Positions 1 to 54,540 of a stretch of 54,540 nt of DNA are shown here, piece after piece. The stretch covers positions 1 through 54,540 of the forward strand of contig JACQDQ010000115.1 in assembly GCA_016201015.1 (NCBI GenBank), written 5' to 3'. Below the pieces are notes generated by a model. It was not told the origin of the DNA. It saw only the letters and a program-made list of their open reading frames with translations, and did not search any database. This DNA comes from Pseudomonadota bacterium (GTDB lineage Bacteria; Pseudomonadota; Alphaproteobacteria; CACIAM-22H2). The position numbers and the translations under genes are program-made. Position 1 is the first letter of the stretch; the number at the start of each line of letters is the position of its first letter.

Positions 1-2
1 AC

Positions 3-818
3 GCCTTCAACGCCAACAAGACGTCGTGGGTCGGCCTCGTCATGTTCCTCTGCGTCGTCGCCGTCGCGCTTCTCGCCCCGCTGCTCGCCACTCATGACCC
101 GCTGGACCAGGACGTCCTCGCCCGCCTCAAGGGCCCGTCGATCGAGCATCTTCTCGGCACCGACTATTTCGGCCGCGACGTCTACTCTCGTCTGCTCTTC
201 GGTGCGCGGATTTCGCTGGTCATCGGCCTGACGGCGATCGGCGCCGCGATGCTGATCGGCTCGACGATCGGCCTCGTCGCCGGCTACTACGGCGGGCGCC
301 TCGACGTCATCATCATGCAGGCGATGGATGTCCTGCTCGCCTTCCCGTCGCTGATCCTCGGCTTGATCGTCGTCGCCATGCTCGGCGCCAGCGTCGAGAA
401 CCTGGTGGTCGCCATCGCGCTCACGGCCGTCGCGCCGTTCGCCCGCATCGCCCGCGCGCCGACCTTGGCCATCAAGGAGCGCGAGTTCGTCCAGGCCTGC
501 CGGGCGCTGGGCTTCTCCGACCACCGCATCATGGGCCTGCACATCCTGCCCAATATCGCGCCTGAGATCCTGGTGATGGGCTCGTTGTGGCTCGCCACCG
601 CCATCCGCGTCGAGGCGTCGCTCGCCTTCATCGGCCTCGGCGTCAAACCGCCAACGCCGACCTGGGGCGGCATGATCCGCGAGGGGTTCGAGAACATCCT
701 CGACAGCGCCTGGCTCGTGCTGTGGCCGAGCCTGGCCATCCTGACGATCGTGTTCGCGCTCAACCTGATCGGCGACGGGCTGCGCGACGCGATCGATCCG
801 AAGCTGCGCGGCGAGTAA
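3..818 (+). CDS. ABC peptide/nickel-type importer permease (DppC/OppC-like), 5' end outside window
   Basis: ORF 42..818 stays open in the same frame back to nt 3 ([17 protein letters not shown]...), so the true start is upstream. Hydrophobic multi-TM protein with the binding-protein-dependent permease loop ([24 protein letters not shown]). The ATPase gene starts 8 nt after its stop. Confidence 0.88.
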
Positions 819-825
819 GGCCCCG

Positions 826-2685
826 GTGGCACAGCCCAGCACACTGCCGAAGGACGCCGCCGCGGGCCAGCCGATCCTGACGGTGCGTGGGCTCAACACT
901 TCGTTCCGCGTCGGCGGGGTGTGGCGCAAGGCGGTCGAGGATCTCGATTTCGAGATCGGCCCGCGCGAGACGCTCGCCGTTGTCGGCGAGTCGGGATCGG
1001 GCAAGACAGTGACGGCGCTGTCGATCCTGCGGCTGGTGCCAGAAGCCAATGGCCGCATCGACGGATCGATCGAGGTCGGCGGTCGCAATCTGCTGGAGTT
1101 GTCCGAGGATCAGATGCGGCAGGTGCGCGGCAATGAGATCAGCATGATTTTCCAGGAGCCGATGACGAGCCTCAATCCGGTGCTCACCGTCGGCTTTCAG
1201 GTCGCCGAGGCGCTGCACTACCATCGTGGCCTGACCGGCGCCAAGGCCGACCGGGCGGCGATCGAGCTGCTCGAGCAGGTGCGCATTCCCGACGCGCGCC
1301 GGCGCTTCCACGACTATCCGCATCTGTTCTCCGGCGGCATGCGCCAACGGGTGATGATCGCCATGGCGCTCGCCTGCCGCCCGAAGCTGCTCATCGCCGA
1401 CGAACCGACGACGGCGCTTGACGTGACCATCCAGGCGCAGACTCTCGACCTCATCCGGGCGCTGCAGCAAGAGATCGGCATGTCGGTGATGTTCATCACC
1501 CACGACATGGGCGTCGTTGCCGAAATCGCCGATCGCGTCGTCGTCATGTACCACGGCCGCAAGGTGGAGGAAGGTCCGGTCGCACAGATTTTCCGCGCGC
1601 CGCAGCACCCATATACCCGCGCGCTGCTCGCCGCCGTGCCGCGGCTCGGCAGCATGAAGGGAGAGCCGCACCCCAAGCGCTTTCCGATCCTCGACGCGAC
1701 GGGCACCGCCGCCGCGGCGCCGGCCGCCGAGCCGCCGGCAACACCTCCCGCCGGCGGACAGGCACCGCTGCTCGAGGTCAGCGGACTCACCACGCGCTTC
1801 GACATCCGCGCCGGCATCCTCGGCGGCGCGGTCGGGCGCGTGCACGCGGTCGAGAACGTGTCGTTCACACTCCATCCCGGCGAGACGCTGGCGCTGGTCG
1901 GCGAAAGCGGGTGCGGCAAGTCAACGACCGGCCGCAGCATCCTGCGCCTGGTCGAGCCGACCCGCGGGCACGTGCGGTTTCGCGGCGAAGACCTGCTGGG
2001 ACTCGACCGAAGCGCCATGCTCGCCAAGCGCCGGCACATGCAGATGATCTTTCAGGATCCGTTCGGCTCGCTCAACCCGCGCAAGACGGTGGGCGGCGCC
2101 ATCGCCGAGCCGATGCGGGTCCACGGCGTGGCGACCAAAAGCGAGGTCGGCGACCGGGTGGCCGAGCTGCTGCGCCGCGTCGGCCTGCAATCGGACCACG
2201 CGCTGCGCTTTCCGCACGAATTCTCGGGCGGTCAGCGCCAGCGCCTGTGCATCGCGCGTGCGCTGGGCCTCAGCCCGCAGCTCATCGTCGCCGACGAGGC
2301 GGTATCGGCGCTCGATGTGTCGATCAAGGCGCAGGTGATCAACCTGATGATGGAGCTGCAGGCGGACTTAGGTCTCACATATCTCTTCATCTCGCACGAC
2401 ATCGCGGTGGTCGAGCGCATCAGTCACCGCGTCGCGGTCATGTATCTCGGCGAGATCGTCGAAATCGGCCCGCGCCCGGCGGTATTCGAGAACCCGCAGC
2501 ACCCCTATACGCGCAAGCTGATGGCGGCCGTGCCGGTGCCCGACCCCGACCGCCGGCGCAAACGGGAGGCCGGGCTTCCCGAGGACGTGCCGAGCCCGAT
2601 TCGGCCCGTCGGCTACGAGCCGCAGCCCAAGCCCTATCTCGAAGTCTCGCCCGGCCACTACGTTCAGCAATTCGCCGCCGTCTGA
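826..2685 (+). CDS. ABC transporter ATP-binding protein with two fused ATPase cassettes (DppD/DppF-fusion, GsiA-like)
   Basis: Two Walker A motifs ([16 protein letters not shown]), two ABC signatures ([16 protein letters not shown]) and two Walker B motifs ([24 protein letters not shown]), joined by an Ala/Pro-rich linker. GTG start. Confidence 0.93.
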
Positions 2686-3361
2686 GCGTCGGCGGCTGCC
2701 CTTTGAACGTGCGCACATTGGTCCGATATCCGTCTTCTCCGTCACCGGCGGCAAAGCCCGGTCCACGAACGATGTCGTAGATCTCCCGGTGCGGGACGTC
2801 CCGATCCGTTTGCGTTGCCAGGTGATGGACGATCTTGAATTCGGCCAGGGTCAGACTGACGCGCTTGTTCCTCCAAACCGCGCGATTGGAGTTGAGGCAC
2901 AGCTCCAAGTCGCCGCGCCGCAACATCGCCAGCGGAGTGCCGGGTGCGATCGGTGTATAGGGGCCCTTGCGGCCGTCTATGACCGCCCCGATCCGATTCA
3001 GGAGAATCGAGAAACTGCGCGATTTGTCGATGAAGTCCACCGCGCCATTGGTCAGTGCCGTTTCCTCGTAGAACTGATCCCCAAGCGACGTGAGAAATAT
3101 GACCGGAACCTCGATCTTTTCCTTCCTCAACTCCTGAAACAGTTCGATGCCGGACATCACCGGCAGCCGCCAATCGAGCAAAGCCAAATCGGCTTCACCG
3201 CCCCGCTTGAAATATTCGAGCGCCGGGCCGCCATCGTTGAACTCCGTGACCGCGAAGCCGGTGTCCTGAAGATTCCGGGTCAGCGACTCGCGAAAGAGCT
3301 CATCGTCCTCGACGCAGACGATCCGAGCATTGGATACCGTGTCGTCCAGATTTGCCCCCAT
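2438..3361 (-). CDS. OmpR/PhoB-type response regulator, apparently 3'-truncated (possible pseudogene); no cognate kinase nearby
   Basis: Complete receiver domain (VEDDE acidic pocket, LLDWRLP acceptor Asp, FLTS, DFIDKS Lys). The winged-helix domain starts normally ([14 protein letters not shown]...GYRTNVRTF), but recognisable sequence ends near nt 2705. The remaining ~88 codons are an Arg-rich read-through antisense to the 3' end of the ATPase gene. Confidence 0.7.
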
Positions 3362-3744
3362 CGCTCGTTAGTCTCCTGGCCTGAGAAAAGATGCCGGCTT
3401 TCCCGCCTGTGTCCTCACCGGGCCTTGGACTCCCGCCGCTCATATTCCAGCAATGATCAACCTCGGTTCCCGCAGTGTCGCCGTTGGGCGCCACCCTCCT
3501 TCGGCGTCCAATCCACGCCATCTCCATGTCGAGCTTTAGTCACGTAGGTCTAACCTCGTCCGGAATCAATCCGTTGGCGCTATTCCGCCAATCTGGCGGT
3601 ACGGCAGCGAAGCATGGCTTCGGTGACATAATGCAAGGGCGAAATAATGGCGATTGGCGTGTCCACATGGTGGCGCCACGGCTCACAAATTTGTCACGAG
3701 CCATCGGTGCTCTCGCCGCAGCGCGGAACCGCAATCGATCGCAT

Positions 3745-3769
3745 GTCGGCCGTCGGAGTGTCGGCCGAC
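3745..3769 (-). terminator. Candidate stem-loop just downstream of the GntR gene stop (GTCGGCCG-N9-CGGCCGAC)
   Basis: Perfect 8-bp GC-rich inverted repeat 11 nt past the TAA at 3780-3782. There is no U-tract, so this is weak as an intrinsic terminator. Confidence 0.3.
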
Positions 3770-3779
3770 GCAGGCGAAC

Positions 3780-4529
3780 CTAACGCGGCGCTCCGCCGTG
3801 AACAGCTCTCGTGATACGGCCGCCCTGATCGTATCGGGCCTTGATCACCCGCAAGGCGTCGTCGCGGGAGCGCAGCACGTGGCGCTCCGCGATCTTGGCC
3901 GCCAGCGGACCATTGCGGGCCGTGATCGCCTTGACGAGGTCGCGGTGCTCCTTGCGGGTGAGCGGCCATTTGTCGACCCACAGGACATCGATCCAGGTCA
4001 GCAGGCGAAGCCGGTCATAGAGCTGCAAGAGCGTCTCGCGGACGAAGTCGTTGCCGCTCTCGCGCGCAATGACTTCGTGGATGCGGATGCCGAGGTCGAC
4101 CTCCTCGCGCAGCTGATCGAGACTCAATTTTCCTTTCCGCTCGAAGACGGCAAGCTGCTTGACGATATCGGCGAGCTCGCGAATCCCGTTTTCGTCGATC
4201 CGCTTGGCGGCGGCGCGGCACGCATGGACTTCCAGGATCTTGCGGAATTCGTAGAGCTCCGCGACGACCTTCGGATCGAACTCCAAGGCGAAGTAACCCA
4301 CCCCCGGCTTGCAGATGGCAAGACCATCCCGCTCGAGCCGGCCCAAAGCCTCGCGCAACGGCGTCCGGCTGACTTGGATGCGCCGCGCGAGTTCACGCTC
4401 GCCGAGCCTTTCACCGGGCCTCACCTCGCCGGACAGGATCATCGTCCGCAGCGAGTCATAGGCGACCCGACTCAGCGGCTTGGACGCAGCGCGCCCATCA
4501 CTCGGGCTTGGCGGCAGGCCACGCGGCAT
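3780..4529 (-). CDS. GntR-family transcriptional regulator (FadR/FCD subfamily)
   Basis: N-terminal winged HTH (GERELARRIQVSRTPLREALGRLERDGLA) plus a helical FCD-like C-terminal domain. Last gene of the aminotransferase-ureohydrolase-ALDH operon. Confidence 0.88.
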   Translation of the reverse strand: MPRGLPPSPSDGRAASKPLSRVAYDSLRTMILSGEVRPGERLGERELARRIQVSRTPLREALGRLERDGLAICKPGVGYFALEFDPKVVAELYEFRKILEVHACRAAAKRIDENGIRELADIVKQLAVFERKGKLSLDQLREEVDLGIRIHEVIARESGNDFVRETLLQLYDRLRLLTWIDVLWVDKWPLTRKEHRDLVKAITARNGPLAAKIAERHVLRSRDDALRVIKARYDQGGRITRAVHGGAPR

Positions 4530-4573
4530 TCGAGGTTCCGACGGCGCGCGGCGTGTCCCCTGCGACGCCGGTG

Positions 4574-6007
4574 CTAGAGCCCGACCTGCGTGACGAACTT
4601 GGTGCTGAGATAGGCCTCAAGCGCCTCGCTGCCGCCCTCCGAGCCATACCCCGAATCCTTGACGCCGCCGAACGGCACCTCGGGCAGCGCCAGCCCGTGA
4701 TGGTTGATCGAGACGTTGCCGCTTTCGAAGGCCGAGGCGATCGCCGACGCCGTCTTCGCCGACTTGGTGTAGGCGTAGGCGGCGAGGCCGTAAGGCAGGC
4801 GGTTCGCCTCGCTCACCACCGCGCCGAAATCGGCAAACGGCGCGATCGGCGCCACCGGACCGAACGGCTCCTCGTTCATGATCCGCGCCTCCGTCGGCAC
4901 GTCGGTCATGACCGTCGGTTCGTAGAAGAAGCCCTTGTTGCCGATGCGCTTGCCGCCAGTCTGGATCTTCGCGCCGTGCTTGATGGCATCGTTGACGAAG
5001 CCCTCGATCACCTCGACGCGCCGGGCATGGGCCAGCGGCCCCATCCGCACGTCCGGCTCCATGCCGCTACCGACCTTGACGCCTTTCGCCAGCGCGACGA
5101 AGCGGTCGACGAAGCGGTCGTAGATCGATTCGTGCACGAGAAATCGGGTCGGCGACACGCAGACCTGGCCGGCATTTCGGAACTTGGCGGCGCTCAGCAT
5201 CTTGGCCGCGTGCTCGACATCGGCATCCTCGAACACGATCGCCGGCGAGTGGCCGCCAAGCTCCATGGTCGCCCGCTTCATGTGCTTGCCCGCCAGCATC
5301 GCCAGATGCTTGCCGACCGGCACCGAGCCGGTGAACGACACCTTGCGGATCACAGGATGCGGAATCAGGTATTCCGAAATCTCCGCCGGCACGCCGAACA
5401 CCAGATTGACGACGCCCGCGGGGATGCCGGCATCGGCGAACGCCTTGACCAGCGCGGCGCAGCTCGCCGGCGTCTCTTCGGGACCCTTGATGATGATCGA
5501 GCAGCCGGCGGCCAGCGCCCCGCTGATCTTGCGCACGGCCTGATTGACCGGGAAATTCCACGGCGTGAAGGCGGCGACCGGCCCGACCGGCTCCTTGACC
5601 ACGTGCTGATAGACGCCCTCGGCTCGCGATGGGATGACCCGGCCATAGGCGCGCCGCCCCTCCTCGGCGAACCAATCGATGAGATCGGCGCCGCTCAACA
5701 CTTCGGCCTTCGCCTCGACGACGGGTTTGCCGTTCTCCATCGTCATGATCGGGGCGATTTCGGCGGCCCGGCCGCGCAGCAGCTCCGCCGCCTTGCGCAT
5801 GAGCTTGTAGCGCTCGAAGGCCGAAACGGCGCGCCAGGCGCGGAAGCCCTTCGCCGCCGCCGCCAGCGCGCGGTCGAGATCGGCGCGGTCGGCATGCGGG
5901 ACGGTGCCGATGGCCTCGCCGGTGGCGGGGTTCAGCACATCCTGGCCGCGGCCGCCGGCGCCCTTGGACCACGCGCCGTCGATGTAGAGAGAGACTTCCG
6001 GGTACAT
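4574..6007 (-). CDS. NAD(P)-dependent aldehyde dehydrogenase (succinate-/malonate-semialdehyde dehydrogenase-like)
   Basis: 477 aa. ALDH motifs: [12 protein letters not shown] (catalytic Glu), [11 protein letters not shown] (catalytic Cys), EEPFGPV. Confidence 0.92.
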
Positions 6008-6090
6008 ATACTGCCTCCGATTCCTCGATGTTGACGATTAAGACGGATCAAACCTTGCGCCGGGCGCAAATCGATTGTTGCGGGGTCGGC

Positions 6091-7146
6091 TCAACCGCGC
6101 CGCGTGAACCCCTTGCCCAGCACCATCAATGAGAAAATTTCGAACAACATTTGGGCGCCGACCATGGCGGTGTTGGACGTGGGATCGTATTGCGGCGCGA
6201 CCTCGACCACGTCGCCGCCGATCACCTCGATGCCCTTGAGACCGTGGAGGATCTGCTGCGCCTCGCGCGGCGTCAGGCCGCCGGCCTCGGGCGTCCCGGT
6301 GCCCGGGGCGAATGCCGGGTCGAGACCGTCGACGTCGAACGAGATGTAGGCCGGCCCGTCGCCGATCACCTGCCGCGCCTTCGCGATGATCCCGTCGATG
6401 CCCATCCTTGCGACGTCCTCGATATGGACCACCGTCATGCCGGACTCGTAGGAGAATTCCCACAGAAACTCGGCCGGTCCCCGGATGCCGATCTGGATCG
6501 TGCGCTCGGGGTCGATTGCCCCATCCAGCACGGCCAGGCGAAACGGACCGCCGTGATTGAACTTCGAGCCGTCATATTCGCCGCCGGTGTCGCAATGGGC
6601 GTCGATGTGGACGAGGCCGAGCGGCCGATCGCGCCCGAGCGCCTTCAGGATCGGATAGGTCACCGAATGGTCGCCGCCGACCGAGAGCGGCCGCACGCCG
6701 GCGGCGTCAATGCGCGCGTAATAGGCCGCGATGTCCTCGATACAGCTTTCCAGGCTGAAGCGGGAGCGCATCGGCACATCGCCGATATCGGCCGCCTTGC
6801 ATTCGGCAAGCGGCACCACTTTGAGGGCGTGGTTGTACGGGCCGATGCGCTCGACCGCGCGCACGGCGCGCGGGCCCAGTCGCGCGCCCGAGCGGTTGGT
6901 TACGCCGAGATCCATCGGCACGCCCAACAGCGCGACGTCGAGCCCGCCGAAATCCGGCTGGTCGGGCGCGTCGGGCCGATAGGGGGCGTCGAGCAGGGTC
7001 GACACGTCGGCATAGGGCAGCTTGCGCCGTTCCCGGCTCTTGAACACCAGAGAGACGACCTTCTTGAACTCGGCATCGAACACGTCGCTGCCCTTGGCGT
7101 CGGCATATTTGGCGCGCAGGGCTTCCAGTCTCTTATGGTCGAACAC
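6091..7146 (-). CDS. Agmatinase/arginase-family ureohydrolase (guanidinobutyrase/guanidinopropionase-like)
   Basis: Mn-binding motifs of the arginase fold: GGDHSVTYP, HIDAHCDTGG, SFDVDGLDPAFAPGTGTPEAGG. Confidence 0.92.
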   Translation of the reverse strand: MFDHKRLEALRAKYADAKGSDVFDAEFKKVVSLVFKSRERRKLPYADVSTLLDAPYRPDAPDQPDFGGLDVALLGVPMDLGVTNRSGARLGPRAVRAVERIGPYNHALKVVPLAECKAADIGDVPMRSRFSLESCIEDIAAYYARIDAAGVRPLSVGGDHSVTYPILKALGRDRPLGLVHIDAHCDTGGEYDGSKFNHGGPFRLAVLDGAIDPERTIQIGIRGPAEFLWEFSYESGMTVVHIEDVARMGIDGIIAKARQVIGDGPAYISFDVDGLDPAFAPGTGTPEAGGLTPREAQQILHGLKGIEVIGGDVVEVAPQYDPTSNTAMVGAQMLFEIFSLMVLGKGFTRRG

Positions 7147-7318
7147 GGCCTACTCCCGAGGAGGTCCGAGCGATTATTGGCCATTGGGGACCAACCGCAA
7201 CGACGCTGCAAGCGTTGTTTCGGCAGGCCAGACCCTCGTTCCTCAATTGCCGGCGCTGCGCAATGCGCTGGATCGATTCGACGCGTTTCTGCGATCGCCC
7301 GCCCGCCGGCGCGACGGG

Positions 7319-8704
7319 CTATGCGGCCTGCGCCTGTTTGGCGACCGACGCCTCGGTATCCTTGAACGTTTTCTCCAGGCGCGCCAGCAGGTCGTCGATT
7401 TCCGCCGCGGTGATGATGAGCGGCGGCGAGAGCGCGACCGTATCGACGATCGAGCGCACGATGAAGCCGTGCTGCAGCGCATGCGTCATGAAGGTCTGCC
7501 CGACGCCCTGCTTGGGATCGAATGGCTCCTTCGTCTTCTTGTTCTTGACCAGTTCGAGGCCCGCCATAAGGCCGACGCCGCGGACCTCGCCGACCAGGGG
7601 ATGATCGGCGAACCGCCTGACGCCGTCCTGGAAGCGCCGCATGACGCTGCGGACATGGCCCACGATGTCGCGCTCCTCGTAGATCTTGAGCGTCTCGAGG
7701 GCGACGGCGGCGCAGACCGGATGCGCCGAATAGGTGTAGCCGTGCGCGAAGACGCCGATCTTCTCGCTCTGATTGACGAAGACGTCGTAGATCTTCTCGG
7801 AAATCGCCACGGCCGAGATCGGCTGGTAGGACGACGACAGCGCCTTGGCCATCGTGATGATATCCGGCTTGAGGTCGAAGGTTTCGGTCCCAAACATGCT
7901 GCCGGTCCGGCCGAAGCCGCAGATAACCTCATCGGCGATGAACAGCATGTCGTACTTGCGAAGCACCGCTTGAACTTTCTCGAAATAGGTCCTCGGCGGC
8001 ACGATGCAGCCGCCGGCGCCCTGCACCGGCTCGGCGATGAAGGCGGCCACCGTGTCCGGCCCTTCACGCTGGATCAGCGCATCGAGGTTTTCGGCCAGGC
8101 GCGTGGCGAAATCCTCTTCGCTCTCTCCCGGCTTGCCGTAGCGATAATGATGTGGGCAATCGGAGTGGCGGATATTGGCGATCGGCAGATCGAAATCGAG
8201 ATGGTTCCGGGGCAGCCCGCACAGGCTGGCGGCGGCGACGGTGACGCCGTGATAGCCCTTCATCTGCGCGATGATCTTCTTCTTTCGCGGCCGACCGAGC
8301 GCATTGTTGTAGTACCAGACCATCTTGACGACGGTGTCGTTCGCCTCGGAGCCGGAGCTGTTGAAGAAGACCTTCGACATCTTCACCGGCAGCATGCCGA
8401 TCAGCTTCTCGGCGAGGTCGATGCTCACGTCGTGCGACATGTTTCTGAAGAGATGATAGTAGGGCAGCTTCTCCATCTGCCGCGCCGCGGCGGCGGCGAG
8501 CCGCTTCTCGCCGTAGCCCAGCGAGACGCTCCACAACCCCGCTCCGCTGTCGATGTATTCGGTCCCGCCTTCGTCGTAGACGCAGATGCCCTTGCCGTGC
8601 GTGATGATCATCGGCCCTTGCTTCTTGTGCTCCACCAGATTGGTAAAGGGGTGGAGGCTATAGGCGATGTCGCGCGCCTTCAGTGAATTCGGACGGGCAC
8701 TCAT
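7319..8704 (-). CDS. Class-III (omega) aminotransferase, PLP-dependent
   Basis: Track ORF 7319..8866 trimmed to Met55 (MSARPNSLKARD...), which has a GGAG box ~11 nt upstream. Motifs: SGSEANDT, FIADEVICGFGRTG, PDIITMAKALSSSY (PLP lysine). 461 aa is typical for the family. Confidence 0.9.
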   Translation of the reverse strand: MSARPNSLKARDIAYSLHPFTNLVEHKKQGPMIITHGKGICVYDEGGTEYIDSGAGLWSVSLGYGEKRLAAAAARQMEKLPYYHLFRNMSHDVSIDLAEKLIGMLPVKMSKVFFNSSGSEANDTVVKMVWYYNNALGRPRKKKIIAQMKGYHGVTVAAASLCGLPRNHLDFDLPIANIRHSDCPHHYRYGKPGESEEDFATRLAENLDALIQREGPDTVAAFIAEPVQGAGGCIVPPRTYFEKVQAVLRKYDMLFIADEVICGFGRTGSMFGTETFDLKPDIITMAKALSSSYQPISAVAISEKIYDVFVNQSEKIGVFAHGYTYSAHPVCAAVALETLKIYEERDIVGHVRSVMRRFQDGVRRFADHPLVGEVRGVGLMAGLELVKNKKTKEPFDPKQGVGQTFMTHALQHGFIVRSIVDTVALSPPLIITAAEIDDLLARLEKTFKDTEASVAKQAQAA

Positions 8705-8782
8705 GGGGGGATACTCCAAATCGACGTTAGGTCTCGACGCCAGCTCGCCCAAGCCTGATCGCGGACCATTTTGTGAGGCAAA

Positions 8783-8794
8783 CTGGTATACCAG
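8783..8794. promoter_or_regulatory. Candidate GntR (FadR-type) operator: perfect palindrome CTGGTATACCAG
   Basis: 12-bp perfect palindrome ~80 nt upstream of the aminotransferase start. It fits the GT-N-AC core typical of FadR-subfamily GntR operators. A GGTAT half-site is repeated 5 nt away. Confidence 0.45.
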
Positions 8795-8862
8795 ACGGTA
8801 TTCCGAACGTCTCGAGGGTGTCAAGACGCCCGGGCGCCGGCGATCGGACGCGAGATGCGCAG

Positions 8863-9855
8863 TCAAACCGGACCGGCGCGCGCCCGTCGCGGCGGCAATG
8901 CCGCAGGCTGTGCGTCATCGAGACGGAGATCGACCGCCTCGCGATTTGGCGCCATGAAGGCGGGGTCGGTCGCAGCGACGGCGACGGCCAGATCGGCGAT
9001 CACCTTGCACGTTCCGGCCGGCGGGCGCGTCGAGCGGACGACCACGAAGTGGTTGGCCGGTAGCGGCCGGACGGTCGAGATGACCCGCAGTTGGCCAGTG
9101 CCGATTTCACTGCCGAGAAGCCCCGGCGGCAGCACGCTGACGCCAAGGCCGGCGGCGGTCATCCGGATCATCGTCGCCAGGCTCGTGCAGCCATGCAGAC
9201 GTGCCGGACGGGTGTCCTCCGCAGCGAACCAGCGCTGCACCATGCGATGCTGGTGCGAGCCGCGCGAATGCGTGAATACCGGCCAGCTTGCCAGTTGGCG
9301 GGCGGTCAGCGGCTCCTCCGGCAGATCGAGGGCGGCGCTGCACATCCACGCGTTACGTACGGCCCCCAGCGGCTGGGTCTCGAAATCGGGCTCGGTCAAC
9401 GCGCCGACGAGGAAGGCGATATCGATTTCCCCGCCGCGCAGCTTCTCTTGGAGATTCAAACTGAGATCGACGACGAGCTCGACGTCAATCCCGGGATGCC
9501 GGCGGCTTATCTCGGAGACGAGGCGCGGCAGCCAGGTGAGCGCCACCGTGTCGGCGGCGCCGACGCGAACCACGCCGCTCATCGCCTGATAGACGCCGAG
9601 GCGATCGCGCAACTCGTCCCCGAGCGAGATGAAGCGCTCCGCATACTCGAGGAAATCGCGGCCCCGTGCAGTCAAGATGGAGGCCCGGCCCGAACGATCG
9701 AAAAGCTGAACCTGGAGCAGCTCTTCGAGGTCGCGGATGCGTCCCGACACGGCCGGCTGCGTCGTCGCCAGCCGCGCCGCCGCCGCGGAGAAGCTCCCCA
9801 GCCGCGTGATCCAATAGAACGTCTCAATCTGACGGAAGGTAATGCCTGGAATCAT
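8863..9855 (-). CDS. LysR-family transcriptional regulator (module 1)
   Basis: N-terminal HTH (FRQIETFYWITRLGSFSAAAARLATTQPAVSGRIRDLEE) plus a LysR substrate-binding domain. Divergent from the TRAP/hyu operon that starts at 10002. Confidence 0.9.
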   Translation of the reverse strand: MIPGITFRQIETFYWITRLGSFSAAAARLATTQPAVSGRIRDLEELLQVQLFDRSGRASILTARGRDFLEYAERFISLGDELRDRLGVYQAMSGVVRVGAADTVALTWLPRLVSEISRRHPGIDVELVVDLSLNLQEKLRGGEIDIAFLVGALTEPDFETQPLGAVRNAWMCSAALDLPEEPLTARQLASWPVFTHSRGSHQHRMVQRWFAAEDTRPARLHGCTSLATMIRMTAAGLGVSVLPPGLLGSEIGTGQLRVISTVRPLPANHFVVVRSTRPPAGTCKVIADLAVAVAATDPAFMAPNREAVDLRLDDAQPAALPPRRARAGPV

Positions 9856-9883
9856 AATCTAGACATTATGGAAACACATCATG

Positions 9884-9906
9884 AAACATCATTAGACATG
9901 ATGTTT
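9884..9906. promoter_or_regulatory. Candidate LysR operator: perfect 9-bp inverted repeat AAACATCAT-TAGAC-ATGATGTTT
   Basis: Lies in the AT-rich 146-bp divergent intergenic region. A near-repeat AACACATCAT sits just upstream, and there is a second TAGACAT copy at 9860-9866. Confidence 0.4.
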
Positions 9907-10001
9907 GAGGGGTATGTAAACTTCTTTCCTGCGGGTCGTTTGCGGCCTGGATCGAAGCCGGCGTCACCGGCAGGCGCAGGACTTGGCGGAGGAGGAAACG
10001 C

Positions 10002-10997
10002 ATGATGACGATACTGAAACAGGCGCTTCTGGCGGCCGCTCTTGTCGCAATCGCGGTCCCGGCGCAGGCGCAAAAGGTTCTGCGGCTGAATGAATCGCTG
10101 GGGCCCGGCAGCCCCGAGGAGCTGGCGCTCAACCACTTCAGGAAACTCGTCGAAGATGGCTCCCAGGGCCAGGTCAAGATCGCCATCCACCTGCAGGATG
10201 CGCTGGGCAAGCCGGACAGCGCGCTCGAAAGCCTGATGACGGGCGGCCTCGACCTCTATTCCGGCGCACTCGAATACTACGCCCAGATCGTCGGGCCGGA
10301 GATCAACGTCATCTCGCTGCCCTATCTCGTAAAAAACCAGGAGCATCTTCGCGCTTACCTCAAGAGCCCGGCCTTCCAAGGGGCGGAGAAGAAGCTGCTC
10401 GATCGCGGCATCCGCATCCTGTCGACCGAATGGAACGCCGACCGGGGACCCTATCGGGTGCTCGTCAGCGCCAAGCCGGTGCTCGGCCCGGACGACCTCA
10501 AGGGGCTGAAGGTCCGCATGTTTCCGAACGAGGTCTACATCCGCGCCTGGAAGCAGCTGGAGACCGTTCCCATTCAGCTCGCCTGGACCGAAACTTATCT
10601 CGGCATCCGGCAGGGCGTCGTGAACTCGGTCACCGCGCCGCTCAGCCTCGTGCGCTCGATGAAGTTCACCGAAGTCGCGCCATATCTGATCGAGATCCGC
10701 GAGTATCCCCAGACCTGGCCGATGACCATCAGCGAACGGACGTGGAAAAAATTAAGCGCCGAGGAGCAGAAGCTGCTCGTCGCCGCGGCCAACGCGGCGG
10801 GCAAGGTGTATGCCCAGACGACGATGGACCGGGCGCAATCCGACGTCGAGGCGATGATCCGCCAGAACAACGCCGTGGTCGTCCGCCTCAACACCGACTT
10901 GCTGCGCAGGAAGATGGAACCGCTTTATGCGCAGCTCGTGCAGGAAGGCATCATTTCGAAGCCGCTCTTCGACGCGGTCAACGCGCTGGCCAACTGA
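10002..10997 (+). CDS. dctP: TRAP transporter substrate-binding protein (DctP family), module 1
   Basis: Signal peptide (AAALVAIAVPAQA-QK). DctP-type fold features. Followed by the small and large TRAP permease genes. GGAGGAGG RBS upstream. Confidence 0.9.
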   Translation: MMTILKQALLAAALVAIAVPAQAQKVLRLNESLGPGSPEELALNHFRKLVEDGSQGQVKIAIHLQDALGKPDSALESLMTGGLDLYSGALEYYAQIVGPEINVISLPYLVKNQEHLRAYLKSPAFQGAEKKLLDRGIRILSTEWNADRGPYRVLVSAKPVLGPDDLKGLKVRMFPNEVYIRAWKQLETVPIQLAWTETYLGIRQGVVNSVTAPLSLVRSMKFTEVAPYLIEIREYPQTWPMTISERTWKKLSAEEQKLLVAAANAAGKVYAQTTMDRAQSDVEAMIRQNNAVVVRLNTDLLRRKMEPLYAQLVQEGIISKPLFDAVNALAN

Positions 10998-11082
10998 AGC
11001 CGGAGCCGCGGGCGCCGTCACTGGCGCCCGCATCTGTCGAGACTTTCCGGCGAGTCGGATCGCCGGCGAATATTAGAGAGTC

Positions 11083-11616
11083 ATGAGCCGTCAAAGCCCA
11101 GGCTATACGGCGCTCGTTGCCATCACCGAGGGCGCCAACCGGGTCTGCATTGTCGTCACGACGGCGGCATTGGCGCTGATCCTGTGTATCAACGGGATGG
11201 AAATCGTCGGCCGCACGGCGTTTTCGGTGTCCTATGCCTGGGGCTTCGAAACGAATCTCCTGCTCGGCGCGTGGCTCTATTTCATCGGCATCTACCAAGT
11301 CTATCACCGCAACGCAGACATCACCGTCGAGTTTTTCATCGATCGGCTGCCGGCGCGGTGGCGAGCCGCCGTGGCAACGGCGCTCAACATCGTGACTTGT
11401 GCAACGCTCGCGGTGCTTGTCTGGTTCGGTTGGCAACTGATCGAGCTCCAGCTGCCGTTCCGCACACCCGGGTCGCGGATACCCACGGCGCTGTTCACCA
11501 CCCCGCTCGTCATCAGTGCCGTGCTGATGATCGCCGTCGTCGCCCGCCGGACGTGGGAATTGTGGCTCGATGACGGCGAGACGACCGGCGGCCCTGTCGT
11601 GGGGCCGTGGCCATGA
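11083..11616 (+). CDS. dctQ: TRAP transporter small permease (DctQ family), module 1
   Basis: 177 aa, four hydrophobic spans, located between the DctP and DctM genes. Overlaps the dctM start by 10 nt. Confidence 0.85.
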   Translation: MSRQSPGYTALVAITEGANRVCIVVTTAALALILCINGMEIVGRTAFSVSYAWGFETNLLLGAWLYFIGIYQVYHRNADITVEFFIDRLPARWRAAVATALNIVTCATLAVLVWFGWQLIELQLPFRTPGSRIPTALFTTPLVISAVLMIAVVARRTWELWLDDGETTGGPVVGPWP

Positions 11617-12914
11617 TCTCGGTGCTGCTGATCGGCCTGTTCTTCGTCTTCATGATGGCCGGCCTGCCGGTGGCGATCTCGATCATGCTGGCGACGATCG
11701 TCGCCATGGTGACCGGCGGCTACGACCTGATGTCGCTGCCGCAGCACATGGCGTCCAGCATCAAGAGCATCGAGCTGATGGCGATCCCGTTTTTCATCCT
11801 GGCGGCGGCGCTGATGAATGTCTTCGGGATGACGCGCCGCATCTTCGATTTCGCCGACGCCGCGGTCGGCTGGCTGCGCGGCGGGCTGGCGCAGGCGAAC
11901 GTCCTGGCCGGATTCATCTTCGCCGGCATCTCGGGTGCGGCGGTCGCCGATGCCGCGGCGCTTGGCGCCATCTCGATGAGGGAGATGCCGCGCGCCGGCT
12001 ATCCCGCGCCGTTCTCCGCCGCGGTGGTCATCTCCGTGTCGACGCTCGGTCCGATCATCCCGCCGAGCATCATGATGGTCGTGTACGCGATCACCGCCGA
12101 CGTCTCGATTGCCCGCCTGTTCATCGCCGGGTTCGGGCCGGGCATCCTGATGGCAATGGCGCTGATGATCCTCATTTGGGTCCTGACCGCGACCGGTGTC
12201 GTGCCGTCGCCGGGAACGACACGATTCTCCTGGCGCCGGCTAGGGCAGGCGACGCGCACGTCGATCCTTTCGCTATTCGCGCCGGTCGTCATCCTTCGCG
12301 GCATGGTGGTCGGCTGGGTGACGCCGACCGAGGCCGGCGTTCTGGCCTGCGTCTACGCGATCCTCATCGGCATTCTGCAGCGCGAGGTCACGCCGCGGCG
12401 GCTGTTCGAGGCGTTCCGCGAAACCGTCGAGGGCAGCGCCCTCATCCTATACATCATCGCCGTCTCGTCGGCCCTGTCTTACGTCTTCGTTGCCGAGGGG
12501 ACGGCGGCGCAGCTTTCCGAGCTGATGGCGTCGCTCAGCATCGGGCCGGTCAGCTTCCTCCTGCTCGCCAATCTTCTGCTGCTGATCCTCGGCTGCCTGA
12601 TCGAAACCCTGCCGGCAATGCTGCTGTCCGTGCCGCTCCTGCTGCCGACGGCGAAGGCGCTCGGCGTCGATCTCGTGCATTTCGGCGTCGTCGTGATCCT
12701 CAACCTCATCATCGGGATCATGACGCCGCCCATGGGTATCGGGCTCTACATCCTCATGGCGGTGTCGAAGGTGAAGTTCGGCGAGCTCGTGCGGGCGTGC
12801 CTGCCGTTCATTTTCGTTCTTCTCGTCGCACTGCTGGTCATCACGTTCGTGCCGCAGATCACGCTGTGGCTTCCCAACCTTCTCTTTCCGGACCCGGGAG
12901 CGCTCGCGAAATAG
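11607..12914 (+). CDS. dctM: TRAP transporter large permease (DctM family), module 1
   Basis: 435 aa polytopic membrane protein. Typical DctM sequence (AIPFFILAAALMN, GISGAAVADAAALG, TPPMGIGLY). Confidence 0.92.
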   Translation: MAMISVLLIGLFFVFMMAGLPVAISIMLATIVAMVTGGYDLMSLPQHMASSIKSIELMAIPFFILAAALMNVFGMTRRIFDFADAAVGWLRGGLAQANVLAGFIFAGISGAAVADAAALGAISMREMPRAGYPAPFSAAVVISVSTLGPIIPPSIMMVVYAITADVSIARLFIAGFGPGILMAMALMILIWVLTATGVVPSPGTTRFSWRRLGQATRTSILSLFAPVVILRGMVVGWVTPTEAGVLACVYAILIGILQREVTPRRLFEAFRETVEGSALILYIIAVSSALSYVFVAEGTAAQLSELMASLSIGPVSFLLLANLLLLILGCLIETLPAMLLSVPLLLPTAKALGVDLVHFGVVVILNLIIGIMTPPMGIGLYILMAVSKVKFGELVRACLPFIFVLLVALLVITFVPQITLWLPNLLFPDPGALAK

Positions 12915-12926
12915 CGGGATAGAGGA

Positions 12927-15011
12927 ATGCCATTGTCGCTCAAGATCGCCGCCGATATCGGCGGAACCTTCACCGATATCGTCATGCTCCTGGCCGACGG
13001 AACCGTCGCCATGCGCAAGGTTCCGTCGACGCCCGATGACTATGGGCGCGGCGTGGTCGAAGGCATTCAGGCCCTGGTCGCCGACCTCAAGCTGCCGGCG
13101 AGCGAGATCAGCGAAGTCCTGCACGGCTGCACCGTGGCGACGAACGCGATCCTCGAGAAGAAGGGCGCCCGCACGGCGCTGCTGACGACGCGTGGCTTCC
13201 GCGACGTGCTGGAATTCCGGCGCATTCGCGTGCCGCGGCTATACGATCCGCTCTATCGCAAGCCGGAGCCGTTGGCGCCGCGCAATCTGCGCCTCGAGAT
13301 CACCGAGCGCGTGGCCGCCGACGGCAGCATCGTGACGCCGCTCGACGAGGCCGATGTGCGGCGCGCCATCGAAACCCTGCGCCGCGAGAAGGTCGAGGCG
13401 GTCGCGGTCTGTTTCCTGCACTCCTACGCCAATCCGGCCCATGAGCGCCTTGTCGCCGAGATGCTGCGGCGCGAGCTGCCGAATGTCTTCGTCACCCTGT
13501 CGGTCGACGTCCTGCCGGAGATCCGGGAGTACGAGCGGACGAGCACGGCCGTTATCAACGCCTATGTCGGTCCGCCGGTCGCCACCTATATCCGCAATCT
13601 CGAGACCAGCCTCAAGCGGGCCGGCATCGGCGCCCCGCTGCTGGTCATGCAGTCGAGCGGCGGAATCCTCGATGCCGCTACCGTGACAAGCACGCCGGCG
13701 CGCATCATCGAATGCGGCCCGGCGGCCGGCGTCATCGGCGCCGCATACCAGGCGGCCGTCGCCGGGTACGCGAATGTCATCGCCTTCGACATGGGCGGCA
13801 CGACGGCGAAGGCGTCATTGATCGAGCAGGGGCGGATCAGTCGCACCGACGAATACGAGGTCGGCGGCGGCATCTCGCTGAGCAGCCGTCTGGTGAAGGG
13901 CGGCGGCTACGCGCTCAAGCTGCCGGTCATCGACATCTCGGAGGTAGGGGCTGGCGGCGGCAGCATCGTCTGGTTCGACAAGGGCGGCGCGCTCAAGGTC
14001 GGCCCGGAAAGCGCCGGCGCCGTGCCCGGGCCGGCCTGCTACGACATGGGCGGTACGGCGGCGACGGTAACCGACGCCAACGTCGTGCTCGGCTTCCTCA
14101 ATCCCGAGGCGCTCGCCGGCGGTACGGTGCCGATCAAGGCGCAGCTCAGCCGTGACGTCATCGCGCGGAACGTGGCCGAGCCGCTCGGCGTATCGCTTCA
14201 CGACGCCGCCTGGTGGGTGCACGTCGTCGCCGACTCCAACATGATGCGCGCCGTGAAGGCGGTCTCGACCTATCGCGGCCGCGATCCGTCGGATTTCGTC
14301 CTGATGGCTTTCGGCGGCAATGGCGGCATTTTCGCCGTCGAGTTGGCGCGCCAGCTGCAGATCAAGCGGGTCGTCGTGCCGCCGGCGGCCGGCGTGTTCA
14401 GCGCCGTCGGCCTCTGCGTTGCCGAAATGCAGTTCAGTCAGTCGCACGCTTTCCTCCATCGCCTGTCGCTTCTGGCGCCGGAAACGATCAATGCGGCGCT
14501 CGACGGGCTGGCTGCGGCGGTGCTTGCCAAGCTGCAATGGTCGGGCAAGCCGGCGCGGACGCATCGCACCGCGGCCATGCGTTATGTCGGGCAGGCGTTC
14601 GAGCTGCCGGTCGATCTGCCCGACCGGCCGATCACCGCGGCGGATCTGCGGTCGTTAGCCGCCGCCTTCGAGCAGGAGCATATGCGTACCTACGGCCACC
14701 GGTCGGCGGACGGATCGGACGTGGAGATCGTGGCGATCGAGATCGTCGCCGCCGTTGTCGAGCCCGATGCGGCACGGCCGCAGCCGCACGCGGCCGTGCC
14801 GCCCGCGCTGCCGCTGCCGGGCACACGGCTCGCCCATTTCGGGCCGGCCGGATCGCACAGGACACCGGTGCTGCGGCGCGCGCATCTCAGCGAGCGCCCG
14901 ACGCCGGGCCCGCTCATCATCGAAGAGTATGAGGGAACCGCGGTCGTGCCACCCGGCGCCAGCGCATGGCTGGATCACGCGTCCGACATCATCATCGATG
15001 TCGGCCCATGA
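12927..15011 (+). CDS. hyuA: Hydantoinase A / oxoprolinase-family ATP-dependent amidohydrolase, A subunit (module 1)
   Basis: 694 aa. ASKHA-fold motifs DIGGTFTD and FDMGGTTAK, plus SEVGAGGGSI. Stop overlaps the next start (ATGA). Confidence 0.92.
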   Translation: MPLSLKIAADIGGTFTDIVMLLADGTVAMRKVPSTPDDYGRGVVEGIQALVADLKLPASEISEVLHGCTVATNAILEKKGARTALLTTRGFRDVLEFRRIRVPRLYDPLYRKPEPLAPRNLRLEITERVAADGSIVTPLDEADVRRAIETLRREKVEAVAVCFLHSYANPAHERLVAEMLRRELPNVFVTLSVDVLPEIREYERTSTAVINAYVGPPVATYIRNLETSLKRAGIGAPLLVMQSSGGILDAATVTSTPARIIECGPAAGVIGAAYQAAVAGYANVIAFDMGGTTAKASLIEQGRISRTDEYEVGGGISLSSRLVKGGGYALKLPVIDISEVGAGGGSIVWFDKGGALKVGPESAGAVPGPACYDMGGTAATVTDANVVLGFLNPEALAGGTVPIKAQLSRDVIARNVAEPLGVSLHDAAWWVHVVADSNMMRAVKAVSTYRGRDPSDFVLMAFGGNGGIFAVELARQLQIKRVVVPPAAGVFSAVGLCVAEMQFSQSHAFLHRLSLLAPETINAALDGLAAAVLAKLQWSGKPARTHRTAAMRYVGQAFELPVDLPDRPITAADLRSLAAAFEQEHMRTYGHRSADGSDVEIVAIEIVAAVVEPDAARPQPHAAVPPALPLPGTRLAHFGPAGSHRTPVLRRAHLSERPTPGPLIIEEYEGTAVVPPGASAWLDHASDIIIDVGP

Positions 15012-16789
15012 CCACTCACCATCATCATCGCCCGGTGGCCGCCATGACGCGCAACATCAGCCCGTTTCTGTTGGAGGTCGTGAAGAACGCCCTCGACACG
15101 ATCGCCGACGAGCTCGCCATCATCATCATGCGCACGGCCTACTCGAGCATCGTCCGCGACGCCATGGACTATTCGACGGCGATCTGCGACGCGCAGGGCA
15201 GAACCCTGGCGCAGGGCCTGACGACCCCGCTCCATCTCGGCAGCTTCTTCGATGCGATGCAGAACCTGATCGCGGTCCATGGCGATCGGGTGCGCCCGGG
15301 CGACATCTTCATCTTCAACGACCCCTATCTCGCCGCCGGGCAGCATCTGCCGGACATCTACATCGTCAGCCCGATCTTCATCGGCGATACGCTCGAAGGA
15401 TGGGCGACGACGGTCGCCCACCACAACGACGTGGGCGGCATCGTGCCGGGCAGCAACTCGATTGGCTCGACCGAAATCTTCCAGGAGGGGCTGCGGCTTC
15501 CGCTGCTCAAGCTCTACGATGGTGGCGTCGAGAACGGCGCGATCTGGGACATCGTCGCGGCGAATGTCCGCGTCCCCGACAAGGTCGTTGGCGACATCAA
15601 GGCGCAAATTGCCGCCTGCCGCGTCGGCGAGCGCGAGTTTCGCGCGCTGTTCGGCCGCTACGGCGCGGCGACGCTGCGGGACTGCTTCGAGGAGATTCAT
15701 GACTACGCCGAGCGTCTGGCGCGCGCCGAGTTCCGCGACATTCCCGATGGCACGTACCGCTTCACCAATCATATCGACGGCATCGGCGAAAACCCCGAGC
15801 CGATCGTCTTCAACGTCGCATTGACGGTGAAAGGAGACGACATCGTCATCGACTGGACCGGGACCTCGCGGCAGATCAAGGCCGGCATCAACTCCCCGGT
15901 CCCGTTCACCAAGGCTGCGGCCTATGCCGCGCTGCGCGCGGTGGTCCCGAGCGAGGTGCCGAACGCGCAAGGCTTCACGCGGCCGATCACCATCATCGCC
16001 CCCGAGGGCAGCATCGTGAATCCGACGGCGCCGGCGGCGTGCGGCGCCCGCGGCATCACCGGCTTCCGCATGATCGATTGCCTCATGGGGGCGTTGGCGC
16101 AGGCCATGCCGGCGCGGATCGCCGCCGACGGCAATGGCGGGGCGACGATCCCGTCGATCGGCGGGTTCCACGAGCGGCGGCCTTTCGTCTTCGTCGAGAC
16201 GATGATGGGCACCTGGGGTGGAACGGCGACGCATGACGGCCAGGAAGGCGTCGCACATATCGGCGCGAACCAGTCGAACATCCCGATCGAGACGATCGAG
16301 GCCGAATATCCGCTGCGCGTCGAGCAGTATGCCCTGATCCCCGATAGCGGAGGGGCCGGAAGATTCCGCGGCGGCCTTGGCATCGTGCGCGATTTCCGCC
16401 TGCTTGCCGACGAGGCGGTGATCACGATCCGGTCGGACAAGCGGCGCTTCCCGCCATACGGATTGTTCGGCGGCAAGGCCGGCACATCGTCGTGGAATAT
16501 CCTCAATCCGGAGGGGCCGGGTCGACGCATCCTGCCGGTACTGCTGACGCAGCCGGTGACGTTGCGCAAAGGCGACGTCTACCGCCACGTCCTGGCCGGC
16601 GGCGGCGGCTACGGACCGTCGCTCGAGCGGGATCCCGAGCTCGTCCGGCGCGACGTCATCCTGGGAAAGGTCAGCGTCGCCCACGCGCGCGACGCTTACG
16701 GCGTGGCGATCGTCGAGACCACGTCCGGCTTCGTCGTCGACGCCGCCGCCACCGCGGCGCTGCGCGCGCAAATGGCCACGGCGGCATGA
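15008..16789 (+). CDS. hyuB: Hydantoinase B / oxoprolinase-family, B subunit (module 1)
   Basis: Hydantoinase_B-type sequence (FNDPYLAAGQHLPDIY, DSGGAGRFRGGLG, GGGGYGP). The ATG at 15008 overlaps the hyuA stop (ATGA). Alignment with the module-2 paralogue favours the alternative start at 15044 (MTRNISPFLLEVVKN). Confidence 0.88.
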   Translation: MTTHHHHRPVAAMTRNISPFLLEVVKNALDTIADELAIIIMRTAYSSIVRDAMDYSTAICDAQGRTLAQGLTTPLHLGSFFDAMQNLIAVHGDRVRPGDIFIFNDPYLAAGQHLPDIYIVSPIFIGDTLEGWATTVAHHNDVGGIVPGSNSIGSTEIFQEGLRLPLLKLYDGGVENGAIWDIVAANVRVPDKVVGDIKAQIAACRVGEREFRALFGRYGAATLRDCFEEIHDYAERLARAEFRDIPDGTYRFTNHIDGIGENPEPIVFNVALTVKGDDIVIDWTGTSRQIKAGINSPVPFTKAAAYAALRAVVPSEVPNAQGFTRPITIIAPEGSIVNPTAPAACGARGITGFRMIDCLMGALAQAMPARIAADGNGGATIPSIGGFHERRPFVFVETMMGTWGGTATHDGQEGVAHIGANQSNIPIETIEAEYPLRVEQYALIPDSGGAGRFRGGLGIVRDFRLLADEAVITIRSDKRRFPPYGLFGGKAGTSSWNILNPEGPGRRILPVLLTQPVTLRKGDVYRHVLAGGGGYGPSLERDPELVRRDVILGKVSVAHARDAYGVAIVETTSGFVVDAAATAALRAQMATAA

Positions 16790-18372
16790 GCATCGACCTT
16801 CTGATCAAGGGTGGCGGGATCGTCGACGGCACCGGCCGCCCGGCCCTGCGGGCGGACGTGGCAATCGCCAGCGGCCGGATCGCGGCGATCGGGTCGATCG
16901 ACGCGCCGGAAGGCGTCGAAGTCATCGATGCCGCCGGACTGTGCGTCAGCCCCGGCTTCATCGATATCCACAGCCACTCCGACTACACGCTGCTGGTCGA
17001 TCCGCGCGCCATCAGTTCGATCACGCAGGGCGTGACGCTGGAAGTCGTCGGCAATTGCGGCCACGGCTGCGCGCCGATTCTCGATCGGGCGCTGGCGCCG
17101 ATGGCGATCTACGGGCCGGTCTCGCGCTTCGGTCTCGCCAGCGACGGGATGGGCGCCTACCTGGAGCGGCTCGACAAGGCGCGGCCGGCCGTCAACGTCG
17201 TCGCCCTGGTGCCGCACGGGCAGCTTCGTCTGGGCACCGTGGGCACCGCCCAGCGGCCGGGAACGCCCGACGAACTCGGCCAGATGAAGGCCGCCCTGGC
17301 CAAAGCCTTGGACGAGGGTGCCCACGGGTTCTCGACCGGCCTCGAATACGCGCAGGAAGTGTCCGCCACCGAGGCGGAGGTGGCCGAACTATGCACGGTG
17401 ACCGCTGCCGCCGGCGGCCTCTACGCCACGCATACGCGCAACCGCGACGAAGGCGCGGTTGCGGCGGTGGCCGAGGCGATCCGCACGGCGGAACGATCCA
17501 ACATCAAGTTGCAGGTCTCGCACATCTCGCCGCGCAGCGGCATCGCCGTCACCGAGGCCTGTCTCGACCTGGTAGACGCGGCACGGCGGCGCGGCCTGCC
17601 CGTCGGCTTCGACATGCATACGCGCCTGTTCGGCTTCACCCATCTCAAGAACATTCTGCCGGCTTGGGCGCTGGCGGGTTCCCCGCAGGACGTCGTCGCG
17701 CGTCTCGACGACGCCCGGCAACGGGAAAAGATGAGGACCCATCGCAGCCTGATCACGGCGCTCGGCGACTGGGAGCGCGTCAGCCTGGTGAGCAGTCGCC
17801 AGAACAAGGACATCGAAGGCGTCCCGTTTGCCGAGATCGGCCGCCGCCGGGGCATGCCTCCGCTCGACTGCGCCTACGACATTCTGAAGGCGGAGGCCGA
17901 CGATCTGTTCGTGCCGATGGTCGTGATGCAGTCCTACAGCGAGGAACAGCTGCGGCTGACATACCAGGCGCCCGACTGCCTGATCGGCTCCGACGCGACC
18001 GCACTGGCTCCCGACGGCCCCTTGGCGGGCGAAGTCTTTTATGGCGCCTATACCTGGGCCTCATGGTTCTATCGACGGATGGTCCGCGAGACCCGAACCT
18101 TCGCGCCGGAGGAAGCGATCCATCGCTTGACGCAGTTGCCGGCCACCGTGCTCGGCCTCTCGGATCGGGGGATGATCGCCGTGGGCGCCCAGGCCGACAT
18201 TGTCGCATTCGATTCCGCGCGTTTCGGCGAGCAGGGTACACTTGCCGAACCTAACCGGATCGCTCAGGGCATGCGGCACGTCGTCGTCAATGGCGTCGTT
18301 ACTCTGCGCGACGGGCGGCTCACCGGGGCGCGCGGCGGTCAAGTCCTGCGACGCGCGCACGCCGGAGGTTAA
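16786..18372 (+). CDS. D-aminoacylase-family metal amidohydrolase (N-acyl-D-amino-acid deacylase-like), module 1
   Basis: Track ORF trimmed to Met99 (MSIDLLIKGGGIVDGTG). FIDIHSHSD (HxH) and GNCG (metal Cys) as in D-aminoacylases, plus THTRN and SHISPR. ATGA overlap with hyuB. Confidence 0.87.
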   Translation: MSIDLLIKGGGIVDGTGRPALRADVAIASGRIAAIGSIDAPEGVEVIDAAGLCVSPGFIDIHSHSDYTLLVDPRAISSITQGVTLEVVGNCGHGCAPILDRALAPMAIYGPVSRFGLASDGMGAYLERLDKARPAVNVVALVPHGQLRLGTVGTAQRPGTPDELGQMKAALAKALDEGAHGFSTGLEYAQEVSATEAEVAELCTVTAAAGGLYATHTRNRDEGAVAAVAEAIRTAERSNIKLQVSHISPRSGIAVTEACLDLVDAARRRGLPVGFDMHTRLFGFTHLKNILPAWALAGSPQDVVARLDDARQREKMRTHRSLITALGDWERVSLVSSRQNKDIEGVPFAEIGRRRGMPPLDCAYDILKAEADDLFVPMVVMQSYSEEQLRLTYQAPDCLIGSDATALAPDGPLAGEVFYGAYTWASWFYRRMVRETRTFAPEEAIHRLTQLPATVLGLSDRGMIAVGAQADIVAFDSARFGEQGTLAEPNRIAQGMRHVVVNGVVTLRDGRLTGARGGQVLRRAHAGG

Positions 18373-18407
18373 GTCGTCGGCAGCCGCGGGTCGGGCGCCG
18401 AGCCGCT

Positions 18408-19304
18408 CTATCCCGGAACGCTGCCATGGACGAGCGGGCGTGCCAGCTCGCAGATGACCTCTAGATCCTGTCCGGGCGTGTCGCGGCGATAGGCGATCCA
18501 CGCCGGGTGCGGGGCGATGCCGGGCCGCGTGCGGAGTGCCCGCAGCTTGCCGCTGGCGATCTCTCGCTGCAGCAGCCCCACCGGCAGCAGGCTGACGCCG
18601 AACCCGGCGGCGGCAAGCTGGATCATGATGGTGAGGCTGTTGCAGGTGTTGAGACGCTTGGGCTCGGCGCGGCCTTTGGCGAACCATCCGCGTATCGTCC
18701 CGAACAGGTGCGACGGGCTGGGATTGGTGATGATCGGGTAGGCCCGGAGATCCGCCGGCGTCAGGATGCGGTCCGGCAGGCCGAGGCGCGGCGATGCCAC
18801 CCATTTGAGCGGCAGATCGATGAGCTTCTCGACATGAATGACGGGGCTCGGCGTGGGTGCGGTGAGCATCGCGATGTCGAGCGTGCCGCGCTGGAGCGCG
18901 GCGTCGAGATTGGCGGAGAAGTCGACGACGACCTCGATCTGCGCCTCGGGATGATGCTTTTCGATCTGCAACAAGAGATCAGGAAGGCAGGTCAGGGCGA
19001 AGGAATCGGCGACGCCCAGCCGGATCGGCCCGCTCAACCGGCGTCGGCCGGGGGATTGTCGGGTCATCCGGTCCGCGAGGCCGAGAATCTGCTCGGCATA
19101 ACCGACGACCTCACGGCCGCGCGGCGTAAGACGCGCCCGATAGCTGCGGCGATCGAACAGGGCGACGCCGACCTGCGCCTCGAGTTCGCGCACGCGCATC
19201 GATATGGTCGGCTGCGTCAGATGCAGCCGGGCCGCCGCTGCCCGGAAGCTGCCGAGCCGGGCGATCCAAACCAAGGTCTCGAGGTGACCCATACTCATTC
19301 TCAT
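18408..19304 (-). CDS. LysR-family transcriptional regulator (module 2)
   Basis: HTH LETLVWIARLGSFRAAAARLHLTQPTISMRVRELEA, clearly paralogous to the module-1 LysR. Divergent from hyuA-2. Confidence 0.9.
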   Translation of the reverse strand: MRMSMGHLETLVWIARLGSFRAAAARLHLTQPTISMRVRELEAQVGVALFDRRSYRARLTPRGREVVGYAEQILGLADRMTRQSPGRRRLSGPIRLGVADSFALTCLPDLLLQIEKHHPEAQIEVVVDFSANLDAALQRGTLDIAMLTAPTPSPVIHVEKLIDLPLKWVASPRLGLPDRILTPADLRAYPIITNPSPSHLFGTIRGWFAKGRAEPKRLNTCNSLTIMIQLAAAGFGVSLLPVGLLQREIASGKLRALRTRPGIAPHPAWIAYRRDTPGQDLEVICELARPLVHGSVPG

Positions 19305-19323
19305 GATTATTAATCCCTATCAT
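19303..19323. promoter_or_regulatory. Candidate LysR box ATGAT-N11-ATCAT (T-N11-A type) overlapping the lysR-2 start
   Basis: 5-bp inverted arms spaced by 11 nt in the AT-rich divergent region. It shares the (A)TCATGA core with the module-1 site. Confidence 0.35.
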
Positions 19324-19422
19324 GATCCTTCAGGAACTTTGATTAGAATTTATCGTTCTTCCGGCTTAACCTGAACTGGAAAAATCGGCCCGCGCGGGCG
19401 ATCAAACGATATAGGGGCGGCG

Positions 19423-21519
19423 ATGGCTGCCGGCGCAACGCACTCCATCGGCATCGACATCGGCGGCACGTTCACCGACATCGTGCTGCTCGGTCCGAGC
19501 GGCCCGATCCGGACGCACAAAATTTCCTCGACCGCGGACGACTTCAGCCGCGGGATCGTCACCGGCGTGCGCGAACTGCTCGACGCGGCCGGGCTGGTGC
19601 CCGGCGCGGTGGCGGAGCTGGTGCATGCGACGACGGTGGCGACCAATGCCATACTCGAGCAAAAAGGCGCGCCGACCGCGCTCATCACCACGGCCGGGTT
19701 CCGCGATGTCCTGGAGATGCGCCGCCTGCGCATCCCGGTTCTCTACGATCTGCAATACGACAAGCCGGCGCCGCTGGTGCCGCGACGGCTGCGCTTCGAG
19801 GTACGCGAGCGCATGGGGCCGCGCGGCGAGATTCGCATTCCCCTGGACGAGGCGAGCGTCGAGGCGGCGGCCAAGCAGTTGCAGGCCGCCGGAGTCGAGG
19901 CAGTGGCCATCTGCCTTTTGCATTCCTACGCCAACCCGACGCATGAACGGCGGGTCGCCGACATCGTCCGGCGCCTGGTCGGCGACGACCTCTACATCAC
20001 CTGCTCCGCCGACATTCTGCCGGAAATCCGCGAATACGAGCGCACCAGCACGGCGGTGGTGAACTCCTATGTCGGGCCGGTCGTCCGCCGCTACCTGCGA
20101 TCCCTCGCCAACCGCCTTGCCCAGGCTAATCTCGACGCTCCCATCCGCATCATGCAATCGAACGGCGGCGTGATGACGGCCGGGTCGGCCGGCGACAAGC
20201 CAGCCTGCATCGTCGAGTCGGGACCGGCCGCCGGCGTCATCGCCTGTGCCCGCCTCGCGCGCCACCTCGGCCATGGCAACATCATTTCGTTCGACATGGG
20301 CGGCACCACGGCGAAGGCGGCAATCATCGAGAACGGCGAGCCGGCGAAGACGACCGAGTACGAGGTCGGCGCCGGGATCAACCTCAGCAGCAAGCTGGTC
20401 AAGGGCGGCGGCTACGCCATCAAGCTGCCCTTCATCGATGTCTCGGAGATCGGGGCCGGCGGCGGCAGCATCGTCGCCGTCGATAGCGCCGGGGCACTGA
20501 AGGTTGGGCCGCGCAGTGCCGGCGCGATGCCCGGGCCGGTATGTTACGACATCGGCGGCACCGAGCCGACCTTCACCGACGCGATGGTGGCGCTTGGCTA
20601 TGTCAATCCGGACTATCTCGTCGGCGGCACGGTCCGGCTCAACGCCGACAAGGCGCGCCGTGTTCTCGCCGATCGCATCGCCCGGCCGCTGAACCTTTCG
20701 CTGCTGGATGCGGCGCACGGCATCTATACCATCGCCGCGGCGACGATGACGCGCGCCGTGAAGGCGGTGTCGACCTATCGCGGCCGCGACCCGCGTGACT
20801 TCGCGCTGGTAGCGTTCGGCGGCAATGGGCCGGTGGCCGGCGTCGAGGTTGCCCGCGCGCTGAAGATGAAGCGTGTCCTCGTGCCGCCGGCGCCGGGCGT
20901 ATTCAGCGCCGTCGGCCTGCTGTTTTCGGATATCGAGCATGAGTTTCTGCGCACGTTCTTTCGTCGCACGGACGAGTTGCGGGCGCAGGACGTCGCGGCC
21001 GCGTTCCAGCAGCTCGAAGTGGAGGCGCGGCGTACGCTGCGTCGCGAAGGCCATGCCACCGAGCAGATCGAACTGCGCTGGCTCGCCGATCTTCGCTATA
21101 GCGGGCAGGCATACGAGCTGACCGTCGCGATGCCGCGGAACGGGCTGGACTTCGACGAGATGCATCGCGCGTTCCACGGCGAGCACGAACGCACCTATGG
21201 GCATCGATCGGACGGCGACCCCGTCGACCTCGTAAATGTGAAGGTCCTTGCCCGGGTAGTGCGGCTGGCGGCGCAGCCCTATGAGGGACTGGCCGCCGAG
21301 CCGGCCGGGCCGCAGCAAGACGAGATTCGCCCCCGCGACGCCTATTTCGGCGCGGAGCACGGCACGATTGCCACGCCGCTGCTGCGTCGGCGCGACCTCG
21401 CCGCCGCGCCGATCCAGGGTCCGGCGATCGTCGAGGAGTACGACGCCACCTGCGTGATCCCGCCGGGTTGCCTTGCCTCGCTCGACCGGCTCGGCAACAT
21501 CAATATCGAGTTGGACTGA
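19423..21519 (+). CDS. hyuA: Hydantoinase A / oxoprolinase-family A subunit (module 2)
   Basis: 698 aa. Motifs DIGGTFTD, FDMGGTTAK, SEIGAGGGSI. 69 of 124 hand-aligned N-terminal positions are identical to the module-1 copy. Confidence 0.92.
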   Translation: MAAGATHSIGIDIGGTFTDIVLLGPSGPIRTHKISSTADDFSRGIVTGVRELLDAAGLVPGAVAELVHATTVATNAILEQKGAPTALITTAGFRDVLEMRRLRIPVLYDLQYDKPAPLVPRRLRFEVRERMGPRGEIRIPLDEASVEAAAKQLQAAGVEAVAICLLHSYANPTHERRVADIVRRLVGDDLYITCSADILPEIREYERTSTAVVNSYVGPVVRRYLRSLANRLAQANLDAPIRIMQSNGGVMTAGSAGDKPACIVESGPAAGVIACARLARHLGHGNIISFDMGGTTAKAAIIENGEPAKTTEYEVGAGINLSSKLVKGGGYAIKLPFIDVSEIGAGGGSIVAVDSAGALKVGPRSAGAMPGPVCYDIGGTEPTFTDAMVALGYVNPDYLVGGTVRLNADKARRVLADRIARPLNLSLLDAAHGIYTIAAATMTRAVKAVSTYRGRDPRDFALVAFGGNGPVAGVEVARALKMKRVLVPPAPGVFSAVGLLFSDIEHEFLRTFFRRTDELRAQDVAAAFQQLEVEARRTLRREGHATEQIELRWLADLRYSGQAYELTVAMPRNGLDFDEMHRAFHGEHERTYGHRSDGDPVDLVNVKVLARVVRLAAQPYEGLAAEPAGPQQDEIRPRDAYFGAEHGTIATPLLRRRDLAAAPIQGPAIVEEYDATCVIPPGCLASLDRLGNINIELD

Positions 21520-21524
21520 CGATC

Positions 21525-23297
21525 ATGGAGCGCGCGGTCGACCCCATCACCTTCGAAGTCATCAAGAACGGCCTGTCGTCCGTTGCCGACGAGATGGCGC
21601 TGATCATCATGCGCAGCGCCTATTCGCCGGTGGTCCGCGACTCGATGGACTATTCGACCGCGCTTTGCGATCGCCACGGCCAAATCATCGCCCAGGGCCT
21701 GACCCTGGCGGTGCAGCTCGGCGCTTTCCCCGATGGCATGCACTACATCATGCGCGACGAAGCCGCGAACGCGCGGCCTGGCGACATCTTCATCTTTAAC
21801 GATCCCTACGGTTCCGGCGGCCAGCATCTGCCTGACATCTACGTCATCAAGCCGATCTTCCATGAAGGGCGGATCGAAGGCTATGCCTGCACCATGGCGC
21901 ATCACAGCGATGTCGGCGGCATTGCGCCCGGCAGCACCGCGATCCATGCGACCGACATCCATCAGGAGGGGCTGTGCATCCCCCTGCTGAAGCTGTACGA
22001 CGCCGGCCAACCGAACCGGTCGCTGTTTCGCATCATCGAGAAGAATACCCGACAACCGATTCAGGTCCTCGGCGACCTGAAGGCACAGCTCGCCGCCTGC
22101 GCGACCGGCGAGCGGGGTTATCTGGACCTGTTGCGCCGCCACGGCGCCGAGGCGATGCGACCGTACCTCGAGGAACTGCAGGACCAGGCCGAGCGGATGA
22201 TGCGCGATTTCATCCGCCAGATCCCCGACGGCGCCTATGAGTTTGTCGACTACATCGACGGCGTCGGCGACGATCCCCAGACTCTCCGCATCCAGGTGAA
22301 AGTGACCGTTGCCGGCGACGAAATCGCCATCGACCTGGCGGGCACGTCGCGGCAGGTGGCGGCGGCGATCAACTGTCCGATCGCCATGATCCATTCGGCG
22401 GCCTATTGCGCCATCCGCTGCATCACCAGCCCTGCCATTCCGAATTGCGAGGGGTATATCCGGCCGATCCGCGTGATCGCGCCCGAGGGCACGATCGTCA
22501 ACCCGCTGCCGCCCGCCGCCTGCGCCGCGCGCGGCGTCATGGGCTATCGCGTCTTCGATGCGATCATGGGGGCGCTCGCGCAGGTCGTGCCGAACCGCGT
22601 GATCGCGGCCGGCGAAGGCGGGCCGACGCTGTTCTCGATCGGCGGCACGCAAAACGGCCGCCAGTTCGTGCTGACCGAAGTGATGGTCGGAACCTGGGGC
22701 GCGCGGGCCGGCAAGGACGGCGTCGAGGGCATTTCGAATCCGGCGGCGAATCTGTCCAATCAGCCGGTCGAACTCATCGAGGCGGAACTCCCGCTCGAGG
22801 TCGTCGGTTACGGCCTGGTTGCGGACTCGGGCGGCGCCGGAAAATTCCGCGGCGGCCTCGCGTTTCACCGCGAATTCCGCGTGCTCTGCGACGATGCGAC
22901 GTGCACGACGCGCGCCGACCGGCGCGATCATCGGCCCTACGGCCTGGCGGGCGGCGAGCCCGGCGGCGGATCGCAGAACATCATCAACCCCGGCGCCCAG
23001 CAGACGGGATTGCCGACCATGCCGATGCGGGCCATTCCGCTGCGGCACGGCGATGTCTTCCGCCACATTTCGGCGGGCGGCGGCGGCTATGGCGATCCGC
23101 TCGAGCGCCCGCCGGAGGCGGTGCTGGAGGACGTGCGCGATGAAAAAGTAAGCCTCGCGGCGGCACGCGAGCGCTACGGCGTGGTCATCGACCCGAAGCG
23201 GCTGACCGTCGATCGCGAGGCGACGGCGCAGCGCCGGCAGACCATGCGCAAAGCGGCCAAGCCCGCGCCAGCGCAAGCCTTGCAGGCGGCCAAATGA
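21525..23297 (+). CDS. hyuB: Hydantoinase B / oxoprolinase-family B subunit (module 2)
   Basis: Track ORF trimmed to Met20 (MERAVDPITFEVIKNG). Motifs FNDPYGSGGQHLPDIY, DSGGAGKFRGGLA, GGGGYGDP. Confidence 0.9.
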   Translation: MERAVDPITFEVIKNGLSSVADEMALIIMRSAYSPVVRDSMDYSTALCDRHGQIIAQGLTLAVQLGAFPDGMHYIMRDEAANARPGDIFIFNDPYGSGGQHLPDIYVIKPIFHEGRIEGYACTMAHHSDVGGIAPGSTAIHATDIHQEGLCIPLLKLYDAGQPNRSLFRIIEKNTRQPIQVLGDLKAQLAACATGERGYLDLLRRHGAEAMRPYLEELQDQAERMMRDFIRQIPDGAYEFVDYIDGVGDDPQTLRIQVKVTVAGDEIAIDLAGTSRQVAAAINCPIAMIHSAAYCAIRCITSPAIPNCEGYIRPIRVIAPEGTIVNPLPPAACAARGVMGYRVFDAIMGALAQVVPNRVIAAGEGGPTLFSIGGTQNGRQFVLTEVMVGTWGARAGKDGVEGISNPAANLSNQPVELIEAELPLEVVGYGLVADSGGAGKFRGGLAFHREFRVLCDDATCTTRADRRDHRPYGLAGGEPGGGSQNIINPGAQQTGLPTMPMRAIPLRHGDVFRHISAGGGGYGDPLERPPEAVLEDVRDEKVSLAAARERYGVVIDPKRLTVDREATAQRRQTMRKAAKPAPAQALQAAK

Positions 23298-24883
23298 GCT
23301 TCGACGTCGTCATCCGCAACGGCACGTTGATCGACGGAACCGGCGCGCGACCGATCCGCGCCGATCTCGCGATTGTGGGCGAGCGTATTGCCGCCATCGG
23401 CGAGATTGGCGAGCGCGGGCTTGCCGAGCTCGACGCCGACGGCAAGTATGTCGCCCCCGGCTTCATCGACATCCATAGCCATTCGGACTACACGCTGCTG
23501 GTCGATCCGCGGGCGGTGAGCGCCATTCGGCAGGGCGTGACGCTCGAGGTGATCGGCAATTGCGGCTTCGGCTGCGCGCCCATTCGCGATCCGGCGCTGG
23601 CCAAGAGCAGCATCTACGGCTTCGACGGGTCCATCCCGCTCGCCTGGCGCTCGATGGGCGAATACCTCGAGCGTCTCGACGCCGCGGCGCCGGCGGTCAA
23701 CGTGATCACGCTGGTGCCCAATGCCCAGCTCCGCCTTTCGACGGTGGGCATGCGCGATCGCCCGGCCGACCGGGACGATCTGGCGCGCATGAAAGACCTG
23801 CTGAGCGAAGGACTCGGCGAGGGCGCGTTCGGCTATTCGACCGGGCTTGAATACGGGGCGGAGCGCGGCGCCAGCGAGGCGGAACTATCGGAGCTCTGTC
23901 GGGTGGTGCGCCGCGCCGACGGTCTTTACGCCACGCACACGCGCGACCGCGATCACCATGCCATCGACGCGATCGACGAGGCGATCCGCACCGCGGAAGC
24001 GAGCGATGTCCGCCTGCAGATCTCGCATCTGCTGCCGCGGATGATCGGCGATGGCGTCGCCGAGCGGGCGGTCGAAGCGGTCGAGCGGGCGGCCAGCCGT
24101 GGCCTGGACATCGCCTTTGACATGCACACGCGCCTGTTCGGCACGACCTACCTGAATACGATACTGCCGAACTGGGCACATGAGGACGGGCGGGAGGCGC
24201 TGGCCGCCCATCTCCGCTCGCCGGACAGTCGGGCGCGCATGCGAGACTACCGCAGCATCGTCGCCGGCGGCGGATGGGAGCGCGTGGTGCTGCTGGACAA
24301 CCCCGCATTTCCGGAATTCTCGCGGCGGAGTCTCGGCGAGATCGGCCGTTCGCTCGGGCGCGATCCGCACGACGTGGCGTTCGATATCCTACTGACCGAG
24401 ATCGATCAGCTTCATCGGCCGATGGTCATCATCCTCTGCTATACGGAAGACGATCAGGCGCAGATCTTTCGTCACCCGAAATGCATGCCGGGTTCCGATG
24501 CGACCACCATGGCCCCCGACGGCCCGCTGGCGCGCGCGGTCTTCCACGGCGCCTACTCGTGGGCGGCCTGGTTTTACAGCTTCATGGTGCGTCGCCGGCG
24601 GGTGCTCTCGCCCGCGGAGGCGATCCATCGTCTGACCGGGCTTCCGGCGCGGACGCTGCGGCTCGACGATCGCGGCGTGCTGCGCCGCGGCGCCCATGCC
24701 GACGTCGCGGTGTTCGACCCCGAGCAATTCGGCGAGCGCAGCACCACGTTCGAGCCGAATCAACTGGCGCAAGGCATGCACCACGTCGTCGTCAATGGCG
24801 TCGTCACCCTGCACGCCGGCGAACCGACCGGACGACGCGCCGGCCGCGTCATTCGCCGCGCCGGACCGCGGATGGCGATCTGA
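23294..24883 (+). CDS. D-aminoacylase-family metal amidohydrolase, module 2
   Basis: MSFDVVIRNGTLIDGTG. Motifs FIDIHSHSD, GNCG, THTRD, SHLLPR. ATGA overlap with hyuB-2. Confidence 0.87.
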   Translation: MSFDVVIRNGTLIDGTGARPIRADLAIVGERIAAIGEIGERGLAELDADGKYVAPGFIDIHSHSDYTLLVDPRAVSAIRQGVTLEVIGNCGFGCAPIRDPALAKSSIYGFDGSIPLAWRSMGEYLERLDAAAPAVNVITLVPNAQLRLSTVGMRDRPADRDDLARMKDLLSEGLGEGAFGYSTGLEYGAERGASEAELSELCRVVRRADGLYATHTRDRDHHAIDAIDEAIRTAEASDVRLQISHLLPRMIGDGVAERAVEAVERAASRGLDIAFDMHTRLFGTTYLNTILPNWAHEDGREALAAHLRSPDSRARMRDYRSIVAGGGWERVVLLDNPAFPEFSRRSLGEIGRSLGRDPHDVAFDILLTEIDQLHRPMVIILCYTEDDQAQIFRHPKCMPGSDATTMAPDGPLARAVFHGAYSWAAWFYSFMVRRRRVLSPAEAIHRLTGLPARTLRLDDRGVLRRGAHADVAVFDPEQFGERSTTFEPNQLAQGMHHVVVNGVVTLHAGEPTGRRAGRVIRRAGPRMAI

Positions 24884-24999
24884 TGGAAATTCGGCGCACA
24901 GCTTCGGCATCACATACGACCCGGCATCGCGGCCAGCCGTTGGCCTCGGCATCGGGAAGGGGCATTGCAACGGCAGGCAGTCAAACGGGAGGTAATGGG

Positions 25000-26001
25000 A
25001 TGAATACCACCATGCGTCACATGCTGGCGGGCGGCGCCGTTGCCGTCGCGCTTGCACTCGGCGGCTCGGCATCGGCCCAGACGATCGTGATGAAGCTGGG
25101 GACGGTCGACGCCGAGAAGAGCCACTCGGGCGTCGGGTCGGAGGCATTCGCGCGCGAGGTCGAGCAACTGAGCAAGGGGACGATGAAGGTCGAGGTGTTT
25201 CACGCCGGCAAGCTCGGCGGCATCCCGGCGCAGATCGCCAACGTGTTCAGCGGATCGCAGGACATGCATCTGCTGTACCCGGAATTTCTGAGTAACTTTG
25301 CGCCGGAAGCGAAGTTGATCTCGCTGCCGTACCTGTTCGACAACCTCGAGCACCTCCAGCGCTTCTATAAGAGCGAATTGTGGAAGCCGGCGATCGACAA
25401 GCTGGACAGCCAAGGCGCGGTGCTCCTCGACAAGGACTGGACCTGGATGATCCGCGACCCGCGCGGCCTCATCTCGGTCAAGCCGGTGTTCGCGCCCGAC
25501 GACATGAAGGGCTTCAAGCTGCGCATTTGGGAGGACAAGTCGGCGATCGAAACCTGGCGCGGCTTCGGCGCGATCACGACCGTTGTGCCGCGGCCGGAAA
25601 TGTATCTGGCATTCAAGCAGGGGATCATCCAAGGCGGACCCGAGACGATCGGCATCGCCTACGACCAGAAGAACGTCGAAGTCGCCAAGTACTGGACCCG
25701 CACCGAGGAGTACTACCAGATCATCAATGTGATGATAAACAAGCGGAAATACGAGTCGCTGACGCCGGATCAGCGGATGATCCTGGCGACGGCGGCGAAG
25801 AATGCCGCCAAGGTGTTCGTCCAGGAGACCCTCAACGGCTACGCCGACAAGAAGGAGAAGGCGCGCACGGAATTCGGCGTGACCGCCATCGAACCGCCAT
25901 TGGCGCCGTGGCGCGAGAAGGGCGCCGCGACGGTTGCGCGGCTCCTCGCCGAGAACTACGTGCCGGCGACGCTCATCGAGAAGGTGCGGGCGCTCAAATA
26001 G
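25000..26001 (+). CDS. dctP: TRAP transporter substrate-binding protein (DctP family), module 2
   Basis: Track ORF 24274..26001 trimmed to Met243 (MNTTMRHMLAGGAVAVALALGGSASA-QT signal peptide). GGGAGG RBS 8 nt upstream. Confidence 0.88.
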   Translation: MNTTMRHMLAGGAVAVALALGGSASAQTIVMKLGTVDAEKSHSGVGSEAFAREVEQLSKGTMKVEVFHAGKLGGIPAQIANVFSGSQDMHLLYPEFLSNFAPEAKLISLPYLFDNLEHLQRFYKSELWKPAIDKLDSQGAVLLDKDWTWMIRDPRGLISVKPVFAPDDMKGFKLRIWEDKSAIETWRGFGAITTVVPRPEMYLAFKQGIIQGGPETIGIAYDQKNVEVAKYWTRTEEYYQIINVMINKRKYESLTPDQRMILATAAKNAAKVFVQETLNGYADKKEKARTEFGVTAIEPPLAPWREKGAATVARLLAENYVPATLIEKVRALK

Positions 26002-26064
26002 TCCGATCGAGCGGGCGGGGCCTTCCGCCCCGCCCGTGCTCCGCAGCATGGCAATGAGGGGGTA

Positions 26065-26607
26065 ATGGCCGACGCCTCGCCCGCGTGGGACCGAGTGGCG
26101 CAGGCCTATCTATCGGCGTCGCGGGTCGCGATTCTCGCCGCGGCGCTGGTCATGTTCGTCATCATGGTCGCCGCGAACGCCTTCAACATGACCGTGCGCA
26201 CGCTGTCCCTGGGCGATGTCCTCTGGCACCAGGAGATCTCGATCCTGGCGGCCATGTGGGTGTATTTCGCCGCCTACGCGCTGATCGGCAAGGAGGACGC
26301 GTATATTCGCGTCGAGTTTCTCGTCGACCTCCTGCCGCAGCGCATCAACCGGACAATCCAAATCCTGGTGCGCGTCGTCACCATCGTCTTCCAGGGCGCG
26401 GTGGTGGTGCTCACTTGGCGGGCGCTCAAGGTCGTCTCCGTGTTCCAGACGCATATCCTCGAGTGGCCGGAGTACTTCTTCTACATTCCTCTGCTCGTCG
26501 CAGGGGTCGACATCGCGCTCACCGAATGCATCCATCTCGCGCGGGCGCTGGCCGGCCGTTCGCGCGAGAGGCTCAGCCCGCGAAATCTCATCGGCACGGG
26601 ATCGTAG
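26065..26607 (+). CDS. dctQ: TRAP transporter small permease (DctQ family), module 2
   Basis: 180 aa, four hydrophobic spans, located between the DctP and DctM genes. Confidence 0.85.
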   Translation: MADASPAWDRVAQAYLSASRVAILAAALVMFVIMVAANAFNMTVRTLSLGDVLWHQEISILAAMWVYFAAYALIGKEDAYIRVEFLVDLLPQRINRTIQILVRVVTIVFQGAVVVLTWRALKVVSVFQTHILEWPEYFFYIPLLVAGVDIALTECIHLARALAGRSRERLSPRNLIGTGS

Positions 26608-26608
26608 C

Positions 26609-27892
26609 GTGTCGTCGCTGGCGATGATGGCCGTGTTCCTCGCCCTGCTGCTGCTGCGGGTGCCGGTTTGCGCGGCGATGGGATTTGGCGCGATGACCGG
26701 CTTGGGGCTGCTCGGTCTGCCGCTGAGCACGATGGCGCGCTACATGATCGAGGACGTCCGCGCGGTGCCGCTGCTCGCCATTCCCTTCTTCGTCCTCGCC
26801 GCCTCCGTCATGAACGAGATGGGGGTTACGCGGCGCATCTTCGAGTTCGCCAACAATCTGGTCGGCGGGATGCGCGGCGGCCTGGCGCAGGTGGCGATCG
26901 TCTCCAACGTCGTCTTCGCCGGCATCTCCGGCTCGGCGCTGGCGGACATCGCCGGTCTCGGCTCGATCATCATCAACGCGATGACGCGGCACGGCTATCG
27001 CATCGAGTTCGCGGCGGCGATCGTCGTCGCGGCGTCGGTGGTGGCGCCGATCATTCCGCCGTCAATCATGTTCATCATCTACGCGGTGATGATGAACGTC
27101 TCGATCGGCAAGCTGTTCGTCGCCGGCATCGTTCCCGGCCTGATGATCGGCGCCGTGCTGATGATCACGGTCTGGCTGTTCGCCGCGCTGCGGCTGCACC
27201 GCTTTCCCGATCCGACGCCCGGCACCCTGCGCGGTCTCATTCGCTCGGCGGCGAGCGGAGCGCCGGCCATTCTCTCGCCGGCGATCATCCTGGCCGGCAT
27301 GGTCGGCGGTATCGCGACGCCGACCGAGGCGGGCGTACTCGCCGTGCTGTATTCGCTGCTTCTCGGCGTTCTCTACCGCGAGCTTTCGTGGGCGCGCCTG
27401 TACCGGGCTCTCGAGTCGTCGACCAAGACGACGGCCATGATCATGTATCTGACCGGCATCGGCTCGGTCATGGCGTTCGTGATTACGTCCGAGCAGGCCG
27501 CGGAGCAGATCGCGCGCTATCTGCTTCAGCTGACGGATCAGACATGGATCCTCCTGCTGTTGATCAATTTGATCCTGTTGATCCTGGGATGCGTCCTGGA
27601 GACCGTCCCAGCCATGCTCATCTCCATCCCGATCCTTGGCCCGGTGGCAGTCAGGCTCGGCATGGATCCGTTACAATTCGGCGTCGTTCTGAGTCTCAAT
27701 CTGCTCATCGGCATCATGACTCCGCCGATCGGTCTCGGGCTGTTCGCCATCTGCGCAATGACCGGATTGAAGCTCGAGAAGGTGGTTTACGCCTGCCTCG
27801 CGTTCATTCCGACGCTTGTCATCGCCCTTCTCATACTCACCTACGTGCCGTCGCTGTCGACATGGCTCCCGGGTCTTCTCTTCCGGGACTAG
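26609..27892 (+). CDS. dctM: TRAP transporter large permease (DctM family), module 2
   Basis: 427 aa. GTG start 1 nt after the dctQ stop. Motifs AIPFFVLAASVMN, GISGSALADIAGLG, TPPIGLGLF. Confidence 0.92.
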   Translation: MSSLAMMAVFLALLLLRVPVCAAMGFGAMTGLGLLGLPLSTMARYMIEDVRAVPLLAIPFFVLAASVMNEMGVTRRIFEFANNLVGGMRGGLAQVAIVSNVVFAGISGSALADIAGLGSIIINAMTRHGYRIEFAAAIVVAASVVAPIIPPSIMFIIYAVMMNVSIGKLFVAGIVPGLMIGAVLMITVWLFAALRLHRFPDPTPGTLRGLIRSAASGAPAILSPAIILAGMVGGIATPTEAGVLAVLYSLLLGVLYRELSWARLYRALESSTKTTAMIMYLTGIGSVMAFVITSEQAAEQIARYLLQLTDQTWILLLLINLILLILGCVLETVPAMLISIPILGPVAVRLGMDPLQFGVVLSLNLLIGIMTPPIGLGLFAICAMTGLKLEKVVYACLAFIPTLVIALLILTYVPSLSTWLPGLLFRD

Positions 27893-27954
27893 GCGGCTCG
27901 GCCGCAAGTGACCTAAGATCGTCGTCCCGATCGCAGCCCTTGCGGCTTTCATCA

Positions 27955-29433
27955 ATGTCTTTCTCTCCGGCCGAGATCCGCGCCATCGTCGTCGGCGCCC
28001 TGCTGGCGATGTTCCTCTCGGCACTCGACCAGACCGTCGTCGCCATCGCGCTGCCGCCGATCGCGGCCGATCTCGGCGACTTCACCCTGATTTCATGGGT
28101 CGTCACGTCCTATCTGCTGACGTCGACCTGCGTCATGCCGATTGTCGGCAAGCTCAGCGACCTTTACGGCCGGCGGCCGATGCTCAGAATATGCCTGATC
28201 ATCTTCATGGCGAGCTCCGCGCTCTGCGCGTTGGCGCCCGGCATGATCCCGCTGATCCTCGCCCGCGCGCTACAGGGCATCGGCGGCGGCGGCATCGTAA
28301 CGCTTGCCCAGACGATCATCGGCGACGTCGTCGCGCCGCGCGAGCGCGGCCGCTACGCCGTCTATATCACGTCGGTGTGGGTGGTCTCCGCACTGCTCGG
28401 CCCGATGCTCGGCGGCGTCCTCACCGAGTATTACGGCTGGCCATGGATCTTCTGGATCAATCTGCCGCTTGGTCTGGCCGCGCTCCTTGCCACCGATCGC
28501 GCTCTGCGCAAACTGCCGATCGATCCTCGGCGCTCGCCGATCGACTATGCCAGCATCGCGCTTCTCTGCAGCGCCACGGTCGCGCTGCTCCTGATCCTCT
28601 CGCTCGGCGGCAAGCGGCTGCCATGGACGGCGCCGGCGATGCTGGCGTTCGGCGTCGCGACATTGATCCTGGCAGGCCTCTTCGTCCGGCGGCAGCTGCG
28701 CGCGCCGGAGCCGATCCTGCCGCCGCGTTTCCTTCGCGACCGCGTCATCGCGCCGCTGCTGGCCGCGAGCTTCATCGTCTTCGGCGCCTACATCGTCATC
28801 GCCGTCATGGTCCCGGTCTATTTTCAGGTTGCGCTTGGCCTGCCGGTGAGCGAGGCCAGCCTGTTGATGATTCCGCTGATGCTGTCGAGCACGGTGACAT
28901 CCGGTCTCTCCGGACGCTATTCGCGGCGCACTGGCCGCTACAAGCTGCCGCCGATCGTCGGCTTGCCCGTCACCATCGCAGCGTTGATCGTTCTTGCCGT
29001 ACTCGCCGAGCGCCTGTCGGCGCCCACCGCTGCCGTCCTGTTCATGGTCGCCGGCCTCGGCCTAGGCCCGTTCTTCCCGTGCAGTACCGTCGCCGCGCAG
29101 AACGCGGTCGAGCGGCACGATCTCGGCGCCGTCAGCGGCGCGGTCGGCTTCTCGCGGACGCTGGGCGGCGCCATCGCTATCGCTGCCGGCTCGGCGCTCG
29201 TTCTCGGTCTCGTCTCCGGCGCGCTGCCCGACAGCGGGCACCCAGCCAGCCTCGAAGATCTCGCGCGGAGTTCGCTGTCACCTGAAGCCCGCGCCGTCCT
29301 CGCCCGGTCGTTCGGCGTCCTATTCGGCGCGTCGGCGGCCGCCTTCGTGATCGGCTTGGCGATCTTCGCGCGCGTCGAGGATCGCCCGCTGCGCGGCCAG
29401 CCAGCCGCCAGCGTGGCTCGTGCGGCCGACTGA
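27955..29433 (+). CDS. MFS transporter, DHA2 (EmrB/QacA-like, 14-TM) family
   Basis: Track ORF 26668..29433 trimmed to Met430 (MSFSPAEIRAIVVGALLAMFLSALDQTVV). MFS motif A GKLSDLYGRRPM. About 14 hydrophobic spans. Confidence 0.85.
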   Translation: MSFSPAEIRAIVVGALLAMFLSALDQTVVAIALPPIAADLGDFTLISWVVTSYLLTSTCVMPIVGKLSDLYGRRPMLRICLIIFMASSALCALAPGMIPLILARALQGIGGGGIVTLAQTIIGDVVAPRERGRYAVYITSVWVVSALLGPMLGGVLTEYYGWPWIFWINLPLGLAALLATDRALRKLPIDPRRSPIDYASIALLCSATVALLLILSLGGKRLPWTAPAMLAFGVATLILAGLFVRRQLRAPEPILPPRFLRDRVIAPLLAASFIVFGAYIVIAVMVPVYFQVALGLPVSEASLLMIPLMLSSTVTSGLSGRYSRRTGRYKLPPIVGLPVTIAALIVLAVLAERLSAPTAAVLFMVAGLGLGPFFPCSTVAAQNAVERHDLGAVSGAVGFSRTLGGAIAIAAGSALVLGLVSGALPDSGHPASLEDLARSSLSPEARAVLARSFGVLFGASAAAFVIGLAIFARVEDRPLRGQPAASVARAAD

Positions 29434-29479
29434 TCCGTCCCGGCCGGACCCGCGATCCGATCTGCGCCGTCGAACGGGT

Positions 29480-30154
29480 TCAGGCCTGGACCTTGACCGT
29501 CGGCATATGCTGACGGTTGAGCTGACGCTCCATGTGCTGGCTGAGCAGGGACAGCGGCCAACACAAGGTGAAATACAGCAGCGTGACGATGGCGTAGACC
29601 GTGAACGGTCGAAAGGTCGCGTTGTTGACGATCTGGGCGGCGCGCGTCAGCTCCGTGAAGCCGATGATCGAGGCGAGCGAGGTGCCTTTCAATATTTGCA
29701 CGAGGAATCCGACGGTCGGCGGAATCGCGATGCGCAGCGCCTGCGGCAGGATCACGAGACGAAGTTGAAGCATGCGGCCGAAGGCCAACGCCCGCGCGCC
29801 CTCCCATTGGGTTCGCGGGATCGCCTGCATGCAGCCGCGCCAGATCTCCGCGAGGAAGGCGCTCGAATAGAAGGTAAGCCCGAGTGCAGCCGCGGTCCAT
29901 GCGTCGGTCCCGACGCCCAACAGGTTCGAGCCGAAATAGACCAGGTACAGCTGCATCAGCAGCGGGGTGCCTTGAAAGGCCCTGATGTAGACGATCGCGA
30001 CGGCCCGCCAGGGGCCGGCCCTGGCGATCCGCAGGATGGCGACGCCGAGCCCGACGAAACCGCCGCCGACGAATGCGATCACCGCGAGCAGGACGGTCCA
30101 GCGGACCGCCTGTAGCAGGAACCACAGCTCGTAGGAGGTGAATTCCCGGATCAA
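29480..30154 (-). CDS. Polar amino acid/opine-type ABC transporter permease (HisM-like)
   Basis: The recognisable protein begins at LIREFTSYELWFLLQAVRW. A TTG start overlaps the upstream gene's TGA (TTGA). EAA loop GARALAFGRMLQLRLVILPQALR. 224 aa. Confidence 0.85.
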   Translation of the reverse strand: MIREFTSYELWFLLQAVRWTVLLAVIAFVGGGFVGLGVAILRIARAGPWRAVAIVYIRAFQGTPLLMQLYLVYFGSNLLGVGTDAWTAAALGLTFYSSAFLAEIWRGCMQAIPRTQWEGARALAFGRMLQLRLVILPQALRIAIPPTVGFLVQILKGTSLASIIGFTELTRAAQIVNNATFRPFTVYAIVTLLYFTLCWPLSLLSQHMERQLNRQHMPTVKVQA

Positions 30155-30825
30155 GTGTGCCTGCTCCAGCGCGCGAACAGCACCCGATGAATCGCCGCGA
30201 AAGTTCCCTGGAAGCCGAGCGACAGGGCAAGGTAGAGGCCGGTCGCCGTCATGTAGAATTCGAAGGAACGGAAGTTTCGCGCCACGATGGTGTCGGTAAC
30301 CGCGGTCAACTCCTCCGCCGAGATTACCGAGACGACGCTCGAGGCGAGCATGACCAGAATGAACTGGCTGCCCAAGGCCGGAAATACCGCCCTCAGGGCC
30401 GGAATCAGCACGACGAAACGGAGGATTTGCCACGGTCTGAGCCCCAGCGCGCGGCCCGCCTCGATCTGGGTCTGCGGCACCGCCTCGATACCGGCGCGAA
30501 CGATCTCGGTCGCGTAGGCGCCAAGATTGACCACCATCGCCAAGAGCGCCGCTTGGTCGGGCTGCAGGCGTATGCCCAGCGAAGGCAAGCCGAAATAGAT
30601 CAGAAGAAGTTGAACGAGGAACGGCGTGTTGCGGATCGCTTCGATGTAGGCCTGCACGATTCCGCGCAACAGCCGCCAACGCGAGGCCTTGGCCCGTGCC
30701 CCAACGATGCCAACGGTGAGCCCGAGCAACATTGCCATCGCCGACAGACGCACGGTGAGCCACGCCCCGAACAGCAGTTGGTCGAATTCCCGCCACACGA
30801 AACTGAACTGGAATACGTAATTCAC
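30151..30825 (-). CDS. Polar amino acid/opine-type ABC transporter permease (HisQ-like)
   Basis: Conserved sequence begins at (V)NYVFQFSFVWREFDQLL. A GTG at 30825 has a GGGGAA box upstream; the track ATG at 30885 is the alternative start. EAA loop AGRALGLRPWQILRFVVLIPALR. Confidence 0.83.
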   Translation of the reverse strand: MNYVFQFSFVWREFDQLLFGAWLTVRLSAMAMLLGLTVGIVGARAKASRWRLLRGIVQAYIEAIRNTPFLVQLLLIYFGLPSLGIRLQPDQAALLAMVVNLGAYATEIVRAGIEAVPQTQIEAGRALGLRPWQILRFVVLIPALRAVFPALGSQFILVMLASSVVSVISAEELTAVTDTIVARNFRSFEFYMTATGLYLALSLGFQGTFAAIHRVLFARWSRHT

Positions 30826-30924
30826 ACCGTTCCCCAGATTCTTCCGACCACTTTGCACCTGCCATCGCCAGTCGCGGACCGGCACAGCCGAATTTTATGA
30901 GACCGCCGCCGTCAATAGCTCACC

Positions 30925-30947
30925 CCGCTTGCCGCCACGGCAAGCGG
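30925..30947. repeat. Perfect 10-bp stem / 3-nt loop hairpin CCGCTTGCCG-CCA-CGGCAAGCGG
   Basis: Read directly from the sequence. Lies in the 340-bp gap between the binding-protein gene and the first permease gene. No flanking U/T run. Confidence 0.5.
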
Positions 30948-31080
30948 CGCAGCCAATCTTCTCAAATCACGGAAGCGAAGATTGAGCTGCTCGCGCGGAG
31001 AAATGAATCAGTTTGACACCCCCCGCGCCTTGGCGGTCGGCGCCGATGAACGCCGCGCTTCCCCATCCGGCATCCTCAGT

Positions 31081-31158
31081 CTAGTCGCCGAACACCATCG
31101 CACCGAGGCAGAGCCTCGGCACCTCGAGTCCGCCGCACCAGAACCGGCGATACTCCAT
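31081..31158 (-). pseudogene. Relic of an aldo/keto reductase gene (N-terminal ~25 codons only)
   Basis: MEYRRFWCGGLEVPRLCLGAMVFGD followed by TAG resembles the canonical AKR N-terminus (MEYRxLGxSGLxVSxLxLGxMxFG). Nothing AKR-like follows in any frame. Confidence 0.45.
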
Positions 31159-31223
31159 GTTCGCGTCCGGCGATCGCGATCTCACGCGGCAGGCACGATC
31201 CGCCGCCCGACCGTTGCGTGAGC

Positions 31224-32033
31224 TCAGAACACCGGCAGCTCGCCCAGGGGCAATTCCCGCCACTTGCGGCTGATCGCTTCGAGCTCGCCATTGTTCTTGA
31301 TCGTATAGATGAACGTGTTGAGCCACTGCAGCAGGTCGGTCTGGCCGCGCCGCATGCCGATGCCGAAATGGAGTTCACGCAGCACCAGCTTGACCTCGTA
31401 GTTCTTGCCGGGGTCGTTGCGGTTCAGGGTGCGATTCACCAACAGGCCGGTGCCCACCAGATCGATCTGTCCGGAGATCATCGCCTGCAGCGCCGTCGCC
31501 TCGTCGTCGAAGCGCATGACGTTGATTGCCTTGGCCCCCGCTACCGGCGTCAGGATCAGGTCCTGCATGGCCCCGCGGGGCACGCCCACGCGCAGCCCTT
31601 TGAGATCGTCGACCGTCTTGACCGCGCGGCTTGCCGGCGCCACCAGCGTGGCCGCCTCGGTTGCGTAAGGCATGGAAAACCAGATCTGCAGGGCACGCTC
31701 GGCGGTGATCCCGAACAGCGCGATCACCATGTCGACGCGGCTGGTCAGGAGATACGGGATGCGGTTCACGCCCGTCACCGAGACGAACTCCACCGGCACG
31801 CCCAGATACTTGCCGACGAGCCGGGCAACGTCGGGATCGTATCCCTCCGGCTGGCCGTCCTTGCCCATCAGGCCAAAGATCGGCGTGGTCGTGTTGACTC
31901 CGATGATCACCTTGCCGCGCTTGATGATGTCATCGATCGTCTGGCCGGCCGCAGGGGTCGGAGCCTGAACCGCCATGAAGCTGAACAGAATCGCAGCAGC
32001 GAAAGTGCGCAGCACGCAAGCCGGACTAAACAT
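31224..32033 (-). CDS. Family-3 (polar amino acid/opine) ABC transporter substrate-binding protein
   Basis: 269 aa. Signal peptide (AAAILFSFMAVQAPTPAAG). Typical SBP_bac_3 sequence (IIKRGKVIIGVN, GYDPDVARLVGKYLGVPVEF, LQAMISGQIDLV). Confidence 0.88.
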   Translation of the reverse strand: MFSPACVLRTFAAAILFSFMAVQAPTPAAGQTIDDIIKRGKVIIGVNTTTPIFGLMGKDGQPEGYDPDVARLVGKYLGVPVEFVSVTGVNRIPYLLTSRVDMVIALFGITAERALQIWFSMPYATEAATLVAPASRAVKTVDDLKGLRVGVPRGAMQDLILTPVAGAKAINVMRFDDEATALQAMISGQIDLVGTGLLVNRTLNRNDPGKNYEVKLVLRELHFGIGMRRGQTDLLQWLNTFIYTIKNNGELEAISRKWRELPLGELPVF

Positions 32034-32049
32034 GTTTCCCTCCCTTTTT

Positions 32050-32086
32050 GCCGCGGTGTAGCGGTTTTCTCCACTAAGACCGCGGC
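32050..32086. repeat. Inverted repeat GCCGCGGT-N21-ACCGCGGC between the GH127 stop and the binding-protein RBS
   Basis: 8-bp GC stem read directly. On the coding (minus) strand it ends immediately before AAAAAGGGAGGG (RBS) and the ATG at 32033. Confidence 0.4.
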
Positions 32087-32090
32087 GGTG

Positions 32091-34046
32091 TCAGATCTCG
32101 CGGATCCAAACGTTCATCTCCCCTGGATCACGGTGATCCCATGCGTGATAGGGGATCGCGCGAACGATGATCGGCTCGACATCCGGCGGCGCGGCGGCAT
32201 AAAGCGCGCCGGCCCCGTCCTTCGACCGCTGAACCGCGGCAGTCGCCAGCAGCGTTCCCACCCCGCCCAGCAGATTCGGTTCGAAGCGGGGTTCGATCTG
32301 GCCGAGCCGCGGCAAGGCGATCCAGTGCAACGGCACTTCCTGATCGACGGATTCGAGGCAATAGACAATCGGCCCGCGCTTCAAGGCGACGCGCCCGAGA
32401 TCGGCACGAACGTCGGGATGGGCGTAGTTTCGCTCGGCCGGCATGTCGAGCGCGAGCGTGACGCGATCGCCCGACTGCCACCGCCGCTTGAGATGCGCAT
32501 AGCCCCGGTCCTTCACCGCAGCGACGTCGACCGCGGTACCGTTCACCGCAAGACGTGCCGACCGACACCAGCCCGGAATACGCAGGCGCAGGGCGAACTC
32601 CACCGCCGTCTCGGTGTCGATCCGGATTGCAATAGTGCCATCCCATGGGTAGGCCGTCTCCTGCACCACGGACAGGTTCGTGCCGGCAACGGCAATCCGG
32701 CCGCGCCCTTGGACATAGAGATGTACCGCGACCTCGTCGGGTCCGGCCGAGTACACGTATTCGCCCAGCGACGCGATCAGCCGCCCGATATTGGCCGGAC
32801 AGCACGGGCAGCGGTGCCACTGCCAGCGATGATGGTTGCCGCGGCTGGCCAACGGATTGTCGTAGAAGAAATGCTCGCCGTCGAGCGAGAGGCCGCTCAG
32901 CGCCCCGTTGTAGAGCGCCAGCTCCATCATGTCGGCGTAGCGGCCATCGCCGTCGAGCTGGAGCAGCCGATGCGCCCAAAAGATCAACCCGATTGCCGCG
33001 CAGGTCTCGGCATAGGCAGTCTCGTTCGGCAAGTCATAGTCGTCGGTAAAGCCCTCGTTGCGTGCCGACGGGCCGAGGCCGCCCGTCACGTAAAGGCGCT
33101 TGCCCGTTAGGTCGGCCCATAACCGCTCGCCAGCGGCAACCAGGCTCGGGTCCTCCGTCTCCCCGGCCAGATCGGCCATAGCGCTGTAGAGGTACATGGC
33201 CCGCACCGCGTGGCCGACCACCTGCCGCTGCTCGCGGACCGGCACGTGCGATTGGCTGTACTCGTAGGTGCCATGAAAATAGCCTTCGGGGCCTTCGCCG
33301 CGGCGCCGCGCCTCCTGATCGAAGTAGTGTGGCTGGCGACCGCGCTCGTCGACGAAATAGCGCGCGAGGTCGAGGTAGCGACGCTCTTTGGTCAGACGAT
33401 AGAGCCTGACCAGCGCCAGCTCGATCTCCGGATGGCCGCAATAGCCGCGCCGCTGCGCGTCGCCGGGGCCGAACACGGTGGCGATGTAGTCCGCGTAGCG
33501 GCACATCACCTTGAGCAGGCTCTGCTTGCCGGTCGCCTGCGCGTGCGCGACCGCGGCTTCGATCAGATGGCCGGCACAATACAGCTCGTGCCAATCGCGC
33601 AGATTGGTCCAGCGCTTGGCGGGCTCGCGCCGGATGAAGTAGGTGTTGAAATAGCCGTCCGGCTGCTGCGCCTTGGCGATGCGGGCGATGATCTCGTCGA
33701 GCCGCGCGTCGAGCGCGGGATCAAACTGCGTGGCCAGCGTATAACACGCCGTCTCAATCCATTTGCAGATGTCGGAGTCCCAGTACATCACCGGCGTGGT
33801 CGGGCGGTTGTTGAACGGCACCCGCAACGGGCCCGGCGGCAAATGCACGTCGAGCGCCTCGAATACGCCGGCCTTCTCATACTGGCTGAACAAAAAAGGC
33901 AGAGTTCGCTGGCGAACGCTGCGCTGACGCGGCGCCCAGAGGCTGTCCCGCAGCTCGACCGCGGTGAACGGGACCGGCGTGTGTCGCGACTTGGAGCGAT
34001 GAGGCCCAGGAGCCGGACCAGCGGCAAGTGTCGATCCGTGCGTCAT
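32091..34046 (-). CDS. Glycoside hydrolase family 127 (DUF1680, beta-L-arabinofuranosidase-like)
   Basis: ~650 aa. Motifs DSDICKWIE, HELYCAGHLIEAA, GHPEIELALVRLY and the Cys-rich HRCPCCPANIGR characteristic of GH127. The second ATG (34046) has AGGAGA at optimal spacing; the first ATG is at 34052. Confidence 0.9.
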   Translation of the reverse strand: MTHGSTLAAGPAPGPHRSKSRHTPVPFTAVELRDSLWAPRQRSVRQRTLPFLFSQYEKAGVFEALDVHLPPGPLRVPFNNRPTTPVMYWDSDICKWIETACYTLATQFDPALDARLDEIIARIAKAQQPDGYFNTYFIRREPAKRWTNLRDWHELYCAGHLIEAAVAHAQATGKQSLLKVMCRYADYIATVFGPGDAQRRGYCGHPEIELALVRLYRLTKERRYLDLARYFVDERGRQPHYFDQEARRRGEGPEGYFHGTYEYSQSHVPVREQRQVVGHAVRAMYLYSAMADLAGETEDPSLVAAGERLWADLTGKRLYVTGGLGPSARNEGFTDDYDLPNETAYAETCAAIGLIFWAHRLLQLDGDGRYADMMELALYNGALSGLSLDGEHFFYDNPLASRGNHHRWQWHRCPCCPANIGRLIASLGEYVYSAGPDEVAVHLYVQGRGRIAVAGTNLSVVQETAYPWDGTIAIRIDTETAVEFALRLRIPGWCRSARLAVNGTAVDVAAVKDRGYAHLKRRWQSGDRVTLALDMPAERNYAHPDVRADLGRVALKRGPIVYCLESVDQEVPLHWIALPRLGQIEPRFEPNLLGGVGTLLATAAVQRSKDGAGALYAAAPPDVEPIIVRAIPYHAWDHRDPGEMNVWIREI

Positions 34047-34058
34047 GAACATCGTCTC

Positions 34059-35138
34059 CTAGCTGAGCGGCCGGTCCGCCGCCTGCCCTGTATTTTGCTT
34101 GTCCCCCTGGCCGCACGACGCGCGCACGACAAGACTGCAGGGCAAGCGGACGATGCCGCGCTCACCCCCGCCGTCGATCAGGTCGAGCATGCGCAGGCCC
34201 GCCTGGCGCCCGAGCTCGTGCAGGTTCATGTCGACCGTCGTCAGCGGCGGGCGCGTCGCCGCGGCGATGATTTCCCAGTTGTCGAAACCGACCACGGCGA
34301 TATCGTCCGGCACCGCGATGCCCCGATCGCGCAGCGCATCGACCGCCCCGCGCGCAATCTGATCGCTGCCGCAGAAGATCGCGTCGATCGTTTGGCGCGT
34401 GGCGAGCAGGCGTGCGACAGCCTCGCGCCCCCACGCCTCGCTCCATTCACCGCTTATGACCAATTCGGGTCGCCAGGTCAGACCATGCTCCATGATCGCC
34501 TGCTTCAGACCATCGCGGCGATGGCGCACCGCCTCGAAGTCCACGGGCCCGGTTACGTGCGCGATACGAGCGCGCCCAGCACGGATCAGGTGATCGCCGG
34601 CGAGCCGGCCGCCGCCCAGATCGTCCGGCAGCAGACACAGCGCATCCACGTCCGCCACTTGCGCGAACGCATAGAGGATGGGGACCGACCCGTCGACGAG
34701 GTCGAGCGGCGGGCGCGGATCGGCGCGGCGGGCGGTGACGATGATGCCGTCGACGCGTTTCGCCAGCAGCGATTCGATATGCTGGCGCTCGCGCGCCGGA
34801 TCGTCCGCGCCGTTGCACAGGAACACCGACATGCGCGCGGTGCCGAGGGCGTCCTCGATGCCCTCCAGCACCGGTATGCTGAACCGGCCGTAGCGGTCGG
34901 TCGAGATCAGCCCGACCGTGAAGGTGCGCCGGCGCAGCAGGCTCTGTGCCAGATCGTTTGGCCGGAAGCCCAATCGTTCTGCCGCCGAGCGGACCCGCGC
35001 GCGCGTCTCCTCGCGCAGCTGACCCGTGCCATTGAGGCCCTTCGAAACCGTGCCCAGGCTGACCCCCGCCGCCTGCGCGACATCGCGAATTGTCGGCGGG
35101 ACCGGTCTTGCGGAAAGTGATGTTTTCGGCGACGTCAC
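34059..35138 (-). CDS. LacI-family transcriptional regulator
   Basis: HTH IRDVAQAAGVSLGTVSKGLNGTGQLREETRARVRSAAERLGFRPN plus a periplasmic-binding-protein-like sugar-binding domain. Confidence 0.9.
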   Translation of the reverse strand: MTSPKTSLSARPVPPTIRDVAQAAGVSLGTVSKGLNGTGQLREETRARVRSAAERLGFRPNDLAQSLLRRRTFTVGLISTDRYGRFSIPVLEGIEDALGTARMSVFLCNGADDPARERQHIESLLAKRVDGIIVTARRADPRPPLDLVDGSVPILYAFAQVADVDALCLLPDDLGGGRLAGDHLIRAGRARIAHVTGPVDFEAVRHRRDGLKQAIMEHGLTWRPELVISGEWSEAWGREAVARLLATRQTIDAIFCGSDQIARGAVDALRDRGIAVPDDIAVVGFDNWEIIAAATRPPLTTVDMNLHELGRQAGLRMLDLIDGGGERGIVRLPCSLVVRASCGQGDKQNTGQAADRPLS

Positions 35139-35241
35139 GTGTACGCTATCCGTCAGATCTCATTGCCCGCTCCCTTACTGACGTTTAGGCGGGCCCAATC
35201 ATTGGTCATTTGCGGCAGCATATAGCATCCAGCGATCACAC

Positions 35242-35269
35242 GGAAAAGCTTTTCCTGATTTCAGGAAAA
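35242..35269. promoter_or_regulatory. Candidate LacI operator(s): overlapping perfect palindromes GGAAAAGCTTTTCC and TTTTCCTGATTTCAGGAAAA
   Basis: Three GGAAAA/TTTTCC hexamers in alternating orientation, in the 279-bp divergent region between lacI (start 35138) and the lactonase gene (start 35418). Confidence 0.5.
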
Positions 35270-35417
35270 TGTTGATCGCCACGGTTTTCCATAGCTATCG
35301 CAATGAACTATCGGCCCGACAGTGCGACGGACGTCATGTCCGCGGTGTTGGCACCCGGCATCTTGCTTGGGACGGATGGAGATGACATGGTGCACGCGCG
35401 TGACGGCGAGACGGTTG

Positions 35418-36335
35418 ATGGATTTCGAAAATATATCTCCCGAATTCCGCGACCTGGTCCCGCCGAATTCTTGGGTCGAACGTCTCCACACCGGCATGCG
35501 CTGGACGGAGGGCCCGGTCTGGTTCGCCGACGGCCAACAACTGATCTTCAGCGACATACCCAACGATCGCATGCTGCGCTGGGTCGACGGGTTGGGCGCC
35601 GGCGTGTTTCGCGAGCCGTCCGGATACAGCAACGGCAATACCCGCGACCTCCAAGGCCGATTGGTGACGTGCGAGCACGGCCAGCGTCGCCTGACGCGAA
35701 CGGAGCCCGACGGGTCGGTGACGGTGCTCGTCGATCGTTATCAGGGTCGGCGGCTCAATTCGCCGAACGACGTGGTCGTCAAATCCGACGGCACGATCTG
35801 GTTCACCGATCCGCCCTACGGGATCATCGGCAACTACGAAGGCTACCAGGCCCGTATGGAGCTCGACGGCTGTTATGTATTCCGGCTCGACCCCGTCTCG
35901 GGTGAACTGCGTGTCGTCACCGATCGGCTGACCCGCCCCAACGGCCTCGCATTCTCCTTGGACGAAAAGACGCTCTATGTGAGCGACAGCGCCCGATCCC
36001 ACGATCCGCAAGGCGCGCACGACATCCTCGCCCTGTCGCTGTCGGATGACGCCACGGCGCGCTCGCAGACGCTCTTTGCCTCGATCGAGCCCGGCCTCGC
36101 GGATGGATTTCGCCTAGATGCCGCCGGCAATGTGTGGACAAGTGCCGGCGACGGTGTCCACTGCTATGCGCCGTCCGGCAAGCTGCTGGGAAAAATCCAC
36201 ATTCCCGAGACGGTGTCCAATGTCGTCTTTGGCGGACGCCGCCTCAACCGGCTATTCGTCACGGCGACGACGTCGGTGTACAGCGTCTACCTGGCGGTCT
36301 GCGGAGCTGCGAGACCACGGAGCGCGCCGCGCTGA
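35418..36335 (+). CDS. SMP-30/gluconolactonase/LRE-family lactonase
   Basis: Track ORF trimmed to Met33 (MDFENISPEFRDLV). Motifs TEGPVWF, NGNTRDLQGRL, RLNSPNDVVVKSDGTIWFTDPPYG, PNGLAFS. Confidence 0.87.
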   Translation: MDFENISPEFRDLVPPNSWVERLHTGMRWTEGPVWFADGQQLIFSDIPNDRMLRWVDGLGAGVFREPSGYSNGNTRDLQGRLVTCEHGQRRLTRTEPDGSVTVLVDRYQGRRLNSPNDVVVKSDGTIWFTDPPYGIIGNYEGYQARMELDGCYVFRLDPVSGELRVVTDRLTRPNGLAFSLDEKTLYVSDSARSHDPQGAHDILALSLSDDATARSQTLFASIEPGLADGFRLDAAGNVWTSAGDGVHCYAPSGKLLGKIHIPETVSNVVFGGRRLNRLFVTATTSVYSVYLAVCGAARPRSAPR

Positions 36336-36481
36336 TTTAGGAATTGCCGCGGAACCGCGCTGGGCCGGACTTCATACCCCGCCCGACAATGACTGCGCGA
36401 TCGCGCTGCTTCGCATCACTCCGTCGGCGGCGTGACGAGCGGGCAGCCGCAGATCGGACATTTCATCGCCTGGACGATCGC

Positions 36482-36718
36482 CTACGCCCGCTCCGGCGGC
36501 TCCTGGCCGTCGAGCTTGGCGAGGATCTCCTTGACCAGCTCGTCGTGCGCCGCCCGGGTCTCGCAACCCGCGAGATAAAGCGCCGTGCGCGCAACGTTTT
36601 CCTCGTCGACGCGGAAGGCCGCCGCGCGCCCGCCGGCTGCGACCCAGGCCGCGGCACCGAGGCAGGCGAGCGCGGTAGTGCCGAGAAAGCGGCGACGATC
36701 CCATCCGAGCCTGCGCAT
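36482..36718 (-). CDS. 78-aa hypothetical protein with a twin-arginine (Tat) signal peptide
   Basis: MRRLGWDRRRFLGTTALACLGAAAWVAAG matches the Tat S/T-RRxFL pattern. GGAGGA RBS 5-6 nt upstream. Starts 14 nt after the hupE stop. G/C-rich third codon positions. Confidence 0.55.
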   Translation of the reverse strand: MRRLGWDRRRFLGTTALACLGAAAWVAAGGRAAAFRVDEENVARTALYLAGCETRAAHDELVKEILAKLDGQEPPERA

Positions 36719-36732
36719 GTCTGTCCTCCGGC

Positions 36733-37326
36733 TCAGCCGATCACCAACAGGGCCAATCCCGCGACAGCAATTCCGGCGCCGCCGGCGCGGACGACCCAGC
36801 GTCCGACGCTACCCATGCAATATAGGCCGACGCCGGCGCCAAATCCATGGAGCAGGGCAGTTGCGGTGACGAAACCCAGTCCGTAAAGCAGCGGCGCGGC
36901 CGTCTCCGGCATCTCGGCGCCATGTGCAACACCATGAAAGAGCGCGAGAAATCCGACAATCGTCGCCCCGATCGCCGGCCGCGGACGCAGCGCCGCGGCG
37001 ACCAGCATGCCGAGCACCAGCAGCGAGCCGACGATGCCCAGCTCGACCGGCATCCCAGCAAAGCCCGCTGCGCCGATCATCCCGCCGACCGCCAGCATCG
37101 CAACGAACGCCCCCGGCACCAGCCATAACGCCCGCCCGCCAAGCTGGGCGGCCCACAGGCCGACGGCGACCATGGCCAGCACATGATCGAGCCCGCTGAA
37201 CGGATGAGTGAGTCCTTCGGTCCAGCCGGCGCCCTCGGCCCCAAAGACATGGGCGTGGGCGGCGATGGGTGAAACCGCAAGGACTGCGGCGGCTGCGACA
37301 ATTCGGCGCCAAGACGTGGTCTGCAT
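36733..37326 (-). CDS. hupE: HupE/UreJ-family (Ni/Co) membrane transporter
   Basis: Track ORF trimmed to Met27 (MQTTSWRRIVAAAAVLAVSPIAAHAH), with a GAGGAA RBS. Signature HPFSGLDHVLAM and a C-terminal FHGVAHGAE motif. ~6 TM. Confidence 0.87.
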   Translation of the reverse strand: MQTTSWRRIVAAAAVLAVSPIAAHAHVFGAEGAGWTEGLTHPFSGLDHVLAMVAVGLWAAQLGGRALWLVPGAFVAMLAVGGMIGAAGFAGMPVELGIVGSLLVLGMLVAAALRPRPAIGATIVGFLALFHGVAHGAEMPETAAPLLYGLGFVTATALLHGFGAGVGLYCMGSVGRWVVRAGGAGIAVAGLALLVIG

Positions 37327-37427
37327 CGCTGTCTTCCTCGTATCCCGTATTGCTGGTTGGACAATCGACCGTCGAGGTCCGCACCATACGGAGCCAACCG
37401 TCACCGGTCAATTTGCGCGTCTCTCGC

Positions 37428-38186
37428 ATGTCCGCGACCTTACCCGACCTCGTCTGGATCACCGGCGCCTCCTCGGGCATCGGCCGCGCCCTCGCCTTGC
37501 GCCTGGCGCGCGACGGCCATCGTGTCGCCGCCTCGGCGCGCAATGTCGAAGCCCTGGCGCAGCTCGTGCGTGAGGGCAGCGGCCGCGTCGTCCCGGTTCC
37601 GCTCGACGTGACGGACAAGGAAGCGGTTCGCGCGGCGGTGACCCGCATCGAGGCCGCGCTCGGCCCCATCGGCCTTGCCGTGCTGAATGCCGGCGCCCAT
37701 CGGCCGCTCTCGGCCGACGATTTCTCGACCGACGCGTTCCGCGCGCTGGTCGAGGTCAATCTCATGGGCGTGGTCCATTCTCTCGACGCGGTGCTCGCCG
37801 TCATGCGGCCGCGCCGCGCCGGGCACATCGCCGTCGTCGCCTCGGTCGCCGGCTATCGCGGCCTGCCGACGGCGGCGGCTTACGGCGCGACCAAGGCGGC
37901 GCTGATCAATATGTGCGAGGCGTTGCGGCTCGATTGCGCGCGTCTCGGCATCAAGCTCCAGATGGTCAATCCCGGCTTCGTCGAAACGCCGCTCACCGAG
38001 CGGAATTCGTTTCCAATGCCGTTCCTGATCCCGGTCGAGCGCGCCGTCGACCGCTTCATCACCGGCCTGGCCAGTGACCGTTTCGAGATCACGTTCTCGC
38101 GACGCTTTGCCGCAATTCTGCGCCTGCTGCGCTGCCTTCCCTATCCGCTCTACTTCCGGCTCGTGCGCGCGGCGACCGGCAAATGA
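37428..38186 (+). CDS. Short-chain dehydrogenase/reductase (SDR)
   Basis: Track ORF trimmed to Met54 (MSATLPDLVWITGASSGIGRAL). Motifs TGxxxGIG, NAG, YGATKAAL (YxxxK). Confidence 0.88.
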   Translation: MSATLPDLVWITGASSGIGRALALRLARDGHRVAASARNVEALAQLVREGSGRVVPVPLDVTDKEAVRAAVTRIEAALGPIGLAVLNAGAHRPLSADDFSTDAFRALVEVNLMGVVHSLDAVLAVMRPRRAGHIAVVASVAGYRGLPTAAAYGATKAALINMCEALRLDCARLGIKLQMVNPGFVETPLTERNSFPMPFLIPVERAVDRFITGLASDRFEITFSRRFAAILRLLRCLPYPLYFRLVRAATGK

Positions 38187-38626
38187 GCCGGATCGACACG
38201 CTACGCCGGGCACTCGACGCCTATGCGCAATTCTACGAGCAGCTCGCGCCGGAGCGGCTCGACGGCCTTGCGGCGCTGTTGGCCCCTGACGTGCGGTTCA
38301 AGGACCCCTTCAATGACGTGCGCGGGCCGGCCGACATGATCCGCGTCCTGCGCCTGATGTACGACCACGGCACGCCGCGCTTCGAGATGCGCGACCGCGC
38401 GGTCGGGACGGAGCGCTGCTATCTGCGTTGGCGCTACACGTCGACAAGAGACGGCCACAACGCGCCGTGGATCATCGAGGGCATGAGCGAGCTGCGTTTC
38501 GATGACGCCGGGCGCCTCGTCGAGCATGTCGATCATTGGGACGCCGCCGAGCAGGTCTATGAGCGGCTGCCGCTCATCGGCTGGCTCATCCGCCGGATCA
38601 AGCGGCGGCTGCAGCTCAAGACCTAA
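38183..38626 (+). CDS. NTF2/SnoaL-like fold protein
   Basis: 147 aa. ATGA overlap with the SDR stop. Sequence pattern (FYEQLAPERLDGLAALLAPDVRFKDPFNDVRG) is typical of SnoaL-like proteins found next to CFA-synthase clusters. Confidence 0.72.
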   Translation: MSRIDTLRRALDAYAQFYEQLAPERLDGLAALLAPDVRFKDPFNDVRGPADMIRVLRLMYDHGTPRFEMRDRAVGTERCYLRWRYTSTRDGHNAPWIIEGMSELRFDDAGRLVEHVDHWDAAEQVYERLPLIGWLIRRIKRRLQLKT

Positions 38627-38629
38627 AGC

Positions 38630-39820
38630 CTAGGGCCGGACGACTGCGACCTGGGTCACGTCGATCGAGCCGCCGCGGAAGCCCGCCTCGCAATAGGCGA
38701 GATAAAACTCCCACAGACGCTTGAAGCGCGCATCGAAGCCGAGCGGCGCGATGTCTGGCCAGGCCGATTGGAAGCGCTGGTACCAGAGCTTGAGCGTCTG
38801 CGCGTAATGGCCGCCGAAATAGTCCTGGCCGTCGATGGCGAGGCCGGCGGCGGTGATCGCCCGCGACAGCGCCGACGGCGACGGCAGCATGCCGCCGGGG
38901 AACACGTAGCGCTGGATGAAATCGACGCCCTTGCGGTAGCGGTCGAACCAGCTATCGGCGATGGTGATCACCTGCAGCGCGGCACGGCCCCCGGGCACCA
39001 GGCAGTCATGCATCTTAGCGAAGAAGGCGGGCCAGTATTTCTCGCCGACGGCTTCGAACATCTCGATCGAGGCGATGCGGTCGAACCGGCCGTCGAGCGC
39101 GCGGTAGTCCTGAAACCGCGCCTCGACGCGATCGGCGAGGCCGGCGGCATGAATCTGCGCGCGCGTATGCTCGAGCTGTTCCTTGGAGACGGTGATGGCG
39201 GTGACGCGGCAGCCATATTCGCGCGCTACGAACTGCGCAAAGCCGCCCCAACCGCAACCGATCTCGAGCACGTGATGCCGGGGCGCGACCGCCAGCTTTT
39301 CCGCGATCAGGCGGTATTTGTTCGTCTGTGCCGTCGACAGATCTTCCTCGGGCGCGGCGAACACGGCCGACGAGTAGGTCATTGTCGGGTCGAGCCAGCG
39401 CGCGTAGAACGCGTTGCCGAGATCGTAGTGATGGGCGATGTTGCGCCGGGCGCCGCTTCGCGTGTTGTCGCGCAGCGCGAACCACAGCCGGCGCAGCAGC
39501 CGCAGCGTCGATCCGCCGTAGTGCGTGCCGAATGCCTGGTCGTTGGCGTAGCCGAGCTGCAGCAGCGCGCGCAGATCCGGCGTCTCCCAATCGCCATCCA
39601 TGTAGGATTCGGCGAGACCGACCGTGCCGCCGGTGAACAGTCGCCGCACCATGCGGGCCCGACGGATGACGATGCTTGCCGCCGGTCCAGGCTGGCGGCC
39701 GGCGAAGCGGAAGCAGCGTCCGTCCGGCACGGTCACCGCCAGCTCGCCATGCTCGATTCGGCCGGCCGTCGCCAGCAGCAGGGAGAGCGGGCGCGGCAGG
39801 TCGCGTGTTTCCGCAGGCAT
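38630..39820 (-). CDS. Cyclopropane-fatty-acyl-phospholipid synthase-family SAM-dependent enzyme
   Basis: Track ORF 38630..40384 trimmed to Met189 (MPAETRDLPRPLS). Motifs NIAHHYDLGNAFY, VLEIGCGWGG (SAM binding), SIEMFEAVG, YLAYCEAGF. Confidence 0.9.
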   Translation of the reverse strand: MPAETRDLPRPLSLLLATAGRIEHGELAVTVPDGRCFRFAGRQPGPAASIVIRRARMVRRLFTGGTVGLAESYMDGDWETPDLRALLQLGYANDQAFGTHYGGSTLRLLRRLWFALRDNTRSGARRNIAHHYDLGNAFYARWLDPTMTYSSAVFAAPEEDLSTAQTNKYRLIAEKLAVAPRHHVLEIGCGWGGFAQFVAREYGCRVTAITVSKEQLEHTRAQIHAAGLADRVEARFQDYRALDGRFDRIASIEMFEAVGEKYWPAFFAKMHDCLVPGGRAALQVITIADSWFDRYRKGVDFIQRYVFPGGMLPSPSALSRAITAAGLAIDGQDYFGGHYAQTLKLWYQRFQSAWPDIAPLGFDARFKRLWEFYLAYCEAGFRGGSIDVTQVAVVRP

Positions 39821-39825
39821 CACGC

Positions 39826-40617
39826 TCACGGCGTCGCCTCGCGCGGCCGCTTGGCGGTGCCGGGATGGCGATAAAGGCGCACGCCCTTGAGCCACAGACG
39901 CAACGCCTGCCAGTGAATCGCAGTGACCACCCGCAGCGTCAGCAGCGGGAAAGCGGCGAAAGCGCGCAGCAGGGCGCCGTCGGACAAGACTCGGCGGCGC
40001 GCCGTATGCGTCGCGATCAGCAGCTCGCCCTCCGTCACGCTCTCGCGAATCAGAATCGACAGGCGCTCCTCCGGCTCGACCACGCGGAAGCGGTATACGG
40101 CATTCATATCGATGAACGGCGAGACGTGAAACTGTTTGGCGGCGCTCTGGCGAATCGGCGCTGCCGCCGGGTGGCCGGGCGCGACCGGCAGCACATAGGC
40201 ATGCTGCTCGCCGAAGGTGTTCTTCACCTCGTAGAGCATCGCGCGCAGCGTGCCATCGGCGGCGTAGCACCAATAGACGCTGATCGGATTGAAGACGTAG
40301 CCGAGCATGCGTGGAAAACAATGCAGATAGATCTTGCCGCCGGCAAGCGCGATTCCGTGCCGCGCAAGCTGCCGCTCGACCCATGGCCGCAGCGCAGCAC
40401 CGTCGCGGCTGCCGTGGTCGCGGTCGTGGAACGAGAACAGGTTGAAGCGATTATGCGAGAACCAGCGGAGCCGCGCGGCAACCTGCGGCATCTCGTCAAG
40501 GTCGAGCAGCAGCGAGAAGACGCGATAGACGAAGCGGTGGCGCACCGGCCGCTTGCGGCAATGCATCACCTCGCCGACATATAGACAACTCTCCGGCACC
40601 GCCCCCTCGTCAATCAC
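39826..40617 (-). CDS. DUF1365-family protein
   Basis: LYVGEVMHCRKRPVRHRFVYRVFSLLLDLDE and RMLGYVFNPISVYWCY are typical of DUF1365. The GTG start overlaps the upstream stop (GTGATTGA). The track's upstream extension is Arg-rich. Confidence 0.83.
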   Translation of the reverse strand: MIDEGAVPESCLYVGEVMHCRKRPVRHRFVYRVFSLLLDLDEMPQVAARLRWFSHNRFNLFSFHDRDHGSRDGAALRPWVERQLARHGIALAGGKIYLHCFPRMLGYVFNPISVYWCYAADGTLRAMLYEVKNTFGEQHAYVLPVAPGHPAAAPIRQSAAKQFHVSPFIDMNAVYRFRVVEPEERLSILIRESVTEGELLIATHTARRRVLSDGALLRAFAAFPLLTLRVVTAIHWQALRLWLKGVRLYRHPGTAKRPREATP

Positions 40618-42004
40618 CGGCCGCCGCCACCGCGCGAGACGGAAGAACTCCGCTGCCGCCCGCGGACAGCACGACCGCGCCCTCGTCGCGACCCGGTCCC
40701 GCCCATGGCCGCCTGGCGCCCAACGCCTCGGCGACCGCAAGGCCGCTCGCCAACGCATCCTCGTGGAAGCCGTGGCCACAATAACTGCCGCAGTACCACA
40801 CCCCCCCGCGGCCCTGTATGTTGGCGAGTTCGGCCTGCGCGCGCAAGGCCGCGCGATCGAAGGCCGGGTGCCGGTATTCGAAGGCGGCGAAGGTCAGCGC
40901 ATCGCGCGGCACACGGATTGGATTAAGCGAGACGAAGACCGGACACGCTGGATCGAGCGCCTGCAGCCGGTTCATCCAATAGGTCACCGACACCCGCAGG
41001 TCCTCGGCGCGCGAAAACGTCCGATCGCGCTCGGCCAGGTAGTTCCAGCTCGCCCAGGCGCGGCGGCGCCGCGGCATCAGGCGCGGATCGCGGTGCAGCA
41101 CGGCGAGATTCGGCTGATAGCGAAAGGCGCCCAGGATGCGCTCTTCCTCTGCCGTCGGGCGCGCCAGCATGGCGAGCGCTTCATCGGCGTGTGCGGCGAT
41201 CACGACATGGTCGAAGCGGCGCGCTCCGCCCTGCCCATCGTAGACCAGCGCGTCGTCGCCGTCGGCGCGCACCGCCTGCACTTCGCGGCCGCTGCAGATC
41301 GTACCAGAAAAGCGCTCGGCAAGCGCCGCCACATAGCTGCGGCTGCCGCCGGTAACGGTGCGCCATTGCGGCCGGCCGTCGATGCGCAGCATGCCGTGGT
41401 TGACGAAAAACTGGACGAAGCTACGTGCCGGAAACTTGAGCATCTCCGCGATCGGAACCGACCAGATCGCGGCGCCCATCGGCAGCAGATGGTCGTAGAG
41501 AAAATCGCGGGAGTACATTTCGCGACTGAGATATTCGCCGAGCGTCGGATCGTCATCGCCAGCCGCCAGCAGACGTGGCGCCTCGCGGAAGAAGCGGACT
41601 ATGTCGGCGATCATGCGCCAGTGTTGGAGCCGCACCAGGTTCTTGGGCTGCGCGAACAAGCCGGCATAGTCGCCGGCGCCGTATTCGAGCCGGCCACGAT
41701 CGATGCTGACCGCGAACGACATGTCGCTCGGCTGGGTGGCGACACCGAGATGCGCGAAGAGCCGCGTCAGGTTAGGGTAGTTCGGTTCGTTGTAGACGAT
41801 GAATCCGGTATCGACGGCGAGGCACCGATGGCCGAACTCGACCGTTACCGTGTTACTGTGGCCGCCCAGGCGGGTGGCCTTCTCGTACAGCGTCACGCGA
41901 TGGCGCTGGCCGAGCAGCCAGGCACAGCCCAGCCCAGCAATGCCGCCGCCGATGACCGCCACTTCGAGTGGCCGCACCGGATGGGCCGGGAAACGGTGGA
42001 TCAC
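40610..42004 (-). CDS. FAD/NAD(P)-binding amine-oxidase-like oxidoreductase
   Basis: N-terminal Rossmann motif VAVIGGGIAGLGCAWLL...VTLYEKATRLGGHS. 464 aa. Conserved partner of DUF1365 and CFA-synthase genes. Confidence 0.88.
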   Translation of the reverse strand: MIHRFPAHPVRPLEVAVIGGGIAGLGCAWLLGQRHRVTLYEKATRLGGHSNTVTVEFGHRCLAVDTGFIVYNEPNYPNLTRLFAHLGVATQPSDMSFAVSIDRGRLEYGAGDYAGLFAQPKNLVRLQHWRMIADIVRFFREAPRLLAAGDDDPTLGEYLSREMYSRDFLYDHLLPMGAAIWSVPIAEMLKFPARSFVQFFVNHGMLRIDGRPQWRTVTGGSRSYVAALAERFSGTICSGREVQAVRADGDDALVYDGQGGARRFDHVVIAAHADEALAMLARPTAEEERILGAFRYQPNLAVLHRDPRLMPRRRRAWASWNYLAERDRTFSRAEDLRVSVTYWMNRLQALDPACPVFVSLNPIRVPRDALTFAAFEYRHPAFDRAALRAQAELANIQGRGGVWYCGSYCGHGFHEDALASGLAVAEALGARRPWAGPGRDEGAVVLSAGGSGVLPSRAVAAAGD

Positions 42005-42133
42005 TGTGCAACCCGCCGGAATGTCCAGCCGGCCGCCCGAGCCAGACCGTCGATCATGCTAAGACGGTTTCCCGCGCTGAGGCTTACGGGCGATGCTTGG
42101 GTCATGGCCGCCGCCGTGGTGCGATACTGCACC

Positions 42134-42159
42134 TACGTTGCGGCCCGGCCGGCGGATCA
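42134..42159 (-). promoter_or_regulatory. Candidate ECF sigma-E (ChrR-partnered, ECF11-type) promoter TGATCC-N16-CGTA
   Basis: On the minus strand the sequence reads GTGATCC gccggccgggccgcaa CGTA. It lies in the 172-bp gap upstream of the FAD-oxidoreductase/DUF1365/CFA operon, ~125 nt before the start at 42004. Confidence 0.4.
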
Positions 42160-42176
42160 CTTGCCGTGGCGTTTGG

Positions 42177-42578
42177 TTACCGCGCCGCAGCCGCGAATCG
42201 CCGTTGAAAATCGGCAAGCGCCGCCGGGGTGTAAGGCACCGGCGGCTTGACTCCCCAGACCGGCCGCGGCCACGCGGCATCGGTCGCGAAACGCGCGATG
42301 ACGTGGACATGGAGCTGGGCGACGACGTTGCCGAGCGCCGCGACATTGAGCTTATCGGGCTTAACCATCGCGCGCAGGATATCGCAGGCGCGGACAATCT
42401 CGTCGAGCAGCACGGCGCGATCGGCCACCGCGAGATCGATCAGTTCGCGCATGCCGGCACGGACCGGAACCAGGATGAGCCACGGATAGCTGGCGTCGTT
42501 CATCAGCAGCACGCGCGACAGCGGCCAAGCCGCGAGTTCGGTCGAAACTGCGGCGAGGCGCGGGTCGAGCTGAAACAT
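42177..42578 (-). CDS. HIT (histidine triad) family protein
   Basis: 133 aa. Histidine triad NVVAQLHVHVIAR. Confidence 0.85.
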   Translation of the reverse strand: MFQLDPRLAAVSTELAAWPLSRVLLMNDASYPWLILVPVRAGMRELIDLAVADRAVLLDEIVRACDILRAMVKPDKLNVAALGNVVAQLHVHVIARFATDAAWPRPVWGVKPPVPYTPAALADFQRRFAAAAR

Positions 42579-42584
42579 GGCGGC

Positions 42585-43673
42585 TCAGCCCGGCGCGGCA
42601 GCGCGCTGTCCGGGCGCCGCCGCGCGGACGGCGGCGATATCGACGCCGACCGACTTGCCGGCGGCGATGATCTCCGCCCAGCTGCGGCTGTCGATCTCGA
42701 TGCCGACGGCGGACCGGGCGACTCGCGTCTTGCGCTCGGGATCGCCGGCGACCATGACCGCCGTGCCATCGCCGCGCGGGCGCGACGACGTCACCCAGGC
42801 GATGTAGCGCTCGACCTCCTGCGCGAAGCCGGCGCTGTCGCCCAGCGCCGCCGGGTCGATGATCACCGACAGCATGTGGTTGATGATGCCCTTGGGGCGC
42901 CCCGCATGCGGTGCCACCGTGCCGCCGCCGGTCAGCGCGCCGGCGAGCAGATCGCAGGCGACCGACAGCCCGAAGCCCTTGTAGGTGCCGAAGGGCAGAA
43001 GCGCGCCGAACGGCTCGCGCCACATGACGTTGGCATCGGTGGTCGGCCGGCCCTCGGCGTCGATCAGGCAGTCGGGCGGGGCCGGCACACCTTTGTTGGC
43101 GGCGACGCGAGTCTTGCCCATGGCGATGATGCTGGTCGCCATATCGAGCATGATATTCCGCCCGCCGGGGCCGGGCACGCCGATGCACACCGGATTGGTT
43201 CCCAGCCGCGCATCGCGGCCACCATGCGGCGCCACGCGGGCCGGCACGCCGATGACGTTGACGTAGTGCATCGACACCAGACCGGCCCCGATGCAGCGCT
43301 CCGCCCAGGCGCCGATGCGGCCGAGATGATGCGCATTGCGCAGCGCGACGAGCGCCATGCCGAGTTTCTGCGCCTTGGCGATGCCGATCGCCATCGCCTC
43401 GGCGCCGATCACCTGGCCATAACCAAACTTGCCGTCGATCACCGCGATGGCACCGCGGTCGGAAATGACCTCGGCATGCTGATTAACTTTGAGCTGGCCC
43501 GCCTTCATGTTGGCGATATAGGACGGCAGCATGCCGACGCCATGCGAATCGTGACCCTGCAGATTCGCCTCGACCAAGTTCTCCGCCACGGCGGCGGACT
43601 CGGCCGCCGACGATCCGCCGGCGGCGCACACCGCCCGCACGAACGCTCGTAACTCCTCTGCCGCAAATAGCAT
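42585..43673 (-). CDS. Ldh_2-family (malate/L-lactate/ureidoglycolate-type) dehydrogenase
   Basis: Track ORF trimmed to Met150 (MLFAAEELRAFV). Motifs GHDSHGV, LGTNP, LDMATS, FGTYKGFGL. Confidence 0.87.
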   Translation of the reverse strand: MLFAAEELRAFVRAVCAAGGSSAAESAAVAENLVEANLQGHDSHGVGMLPSYIANMKAGQLKVNQHAEVISDRGAIAVIDGKFGYGQVIGAEAMAIGIAKAQKLGMALVALRNAHHLGRIGAWAERCIGAGLVSMHYVNVIGVPARVAPHGGRDARLGTNPVCIGVPGPGGRNIMLDMATSIIAMGKTRVAANKGVPAPPDCLIDAEGRPTTDANVMWREPFGALLPFGTYKGFGLSVACDLLAGALTGGGTVAPHAGRPKGIINHMLSVIIDPAALGDSAGFAQEVERYIAWVTSSRPRGDGTAVMVAGDPERKTRVARSAVGIEIDSRSWAEIIAAGKSVGVDIAAVRAAAPGQRAAAPG

Positions 43674-43690
43674 CAACGCGTTCCTTTCGT

Positions 43691-44584
43691 TCAGCCGCCC
43701 GGGATCGTTCCTGGCGGCAAGGTCGTGACATGGGCGGCGATGCCGCCGGCCGTGGTCGTCCACACCATGTCGCCGGCATTGTGGCACACATGGCGCAGCG
43801 CCCGGCGCAGATGGCGCAGCCGGTAGGGCTGGCCGACGAGATAGGCGTGCAGCGCGACACCCATCACCAGCGGCTGGCCGCGGCATTGGACGCGCATCTC
43901 GTCGAAATTGTCGACGATCATGTCGGCGAAAGCATCGGCATCGAGCTTGCGCGCGACGATCATCGGAATGTCGTTGATCTCCTGCGGATAGGGCACGCCG
44001 AGGATGCGGCCGTGACGCGTGCGAAACCAGATCGGCTGATCGTCCTGGCACCAGTCGAGCAGATAGGTATAGCCGGCCTCTTGCAATAGATCGGGCGTGA
44101 TTTGGCTCTCGGAAATCCACGGGCCGAGCCAGCCGGCCGGACGCTTCCCCTCGTGCCGGGCGATGACCTCCGTCGCCTCGCGGATGAGCGCCGCTTCGGC
44201 CGCCGCGTCGAGCGTGCCTTGTCGCTCGGCGTTGGTCCGGCCGTGGCCGACGATCTCGTCGCCGCGCCCGCGGAACGCGACGATCACCTCGGGTGCGTGG
44301 TCGTACATGACGCTGTTGACCAGCACCGAGCAGGGCAGCTTGAGCTCGTCGAACAGCTCGGCCATGCGCCAGACGCCGACGCGATTGCCGTAGTCACGCC
44401 AGGAAAAGTTGAGCACGTCGGGTGGCGGTCCGCCCGGCGCCAGCTCGGCGCCGAGACCTTCGCCGAAGGCGAAATGCTCGAGATTGAGGGCGACATAGAA
44501 GGCGAGCCGCCGCCGCTCCGGCCAGTGATAATCCGGCCGGCGGACGATCGCCGAGTAGCCGTAGCGTCCGTGATCGCGCAGCAT
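43691..44584 (-). CDS. Polysaccharide-deacetylase-fold protein (PuuE allantoinase-like family)
   Basis: Track ORF trimmed to Met159 (MLRDHGRYGYSAIVRRPDYHWPERRRLAFYVALNLEHF). NodB-like fold pattern (VGHGRTN, LDWCQDDQP). 297 aa. Confidence 0.78.
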   Translation of the reverse strand: MLRDHGRYGYSAIVRRPDYHWPERRRLAFYVALNLEHFAFGEGLGAELAPGGPPPDVLNFSWRDYGNRVGVWRMAELFDELKLPCSVLVNSVMYDHAPEVIVAFRGRGDEIVGHGRTNAERQGTLDAAAEAALIREATEVIARHEGKRPAGWLGPWISESQITPDLLQEAGYTYLLDWCQDDQPIWFRTRHGRILGVPYPQEINDIPMIVARKLDADAFADMIVDNFDEMRVQCRGQPLVMGVALHAYLVGQPYRLRHLRRALRHVCHNAGDMVWTTTAGGIAAHVTTLPPGTIPGG

Positions 44585-44594
44585 CGCTCGCTCC

Positions 44595-46184
44595 CTAGAA
44601 TCCCGCCACCACGCCATCGGCGCGCGGATCGGCGGCGCCCTCGATGACGCCGCCGGGATGGCGCACCAGCGCGCCGGCATGCCCCACCAGATCGGAAAAC
44701 TCCGGCAGCATCTCGACATCGTGCCCGGCCTGGCGCAGTCGTTCGATGAGCTCGGCAGCGAAGCGGCGCTCGAGCTTGAGCGTCGTGCTCTCCGCGCCCC
44801 AGGTGCGGCCGAGCAGCCAGCGCGGCGCGGTGACCGCCGCCTGCAGGCCCTGGCCGAACATGGCGTAGCGCGTGAAAAGCGCCGCCTGGGTCTGCGGCTG
44901 GCCCTCGCCGCCCATCGTGCCGTAGGCCATGACCCGGCCATCGGCGAGATGGGCGAGCGCCGGGTTAAGCGTGTGGAACGGCTTGCGACCCGGCGCCAGC
45001 GCATTGGGGGATTTGGCATCGAGAGCGAAGCTGGCGCCGCGGTTCTGCCACAAGACACCGCTGTCGCCGAGCACGACGCCGGAGCCGAACTCCCAATATA
45101 CGCTCTGGATATAGCTCACGGCCCGCCCGGCGCCGTCGATGACGGCGAACCAGATGGTGCCGCCCTGCGGCGACGGCACCGGCCAGGGCAGCGCCCGCGC
45201 CGGATCGATCGCCCGCGCGCGCTCGGCGAGCGCCGCTTCGGTCAGGAAGCTGGCCGGATCGACCGTCATCGTCGCCGGGTCGGCGACATGGCGGTTGCGC
45301 GCGAGGAAGGCCTGCTTGGTCGCCTCGACCAGACGATGCACATAGTCGAAATTTTCCGCCGCCGCGCAGCCAAGCCGATCGAAGATGCCGAGAATCATCA
45401 GCGAGGCCATACCTTGCGTCGGCGGCGGCAGATTGAACGTGGTGCCGGCACGCAGCTTCACCTGTAGCGGCGCGACGATCGCCGCGCGATGGTCTGCAAG
45501 ATCCTCGCGGCGCAGCGGCGTGCCCAGCCGCTCGAGTTCCGCCGCCATCGCCGCAGCAATTTCGCCGCGATAGAAGTCGTCGAGGCCTGCCTTCGCCAAA
45601 CGGACCAGCGTCGCGGCAAGCGCAGCGTTGCGCCGGATCGCGCCGCGCAATGGTGGCTTGTCAGCGTCGAGCATCGCCGCCGCGAAGCCGGGCACGTCCT
45701 TGAGCTGGCCGAGATGCGTCGTCGTGTAGGCCACCTGGCTGCCGGTGGTCGGCACGCCGTCGCGCGCGTAGCCGATCGCATCTTGCAGCAGCCGCGCGAG
45801 CGGCAACCGCCCGCCCCATCGCGCGCTGATCTCGAGCGCCGCCTGCCAGCCGGAGATGGCGCCGGCCACCGTGTTCGCGGCCAGCGGCCCGCGCTGCGGG
45901 ATCGCGTTGACGCCGTGGGCACGGTAGAAGCCGAGATCGGCGAGCCCGGCGGCGCGGCCGCACGCGTCGATGCCGACTGGCGGCCGGCCCGGCTCGTCGA
46001 TCAGCCAGAATCCGTCGCCGCCGATGGCGTTCATATGCGGATAGGCGACGGCGATCGTCGCCGCCGCGGCGACCGCCGCCTCGATTGCTGTGCCGCCCTC
46101 GCGCAGCACGGCAAGCCCCGACTGCGCCGCCTGATGATTGGGCGCGGTCACCATGCCGCGCGTCGCCAGCAAGGCATTCAGCAT
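44595..46184 (-). CDS. Gamma-glutamyltransferase-fold Ntn hydrolase without a signal peptide (oxamate-amidohydrolase-like candidate)
   Basis: 529 aa. MLNALLATRGMVTAPNHQAAQSGLAVLREGGTAIEAAVA (GGT N-terminus, no leader). Autoprocessing/nucleophile Thr in PQGGT-IWFAV. Also TLNPAL and GGEGQPQ. Confidence 0.88.
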   Translation of the reverse strand: MLNALLATRGMVTAPNHQAAQSGLAVLREGGTAIEAAVAAAATIAVAYPHMNAIGGDGFWLIDEPGRPPVGIDACGRAAGLADLGFYRAHGVNAIPQRGPLAANTVAGAISGWQAALEISARWGGRLPLARLLQDAIGYARDGVPTTGSQVAYTTTHLGQLKDVPGFAAAMLDADKPPLRGAIRRNAALAATLVRLAKAGLDDFYRGEIAAAMAAELERLGTPLRREDLADHRAAIVAPLQVKLRAGTTFNLPPPTQGMASLMILGIFDRLGCAAAENFDYVHRLVEATKQAFLARNRHVADPATMTVDPASFLTEAALAERARAIDPARALPWPVPSPQGGTIWFAVIDGAGRAVSYIQSVYWEFGSGVVLGDSGVLWQNRGASFALDAKSPNALAPGRKPFHTLNPALAHLADGRVMAYGTMGGEGQPQTQAALFTRYAMFGQGLQAAVTAPRWLLGRTWGAESTTLKLERRFAAELIERLRQAGHDVEMLPEFSDLVGHAGALVRHPGGVIEGAADPRADGVVAGF

Positions 46185-46190
46185 CGCGGG

Positions 46191-47630
46191 TCAGCCCACA
46201 CCCAGCGATTCCGCCAGCGCGACGAGCGCCTGGCTGAAGCAGACCATCGGCGCGCGCACGATGCCGGCGCCGACCTGGCCGATGCCCGCCACCTTGTGCG
46301 CCATGCCGGTTGTGAACACCGGGCGAATGCCGCTGTCGACCACTTTGCGCACGTCGACGCCGGTGGGGGCGCCGGCGAAGTCGAGCCGCGGCAGTGCGAG
46401 CGCCGGATTGCGCGCGATCGTGATGTCGTACATCTCCTGCGAATAGGCGACCGCCGCGTCGGCCGAACCGCCGACGAGCTGCACCAGCGCCGGCGAGGCG
46501 GCCAGCGAGAAGCCGCCGAAGCCGGCGGTCTCGGTGATCGCGCTGTCGCCGAGATCGGCGTTGGCGTCACCGGCCTTGAAGCCGGGGAAAAATAGCCCGA
46601 CCGGCGTATCCGCCGCGGCCTCGAACCAGCGCCCGCCGAGCCCGCTGACGCGGATGCCGACGGTGACGCCGTTGCGCGCCATCGCCGTCACCATGCTGCT
46701 CGCCGCGACGCCGTGCGCCGCGTCCATCGTCGCCTTGGCCGAGACCATCGACAGATTGAGGAAGAATTGCGAATTGCCATCGATGCTGCGCAGCACCTCG
46801 CGCAGCATTGCGTCGTCGAGATCGCTTTGGATGAGCGGTATCGTGATTGCCTCGAGGAACAACGAGGTCGAGGCGGCATTGCGGCTATGCACCTCGTCGC
46901 CCATCGCCAGCGCGCGGGATTGGATCGCCTTGAGGTTGATGCCGCCGTCGATCGCCGTCACCGCGCGCTTGAGCGCCGGCGCCAGCGCGGTTTCGATCCA
47001 GCGCAGCCGCTCGATCACCTCCGGGCCGTTGGCGCCGAAGCGCAGCACCTTGCCAATGCCTTCGTTGATGTTGGTAAAAGCGACGTTGCCGGCATCATCA
47101 TTGCGCACCTTGAACAAAGGCATCGATGGCGAAATGATGCCGCTCATCGGCCCGACCGCGCCGTGATCGTGGCACGGGTTGAAGGCGATCTCGCCTCGTG
47201 CCAGCAGCGCGCGCGCCGCGTCCGCATCGGCGGCCCAGCCCTCGTAGAGCAGCGCACCGATCGCGGCGCCCTGCATCGGCCCGCACATGCGCTCCCAGGC
47301 GATCGGCGGGCCGGCGTGGAGCAACGTGCGCCCCATATCGGGAAACGCCTCGCGCGCATGCGCCACGACGTCGACCAGCATCGGCTGCGCGGCGAGCACG
47401 CGGGCGACCGCCTGCTGATTGGCGCGATCGATGCGCGCACCGGGAGACTCGGGGTCGGCCGGGTCGCCGGCGAGCTGCGCCAACAACCATGCGAGGCGCG
47501 GATCGCCATCGCCGATCGGCCGCCAGGCGATGTCGAGCGCCGCCGCGCCAACCTCGCGGGCGGTCGCGGCGAAGTCGCCGAGGCCGAGATTGACGATCGT
47601 CGGCGCGCGGGCGATGAGCTGCTTCGTCAT
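46191..47630 (-). CDS. DUF1116 protein (YlbE/AllG-like), paralogue 1
   Basis: 479 aa. Motifs LHAGPPIAWERMCGPMQGA, GAVGPMSGIISPSMPLF, FFLNLSM, GDSAITETAGFGG. ATGA overlap with the DUF2877 gene. Confidence 0.85.
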   Translation of the reverse strand: MTKQLIARAPTIVNLGLGDFAATAREVGAAALDIAWRPIGDGDPRLAWLLAQLAGDPADPESPGARIDRANQQAVARVLAAQPMLVDVVAHAREAFPDMGRTLLHAGPPIAWERMCGPMQGAAIGALLYEGWAADADAARALLARGEIAFNPCHDHGAVGPMSGIISPSMPLFKVRNDDAGNVAFTNINEGIGKVLRFGANGPEVIERLRWIETALAPALKRAVTAIDGGINLKAIQSRALAMGDEVHSRNAASTSLFLEAITIPLIQSDLDDAMLREVLRSIDGNSQFFLNLSMVSAKATMDAAHGVAASSMVTAMARNGVTVGIRVSGLGGRWFEAAADTPVGLFFPGFKAGDANADLGDSAITETAGFGGFSLAASPALVQLVGGSADAAVAYSQEMYDITIARNPALALPRLDFAGAPTGVDVRKVVDSGIRPVFTTGMAHKVAGIGQVGAGIVRAPMVCFSQALVALAESLGVG

Positions 47631-48523
47631 ATCGCCGTCTCGTGAACCTGGCGCAACGCGCCGGTGAGGCCGGCGATGAGTCCGGCCAACATGTCCCAGC
47701 CTGAGGAATGACCGATGGCGACAAAGCGGCGTGCCGCGGCGAACGCGGCATCCCCATCATTGCCATGCATGGCCTCCACGAGCGTGTGGAGTAACGCGAA
47801 GCTCTGCCCGTCGGCAAGGTCGGCGAAGAGGGCGGCGCTGATCCGATTCGTCCGCCGTACCGCCTCGGCCTTGAGGGACTCGGCGATGTCGTCCCAATGC
47901 CGCGCATTGGTTGCGGGTATATGGCGTCGTGCGAAAATTAGGCCGCCGACGAAGTCGTCGCCCGACGGCGTGAGGCCCGGGCCGAGGCCGATGAGCGGCA
48001 ATGCCGCCGCGACGACCGCCGCGTCATCGCCCGCTGCCGACGCGCGGACGAATGCCGCGGCCAGATGGACCGCCCGATCCAGCGGAAACGTCGGCGTCTG
48101 GCCGAACAGGCAGGCGCCAAGGCCGCCGGCCGGCGCCAGTCCCACGAGCCGCTCGCAGAGCGCCGGTCCGGCCGCACGACGCCGATCGATATCCCACGCG
48201 GCGAGCTCGCGCCGCGCCGGCCGCCACGGCTCAACGCCGGCGAATTCGATGTGCAGCAGATCTTGGCCCACTGGCAGCGACTCTGCGAGCAGCACCAGGC
48301 GCGGATGCGGCGTGCGGTCGCTCAGCCCCAGCCAGATCACCTCGCCGGCGGCCGTGGCGTAGATCGACTCCGACAGTGTGGACAACAGCCGCGCGCGACC
48401 GAAGCTGCGCGCGAGCGCCGCGTGCGCCTTGGCACCGATCGCCGCAACGCGCAAACCGCGATCGAGGATTGCATCAGGCGACAAGGCGAGTCCCCGCGGT
48501 ACCGCGCAACGCATCGAGGCCAC
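47627..48523 (-). CDS. DUF2877 protein (YlbF/AllH-like)
   Basis: GLGPGLTPSGDDFVGGLIFA motif. GTG start at 48523 overlaps the carbamate-kinase 3' end by ~50 nt, so the true start may be a little downstream. Confidence 0.7.
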   Translation of the reverse strand: MASMRCAVPRGLALSPDAILDRGLRVAAIGAKAHAALARSFGRARLLSTLSESIYATAAGEVIWLGLSDRTPHPRLVLLAESLPVGQDLLHIEFAGVEPWRPARRELAAWDIDRRRAAGPALCERLVGLAPAGGLGACLFGQTPTFPLDRAVHLAAAFVRASAAGDDAAVVAAALPLIGLGPGLTPSGDDFVGGLIFARRHIPATNARHWDDIAESLKAEAVRRTNRISAALFADLADGQSFALLHTLVEAMHGNDGDAAFAAARRFVAIGHSSGWDMLAGLIAGLTGALRQVHETAI

Positions 48524-49323
48524 GCTCGAGCGAGGTGATGACGGCCGTCCGACCGCTCTGCGCCACGAAGCGGATCGCCGCGCGAATCTTCGGCCCCATG
48601 CTGCCTTCGGGGAACTGGCCGCCGGCCAGATGGCGCTCGGCTTCGCGCACGGACAAGCGGTCGACCGCGCGCTGCGTCGGCTTGCCGAAATCGAGCGCCA
48701 CGCGATCGACGCCGGTAAGGATGATCAGCGCATCGGCGCCGAGGTCGGCGGCGAGCACGGCGCTCGTCAAGTCCTTGTCGACCACCGCGGCTACGCCCTC
48801 GTACATCCCGTCGGATCGCGGCACCACCGGTATGCCGCCGCCGCCAGCCACGATCGGTATCGCCCCGGCGTTCAGCAGAAGCCGCACGACGTCGATCTCA
48901 AGGATGGCGCGCGGCTCCGGCGAAGGAACGACGCGCCGGTAGCCGCGGCCGGAATCCTCGGCCATGGCCCAGCCCGTTTCGCGCGCCACGCGCTCTGCCT
49001 GTTCGGCGGCATAGAACGGCCCAACCGGCTTGGTCGGATGCCGGAAGGCTGGATCGTCGACATCGACGACGACGCGCGTCACGACCGACGCGACCTGAAC
49101 CGCATGGCCGTGCGCATGCAGTAAGTTGGCCAGGCTCTGCTGCAGGATATAGCCGATGCCGCCCTGCGAATGGGCGACGCATATGTCCATCGGCATCGGC
49201 GTCAGCTGCGTCGCCGATATCGCCAGCGATGGCGAACTGCTCCTCGGCGGTACCGCGGATATCCGGCGGGTAGGTTGCGTTGCCGCCGAGCGCAACGACG
49301 ACGATCGGGCCGGCCGCGGTCAT
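48474..49323 (-). pseudogene. arcC: Carbamate kinase gene with an internal deletion and frameshift
   Basis: The N-terminus MTAAGPIVVVALGGNA... is in one frame (ORF 48898..49323). The rest (MPMDICVAHSQGGIGY...GGGGIPVV...DKDL...FPEGSMGPKI...ITSLE) is in another frame (ORF 48474..49295). The frames switch near 49205-49225. The HGNGPQVG segment normally found between these parts is absent in all frames. Confidence 0.75.
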
Positions 49324-50756
49324 GACGCGGCGCCGAGGGCCCGGGCGAGCGCGGCGACGGCGCCGACGAAGCAGGCCATCGGCGCGCGGGCGAGGCCCAT
49401 GCCGATCTGTCCGAGTCCCGCTTGTCGATGCGCGATCGCGGTCACGATCGCCGGCCGCACGCCGTTGTCGACGACCTTGCGCACGTCGATGCCGGTGGGC
49501 GCGCCGACGAAATCGAGCGCCGGCAGGGTGAACGCCGGGTTGCGCGCGAGCGTGACCGAGTCCAAGTCGCGCGTGAGGTCGAGCGCGGCCTCGGCGGTCC
49601 CGCCCACCGCCGTGACCAAACCGAGCCCGGCGCCGAGCGCGAACGCGCCGAGGCCGGCCGCTTCGACGATCGCGCTGTCGCCGAGATCGGGGTTGGCGTC
49701 GACCGCCGTGTAAGGCGGCACGATCACACCCGACGGCATTTCGGCCGGCGCGGTGAACCAGCGCTCGCCGAGGCCGCTCACGCGGATGCCGGTTTCCACG
49801 CCGTTGCGGGCAATTGCCGTGACCAGGCTGCTGTCGGCGACGCCATGTGCCGCGTCGAGCGCGGCCTTGGCCGCCGCCATCGCCAGATTGAGAAAGAAAC
49901 CGGGGGTCGACTGGATATGACGCAGGATGGCGACGACGGTGCGGCGATCGAGTCCGGCATCGAGCAGTGGCCGCGTAAATGCGCGGAAGACGAGCGACGT
50001 CGCCGCCGTCGTACGGCCATGCAGCTCGTCGCCCATATGCAGCGCCTGGGCGATGATCGGCTTGAGCGGCAGGCCACCCTCGAGCGTGCTGAGGGCGCGC
50101 TTGAGTCCCGGGCCGATGAAGCGCTGGATCAGCTTGAGGCGATCTCCGACCTCCGTCTCGTAGACGCCGAACTGCAGCGACCGGCCGCCGCCGTCGGCGA
50201 TCGGCGCGTAGGCGATATTGCCGCGCGCGGCGTTGCGCACGACGAAGAGCGGCATCGACGGCGAGACTACGCCGGCCATCGCCCCGACGGCGCCGCGATG
50301 ATGCCCGGGCGCGAAGGCGATCTCGCCGCTAGTCGCGAGCTTCCCCGCCGCCTTGGGCGTGCCCGCCCAGCCTTCGTAGAGGATCGCGCCGATGATCGCG
50401 CCGCGCATTGGCCGGCACATGCGGCCCCATTCGATCGGCGGCCCGGCATGCAGGATCGTCCGCCCCAGATCCGGCCACACCTCGCTCGCGCGCCGCGCCA
50501 CGTCGACCAGCACCGGCTGCGCATCGAGCAGGCGGGACATGGCCTCGCGGTTCGCCCGATCGATGCGCGAGCCAACCGCATCCTTGTCGCTGTCGTCGCC
50601 GAAGAGGCGCGCCAACGCCCATGCGGATTCGCCATCGGCCGCCGGCGGACGCCAGTCGAGATGAATGGCGCGCGCACCGCCGGCCCGTGCCGTCGCGGCG
50701 AAATCGCCAATGCCGAGATTGAGCACCGACACGCTGGGCGCGACGAGCGGCCTCAT
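49320..50756 (-). CDS. DUF1116 protein (YlbE/AllG-like), paralogue 2
   Basis: Track ORF 49320..51806 trimmed to Met351 (MRPLVAPSVSVLNLG), whose ATG overlaps the fdrA stop (ATGA). 478 aa, collinear with paralogue 1. Confidence 0.85.
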   Translation of the reverse strand: MRPLVAPSVSVLNLGIGDFAATARAGGARAIHLDWRPPAADGESAWALARLFGDDSDKDAVGSRIDRANREAMSRLLDAQPVLVDVARRASEVWPDLGRTILHAGPPIEWGRMCRPMRGAIIGAILYEGWAGTPKAAGKLATSGEIAFAPGHHRGAVGAMAGVVSPSMPLFVVRNAARGNIAYAPIADGGGRSLQFGVYETEVGDRLKLIQRFIGPGLKRALSTLEGGLPLKPIIAQALHMGDELHGRTTAATSLVFRAFTRPLLDAGLDRRTVVAILRHIQSTPGFFLNLAMAAAKAALDAAHGVADSSLVTAIARNGVETGIRVSGLGERWFTAPAEMPSGVIVPPYTAVDANPDLGDSAIVEAAGLGAFALGAGLGLVTAVGGTAEAALDLTRDLDSVTLARNPAFTLPALDFVGAPTGIDVRKVVDNGVRPAIVTAIAHRQAGLGQIGMGLARAPMACFVGAVAALARALGAAS

Positions 50757-52324
50757 CGCTTGGCCATGTTCTTTCCGAAGCCGGCGATTTCGGCCGCGGC
50801 CCAGGCCGCCGCCGCGCTGCTCGACGCGAGCAGGGCACCGGCCTTGCGCAGCTTGTTTTCCTGATCCGACCGGCGCTGCGGATCCTGCTCGGTGCCGCAG
50901 ACGAATGCCACGACGCTCAGATACCGGCGCTTCGCGCGCGCCTCGGCCTTGGCCTTTTGGATCGCCGGCGCCAGCACGCCGGCCGGATCGGCATGCGCGC
51001 CGTGGCCGAGCACGACATCCAGCACCACGACACCGACGGCCGGATCGCGCGCCTCTTTCAGCAGCCGTTCGACCCGCATTGTCATGTCGATCATCGGATG
51101 CGGCCGGCCAATCGTGAATTCGTCGCTGCCGAAATCGACCACCGCGTGTTCGATGCCCTTCTGCCCCTCGACAAGCAGCAGGTCCTTGTCGAACGGCACG
51201 TTGGAGCGGGTCTTGAGACCGAGATCGCGCCAGATGAGCTGCGCCTCGCTGCAGAACGTGCCACCGGAATAGAGGCCGCGGAGACCGCGCTGATCCGCGC
51301 GGAGCCGCGCCTGCTCGCGCTTCACCCCCGCTAGGCTCGGCGCGCGCGTCATGCGCGACGGCGTGGCGCGGCGCCGCAGGGTCGCCACCGCGCGCTCGGC
51401 CGCCTCCTCGAGCGTGCGTACGGCGAGGATGTTCTTGCGGCCGGCAACCATGGCCGAATCGCCGCCGAGAAACAGCGCCACCACCGGCTTGCCCGCGGCG
51501 GCGGCGCGATCGAGAAGCGCCGCGGCAACCGCCGGCGCCGGCGGCTTCGACAACAGCACGATCACCCGCGTCTCGGCATCGGCCGCGAGCAGGTCGAGAC
51601 CCTGCATCAGCGTGATGCCGCCGATCGCTTCCGAGGCGTCGCGGCCGCCGGCGCCGATCGCATGCGACACGCCCTCGCCCCGCCGATCGATCTGGCACAT
51701 CACCTCCTGCAGCCCGGTGCCGGAGGCGGCGATGAGCCCGATCGCGCCGCGGCGCACCACGTTGGCGAAGCCGAGCGGCACGCCATGCAGAATGGCCGTG
51801 CCGCAATCCGGCCCCATGACGATGAGGCCCTTGCGCTGCGCCAGCTCCTTGATCGCCTTCTCCTGCTCGACCGGCACGTTGTCGCTGAACAGAAAGACGT
51901 TGAGGCCGAGGCGCAGCGCCTTGAGCGCCTCGGCGCCGGCATAGGCGCCGGGCACCGAGATCATCGCCAGGTTGGCATCCTTCATGCGCGCGACGCCCAG
52001 CGCCAAGCTGCGCGGCGCGCGCTCGGCCGCGGCGCCGCGTTCCGCCGCGAGGTTGCCGGACAACAGCTCGTTCATGCGCGCGACGGCGGCGTCCACCGCC
52101 GCGTCATTGGCGCCGTCGATCACCGCCATGATGTCATCGGGGCGCGCGGCGATCGCCTCCGGAGTCAGCATCGCGGCCTCGGCGAGGATCGCCTTGTTGG
52201 CCTGCGTGCCCATGAGCAGCGTCGCGCGCCGCACGCCGCTCAAGGCGGTGAGGGCCTCGGCCACGCGCATCAACGCCACCGAGTCCTTGTAGAGATCCGC
52301 CTTGACCAGCGAACGAATCGGCAT
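50753..52324 (-). CDS. fdrA: FdrA-family protein (succinyl-CoA-synthetase-alpha-like, AllF-like)
   Basis: Track ORF trimmed to Met162 (MPIRSLVKADLYKDSVALMRV). CoA-ligase-type motifs GPDCGTA, ASGTGLQE, SHAIGAGGRD (phosphohistidine loop). Confidence 0.87.
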   Translation of the reverse strand: MPIRSLVKADLYKDSVALMRVAEALTALSGVRRATLLMGTQANKAILAEAAMLTPEAIAARPDDIMAVIDGANDAAVDAAVARMNELLSGNLAAERGAAAERAPRSLALGVARMKDANLAMISVPGAYAGAEALKALRLGLNVFLFSDNVPVEQEKAIKELAQRKGLIVMGPDCGTAILHGVPLGFANVVRRGAIGLIAASGTGLQEVMCQIDRRGEGVSHAIGAGGRDASEAIGGITLMQGLDLLAADAETRVIVLLSKPPAPAVAAALLDRAAAAGKPVVALFLGGDSAMVAGRKNILAVRTLEEAAERAVATLRRRATPSRMTRAPSLAGVKREQARLRADQRGLRGLYSGGTFCSEAQLIWRDLGLKTRSNVPFDKDLLLVEGQKGIEHAVVDFGSDEFTIGRPHPMIDMTMRVERLLKEARDPAVGVVVLDVVLGHGAHADPAGVLAPAIQKAKAEARAKRRYLSVVAFVCGTEQDPQRRSDQENKLRKAGALLASSSAAAAWAAAEIAGFGKNMAKR

Positions 52325-52492
52325 GTGCGCGACGTCCCCCCGCGTGCCGGAGGCGGATAACCCCCGTCTTCGACTATGTAAATGGCCGCCTGAGGCGTCA
52401 CAAGCGCAAAACGGCGCACGGGCCCACCCGCCGGCGGCGAAAGGCGGCCGCCGCTGACTCTGGTTTGAAGCGCTGAACTTGCTTGTTAAGAT

Positions 52493-52840
52493 TTGCCGAT
52501 GACCCATGATCCGCCGCGCAGCTACGCAGAGTTCTGGCCCCATTACCTGCGCGAGCACGCGCGGCCAGCGACTCGCCGCCTGCACTATGCCGGCACGGTT
52601 GCCGGGCTCCTGCTGCTGGCAGCCGCAATCTTGTGGGGCGATGCCCGCCTCGTCGCCTTGGCCATCCTCGCCGGCTATGCCCCGGCTTGGCTCGCTCATT
52701 TTTTCGTCGAACGCAACCGGCCGGCCACGTTCCGGCACCCGCTTTGGTCCCTGGCGAGCGATCTGCGCATGCTCGGCCTCGCCGCGACCGGCCGCTTGCG
52801 CGCACATCTCGACCGTGCCGCGCCCAGCGCCAAGCGGTGA
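52493..52840 (+). CDS. DUF962 (Mpo1-like) membrane protein
   Basis: 115 aa. Motifs [22 protein letters not shown] and [16 protein letters not shown] are typical of DUF962. Two TM segments. Divergent from fdrA. Confidence 0.75.
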
Positions 52841-52881
52841 TCAGGGCGACGCCGACACGGTTGCGTGAATCGGAGGGAGCG

Positions 52882-54114
52882 ATGGCGCCACGGAGCGAGA
52901 AGGTCACATTTGCCGGCGCAAATGGCGTAACCCTGGCGGCCCGGCTCGAGCGGCCCGCGGGCCAGCCGCGGGCCTACGCCTTGTTCGCCCACTGCTTCAC
53001 CTGTTCGAAGGATGTTTTCGCCGCGACCCGCATCGCCGGCGGCTTGGCCGAGCGCGGCATCGCCGTGCTGAGATTCGACTTTACCGGCCTTGGGGCGAGC
53101 GAAGGCGATTTCGCCAATACCAATTTTTCGTCGAACGTCGCCGATCTGCTGGCGGCGGCCGAACATCTGCGGCGCGCGCACGAAGCGCCGAAGATCCTGA
53201 TCGGCCACAGCCTGGGCGGGGCGGCCGTACTCGCCGCCGCCGGCAAGGTGCCGGAGGCTGAGGCCGTCGCCACGATCGGCGCGCCGGCCGACCCGGCGCA
53301 TGTGCGCCATCTGCTCAAGGACTCGATCGCCGACATCGCGGCGAACGGCGAGGCGGAGGTGGCGATTGCCGGGCGCAGCTTCCGCATCCGCAAGCAGTTC
53401 CTCGACGACATCGCGGCGCAGAATCTGCAAGCCGCGATCGGCGCTCTACGCAAGGCGCTGCTGATCTTCCATGCGCCGCGCGACCAAACCGTCGGCATCG
53501 AGAATGCCGGACTCATTTTCCAGGCGGCGCGTCACCCGAAGAGCTTCGTTTCGCTTGACGATGCCGACCATCTCCTCACCAGGCATGAGGACGCTATCTA
53601 CGTCGCCGATGTGCTGGCGGCGTGGGCCACCCGCTATCTCAGCCGCGCACCGGCACCTGCATTGGCCGACGATGCCGCCGGCGACGAGGGTGTCGTCGTC
53701 ACCGAGGCCGGCGCGCCGGGCCGTCTCGCCCAGATCATCACGGCGGGCGGCCATCGCCTGACGGCCGACGAGCCGGTGGCGGCCGGCGGCACCGGCACCG
53801 GCCCGTCGCCTTACGACCTGCTGGCGGCGGCGCTCGGTGCCTGCACGGCGATGACAATGCGCCTCTATGCCGACCGCAAGGGCTGGCCGTTGCAGAAATC
53901 GATCGTCCGGCTGCACCATGGCAAGATCCACGCCGAAGACTGCGCAAACTGCGAGACCAAGGAAGGCCATATCGACCGTATCCAACGCGAGATTGAGCTG
54001 GTCGGGCCGCTCGACGAGGAGCAGCGGCAGCGCATTGTCGAGATCGCTAACAAATGCCCGGTGCACCGCACCCTGCACTCCGAAGTGCTGGTCGAGACCA
54101 GCCTGAAGCGATGA
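52882..54114 (+). CDS. Bifunctional alpha/beta-hydrolase - OsmC/Ohr-family fusion protein
   Basis: Track ORF trimmed to Met84 (MAPRSEKVTF), with a GGAGGGA RBS. The N-terminal half has FAHCFTCSKD and the nucleophile elbow GHSLGG. The C-terminal half is OsmC-like (PSPYDLLAAALGACTAMT, NKCPVHRTL). Confidence 0.85.
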   Translation: MAPRSEKVTFAGANGVTLAARLERPAGQPRAYALFAHCFTCSKDVFAATRIAGGLAERGIAVLRFDFTGLGASEGDFANTNFSSNVADLLAAAEHLRRAHEAPKILIGHSLGGAAVLAAAGKVPEAEAVATIGAPADPAHVRHLLKDSIADIAANGEAEVAIAGRSFRIRKQFLDDIAAQNLQAAIGALRKALLIFHAPRDQTVGIENAGLIFQAARHPKSFVSLDDADHLLTRHEDAIYVADVLAAWATRYLSRAPAPALADDAAGDEGVVVTEAGAPGRLAQIITAGGHRLTADEPVAAGGTGTGPSPYDLLAAALGACTAMTMRLYADRKGWPLQKSIVRLHHGKIHAEDCANCETKEGHIDRIQREIELVGPLDEEQRQRIVEIANKCPVHRTLHSEVLVETSLKR

Positions 54115-54200
54115 CCGCCGGCCTCGCGCCCGATGCGTGAAACCGGTGAATTTGCTAGGGTATAGCCTGCCGCAACACGGCAGACCATGGAGCGCATAGC

Positions 54201-54540
54201 GTGACTTCGCCACAGACATCGGACTCGGTGGTTCGCCGGAGCGGCGGGTCTTCCTGGGTGGTCATCGTCGTGCTGCTACTCGTAGTCGCCGCCGCCGGCG
54301 CCCATTTCGCCTACGAAACGCTCGTTCCCGGCAATACCGCTGCTTTGCCCGGAACGCCGACGGCGGCGATTCCTCCGCCAGCGCAACCGGATGCCACTGT
54401 CCAGACGACCACACCTGCACCGCCGCCGAGCGTTTTTCCGCAACCGAAGAAAGCGACGCTTGAATTTTGTCGGCACTCGCCGTTAATTCGTCGGCAGTTG
54501 CTTCCGCGCCCGCCAAAGAATGTGGAATGGCGGTGTAAAG
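54201..54540 (+). CDS. Possible membrane-anchored Pro-rich protein, 3' end outside window
   Basis: The frame is open from GTG 54201 to the window edge, so it is absent from the ORF track. It encodes VTSPQTSDSVVRRSGGSSWVVIVVLLLVVAAAGAHF (a TM anchor) followed by a Pro/Thr/Ala-rich segment. Codon bias weakens toward the end. Confidence 0.3.
   Translation, partial: MTSPQTSDSVVRRSGGSSWVVIVVLLLVVAAAGAHFAYETLVPGNTAALPGTPTAAIPPPAQPDATVQTTTPAPPPSVFPQPKKATLEFCRHSPLIRRQLLPRPPKNVEWRCK

Follow-up and report, generated by a model that had tools for sequence, protein, structure and literature searches.

Several described systems share part of the gene set studied here. Ectoine catabolism combines TRAP uptake with the ring hydrolase DoeA, the deacetylase DoeB, the aminotransferase DoeD and the aldehyde dehydrogenase DoeC. 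The hyu cluster of Pseudomonas sp. NS671 reportedly encodes HyuA/HyuB, the carbamoylase HyuC and the racemase HyuE, with a further enzyme taking off the N-substituent after the ATP-dependent HyuA/HyuB step. In creatinine degradation, ATP-driven ring opening by an N-methylhydantoin amidohydrolase of the HyuA/HyuB type is followed by hydrolysis of the linear ureido compound by N-carbamoylsarcosine amidase, an isochorismatase-family enzyme. The D-acylases (N-acyl-D-amino-acid and N-acyl-D-glutamate deacylases; 1m7j, 3gip, 9g5m) have the Amidohydro_3 fold with His-x-His, a bridging Cys, His, His and Asp as metal ligands, while the caprolactamase CapAB of Pseudomonas jessenii has two subunits, ATP-binding motifs and an Asp-His-Asp-His metal tetrad (PMC8453981).

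In the window (the whole stretch of 54,540 nucleotides that was analysed), two LysR-linked cassettes occupy positions 8863-27892, each encoding DctPQM, HyuA, HyuB and an Amidohydro_3 protein, with the gene order permuted (Table 1). All 14 genes of the preliminary description were found at or near the positions given there, and their domains were confirmed by Pfam matches far above the gathering thresholds.

The cassettes resemble creatinine degradation in the HyuA/HyuB type and in the putative order of ring opening and linear hydrolysis, but the second enzyme is a Cys-bridged Amidohydro_3 protein, TRAP uptake would imply an anionic substrate, and no creatinine deaminase, sarcosine oxidase or isochorismatase gene was found in the window. 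Unlike the NS671 cluster, the window lacks a hydantoin racemase as well as any carbamoylase of the M20 or nitrilase type; the racemase and carbamoylase partners, already reported missing, are absent from about 8 kb of sequence flanking the cassettes on each side. The two-subunit architecture and motifs of CapAB are shared, but the window proteins reach no more than half of the equivalog cut-offs and match N-methylhydantoinase better; caprolactam carries no charge and is broken down without a second amidohydrolase. Ectoine catabolism offers an analogy in TRAP uptake of a cyclic zwitterionic or anionic solute, ring opening and N-acyl hydrolysis, although the enzyme families of both hydrolytic steps are entirely different. 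Class-III aminotransferase and aldehyde dehydrogenase genes adjoin lysR1, as in an ectoine-type gene set, but this linkage to the cassette is not conserved elsewhere.

Table 1 Features of the two cassettes and the adjoining downstream gene
Feature	Position	Strand	Description
lysR1	8863-9855	-	LysR-type regulator, divergent from module 1; HTH_1 and LysR_substrate domains
Module 1 divergent control region	9856-10001	none	AT-rich inverted repeats, read from sequence
dctP1	10002-10997	+	TRAP periplasmic solute-binding protein; PF03480, E 5.5e-53
Hairpin directly 3' of dctP1	11007-11031	+	GC-rich; perfect 9-bp stem
dctQ1	11083-11616	+	Small TRAP membrane subunit; PF04290, E 6.7e-23
dctM1	11607-12914 (alternative start ATG 11613)	+	Large TRAP membrane subunit; PF06808, E 5.8e-108
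hyuA1	12927-15011	+	ATP-binding subunit, hydantoinase/oxoprolinase family; Hydant_A_N, Hydantoinase_A and Hydant_A_C domains
hyuB1	15008-16789 (true start may be 15044)	+	Metal-site (hydrolytic) subunit; Hydantoinase_B, E 6e-171
Amidohydrolase 1	16786-18372	+	D-acylase-like Amidohydro_3 protein, 'HTR' clade; PF07969
lysR2	18408-19304	-	LysR-type regulator, divergent from module 2; HTH_1 and LysR_substrate domains
Module 2 divergent control region	19305-19422	none	Repeated TCATGA motifs, read from sequence
hyuA2	19423-21519	+	Three Hydantoinase_A-type domains
hyuB2	21525-23297	+	Hydantoinase_B, E 2e-172
Amidohydrolase 2	23294-24883	+	'HTR' clade; PF07969
dctP2	25000-26001	+	TRAP solute-binding protein; PF03480, E 1.7e-48
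Hairpin directly 3' of dctP2	26011-26037	+	GC-rich; 11-bp stem
dctQ2	26065-26607	+	PF04290, E 2.6e-13
dctM2	26609-27892	+	PF06808, E 3e-107
DHA2-type MFS gene	27955-29433		Downstream of module 2

Origin and control of the two modules

Pairwise BLASTP showed 52%, 53% and 55% identity between the HyuA, HyuB and amidohydrolase paralogues, respectively, and 41% for LysR, 43% for DctM, 29% for DctP and 25% for DctQ, with E-values between 0 and 6e-13, far beyond chance. The duplication is an old one. The N-terminal HyuA identity previously counted as 69 of 124 positions came to 68 when aligned here, and the ISLPYL and KPV..PDD.KG.K patches were again common to both DctPs, the second in the longer form KPV..PDD.KG.K.R.

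The two modules did not arise by local duplication. Each belongs to an orthologous lineage that is widespread in its own right, and six-gene cassettes in both gene orders recur in other genomes. The earlier description of the gene content holds, but the view of gene-order-permuted copies needs correcting: each module is the local member of a distinct lineage whose order is fixed. DctP2 is 55-66% identical to DctPs of cassettes with the module 2 order (type 2) in other genomes, and lysR2 shares 48-53% identity with the LysR genes that flank the type-2 cassettes L011, L032, L049 and L052; divergent LysR genes adjoin related cassettes at these four loci and at L001 and L014.

The module 1 control region contains the inverted repeats CATAAT-N6-ATTATG and CATCATG-N13-CATGATG, where LysR would probably bind, and two weak sigma-70-like matches, a number no higher than expected by chance. 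A regulatory role is likewise presumed for the module 2 region with its TCATGA repeats. The stem after dctP1 forms part of a -28.8 kcal/mol fold (z = -2.8), and the hairpin after dctP2 has -27.5 kcal/mol (z = -2.6).

The reported ATGA stop/start coupling of hyuB to the amidohydrolase gene was found in both modules (16786-16789 and 23294-23297). Coupling of hyuA1 to hyuB1 is possible through the ATGA at 15008, but is uncertain because homology to HyuB2 begins only at ATG 15044. The alternative start of dctM1 gives an ATGA overlap with the dctQ1 stop.

Enzymes and binding proteins

HyuA1 (DIGGTFTD, DMGGT, GAVPGP) and HyuA2 (DIGGTFTD, DMGGT, GAMPGP) carry the ATP-type motifs DxGGTxxD, DMGGT and GxxPGP (PMC8453981), and D42, H101, D104 and H126 form the metal tetrad of HyuB2. 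The best PDB match of HyuA1 was N-methylhydantoinase 7hk5 (E 6e-132, against 1e-108 for caprolactamase 6yra), which also matched HyuB1 (E 4e-95) and HyuB2 (E 2e-99, against 2e-69 for CapB). In NCBIfam the best match was caprolactamase, with scores of 512-541 and 293-304, each against a cut-off of 1000.

Amidohydrolase 1 matched 3gip and 1m7j best (E 1e-56 to 1e-61), and amidohydrolase 2 matched 1m7j with E 4e-59. All D-acylase metal ligands, including the Cys-bridged metal centre, are kept (H62, H64, C91, H216, H246 and D403 in amidohydrolase 1). The site that holds the substrate carboxylate in D-acylases (PMC12149444) has been remodelled in every one of the 46 clade members, the tyrosine motif (YPY/PYP) being changed to HTR, with His in place of Tyr, and the arginine of HPR to Gly. 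The clade also lacks the Lys after the fourth ligand, has gained an invariant DMHTR signature (residues 276-280 in amidohydrolase 1, and likewise present in amidohydrolase 2) and Arg220, and has an inserted domain about 40 residues longer. Because of the rebuilt site, the sequences indicate that the enzyme is not a canonical N-acyl-D-amino-acid deacylase; since the Tyr and Arg are missing, its substrate may even fall outside the N-substituted alpha-amino acids. The label 'D-aminoacylase' therefore stands at superfamily level, where the metal ligands are kept, but not at the carboxylate site, and the intermediate once proposed, an N-acyl-D-amino acid, is unsupported.

DctP1 has a signal-peptide-like N-terminus and only distant PDB relatives (best 4nq8, E 3e-30). 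TRAP substrates are typically anionic, and two DctP arginines salt-bridge ligand carboxylates (PMC11668362). These arginines are kept in both proteins (Arg152 and Arg172 within the R-x5-KPV and KGLKVR motifs of DctP1, Arg155 and Arg175 within the conserved motifs of DctP2), which makes an anionic substrate plausible for both modules. Against this, the Asn residue that normally assists in carboxylate binding is replaced by Ala or Thr, as judged by motif-level alignment only.

Conserved trio and candidate pathway

Among species-representative genomes, 35 of the 42 close relatives of the amidohydrolase had HyuA/B genes within 10 kb, but only 2 of the 22 distant ones did (Fisher p = 7.5e-9), and this synteny spans about nine phyla. 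Of 34 loci, 15 had a 4-nt overlap between the hyuB stop and the amidohydrolase start, and 20 had a gap in the range from -10 to +30 nt. HyuA-HyuB-amidohydrolase is thus the conserved core; the trio occurs well outside the source genome, and the functional tie proposed earlier is borne out by its synteny and frequent translational coupling. The expected co-occurrence did not extend to TRAP genes, which were near 7 of 49 related loci, all proteobacterial, the others having SSF or ABC transporters or no transporter nearby. TRAP is a proteobacterial add-on outside the conserved unit, so the argument for an anionic substrate is limited to proteobacterial cassettes. The searchable literature yielded no paper assigning a function or pathway to the trio, in agreement with the earlier statement. 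The trio, which recurs in many bacterial phyla, is promising for enzyme discovery but not surprising.

We give about an even chance that the modules are independent catabolic operons under LysR regulation, acting on two anionic cyclic amides that are related but distinct; a carboxylate-bearing hydantoin or cyclic ureide, an imide or a lactam are candidates. In favour of this reading, the related operon L086 additionally encodes an Asp/Glu/hydantoin-racemase-family protein. Against it, the genes that recur as neighbours elsewhere (isochorismatase, PhyH, amidase, sarcosine-oxidase-like subunits, DAO, MR_MLE and S15 peptidases) suggest more than one kind of chemistry. DctPQM would import the compound, as the carboxylate-binding arginines suggest. 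HyuA would activate the ring amide with ATP and the HyuB metal site would hydrolyse it to the open-ring product, consistent with the intact ATP and metal motifs and the homology to N-methylhydantoinase and caprolactamase. The coupled metallo-amidohydrolase, placed here by synteny, would then cleave the remaining linear amide or ureido bond to an amino acid (or N-alkyl amino acid) and a small acid or CO2 and NH3. We infer both which enzymatic step comes first and what the substrate is.

The reverse order is unlikely, though it is the alternative that survives best. The amidohydrolase would first act on an N-acylated or peptidic compound with a lactam in its acyl or amino part, and HyuAB would then open the lactam with ATP; an N-pyroglutamyl amino acid, anionic and without a free amine, would yield a 5-oxoproline-like lactam. 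Gene order and coupling carry no information on reaction order, TRAP substrates are typically anionic (PMC11668362), characterised D-acylase-family enzymes remove N-acyl groups from amino acids (PMC12149444), and the extra partners met most often are peptide-related (S15 peptidases at 11 loci, the MR_MLE epimerase-type enzyme and a signature amidase). However, the D-acylase site for the amino-acid carboxylate is rebuilt in the 'HTR' clade, and HyuB is nearer to N-methylhydantoinase than to other solved family members. PxpABC, moreover, is the usual bacterial route for 5-oxoproline.

It is improbable that the trio serves an N-alkyl-hydantoin pathway of the creatinine/N-methylhydantoin type, in which HyuAB acts like N-methylhydantoinase, the amidohydrolase replaces the isochorismatase-type N-carbamoylsarcosine amidase and the N-alkyl amino acid passes to a sarcosine-oxidase-type enzyme. 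The best solved HyuAB relative, the sarcosine-oxidase alpha/gamma-like and DAO genes adjoining the trio in L017, L026, L032 and L047 and the isochorismatase genes in L001 and L004 fit this pathway, and many carriers come from lineages in which creatinine use has been inferred by studies of sponge microbiomes (PMC6742649). Against it, these neighbours are a minority (4-6 of 49 loci), the window has neither sarcosine oxidase nor isochorismatase, the amidohydrolase would be redundant where isochorismatase is present, and N-methylhydantoin and creatinine offer no carboxylate to a TRAP binding protein.

Diketopiperazine catabolism, with HyuAB opening an Asp- or Glu-containing ring and the amidohydrolase acting as a dipeptidase, is very improbable. 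The two enzymes suit a route in which a ring is opened and a second amide is then cleaved, and Cummings et al. are said to have reported in 2009 that some D-acylase relatives hydrolyse L-Xaa-D-Xaa dipeptides. The other support is gene context: S15 X-Pro dipeptidyl-peptidase-family, MR_MLE (dipeptide-epimerase-type) and DAO neighbours, and the Asp/Glu/hydantoin-racemase-family protein of the related operon L086, the only locus with such a gene. This case, however, is entirely one of context, most diketopiperazines are neutral and ill-suited to a TRAP system, and we know of no HyuA/HyuB family member that acts on six-membered bis-lactams.

That HyuAB is an ATP-dependent carboxylase like acetone/acetophenone carboxylase, with an unrelated amidohydrolase, is extremely improbable: the protein family is common to both and weak NCBIfam matches to Apc subunits exist, but these are far below cut-offs (ApcC 318 and ApcD 119-145, each against 1500), genes for a gamma or epsilon subunit are absent, PDB carboxylase matches are much weaker than hydrolase matches, and the tight conserved coupling to the amidohydrolase argues for amide chemistry.

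Against the leading explanation of two cyclic-amide operons, close HyuAB relatives on Bosea plasmids are partnered by Alr- or DSD1-type PLP enzymes, not by the amidohydrolase.

Modules and placement of HyuA and HyuB

ORF listing, junction inspection and Pfam scans bore out the whole gene description made earlier from the sequence alone (the preliminary description). Pfam placed DctP, DctQ and DctM together in both modules, the two putatively LysR-controlled cassettes that also encode HyuA, HyuB and an amidohydrolase (the trio). The paralogues of modules 1 and 2 were 52% (HyuA), 53% (HyuB), 55% (amidohydrolase), 43% (DctM), 41% (LysR), 29% (DctP) and 25% (DctQ) identical. An earlier hand count of 69 identical positions out of 124 in HyuA came to 68/124 on recounting, the similarity patches claimed for the DctP proteins were present in both, and the ATGA stop/start overlap at the hyuB/amidohydrolase junction was seen in both modules. 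A possible overlap of hyuA1 and hyuB1 had also been proposed; the ATG at 15008 that it needs exists, but similarity to HyuB2 begins only at ATG 15044, so translational coupling of these genes is uncertain and ATG 15044 is the more likely start of hyuB1. Read from the ATGA-overlapping ATG 15008, the protein has the N-terminus MTTHHHHRPVAAM (15008-15043), with a natural His4 run that is missing from HyuB2.

Table. Coordinates of the module genes and of neighbouring genes in the window (forward-strand numbering)
Feature	Position	Strand	Remark
GntR/FCD regulator	3780-4529	-	
SSADH-like aldehyde dehydrogenase	4574-6007	-	
Arginase/agmatinase-family ureohydrolase	6091-7146	-	
Class-III omega-aminotransferase	7319-8704	-	Directly downstream of lysR1
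lysR1	8863-9855	-	Module 1, facing rest of module; HTH_1 and LysR_substrate domains
dctP1	10002-10997		Module 1
dctQ1	11083-11616		Module 1
dctM1	11607-12914		Module 1
hyuA1	12927-15011		Module 1
hyuB1	15008 or 15044 to 16789		Module 1
Amidohydrolase 1 (Amidohydro_3)	16786-18372		Module 1
lysR2	18408-19304	-	Module 2, facing rest of module; HTH_1 and LysR_substrate domains
hyuA2	19423-21519		Module 2
hyuB2	21525-23297		Module 2
Amidohydrolase 2 (Amidohydro_3)	23294-24883		Module 2
dctP2	25000-26001		Module 2
dctQ2	26065-26607		Module 2
dctM2	26609-27892		Module 2
DHA2-type MFS efflux-like gene	27955-29433		Adjoins end of module 2

HyuA1 and HyuA2 contained Hydant_A_N and Hydantoinase_A (306-308 bits, Pfam cut-off 22.9), and HyuB1 and HyuB2 contained Hydantoinase_B (570-575 bits, cut-off 26.8). 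The ATP-site motifs DxGGTxxD, D(M/V)GGT and GxxPGP and the B-subunit Asp-His-Asp-His tetrad were taken from the caprolactamase structure paper (PMC8453981); the former were found in both HyuA proteins as DIGGTFTD, DMGGT and GxxPGP, and the metal tetrad was present in both HyuB proteins with the spacing of CapB (motif check and CapB alignment). The best NCBIfam models were caprolactamase CapA and CapB, with scores half or less of the equivalog cut-offs. A CapAB identity was rejected (NF050156 and NF050157, cut-off 1000 bits; 512 and 541 bits for HyuA1 and HyuA2, 304 and 293 for HyuB1 and HyuB2), as was an acetone/acetophenone carboxylase identity (NCBIfam maximum 318 bits, cut-off 1500). No extra small-subunit gene for a gamma/epsilon carboxylase subunit appeared between or beside hyuA and hyuB in the ORF listing. 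The closest solved structure was N-methylhydantoinase 7hk5/9h03 (E 6e-132 for HyuA1, 4e-95 to 2e-99 for HyuB), followed by caprolactamase (1e-108 for HyuA, 2e-69 for HyuB), and the carboxylases were distant. On these motifs, scores and structure matches, HyuA and HyuB are predicted to belong genuinely to the ATP-dependent hydantoinase/oxoprolinase family (HyuA/HyuB, CapAB, OPLAH), as neither caprolactamases nor carboxylases, and to lie somewhat nearer its hydantoinase side. Mapping of the CapB pocket residues gave HyuB2 a more polar, more N-methylhydantoinase-like pocket that singles out no substrate.

The amidohydrolase clade and its pairing with HyuAB

The best solved relatives of the amidohydrolase were N-acyl-D-glutamate deacylase 3gip and D-aminoacylase 1m7j (E 1e-56 to 1e-61). 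Its Cys-bridged metal centre was intact (His62, His64, Cys91, His216, His246 and Asp403), with ligands that did not vary across 16 aligned sequences, were found in 45-46 of the 46 clade members and aligned to those of 1m7j. The Cys-bridged binuclear subtype is defined by His62, His64, Cys91, His216 and His246 in KleDacyl numbering, and the carboxylate site in all studied D-acylases is formed by Tyr279 (PYP/YPY motif) and Arg373, according to a 2025 review with a new structure (PMC12149444).

The site was compared between 46 relatives of at least 50% identity (the HyuAB-linked clade) and 30 relatives below 45%. The distant group retained SHxK, DxYPY and HPR (Tyr, Arg and Lys each in 27/30). The HyuAB-linked clade carried DMHTR with its His, Thr and Arg in 46/46; the D-acylase Tyr was replaced by His in 46/46, the HPR arginine was replaced by Gly in 46/46 of the multiple alignment, and Lys was absent from the SHxK position. 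Arg220 was found in 44/46, where the distant group has Glu. Pairwise alignment to 1m7j agreed with the change at the Tyr position, whereas at the Arg position it paired amidohydrolase 2's own Arg with that of 1m7j, unlike the multiple alignment. The relatives with the DMHTR motif (the HTR clade) therefore share the metal centre of the D-acylases (EC 3.5.1.81-83) but lack the carboxylate-site Tyr and Arg. The alignments argue for a distinct, sharply defined clade in which the D-acylase catalytic machinery would be combined with a different substrate-anchoring site, the invariant DMHTR replacing the carboxylate clamp. The name D-aminoacylase given in the preliminary description is thus apt at superfamily level and fails beyond it, since the carboxylate site is rebuilt in 46/46; automatic annotations of the HTR clade as D-aminoacylase or N-acyl-D-amino-acid deacylase need correcting.

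When one genome for each GTDB species was scanned with the amidohydrolase alignment, 80 loci came up, and all 14 window proteins were run against them by tblastn. HyuA and/or HyuB lay within 10 kb of the amidohydrolase in 35 of the 42 loci with at least 50% identity and at least 4 kb of upstream sequence, as against 2 of the 22 loci with relatives below 45% (Fisher's exact test, p = 7.5e-9, indicative only because the species are not phylogenetically independent), and the linkage proposed for this genome is thereby found outside it as well. Carriers with HyuA/B by the amidohydrolase included Alphaproteobacteria, Burkholderiales, Planctomycetia, Poribacteria, several Actinomycetota classes, Gemmatimonadota, Latescibacterota, Chloroflexota and Bacillota. 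The firm genetic tie between the HTR amidohydrolase and HyuAB holds in Proteobacteria, Actinomycetota, Planctomycetota, Poribacteria, Latescibacterota, Gemmatimonadota, Chloroflexota and Bacillota. The hyuB stop and amidohydrolase start overlapped by 4 nt in 15/34 loci, and the gap was between -10 and +30 nt in 20/34. In the plasmid collection, a protein search with amidohydrolase 2 returned no relative above 37% identity, and a DNA search returned only partial HyuA matches (~72%) on Bosea plasmids; no annotated copy of the cassette from a cultured strain came up there.

Paralogue identities split the relatives into two sets. The type 1 loci (L001-3, L005, L013 and L014, represented by module 1) had HyuB 60-66% identical to HyuB1 vs ~50% to HyuB2, with the gene order dctPQM-hyuAB-amidohydrolase in L001. 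The type 2 loci (L011, L016, L027, L030, L032, L034-36, L039, L040, L042, L044, L049 and L052, represented by module 2) had HyuB 64-78% identical to HyuB2 and DctP 55-66% identical to DctP2, always in the order hyuAB-amidohydrolase-dctPQM. L049 is the locus of a culturable carrier, a Burkholderiaceae isolate. The window therefore holds two old, widespread cassette types next to each other, with one representative of each, and the separate lineages rule out recent local duplication as the origin of the modules. Because the binding proteins are so different (29% identity for DctP), the modules would imply two different substrates.

An independent metagenomic look-up recovered a complete six-gene module-1-type cassette with a divergent LysR gene, flanked by transposases. 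In the metagenome contigs L001-L003 (cassette 3157-11569), an identical protein occurred in three different contexts surrounded by IS1595, IS630, IS481, DDE_Tnp_1 and Transposase_mut genes, with an IS1595 element between lysR and dctP in two of them. Three transposase-rich contexts suggest that the module-1-type cassette moves horizontally.

Uptake, substrate clues and a putative route

TRAP genes accompanied the trio in only 7/49 close loci, all proteobacterial; elsewhere an SSF symporter or peptide-type ABC systems occurred, or no transporter was evident close by. The TRAP genes of the preliminary description are thus present in both modules of the window, but TRAP is optional elsewhere. DctP-type proteins bind carboxylate through Arg152 and Arg173 with a supporting Asn213 (4P47 numbering; PMC11668362). 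Both arginines, assigned by motif position, were present in DctP1 and DctP2 (R-x5-KPV and KG(L/F)K(V/L)R), and the Asn213 position, read by eye, would be Ala in DctP1 (GVVNSVTAP) and Thr in DctP2 (GIIQGGPET), other members having Asn. Transfer of a ligand from PDB relatives was rejected as too distant (about 1e-30). The two paralogous binding proteins in one genome offer entry points, as they should bind the two substrates directly.

Recurrent neighbours of the trio were taken from GC3-filtered gene calls, as longest-ORF calling gave antisense artefacts in high-GC loci. S15/CocE-NonD-type peptidases adjoined the trio in 11 loci; DAO-type flavoproteins, sarcosine-oxidase alpha/gamma-like subunits, signature amidases, MR_MLE enolase-superfamily proteins, PhyH dioxygenases and isochorismatase-family proteins also recurred. 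Taken together, these neighbours point to amino-acid- or peptide-derived cyclic amides and to no single compound, and the products are possibly D- or N-alkyl amino acids.

The richest context among the loci seen was one long same-strand run in an 8.08-Mb genome (L086, 1-19717), with hyuA, hyuB, GFO_IDH_MocA, three S15 peptidases, MR_MLE, DUF2330, the amidohydrolase, DAO, PhyH and an Asp/Glu/hydantoin-racemase-family gene. On two Bosea plasmids (L084, 11899-17064; L085, 11145-16113), HyuA/HyuB relatives with ~72% nucleotide identity over part of hyuA showed translational coupling to an alanine-racemase-like or DSD1-family PLP enzyme; there a closely related ring-opening pair is joined by another third enzyme. 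A peptide-type ABC transporter precedes hyuAB on these plasmids, and L084 also has an M20 peptidase and an isochorismatase in the vicinity.

ATP-dependent HyuA/HyuB enzymes open rings beyond the reach of ordinary hydrolases, and to our knowledge few of their substrates have been identified. The best explanation, to which we give about an even chance, is uptake, ring opening and cleavage in that order. An anionic cyclic amide or ureide would enter via TRAP, HyuA would activate it with ATP and HyuB would hydrolyse the ring in a metal-dependent step, and the coupled amidohydrolase would then cut the remaining linear amide or ureido bond. The reverse order, in which the amidohydrolase frees a lactam that HyuAB then opens, has a small but real chance. 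A pathway of the N-alkyl-hydantoin or creatinine type, in which the amidohydrolase takes the place of N-carbamoylsarcosine amidase, is quite unlikely: the nearest structure is an N-methylhydantoinase and sarcosine-oxidase neighbours occur elsewhere, yet the window lacks such neighbours and has a TRAP system. Diketopiperazine catabolism as such is very improbable, and carboxylase chemistry is scarcely credible in view of the scores and structure matches of HyuA and HyuB.

A bolder and rather improbable reading is that HyuA, HyuB and the HTR-clade amidohydrolase make up an ancient, dedicated system of three proteins, found in at least nine phyla and chiefly in uncultured lineages. It would degrade natural cyclic amides without known catabolic genes (e.g. 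diketopiperazines or carboxylated/N-substituted hydantoins), maybe as one physical assembly that passes the ring-opened product straight to the amidohydrolase.

Every protein's family and the overall pathway logic are already known: in hydantoin and N-methylhydantoin utilisation, too, a ring is opened before the product is deacylated or decarbamoylated. What is new is that HyuAB is paired, in a conserved way and across many phyla, with a D-acylase-like clade defined by its signature; the two cassette lineages and the optional TRAP system are new as well. In the full-text literature, with few subscription journals covered, no assignment of the trio to a pathway was found, in line with the preliminary description; no paper found there linked HyuA/HyuB with D-aminoacylase/deacylase or TRAP, and the only one to mention all three, PMC13081902, is unrelated. 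The trio is a well-supported enzyme-discovery and genome-context lead of moderate interest, with no unexpected principle involved. If the substrate is a common natural cyclic amide, a gap in carbon/nitrogen cycling would be filled and new biocatalysts gained.

Flanking genes and control regions in the window

Classical hyu clusters have a racemase and a carbamoylase beside the hydantoinase. In contrast, Pfam found neither a hydantoin racemase nor an M20/nitrilase-type N-carbamoyl-amino-acid amidohydrolase in the flanking genes (826-8866 and 27955-36335), as had been claimed. The set at 3780-8704 looks like a guanidino-acid (guanidinobutyrate-type) catabolic operon; its aminotransferase, arginase-family and aldehyde-dehydrogenase genes were rejected as part of the module and treated as mere neighbours because their place beside the cassette is not conserved in other loci. 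The stretch that follows the MFS gene (29480-36335) is an unrelated sugar-type block, encoding an amino-acid-type ABC permease, an SBP_bac_3 binding protein, a GH127 beta-L-arabinofuranosidase-family protein, a LacI regulator and an SMP-30/gluconolactonase-family protein. About 15 kb from module 2, 42585-52807 (minus strand) encodes Ldh_2 (AllD ureidoglycolate-dehydrogenase family), gamma-glutamyltranspeptidase, AllG-/AllH-type oxamate carbamoyltransferase subunits, a carbamate-kinase-like AA_kinase and an FdrA/AllF-like CoA-ligase-fold protein, and looks like an oxalurate/oxamate (ureide) catabolic set.

By domains and coordinates, lysR1 and lysR2 diverge from their putative target operons in a LysR-type activator layout. 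The LysR/operon intergenic regions (9856-10001 and 19305-19422) stand out as AT-rich against a genome of 66% GC and have ATCATGA/TCATGAT-type repeats in common, with the inverted repeats CATAAT-N6-ATTATG and CATCATG-N13-CATGATG in the first; these are candidate LysR boxes, which may be related between the two regulators. Perfect GC-rich hairpins directly follow dctP1 and dctP2, before dctQ, at 11007-11031 (9-bp stem, z score -2.8) and 26011-26037 (11-bp stem, z score -2.6). As they have no T-run, they resemble intra-operon stabiliser or attenuator elements, which would favour expression of the binding protein over that of the membrane subunits.

Follow-up and report, generated by a model that had tools for sequence, protein, structure and literature searches.

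The stretch of DNA analysed here (the window, 54,540 nt of the Pseudomonadota bacterium assembly GCA_016201015.1) encodes nine closely spaced genes, all on the minus strand, at positions 42177–52324, based on ORF coordinates over the whole window. Assignment of gene families with Pfam and NCBIfam models gave the order fdrA, DUF1116-b, a carbamate kinase pseudogene, DUF2877, DUF1116-a, an HpxW-like GGT-fold gene, a PuuE-like gene, an Ldh_2 dehydrogenase gene and a HIT gene, confirming the coordinates, families and packing given in a preliminary description of this locus. Three junctions have ATGA overlaps (fdrA/DUF1116-b, DUF1116-b/kinase and DUF2877/DUF1116-a), the remaining intergenic gaps measure only 6, 10, 17 and 6 nt, and the eight non-kinase reading frames are all full length and tightly coupled. 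The operon contains no regulator gene, as already described, and no transporter gene. Promoter or terminator signals did not rise above chance, and the 181 nt region 5′ of fdrA (52325–52505), the presumed promoter/operator, has two weak inverted repeats and nothing more, with no Rfam match, σ70 consensus or σ54-like site. The genes on the 3′ flank (amine oxidase, DUF1365 and CFA synthase) and the divergent genes on the 5′ flank (an ORF without assigned family and an alpha/beta-hydrolase-OsmC fusion) are unrelated to the operon. The ORF at 52506–52868 had been read by eye as DUF962-like, a name that was dropped when Pfam gave no match. Two related contigs, L002 (a metagenome contig, 95–97% identical) and the sister contig L089, together cover all operon genes but fdrA, and gave dN/dS values of 0.11–0.36 over eight genes, including the kinase remnant.

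The first gene (50753–52324, 523 aa) encodes an FdrA/AllF-like subunit with CoA_binding and Ligase_CoA domains (Pfam), which passes the NF004760 model (494 bits, cut-off 433), shares 41% identity with E. coli FdrA and has 3DMY as its best PDB match; the older annotation 'acyl-CoA synthetase FdrA' has been superseded by biochemistry (PMC11326118). The DUF2877 (AllH-like) subunit (47627–48523, at most 298 aa) matches PF11392 (AllH) with 80 bits, shows 33% identity to E. coli YlbF across its C-terminal 109 aa and has a dN/dS of 0.36. The annotated start codon falls within the last part of the kinase gene, and the exact start is uncertain within 48483–48523. All three AllFGH families (FdrA, DUF1116 and DUF2877) are thus present above model cut-offs, DUF1116 twice, which bears out the proposal that the core of the operon consists of AllF, AllG and AllH family members.

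Both DUF1116 proteins match PF06545 (AllG), but differ in how far they depart from the family. The a-type AllG equivalent, DUF1116-a (46191–47630, 479 aa; E = 1e-85), shares 50% identity with E. coli YlbE, matches PDB 3CLQ (E = 2e-120), has a dN/dS of 0.115 and deviates at 4 of 160 family-conserved columns, whereas the divergent b-type paralogue DUF1116-b (49320–50756, ATG at 50756, 478 aa; E = 1e-76) is 43% identical to YlbE and 55% to DUF1116-a, and deviates at 22 of the 160 columns. Approximately 16 substitutions at otherwise conserved positions occur in no other b-type protein, and the dN/dS of DUF1116-b versus L002 is 0.20. The replacement of many family-conserved residues in DUF1116-b was counted against a reading with oxalurate as substrate. 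Among the 125 DUF1116 proteins of a neighbour-joining tree, DUF1116-b forms a long branch, sister to a 'MESGG' clade, and both copies fall outside the E. coli YlbE branch, and therefore orthology to the characterised E. coli enzyme is unproven; the earlier expectation that profiles and phylogeny would place the proteins with AllFGH thus held for the families, and not for the position of the DUF1116 proteins in the tree. The second DUF1116 gene had been listed as a departure from the known layout; it belongs to a distinct b-type clade and adjoins another DUF1116 gene in all eight b-type loci examined (window included), so that the paralogue pair is a recurrent architecture and not a one-off. 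That a-type and E. coli-type copies are each found either alone or with a b-type partner suggests that these two types may be equivalent.

The carbamate kinase gene (arcC/allK-like, 48474–49323) is a pseudogene covered by two ORFs in different frames (48474–49295 and 48898–49323). Compared to L002, 101 nt are missing at the 49226/49225 junction. The loss takes out approximately 34 residues, among them the conserved THGNGPxVG motif, and causes a frameshift, so that 32 N-terminal codons are read in one frame and the rest in another. The remaining fragment reaches 303 bits against the TIGR00746 cut-off of 358, covering model positions 66–308 only, whereas L002 has the 101 nt and encodes an intact kinase of 316 aa which passes this model. 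A sequencing error was rejected as the cause of the break, since the lesion is a 101 nt length difference and not a homopolymer slip. As judged from this alignment, the break is a recent, strain-specific deletion and not a design feature, because the L002 kinase is intact and the surviving codons still show a dN/dS of ~0.12 versus L002. The broken kinase noted previously is therefore truly present, but carries little weight as a departure in layout. Among 39 long FdrA–DUF1116 loci, only 14 have a kinase gene within 10 kb, and linkage of the kinase is therefore dispensable in this family.

The GGT-fold protein (44595–46184, 529 aa; PF01019) has HpxW of K. pneumoniae (5HFT) as best PDB match, with E-values of 4e-92 and 7e-81 and identities of ~53% for the large chain, 65% for the small chain and ~57% overall. 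Thr343 (nucleophile, autoprocessing) aligns with residue 1 of the 5HFT small chain, the alignment starts at residue 5 and no leader was seen by inspection, in agreement with the HpxW-type fold without leader peptide that had been described. In Azospirillum, the gene of a GGT protein with 61% identity shares a cluster with an amidase gene and hpxZ (annotated as oxalurate catabolism), at a distance of ~9 kb. A megablast against plasmids matched GGT genes alone, at 73% identity; no exact match to the GGT protein was retrieved, and the best identity in a genome scan was 56%. HpxW-like genes are also found beside the b-type modules of L002, L003 and L008, and beside none of 36 single-copy loci of at least 18 kb. 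The best reading of the GGT-fold protein is that of a putative oxamate amidohydrolase closely related to HpxW, which makes oxalurate to oxamate to oxalate the best reading of the route.

The three remaining genes are lineage-specific and conserved by purifying selection, as they are retained as a trio in L089, with the HIT gene again 6 nt after Ldh_2 (dN/dS 0.22) and synteny ending 34 nt beyond the HIT stop codon. The PuuE-like protein (43691–44584, 297 aa) has a polysaccharide-deacetylase fold with a weak PF01522 match, and shares fold and family with PuuE allantoinase (PDB 3CL6, E = 3e-26), but its TIGR03212 score of 126.2 bits is less than one third of the equivalog cut-off (424.6 bits). 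The previous name 'PuuE-like deacetylase' thus remains appropriate for fold and family, but does not denote a PuuE orthologue. Its relatives form a large alphaproteobacterial family, and homologues with 70–76% identity stand alone in unrelated contexts in two other alphaproteobacterial genomes examined. The Ldh_2 protein (42585–43673, 362 aa; PF02615) is of the YbiC/HcxB type rather than AllD-like as first described, since it passes NF007504 (YbiC type, 444 bits, cut-off 336) and fails both AllD models (TIGR03175, 112 versus 496 bits; NF011599, 120 versus 356 bits). It is of the same fold and family as E. coli YbiC/HcxB (PDB 2G8Y, E = 4e-96, versus 4e-26 for AllD structures), and only 29% identical to E. 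coli AllD, which makes a role as ureidoglycolate dehydrogenase a guess. Both the PuuE-like and the Ldh_2 gene have close homologues elsewhere that lack any FdrA module and whose contexts gave no functional clue, so that co-transcription alone links these two genes to the core. The HIT protein encoded by the final gene (42177–42578, 133 aa) scores 49.6 bits with PF01230 (cut-off 21.5) and has the histidine motif QLHVHVI; its sole PDB relatives are entries named 'HIT protein' or 'HIT family hydrolase', without a functional name. No Ldh_2 or HIT relatives were present in the 39 long FdrA–DUF1116 loci, and a PuuE-like gene was found in one (L042), where it is distant (31% identity).

Biochemical work on E. 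coli established AllFGH as an oxamic transcarbamylase, with AllK as a carbamate kinase in catabolism (Kim & Kim 2022, 2024; PMC9843812, PMC11326118); the identification of AllFGH dates from 2024 and concerns E. coli alone. The E. coli allFGHK genes (fdrA-ylbE-ylbF-ybcF) share with the window three protein families and a co-encoded carbamate kinase. The window differs in gene order, in the extra divergent DUF1116 between fdrA and kinase, in the internal deletion of the kinase, and in a ~60 aa N-terminal stretch of the DUF1116 proteins which in E. coli forms the FdrA C-terminal tail; its host, with ~67% GC, is probably an alphaproteobacterium of an aerobic soil type. The allB, allC, allD and allE neighbours are lacking from both the operon and the rest of the window in NCBIfam/profile searches, and the reported absence of allantoate- and ureidoglycolate-forming enzymes thus stands. 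The GGT-fold protein shares with Klebsiella HpxW (Hicks & Ealick 2016) the autoprocessing Thr and the absence of a signal peptide, but where HpxW partners an amidase-type HPX route without AllFGH, its homologue lies inside an AllFGH-type operon, which therefore combines the ALL and HPX solutions. Close parallels in architecture are uncharacterised a/b clusters of soil Proteobacteria (L003–L008; Bradyrhizobium sp. C9, Hyphomicrobiaceae and Ferrovibrionaceae), in which a b-type DUF1116 comes immediately after FdrA, succeeded by the kinase and (with DUF2877) a second DUF1116. The core order FdrA-b-kinase-DUF2877-a is identical in L008, a Ferrovibrionaceae MAG, which shares this five-gene core and the HpxW-like gene. 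In place of the PuuE-like, Ldh_2 and HIT genes, L003–L008 encode BmpA-type ABC transporters, LysR or TetR regulators and RutB/BiuH-like isochorismatase-family hydrolases, the latter all below every NCBIfam cut-off. A 2025 study of nitrifier MAGs likewise found allFGHK adjoining biuH, trtA and bmpA (PMC12625717).

Judged by its sequence, the operon is a genuine variant, maintained by selection, of a nitrogen-salvage route already known. We consider the chances slightly better than even that it is a functional or very recently damaged ureide nitrogen-salvage operon around an AllFGH-type phosphorolytic carbamoyltransferase. FdrA, DUF2877 and DUF1116-a would correspond to AllF, AllH and AllG of E. 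coli, with DUF1116-b as an accessory paralogue, probably in a mixed a/b DUF1116 pair. This complex would convert oxalurate (or an N-carbamoyl-oxamoyl compound very similar to it) and phosphate to oxamate and carbamoyl phosphate, and the HpxW-like Ntn-hydrolase would then release ammonia from oxamate, leaving oxalate. In the ancestral intact operon, the carbamate kinase would have converted carbamoyl phosphate to ATP, CO2 and NH3; because the 101 nt deletion inactivates the kinase, in this strain carbamoyl phosphate would have to go to another kinase or to arginine/pyrimidine synthesis. The PuuE-like hydrolase and YbiC-type dehydrogenase may plausibly form a lineage-specific entry branch, in which the ring of a 5-substituted hydantoin (parabanate, 5-hydroxyhydantoin or a comparable oxidation product of purines or pyrimidines) would be opened and the resulting 2-hydroxy ureide oxidised to oxalurate. 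A 1965 paper cited in PMC11326118 is reported to have found that parabanic acid induces oxamate transcarbamylase, and allantoinase-like opening of oxidised-guanine hydantoins was proposed to give oxaluric acid in a 2025 review. The core of the pathway in the preliminary description, from oxalurate via oxamate to oxalate and NH3, is thus reasonable given the families and the HpxW match, but its ureidoglycolate step would be conjectural, since Ldh_2 is not AllD-like. Identities to the E. coli subunits of just 33–50%, and the position of both DUF1116 copies outside the YlbE branch, argue against this reading, as do the missing transporter and regulator and the scores of the Ldh_2 and PuuE-like proteins below the AllD and PuuE models. 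In a wider and distinctly speculative version, which we regard as improbable, the a/b enzyme, PuuE-like hydrolase, YbiC-type dehydrogenase and HIT protein would together form an undescribed salvage pathway for oxidised hydantoins (parabanate, 5-hydroxyhydantoin and relatives) via oxalurate, with the b-type subunit setting specificity or regulation, and carbamoyl phosphate passing straight to biosynthesis with a dispensable kinase.

The ureide module may comprise the first six genes only, with the PuuE-like, Ldh_2 and HIT genes as co-transcribed but unrelated passengers, a possibility which we hold tentatively and below even odds. The near-absence of the trio from the long FdrA–DUF1116 loci and the unrelated contexts of close PuuE-like and Ldh_2 homologues are consistent with this, but the gaps of 10, 17 and 6 nt without a terminator-like site between the genes, and the selected trio directly 3′ in L089, speak for a functional connection, as would the chemistry of a ring amidohydrolase and a 2-hydroxyacid dehydrogenase, which could fit oxalurate production. 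It is unlikely, although less so than loss of function, that the a/b enzyme acts on another N-carbamoyl compound (allophanate, a biuret- or triuret-derived intermediate or a pyrimidine-derived ureide), with the HpxW-like enzyme cleaving the matching amide and not oxamate. The hydrolases and BmpA transporters of L003–L008 hint that those loci may serve other ureide substrates, and the nitrifier neighbourhoods and the separation of a-type and b-type clades from E. coli YlbE point in the same direction; however, neither an isochorismatase-family nor a BmpA gene was found near the operon in the window, and the overall identity to a characterised oxamate amidohydrolase and the hpxZ-linked Azospirillum homologue favour oxamate.

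That the operon is a decaying remnant which has lost its function in this lineage seems very unlikely to us, despite the frameshifting kinase deletion, the long DUF1116-b branch with its private substitutions, and the finding that L002, the nearest relative, has 539 nt of non-coding-looking sequence in place of 41 nt of DUF2877. This insertion could be an artefact of metagenome assembly; it was rejected as a mobile repeat of this genome as no copy is present in the window, and its single weak match (85 nt) is to Rhizobium plasmids. Each relative has one lesion, in a different gene, and the dN/dS values in every gene compared, the kinase remnant among them, together with the intact and coupled frames of the other eight genes, argue against decay.

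Several proteobacterial genomes and MAGs from soil and freshwater share the distinct heteroparalogous (a/b) AllFGH-type form, which can be joined to an HPX-type oxamate hydrolase, and in one lineage has gained a putative ring-opening and oxidising entry branch. These loci provide concrete constructs for the subunit composition and substrate range of the AllFGH enzyme class, and caution annotators that environmental 'allFGHK' genes should not by default be equated with simple oxalurate catabolism.

Nine ORFs are arranged head to tail on the minus strand of the window (GC content approximately 67%), running from position 52324 to 42177, and the Pfam and NCBIfam assignments bore out both the nine-gene operon and the family names proposed in the preliminary description. 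FdrA scored 494 bits against NF004760, above the cut-off, and is accompanied by two DUF1116 proteins (PF06545, corresponding to AllG), a DUF2877 protein (PF11392, corresponding to AllH), a carbamate kinase gene split over two frames, a GGT-fold protein, a PuuE-like deacetylase-fold protein, an Ldh_2 dehydrogenase and a HIT protein. By their ORF coordinates, neighbouring genes meet in ATGA overlaps at three junctions, at another the start is located within the preceding gene, and the other gaps measure 6, 10, 17 and 6 nt; as had been claimed, no regulator gene is present inside the operon. Its flanks are unrelated to it, with genes for an amine oxidase, a DUF1365 protein and a cyclopropane-fatty-acid synthase downstream, and an unassigned 120 aa ORF and an alpha/beta-hydrolase-OsmC fusion upstream in divergent orientation. 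This 120 aa ORF (52506–52868, plus strand), divergent to fdrA, has a hydrophobic core and no Pfam match, and its coding-like GC3 signal explains why a long frame stays open upstream of fdrA. The remainder of the window contains no canonical allantoin genes; its other nitrogen-compound catabolic genes are two hydantoinase/oxoprolinase A/B pairs, an arginase-family enzyme, an aminotransferase and TRAP transporters. The two tandem ATP-dependent A/B pairs, together with a LysR regulator and an Amidohydro_3 enzyme, form another cyclic-amide catabolic cluster (12927–24883), located approximately 20 kb from the operon.

The two DUF1116 proteins, DUF1116-a (46191–47630) and DUF1116-b (49320–50756), are 55% identical. 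The survey covered one 80-locus sample and a neighbour-joining tree of 125 DUF1116 proteins, in which DUF1116-a fell within a large clade marked by NEGIGK...RFGAN (a-type), DUF1116-b formed a long branch whose sister group is a clade with the MESGG motif (b-type), and E. coli YlbE was placed apart from both. The second DUF1116 gene, previously regarded as a departure from the known layout, is indeed present, but is not unique to this operon, as a second copy was found near the b-type gene in every b-type locus inspected. The order FdrA-b-kinase-a occurs in two metagenome loci (L004 and L005) and in a Hyphomicrobiaceae locus (L007), while a Ferrovibrionaceae locus (L008) has FdrA-b-kinase-DUF2877-a, the same core order as in the window. 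Loci L003 and L006 (Bradyrhizobium sp. C9) combine the b-type gene with an E. coli-like DUF1116 gene of 418 aa and a second FdrA, so that two FdrA and two DUF1116 paralogues surround a single carbamate kinase, a layout unlike that of the window. A group of Burkholderiales loci has FdrA-kinase-DUF2877-a without the b copy. We infer that the a-type protein corresponds to AllG, to which the b-type protein was added as a partner. Compared with the consensus, DUF1116-b differs at 22 of the 160 columns conserved in the family, against an average of 16 in other b-type proteins and 4 in DUF1116-a. Approximately 16 of its 22 changes were seen in no other b-type protein, and despite this unusual divergence it is under purifying selection (dN/dS 0.20). 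The N-terminal ~50 aa of the DUF1116 proteins, both in the window (47480–47630 and 50610–50756) and in most taxa, show homology to the tail at the C-terminus of E. coli FdrA (L001:12217–12342), with 31% identity over 42 aa and an NCBIfam match to FdrA model positions 506–554; the FdrA/DUF1116 gene boundary is shifted in E. coli.

The best solved relative of the GGT-fold protein was 5HFT (E = 4e-92 and 7e-81), described in a published study as the oxamate amidohydrolase HpxW of Klebsiella. Identity to the 5HFT chains is approximately 53% and 65%, and the nucleophile at the N-terminus of the small chain is matched in the alignment by Thr343, in agreement with the earlier comparison of this GGT-fold protein to HpxW. 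HpxW-like genes were also found beside the b-type modules of L002, L003 and L008, and beside none of the sampled single-copy loci. An Azospirillum plasmid encodes a GGT protein with 61% identity, and approximately 9 kb away in the same cluster are an amidase gene and an hpxZ gene annotated with "oxalurate catabolism". These findings on the GGT-fold protein provide the strongest support for an oxamate intermediate. The Azospirillum cluster (Azospirillum sp. TSH58 plasmid p04, 193–220 kb) also contains genes for xanthine-dehydrogenase-family subunits, nicotinate-pathway-like genes, and a lone DUF1116 gene without FdrA or DUF2877 partner.

A search with DUF1116-b returned a single close relative, the JGI metagenome contig L002, with DNA 95–97% identical to window 50281–45294. 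A stretch of 101 nt in L002 (1058–1158) is missing from the window at the 49226/49225 junction, a length not divisible by three, so that the kinase frame is shifted. The missing DNA encodes approximately 34 residues, among them the THGNGPxVG motif, which E. coli AllK and the kinases of two other clusters also have. The lesion noted in the preliminary description is real, but is not a feature of the operon design. In L002 the kinase gene is undamaged, and its product passes the arcC model. The codons left in the window have a dN/dS of 0.11–0.13 relative to L002 and no further lesions, which indicates that the deletion is a recent accident. Loss of a linked kinase is probably tolerable, with a kinase found within 10 kb in only 14 of the 39 long FdrA-DUF1116 genome loci. 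In L002, 539 nt of non-coding-looking, repeat-rich DNA (2100–2638) replaces 41 nt inside DUF2877 (window 48244–48284) and truncates the gene; the operon may have suffered another, independent lesion here, or the metagenome assembly may have produced an artefact. One lesion per strain would suggest that the operon is decaying, but the dN/dS values argue against decay.

The metagenome of L002 includes another contig, L089, which has 90% identity to window 44053–42143 and contains the end of the PuuE-like gene, Ldh_2 and HIT in the same order and with the same spacing, with dN/dS values of 0.25, 0.15 and 0.22, respectively. Synteny stops 34 nt past the HIT stop codon, which marks the end of the operon. 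At this 3′ boundary there is an indel: in L089 HIT is directly followed by a HupE/UreJ gene (window 36733–37326, minus strand), and the intervening 4.65 kb of the window (37492–42142, encoding an SDR, a SnoaL-like ORF, CFA synthase, DUF1365 and amine oxidase) is absent. The Ldh_2 gene (42585–43673, compared with L089:381–1466) has a dS of 0.46, against 0.06–0.12 for the genes on either side, which suggests allelic replacement by recombination. The Ldh_2 protein passes NF007504, matches 2G8Y (4e-96) and is 29% identical to E. coli AllD, and hence is YbiC/HcxB-like rather than AllD-like. An identification as PuuE did not hold, with a score of 126 bits against a cut-off of 424.6. The PuuE-like protein belongs to a large alphaproteobacterial family, members of which stood alone in unrelated contexts in the two genomes examined for context, and the HIT protein resembles only PDB entries lacking a functional name. 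Among the 39 long loci of other genomes, neither Ldh_2 nor HIT has a relative next to the FdrA genes. The operon tail is lineage-specific but conserved, and we consider it rather less likely than not that its three genes are passengers.

Based on homology to the characterised E. coli enzyme and the HpxW link, we propose that the complex, with a putative a/b DUF1116 heteromer, would convert oxalurate or a close analogue and phosphate into oxamate and carbamoyl phosphate, with the HpxW-like enzyme predicted to hydrolyse oxamate to oxalate and ammonia. Where the kinase is intact, it would use carbamoyl phosphate to recover ATP and ammonia. A hydantoin-type ring could be turned into oxalurate by the PuuE-like hydrolase together with the 2-hydroxyacid dehydrogenase. 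Ureidoglycolate would be the product if the ring of 5-hydroxyhydantoin were opened, whereas parabanate would directly yield oxalurate on ring opening. Such chemistry fits with the induction of oxamate transcarbamylase by parabanic acid reported in 1965, as cited in PMC11326118, and with the idea, put forward in 2025, that oxidised-guanine hydantoins are opened to oxaluric acid by allantoinase-like enzymes. A less likely alternative is that the substrate is a different ureide, as hinted at by sibling clusters that carry RutB/BiuH-like hydrolases and BmpA transporters, and by an association of allFGHK with biuH in the literature.

The protein families are already known, a description of the core reaction appeared in 2024, and allFGHK has previously been noted beside other ureide genes in environmental genomes; our literature search found no paper with the a/b paralogue architecture or the nine-gene layout. 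While in principle no surprise, the operon is useful for understanding how an enzyme class that has hardly been studied is composed and which substrates it accepts.

Follow-up and report, generated by a model that had tools for sequence, protein, structure and literature searches.

In Escherichia coli, the AllF, AllG and AllH proteins together make up the oxamic transcarbamylase, which converts oxalurate to oxamate and carbamoyl phosphate, and AllK then uses the carbamoyl phosphate and ADP to form ATP (PMC11326118, PMC9843812). When allK is absent, allantoin degradation in E. coli changes only slightly, and the authors explained this mild effect by the passage of carbamoyl phosphate into pyrimidine and arginine synthesis (PMC9843812). 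Solved carbamate kinases build the oxyanion hole of their carbamoyl-phosphate site from the backbone amides of a conserved loop. In the Giardia enzyme the ligand in this site is bound by the amides of Asn55 and Gly56, which belong to the loop, and the hole is conserved in the Enterococcus enzyme (PMC3659122).

The DNA analysed here is a stretch of 54,540 nucleotides from an alphaproteobacterial genome assembly, hereafter the window, which carries a carbamate kinase gene of the allK/arcC type on its minus strand (48474..49323). It is part of a compact, co-directional purine-breakdown (oxalurate/oxamate) module, in which genes for FdrA/AllF, DUF1116/AllG and DUF2877/AllH stand beside the kinase gene, the arrangement that defines an allFGHK-type module. 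On the minus strand the module begins with an intact allF/fdrA-type gene (50753..52324; NF004760 FdrA, 494.6 bits against a cut-off of 433), followed by the upstream neighbour of the kinase, an intact allG-type gene (DUF1116/AllG, 49320..50756, 478 aa; PF06545, 3e-77). The kinase gene is followed by an allH-type gene (DUF2877/AllH, 47627..48484, 285 aa from TTG 48484; PF11392, 2.5e-22) and by a second, intact allG paralogue (46191..47630, 479 aa; PF06545, 1.2e-85). Genes for a GGT-fold protein (44595..46184; PF01019, with TIGR00066 below its cut-off), a PuuE-like deacetylase (43691..44620; TIGR03212, 128 bits, well below cut-off) and an Ldh_2 dehydrogenase (42585..43700; PF02615, with NF007504 above its cut-off) continue in the same direction. 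ATGA overlaps were found at the allF/allG, allG/kinase and allH/allG2 junctions, and the TTG start of allH overlaps the kinase stop by 11 nt. These family matches and overlapping junctions are in line with the original prediction, made from the letters of the window, of an otherwise intact, translationally coupled operon. Judging from their families, the AllF, AllG and AllH proteins would convert oxalurate to oxamate and carbamoyl phosphate.

Like E. coli AllK (YbcF), which serves as the catabolic carbamate kinase in the allFGHK operon of that species, the window kinase is an amino-acid-kinase-fold carbamate kinase by family and sits within an fdrA/allF, DUF1116/allG and DUF2877/allH module. 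It differs in that the order here is allF-allG-allK-allH-allG2, with an extra allG paralogue and the GGT-fold, PuuE-like and Ldh_2 genes thereafter, in that the gene is broken, and in that it lies nearer to the TIGR00746/PRK12352 models than to the YbcF model NF006926. Two more distant operons (L036 and L037), whose intact kinases (P0005 and P0011) are 65-66% identical to the window copy over its retained 240 aa, have the order allF-CK-allH-allG, which makes the kinase a conserved core member of the module. The two AllG (DUF1116) paralogues of the window, which flank the kinase and allH, are about 56% identical to each other, while L036 and L037 carry a single allG. The PuuE-like protein scores only 128 bits with the model of the allantoinase PuuE, for which the cut-off is 424.6, and gave no Pfam match at E<=1e-3; its substrate may be other than allantoin. 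Outside the sister strain described below, the nearest kinases come from Burkholderiales/Casimicrobiaceae-type genomes (62-65% identity), whereas those of genomes from the same family as the window are only 46-54% identical, a distribution which hints that the module may have been acquired horizontally.

Frame translations showed that the coding sequence of the kinase is split across two frames, as the original prediction had read from the open reading frames. Frame A, starting at the ATG at 49323, gives MTAAGPIVVVALGGNATYPPDIRGTAEEQFAIA, which includes the first glycine loop (VVVALGGNA), and then low-complexity junk up to a TGA at 48898-48900; a ribosome starting at this authentic ATG would thus add 108 junk residues to 33 correct ones and stop 414 nt upstream of the allH start (premature stop, 48898..48900, minus strand). 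Residues 68-316 lie in a different frame, frame B, which reads AISATQLTPMPMDICVAHSQ... up to GTRLVA, contains ...AISATQLTPMPMDICVAHSQGGIGY... and ends ...GTAGTRLVA with its stop at 48474. The third minus-strand frame of the region is riddled with stops. The N-terminal remnant, codons 1-33 with the GGNA loop, occupies 49225..49323 and differs from the sister gene at one amino acid; the C-terminal remnant, codons 68-316 plus the stop, occupies 48474..49223 and retains GGGGIP, DKD and GSMGPK of the C-terminal nucleotide-binding half, all on the minus strand. In none of the three frames of 48474..49323 did we find the HGNGP motif. The conserved glycine-rich loop had indeed been reported as missing from every frame, although the spelling then given, HGNGPQVG, is not that of the subfamily, whose members have THGNGPVVG. 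Against TIGR00746 (arcC, EC 2.7.2.2), for which the equivalog cut-off is 358.25 bits, the frame B piece aligned at profile positions 71-308 with 299.9 bits, and a six-frame search of the whole genome with the same model found the kinase match at positions 66-308 with 302 bits, both below the cut-off. The region is a carbamate kinase family member by descent which, as a gene product, is without the defining features of the family.

What was lost became evident from a sister strain. When the C-terminal 240 aa were used as a protein query, a single near-identical match came back, a 316-aa protein (P0001, 97%), with all next matches at 69% or below. P0001 is encoded on two contigs, L028 (a 5588-nt JGI metagenome contig, 3300036760) and L029 (a 2026-nt Logan contig, SRR11714420), which are 95-97% identical to the window at the nucleotide level and both of which carry the kinase gene intact. 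Examination of the orthologous locus in a sister strain had been suggested with the original prediction, and on both contigs the kinase was found in a single frame. The sister kinase resembles the window copy in sequence over the retained 240 aa and in its neighbours (allG upstream; allH, allG2 and a GGT-type gene downstream), and differs from it in possessing 101 nt, covering residues 34-67, which the window copy lacks. BLASTN gave two ungapped blocks against the window, L028 2-1057 (96.7%) and L028 1159-2099 (95.5%), which abut in the window, so that L028 1058-1158, exactly 101 nt, is missing; L029 gave the same result. The junction falls between window bases 49226 and 49225 (49225..49226, minus strand), where, on the minus strand, GCAGTTCGCCATCGC is joined to TGGCGATATCGG (junction GCCATCGC|TGGCGATATC). 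Read in codons, the deletion starts with base three of codon 33, ends with base one of codon 67 and removes 34 residues of the intact sister protein, H34-M67 (HRSSESLVAMHEAGYRLVLTHGNGPVVGRILMRM), including the THGNGPVVG loop. Since 101 = 33x3+2, the same event also shifts the frame, and two lesions, a deletion and a separate frameshift, were rejected because one 101-nt gap accounts for both. Of the lesion proposed originally, an internal deletion of about 95 nt plus a frameshift with the frames switching near 49205-49225, the internal deletion and its region stand, and the size, the separate frameshift and the exact position give way to the single gap defined by L028 and L029. The pseudogene is 850 nt long as against 951 nt in the intact sister, whose product aligns with TIGR00746 at positions 3-308 with 366.3 bits, above the cut-off.

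The sister contigs also differ from the window in allH, where 539 nt (L028:2100-2638; L029:1896-2026) replace 41 nt of the window (48244-48284). This segment consists of dispersed REP-like palindromic repeats, with at least 44 matches in the genome to which the window belongs, and lies within the variable AllH linker, where about 180 codons pass without a stop and the frame stays open, so that allH may tolerate it as an in-frame insertion instead of being knocked out. In the JGI gene calls, allH is represented only by the 218 aa that follow the repeat-derived segment. In a nearly identical strain (contig L038) allH is uninterrupted, as in the window.

The lost segment is a fixed part of the enzyme. 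We aligned the 120 best homologues, 118 of which are full-length and 119 of which cover the T-H-G-N-G-P motif, and found the segment to be exactly 34 residues long in every full-length sequence; in the other two the sequence starts with its first aligned residue, and they were probably truncated by the end of a contig. The residues T53, H54, G55, N56, G57 and P58 were invariant in all 119 sequences covering them. A natural short isoform was rejected on these grounds (the segment in 118/118 and an invariant loop), and the same count excludes the possibility, raised at the outset as one that would overturn the prediction, that intact close homologues naturally do without this segment. Over its full length P0001 aligned with the carbamate kinase structures of P. 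furiosus (1E19), Giardia (3KZF) and E. faecalis (1B7B) with E values of 4e-85 to 2e-72, and shares with them the GGNA and xGNGPQVG loops. The deleted residues cover the last part of the first helix, the second beta-strand, and the loop (xGNGPQVG in 1E19 and 3KZF) plus a helix, so that, unlike the three solved enzymes, the window copy is without the second loop and the strand and helix adjoining it.

We considered whether the shortened gene might nevertheless give a working protein, for example a kinase or a structural partner of AllF/G/H, as frames of 240 and 238 aa which contain GGGGIP, DKD and GSMGPK start at in-frame ATG codons (49196 and 49190, respectively). But the re-initiation product from ATG 49196 would contain neither of the phosphate-binding glycine loops (GGNA, HGNGP) nor the initial strands of the N-lobe, and such a form occurs in 0 of the 118 full-length homologues, which renders a functional short protein highly improbable. 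A more substantial concern is that a chimeric or low-coverage path through the metagenome assembly produced the 101-nt gap, or that the assembler chose a minority allele, the organism or most of its cells having the intact 316-aa kinase; the intact allele may also coexist with the deleted one in a mixed population. The assembly is a draft of the metagenome type (5.33 Mb in 551 contigs, N50 12.9 kb, shortest contig 2505 nt, 24 N, 96% complete) and, with 141-mers shared at 14 contig ends, looks like a MEGAHIT metagenome bin. The remnant is otherwise flawless, no lesion beyond the 101-nt gap being seen in comparison with the sister, and its divergence is of the kind expected under purifying selection: compared with the sister by the Nei-Gojobori method, the 248 codons of the kinase remnant show 22 synonymous and 8 non-synonymous changes and a dN/dS of 0.126, similar to the intact neighbours allG2 (0.115) and allG (0.20), and an artefact would leave the same picture. 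Purifying selection over essentially the whole divergence implies that the deletion, if real, is very young. Furthermore, neither protein nor exact searches returned an independent contig carrying the junction; the exact search with the junction and its flank in metagenome and genome contig collections gave no match, but it likewise did not return the known sister contig, so that this negative carries no weight.

Several observations speak against an artefact. A de Bruijn assembler can produce such a junction only from reads that support it or from a repeat with a length of about k or more. No direct repeat of at least 9 nt was found at the deletion ends, and hence a repeat-mediated deletion or an assembly collapse was rejected, the ends having no repeat able to collapse a de Bruijn path; the only feature there is a 7-nt inverted pair, TCGCCAT/ATGGCGA (L028 1048-1054 and 1158-1164), to which we gave no weight. 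Compared with three independent contigs the window has no other indels apart from one allH event relative to the sister: over 4.2 kb of L028 only the 101-nt gap and that event were seen, and L038 (Logan SRR12113410, 2084 nt), which corresponds to window 46665-48748 and ends 478 nt short of the junction, is 99.47% identical and gap-free, which argues that the assembly is not indel-prone. From this gap-free identity, run SRR12113410 holds essentially the window's own strain. No other part of the assembly contains the missing 101 nt, although contigs below 2.5 kb would have been discarded in any case. The exact proteins of allG, allH, allG2 and GGT from this contig are present in an NCBI-derived collection, and exact look-up of the kinase ORF pieces (273, 240, 238 and 141 aa) in the same collection gave none, a pattern which fits a gene annotated as a pseudogene. 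Taken together, an artefact or a minority allele appears unlikely, though it is an explanation to be reckoned with, and we put the probability at about 0.75 that a single, evolutionarily very recent deletion of 101 nt has made the carbamate kinase gene of this operon a pseudogene. The central reading of the original prediction, a carbamate kinase broken by an internal deletion within an otherwise intact operon, is thereby supported, with the loop lost, the frame shifted and the neighbours intact.

With residues 34-67 and the THGNGPVVG loop removed and the frame shifted, a recent inactivating deletion would mean that the gene yields no active kinase. The coupling of allH translation to that of the kinase would also be lost, because frameshifted ribosomes arriving from allG would terminate 414 nt before allH, and some polarity on the downstream genes is possible. 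Carbamoyl phosphate from the AllF/G/H-type oxamate carbamoyltransferase would then not be turned to ATP; it would instead be used by ornithine or aspartate transcarbamylases, or decay, and the remaining pathway should still be able to release nitrogen. The suggestion that a kinase encoded elsewhere substitutes was not borne out, since a six-frame search of the genome (G000, 96% complete) with the carbamate kinase model found no second carbamate kinase; the other matches were distant members of the amino-acid-kinase fold only, which are probably biosynthetic kinases. The genome has two genes of the OTCase/ATCase family, which could act as consumers of carbamoyl phosphate. As deletion of allK is near-silent in E. 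coli, we consider it plausible that loss of the kinase is tolerated here too, with nitrogen release continuing and the ATP yield alone being forfeited.

It is doubtful that the loss of allK is a real rewiring, selected or freely tolerated, rather than noise. If it were, the operon would need no substrate-level ATP, carbamoyl phosphate would be channelled to arginine and pyrimidine synthesis, and the large repeat-derived insertion in the allH of the sister would independently point, for a second time, to a relaxation of constraint on the module; the setting would be an aerobic-type alphaproteobacterial lineage whose operon kinase, by sequence comparison, appears most similar to kinases of Burkholderiales. 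The recent inactivation of a gene by deletion within an accessory catabolic operon is nothing out of the ordinary, and it has little weight beyond correct annotation. It does illustrate clearly how a pseudogene of very recent origin can stand within an intact operon, and agrees with the dispensability of allK for allantoin degradation in E. coli. For this organism, the genome is to be scored as being without a functional carbamate kinase, and metabolic reconstructions should credit no ATP gain from the oxamate branch of purine/allantoin breakdown.
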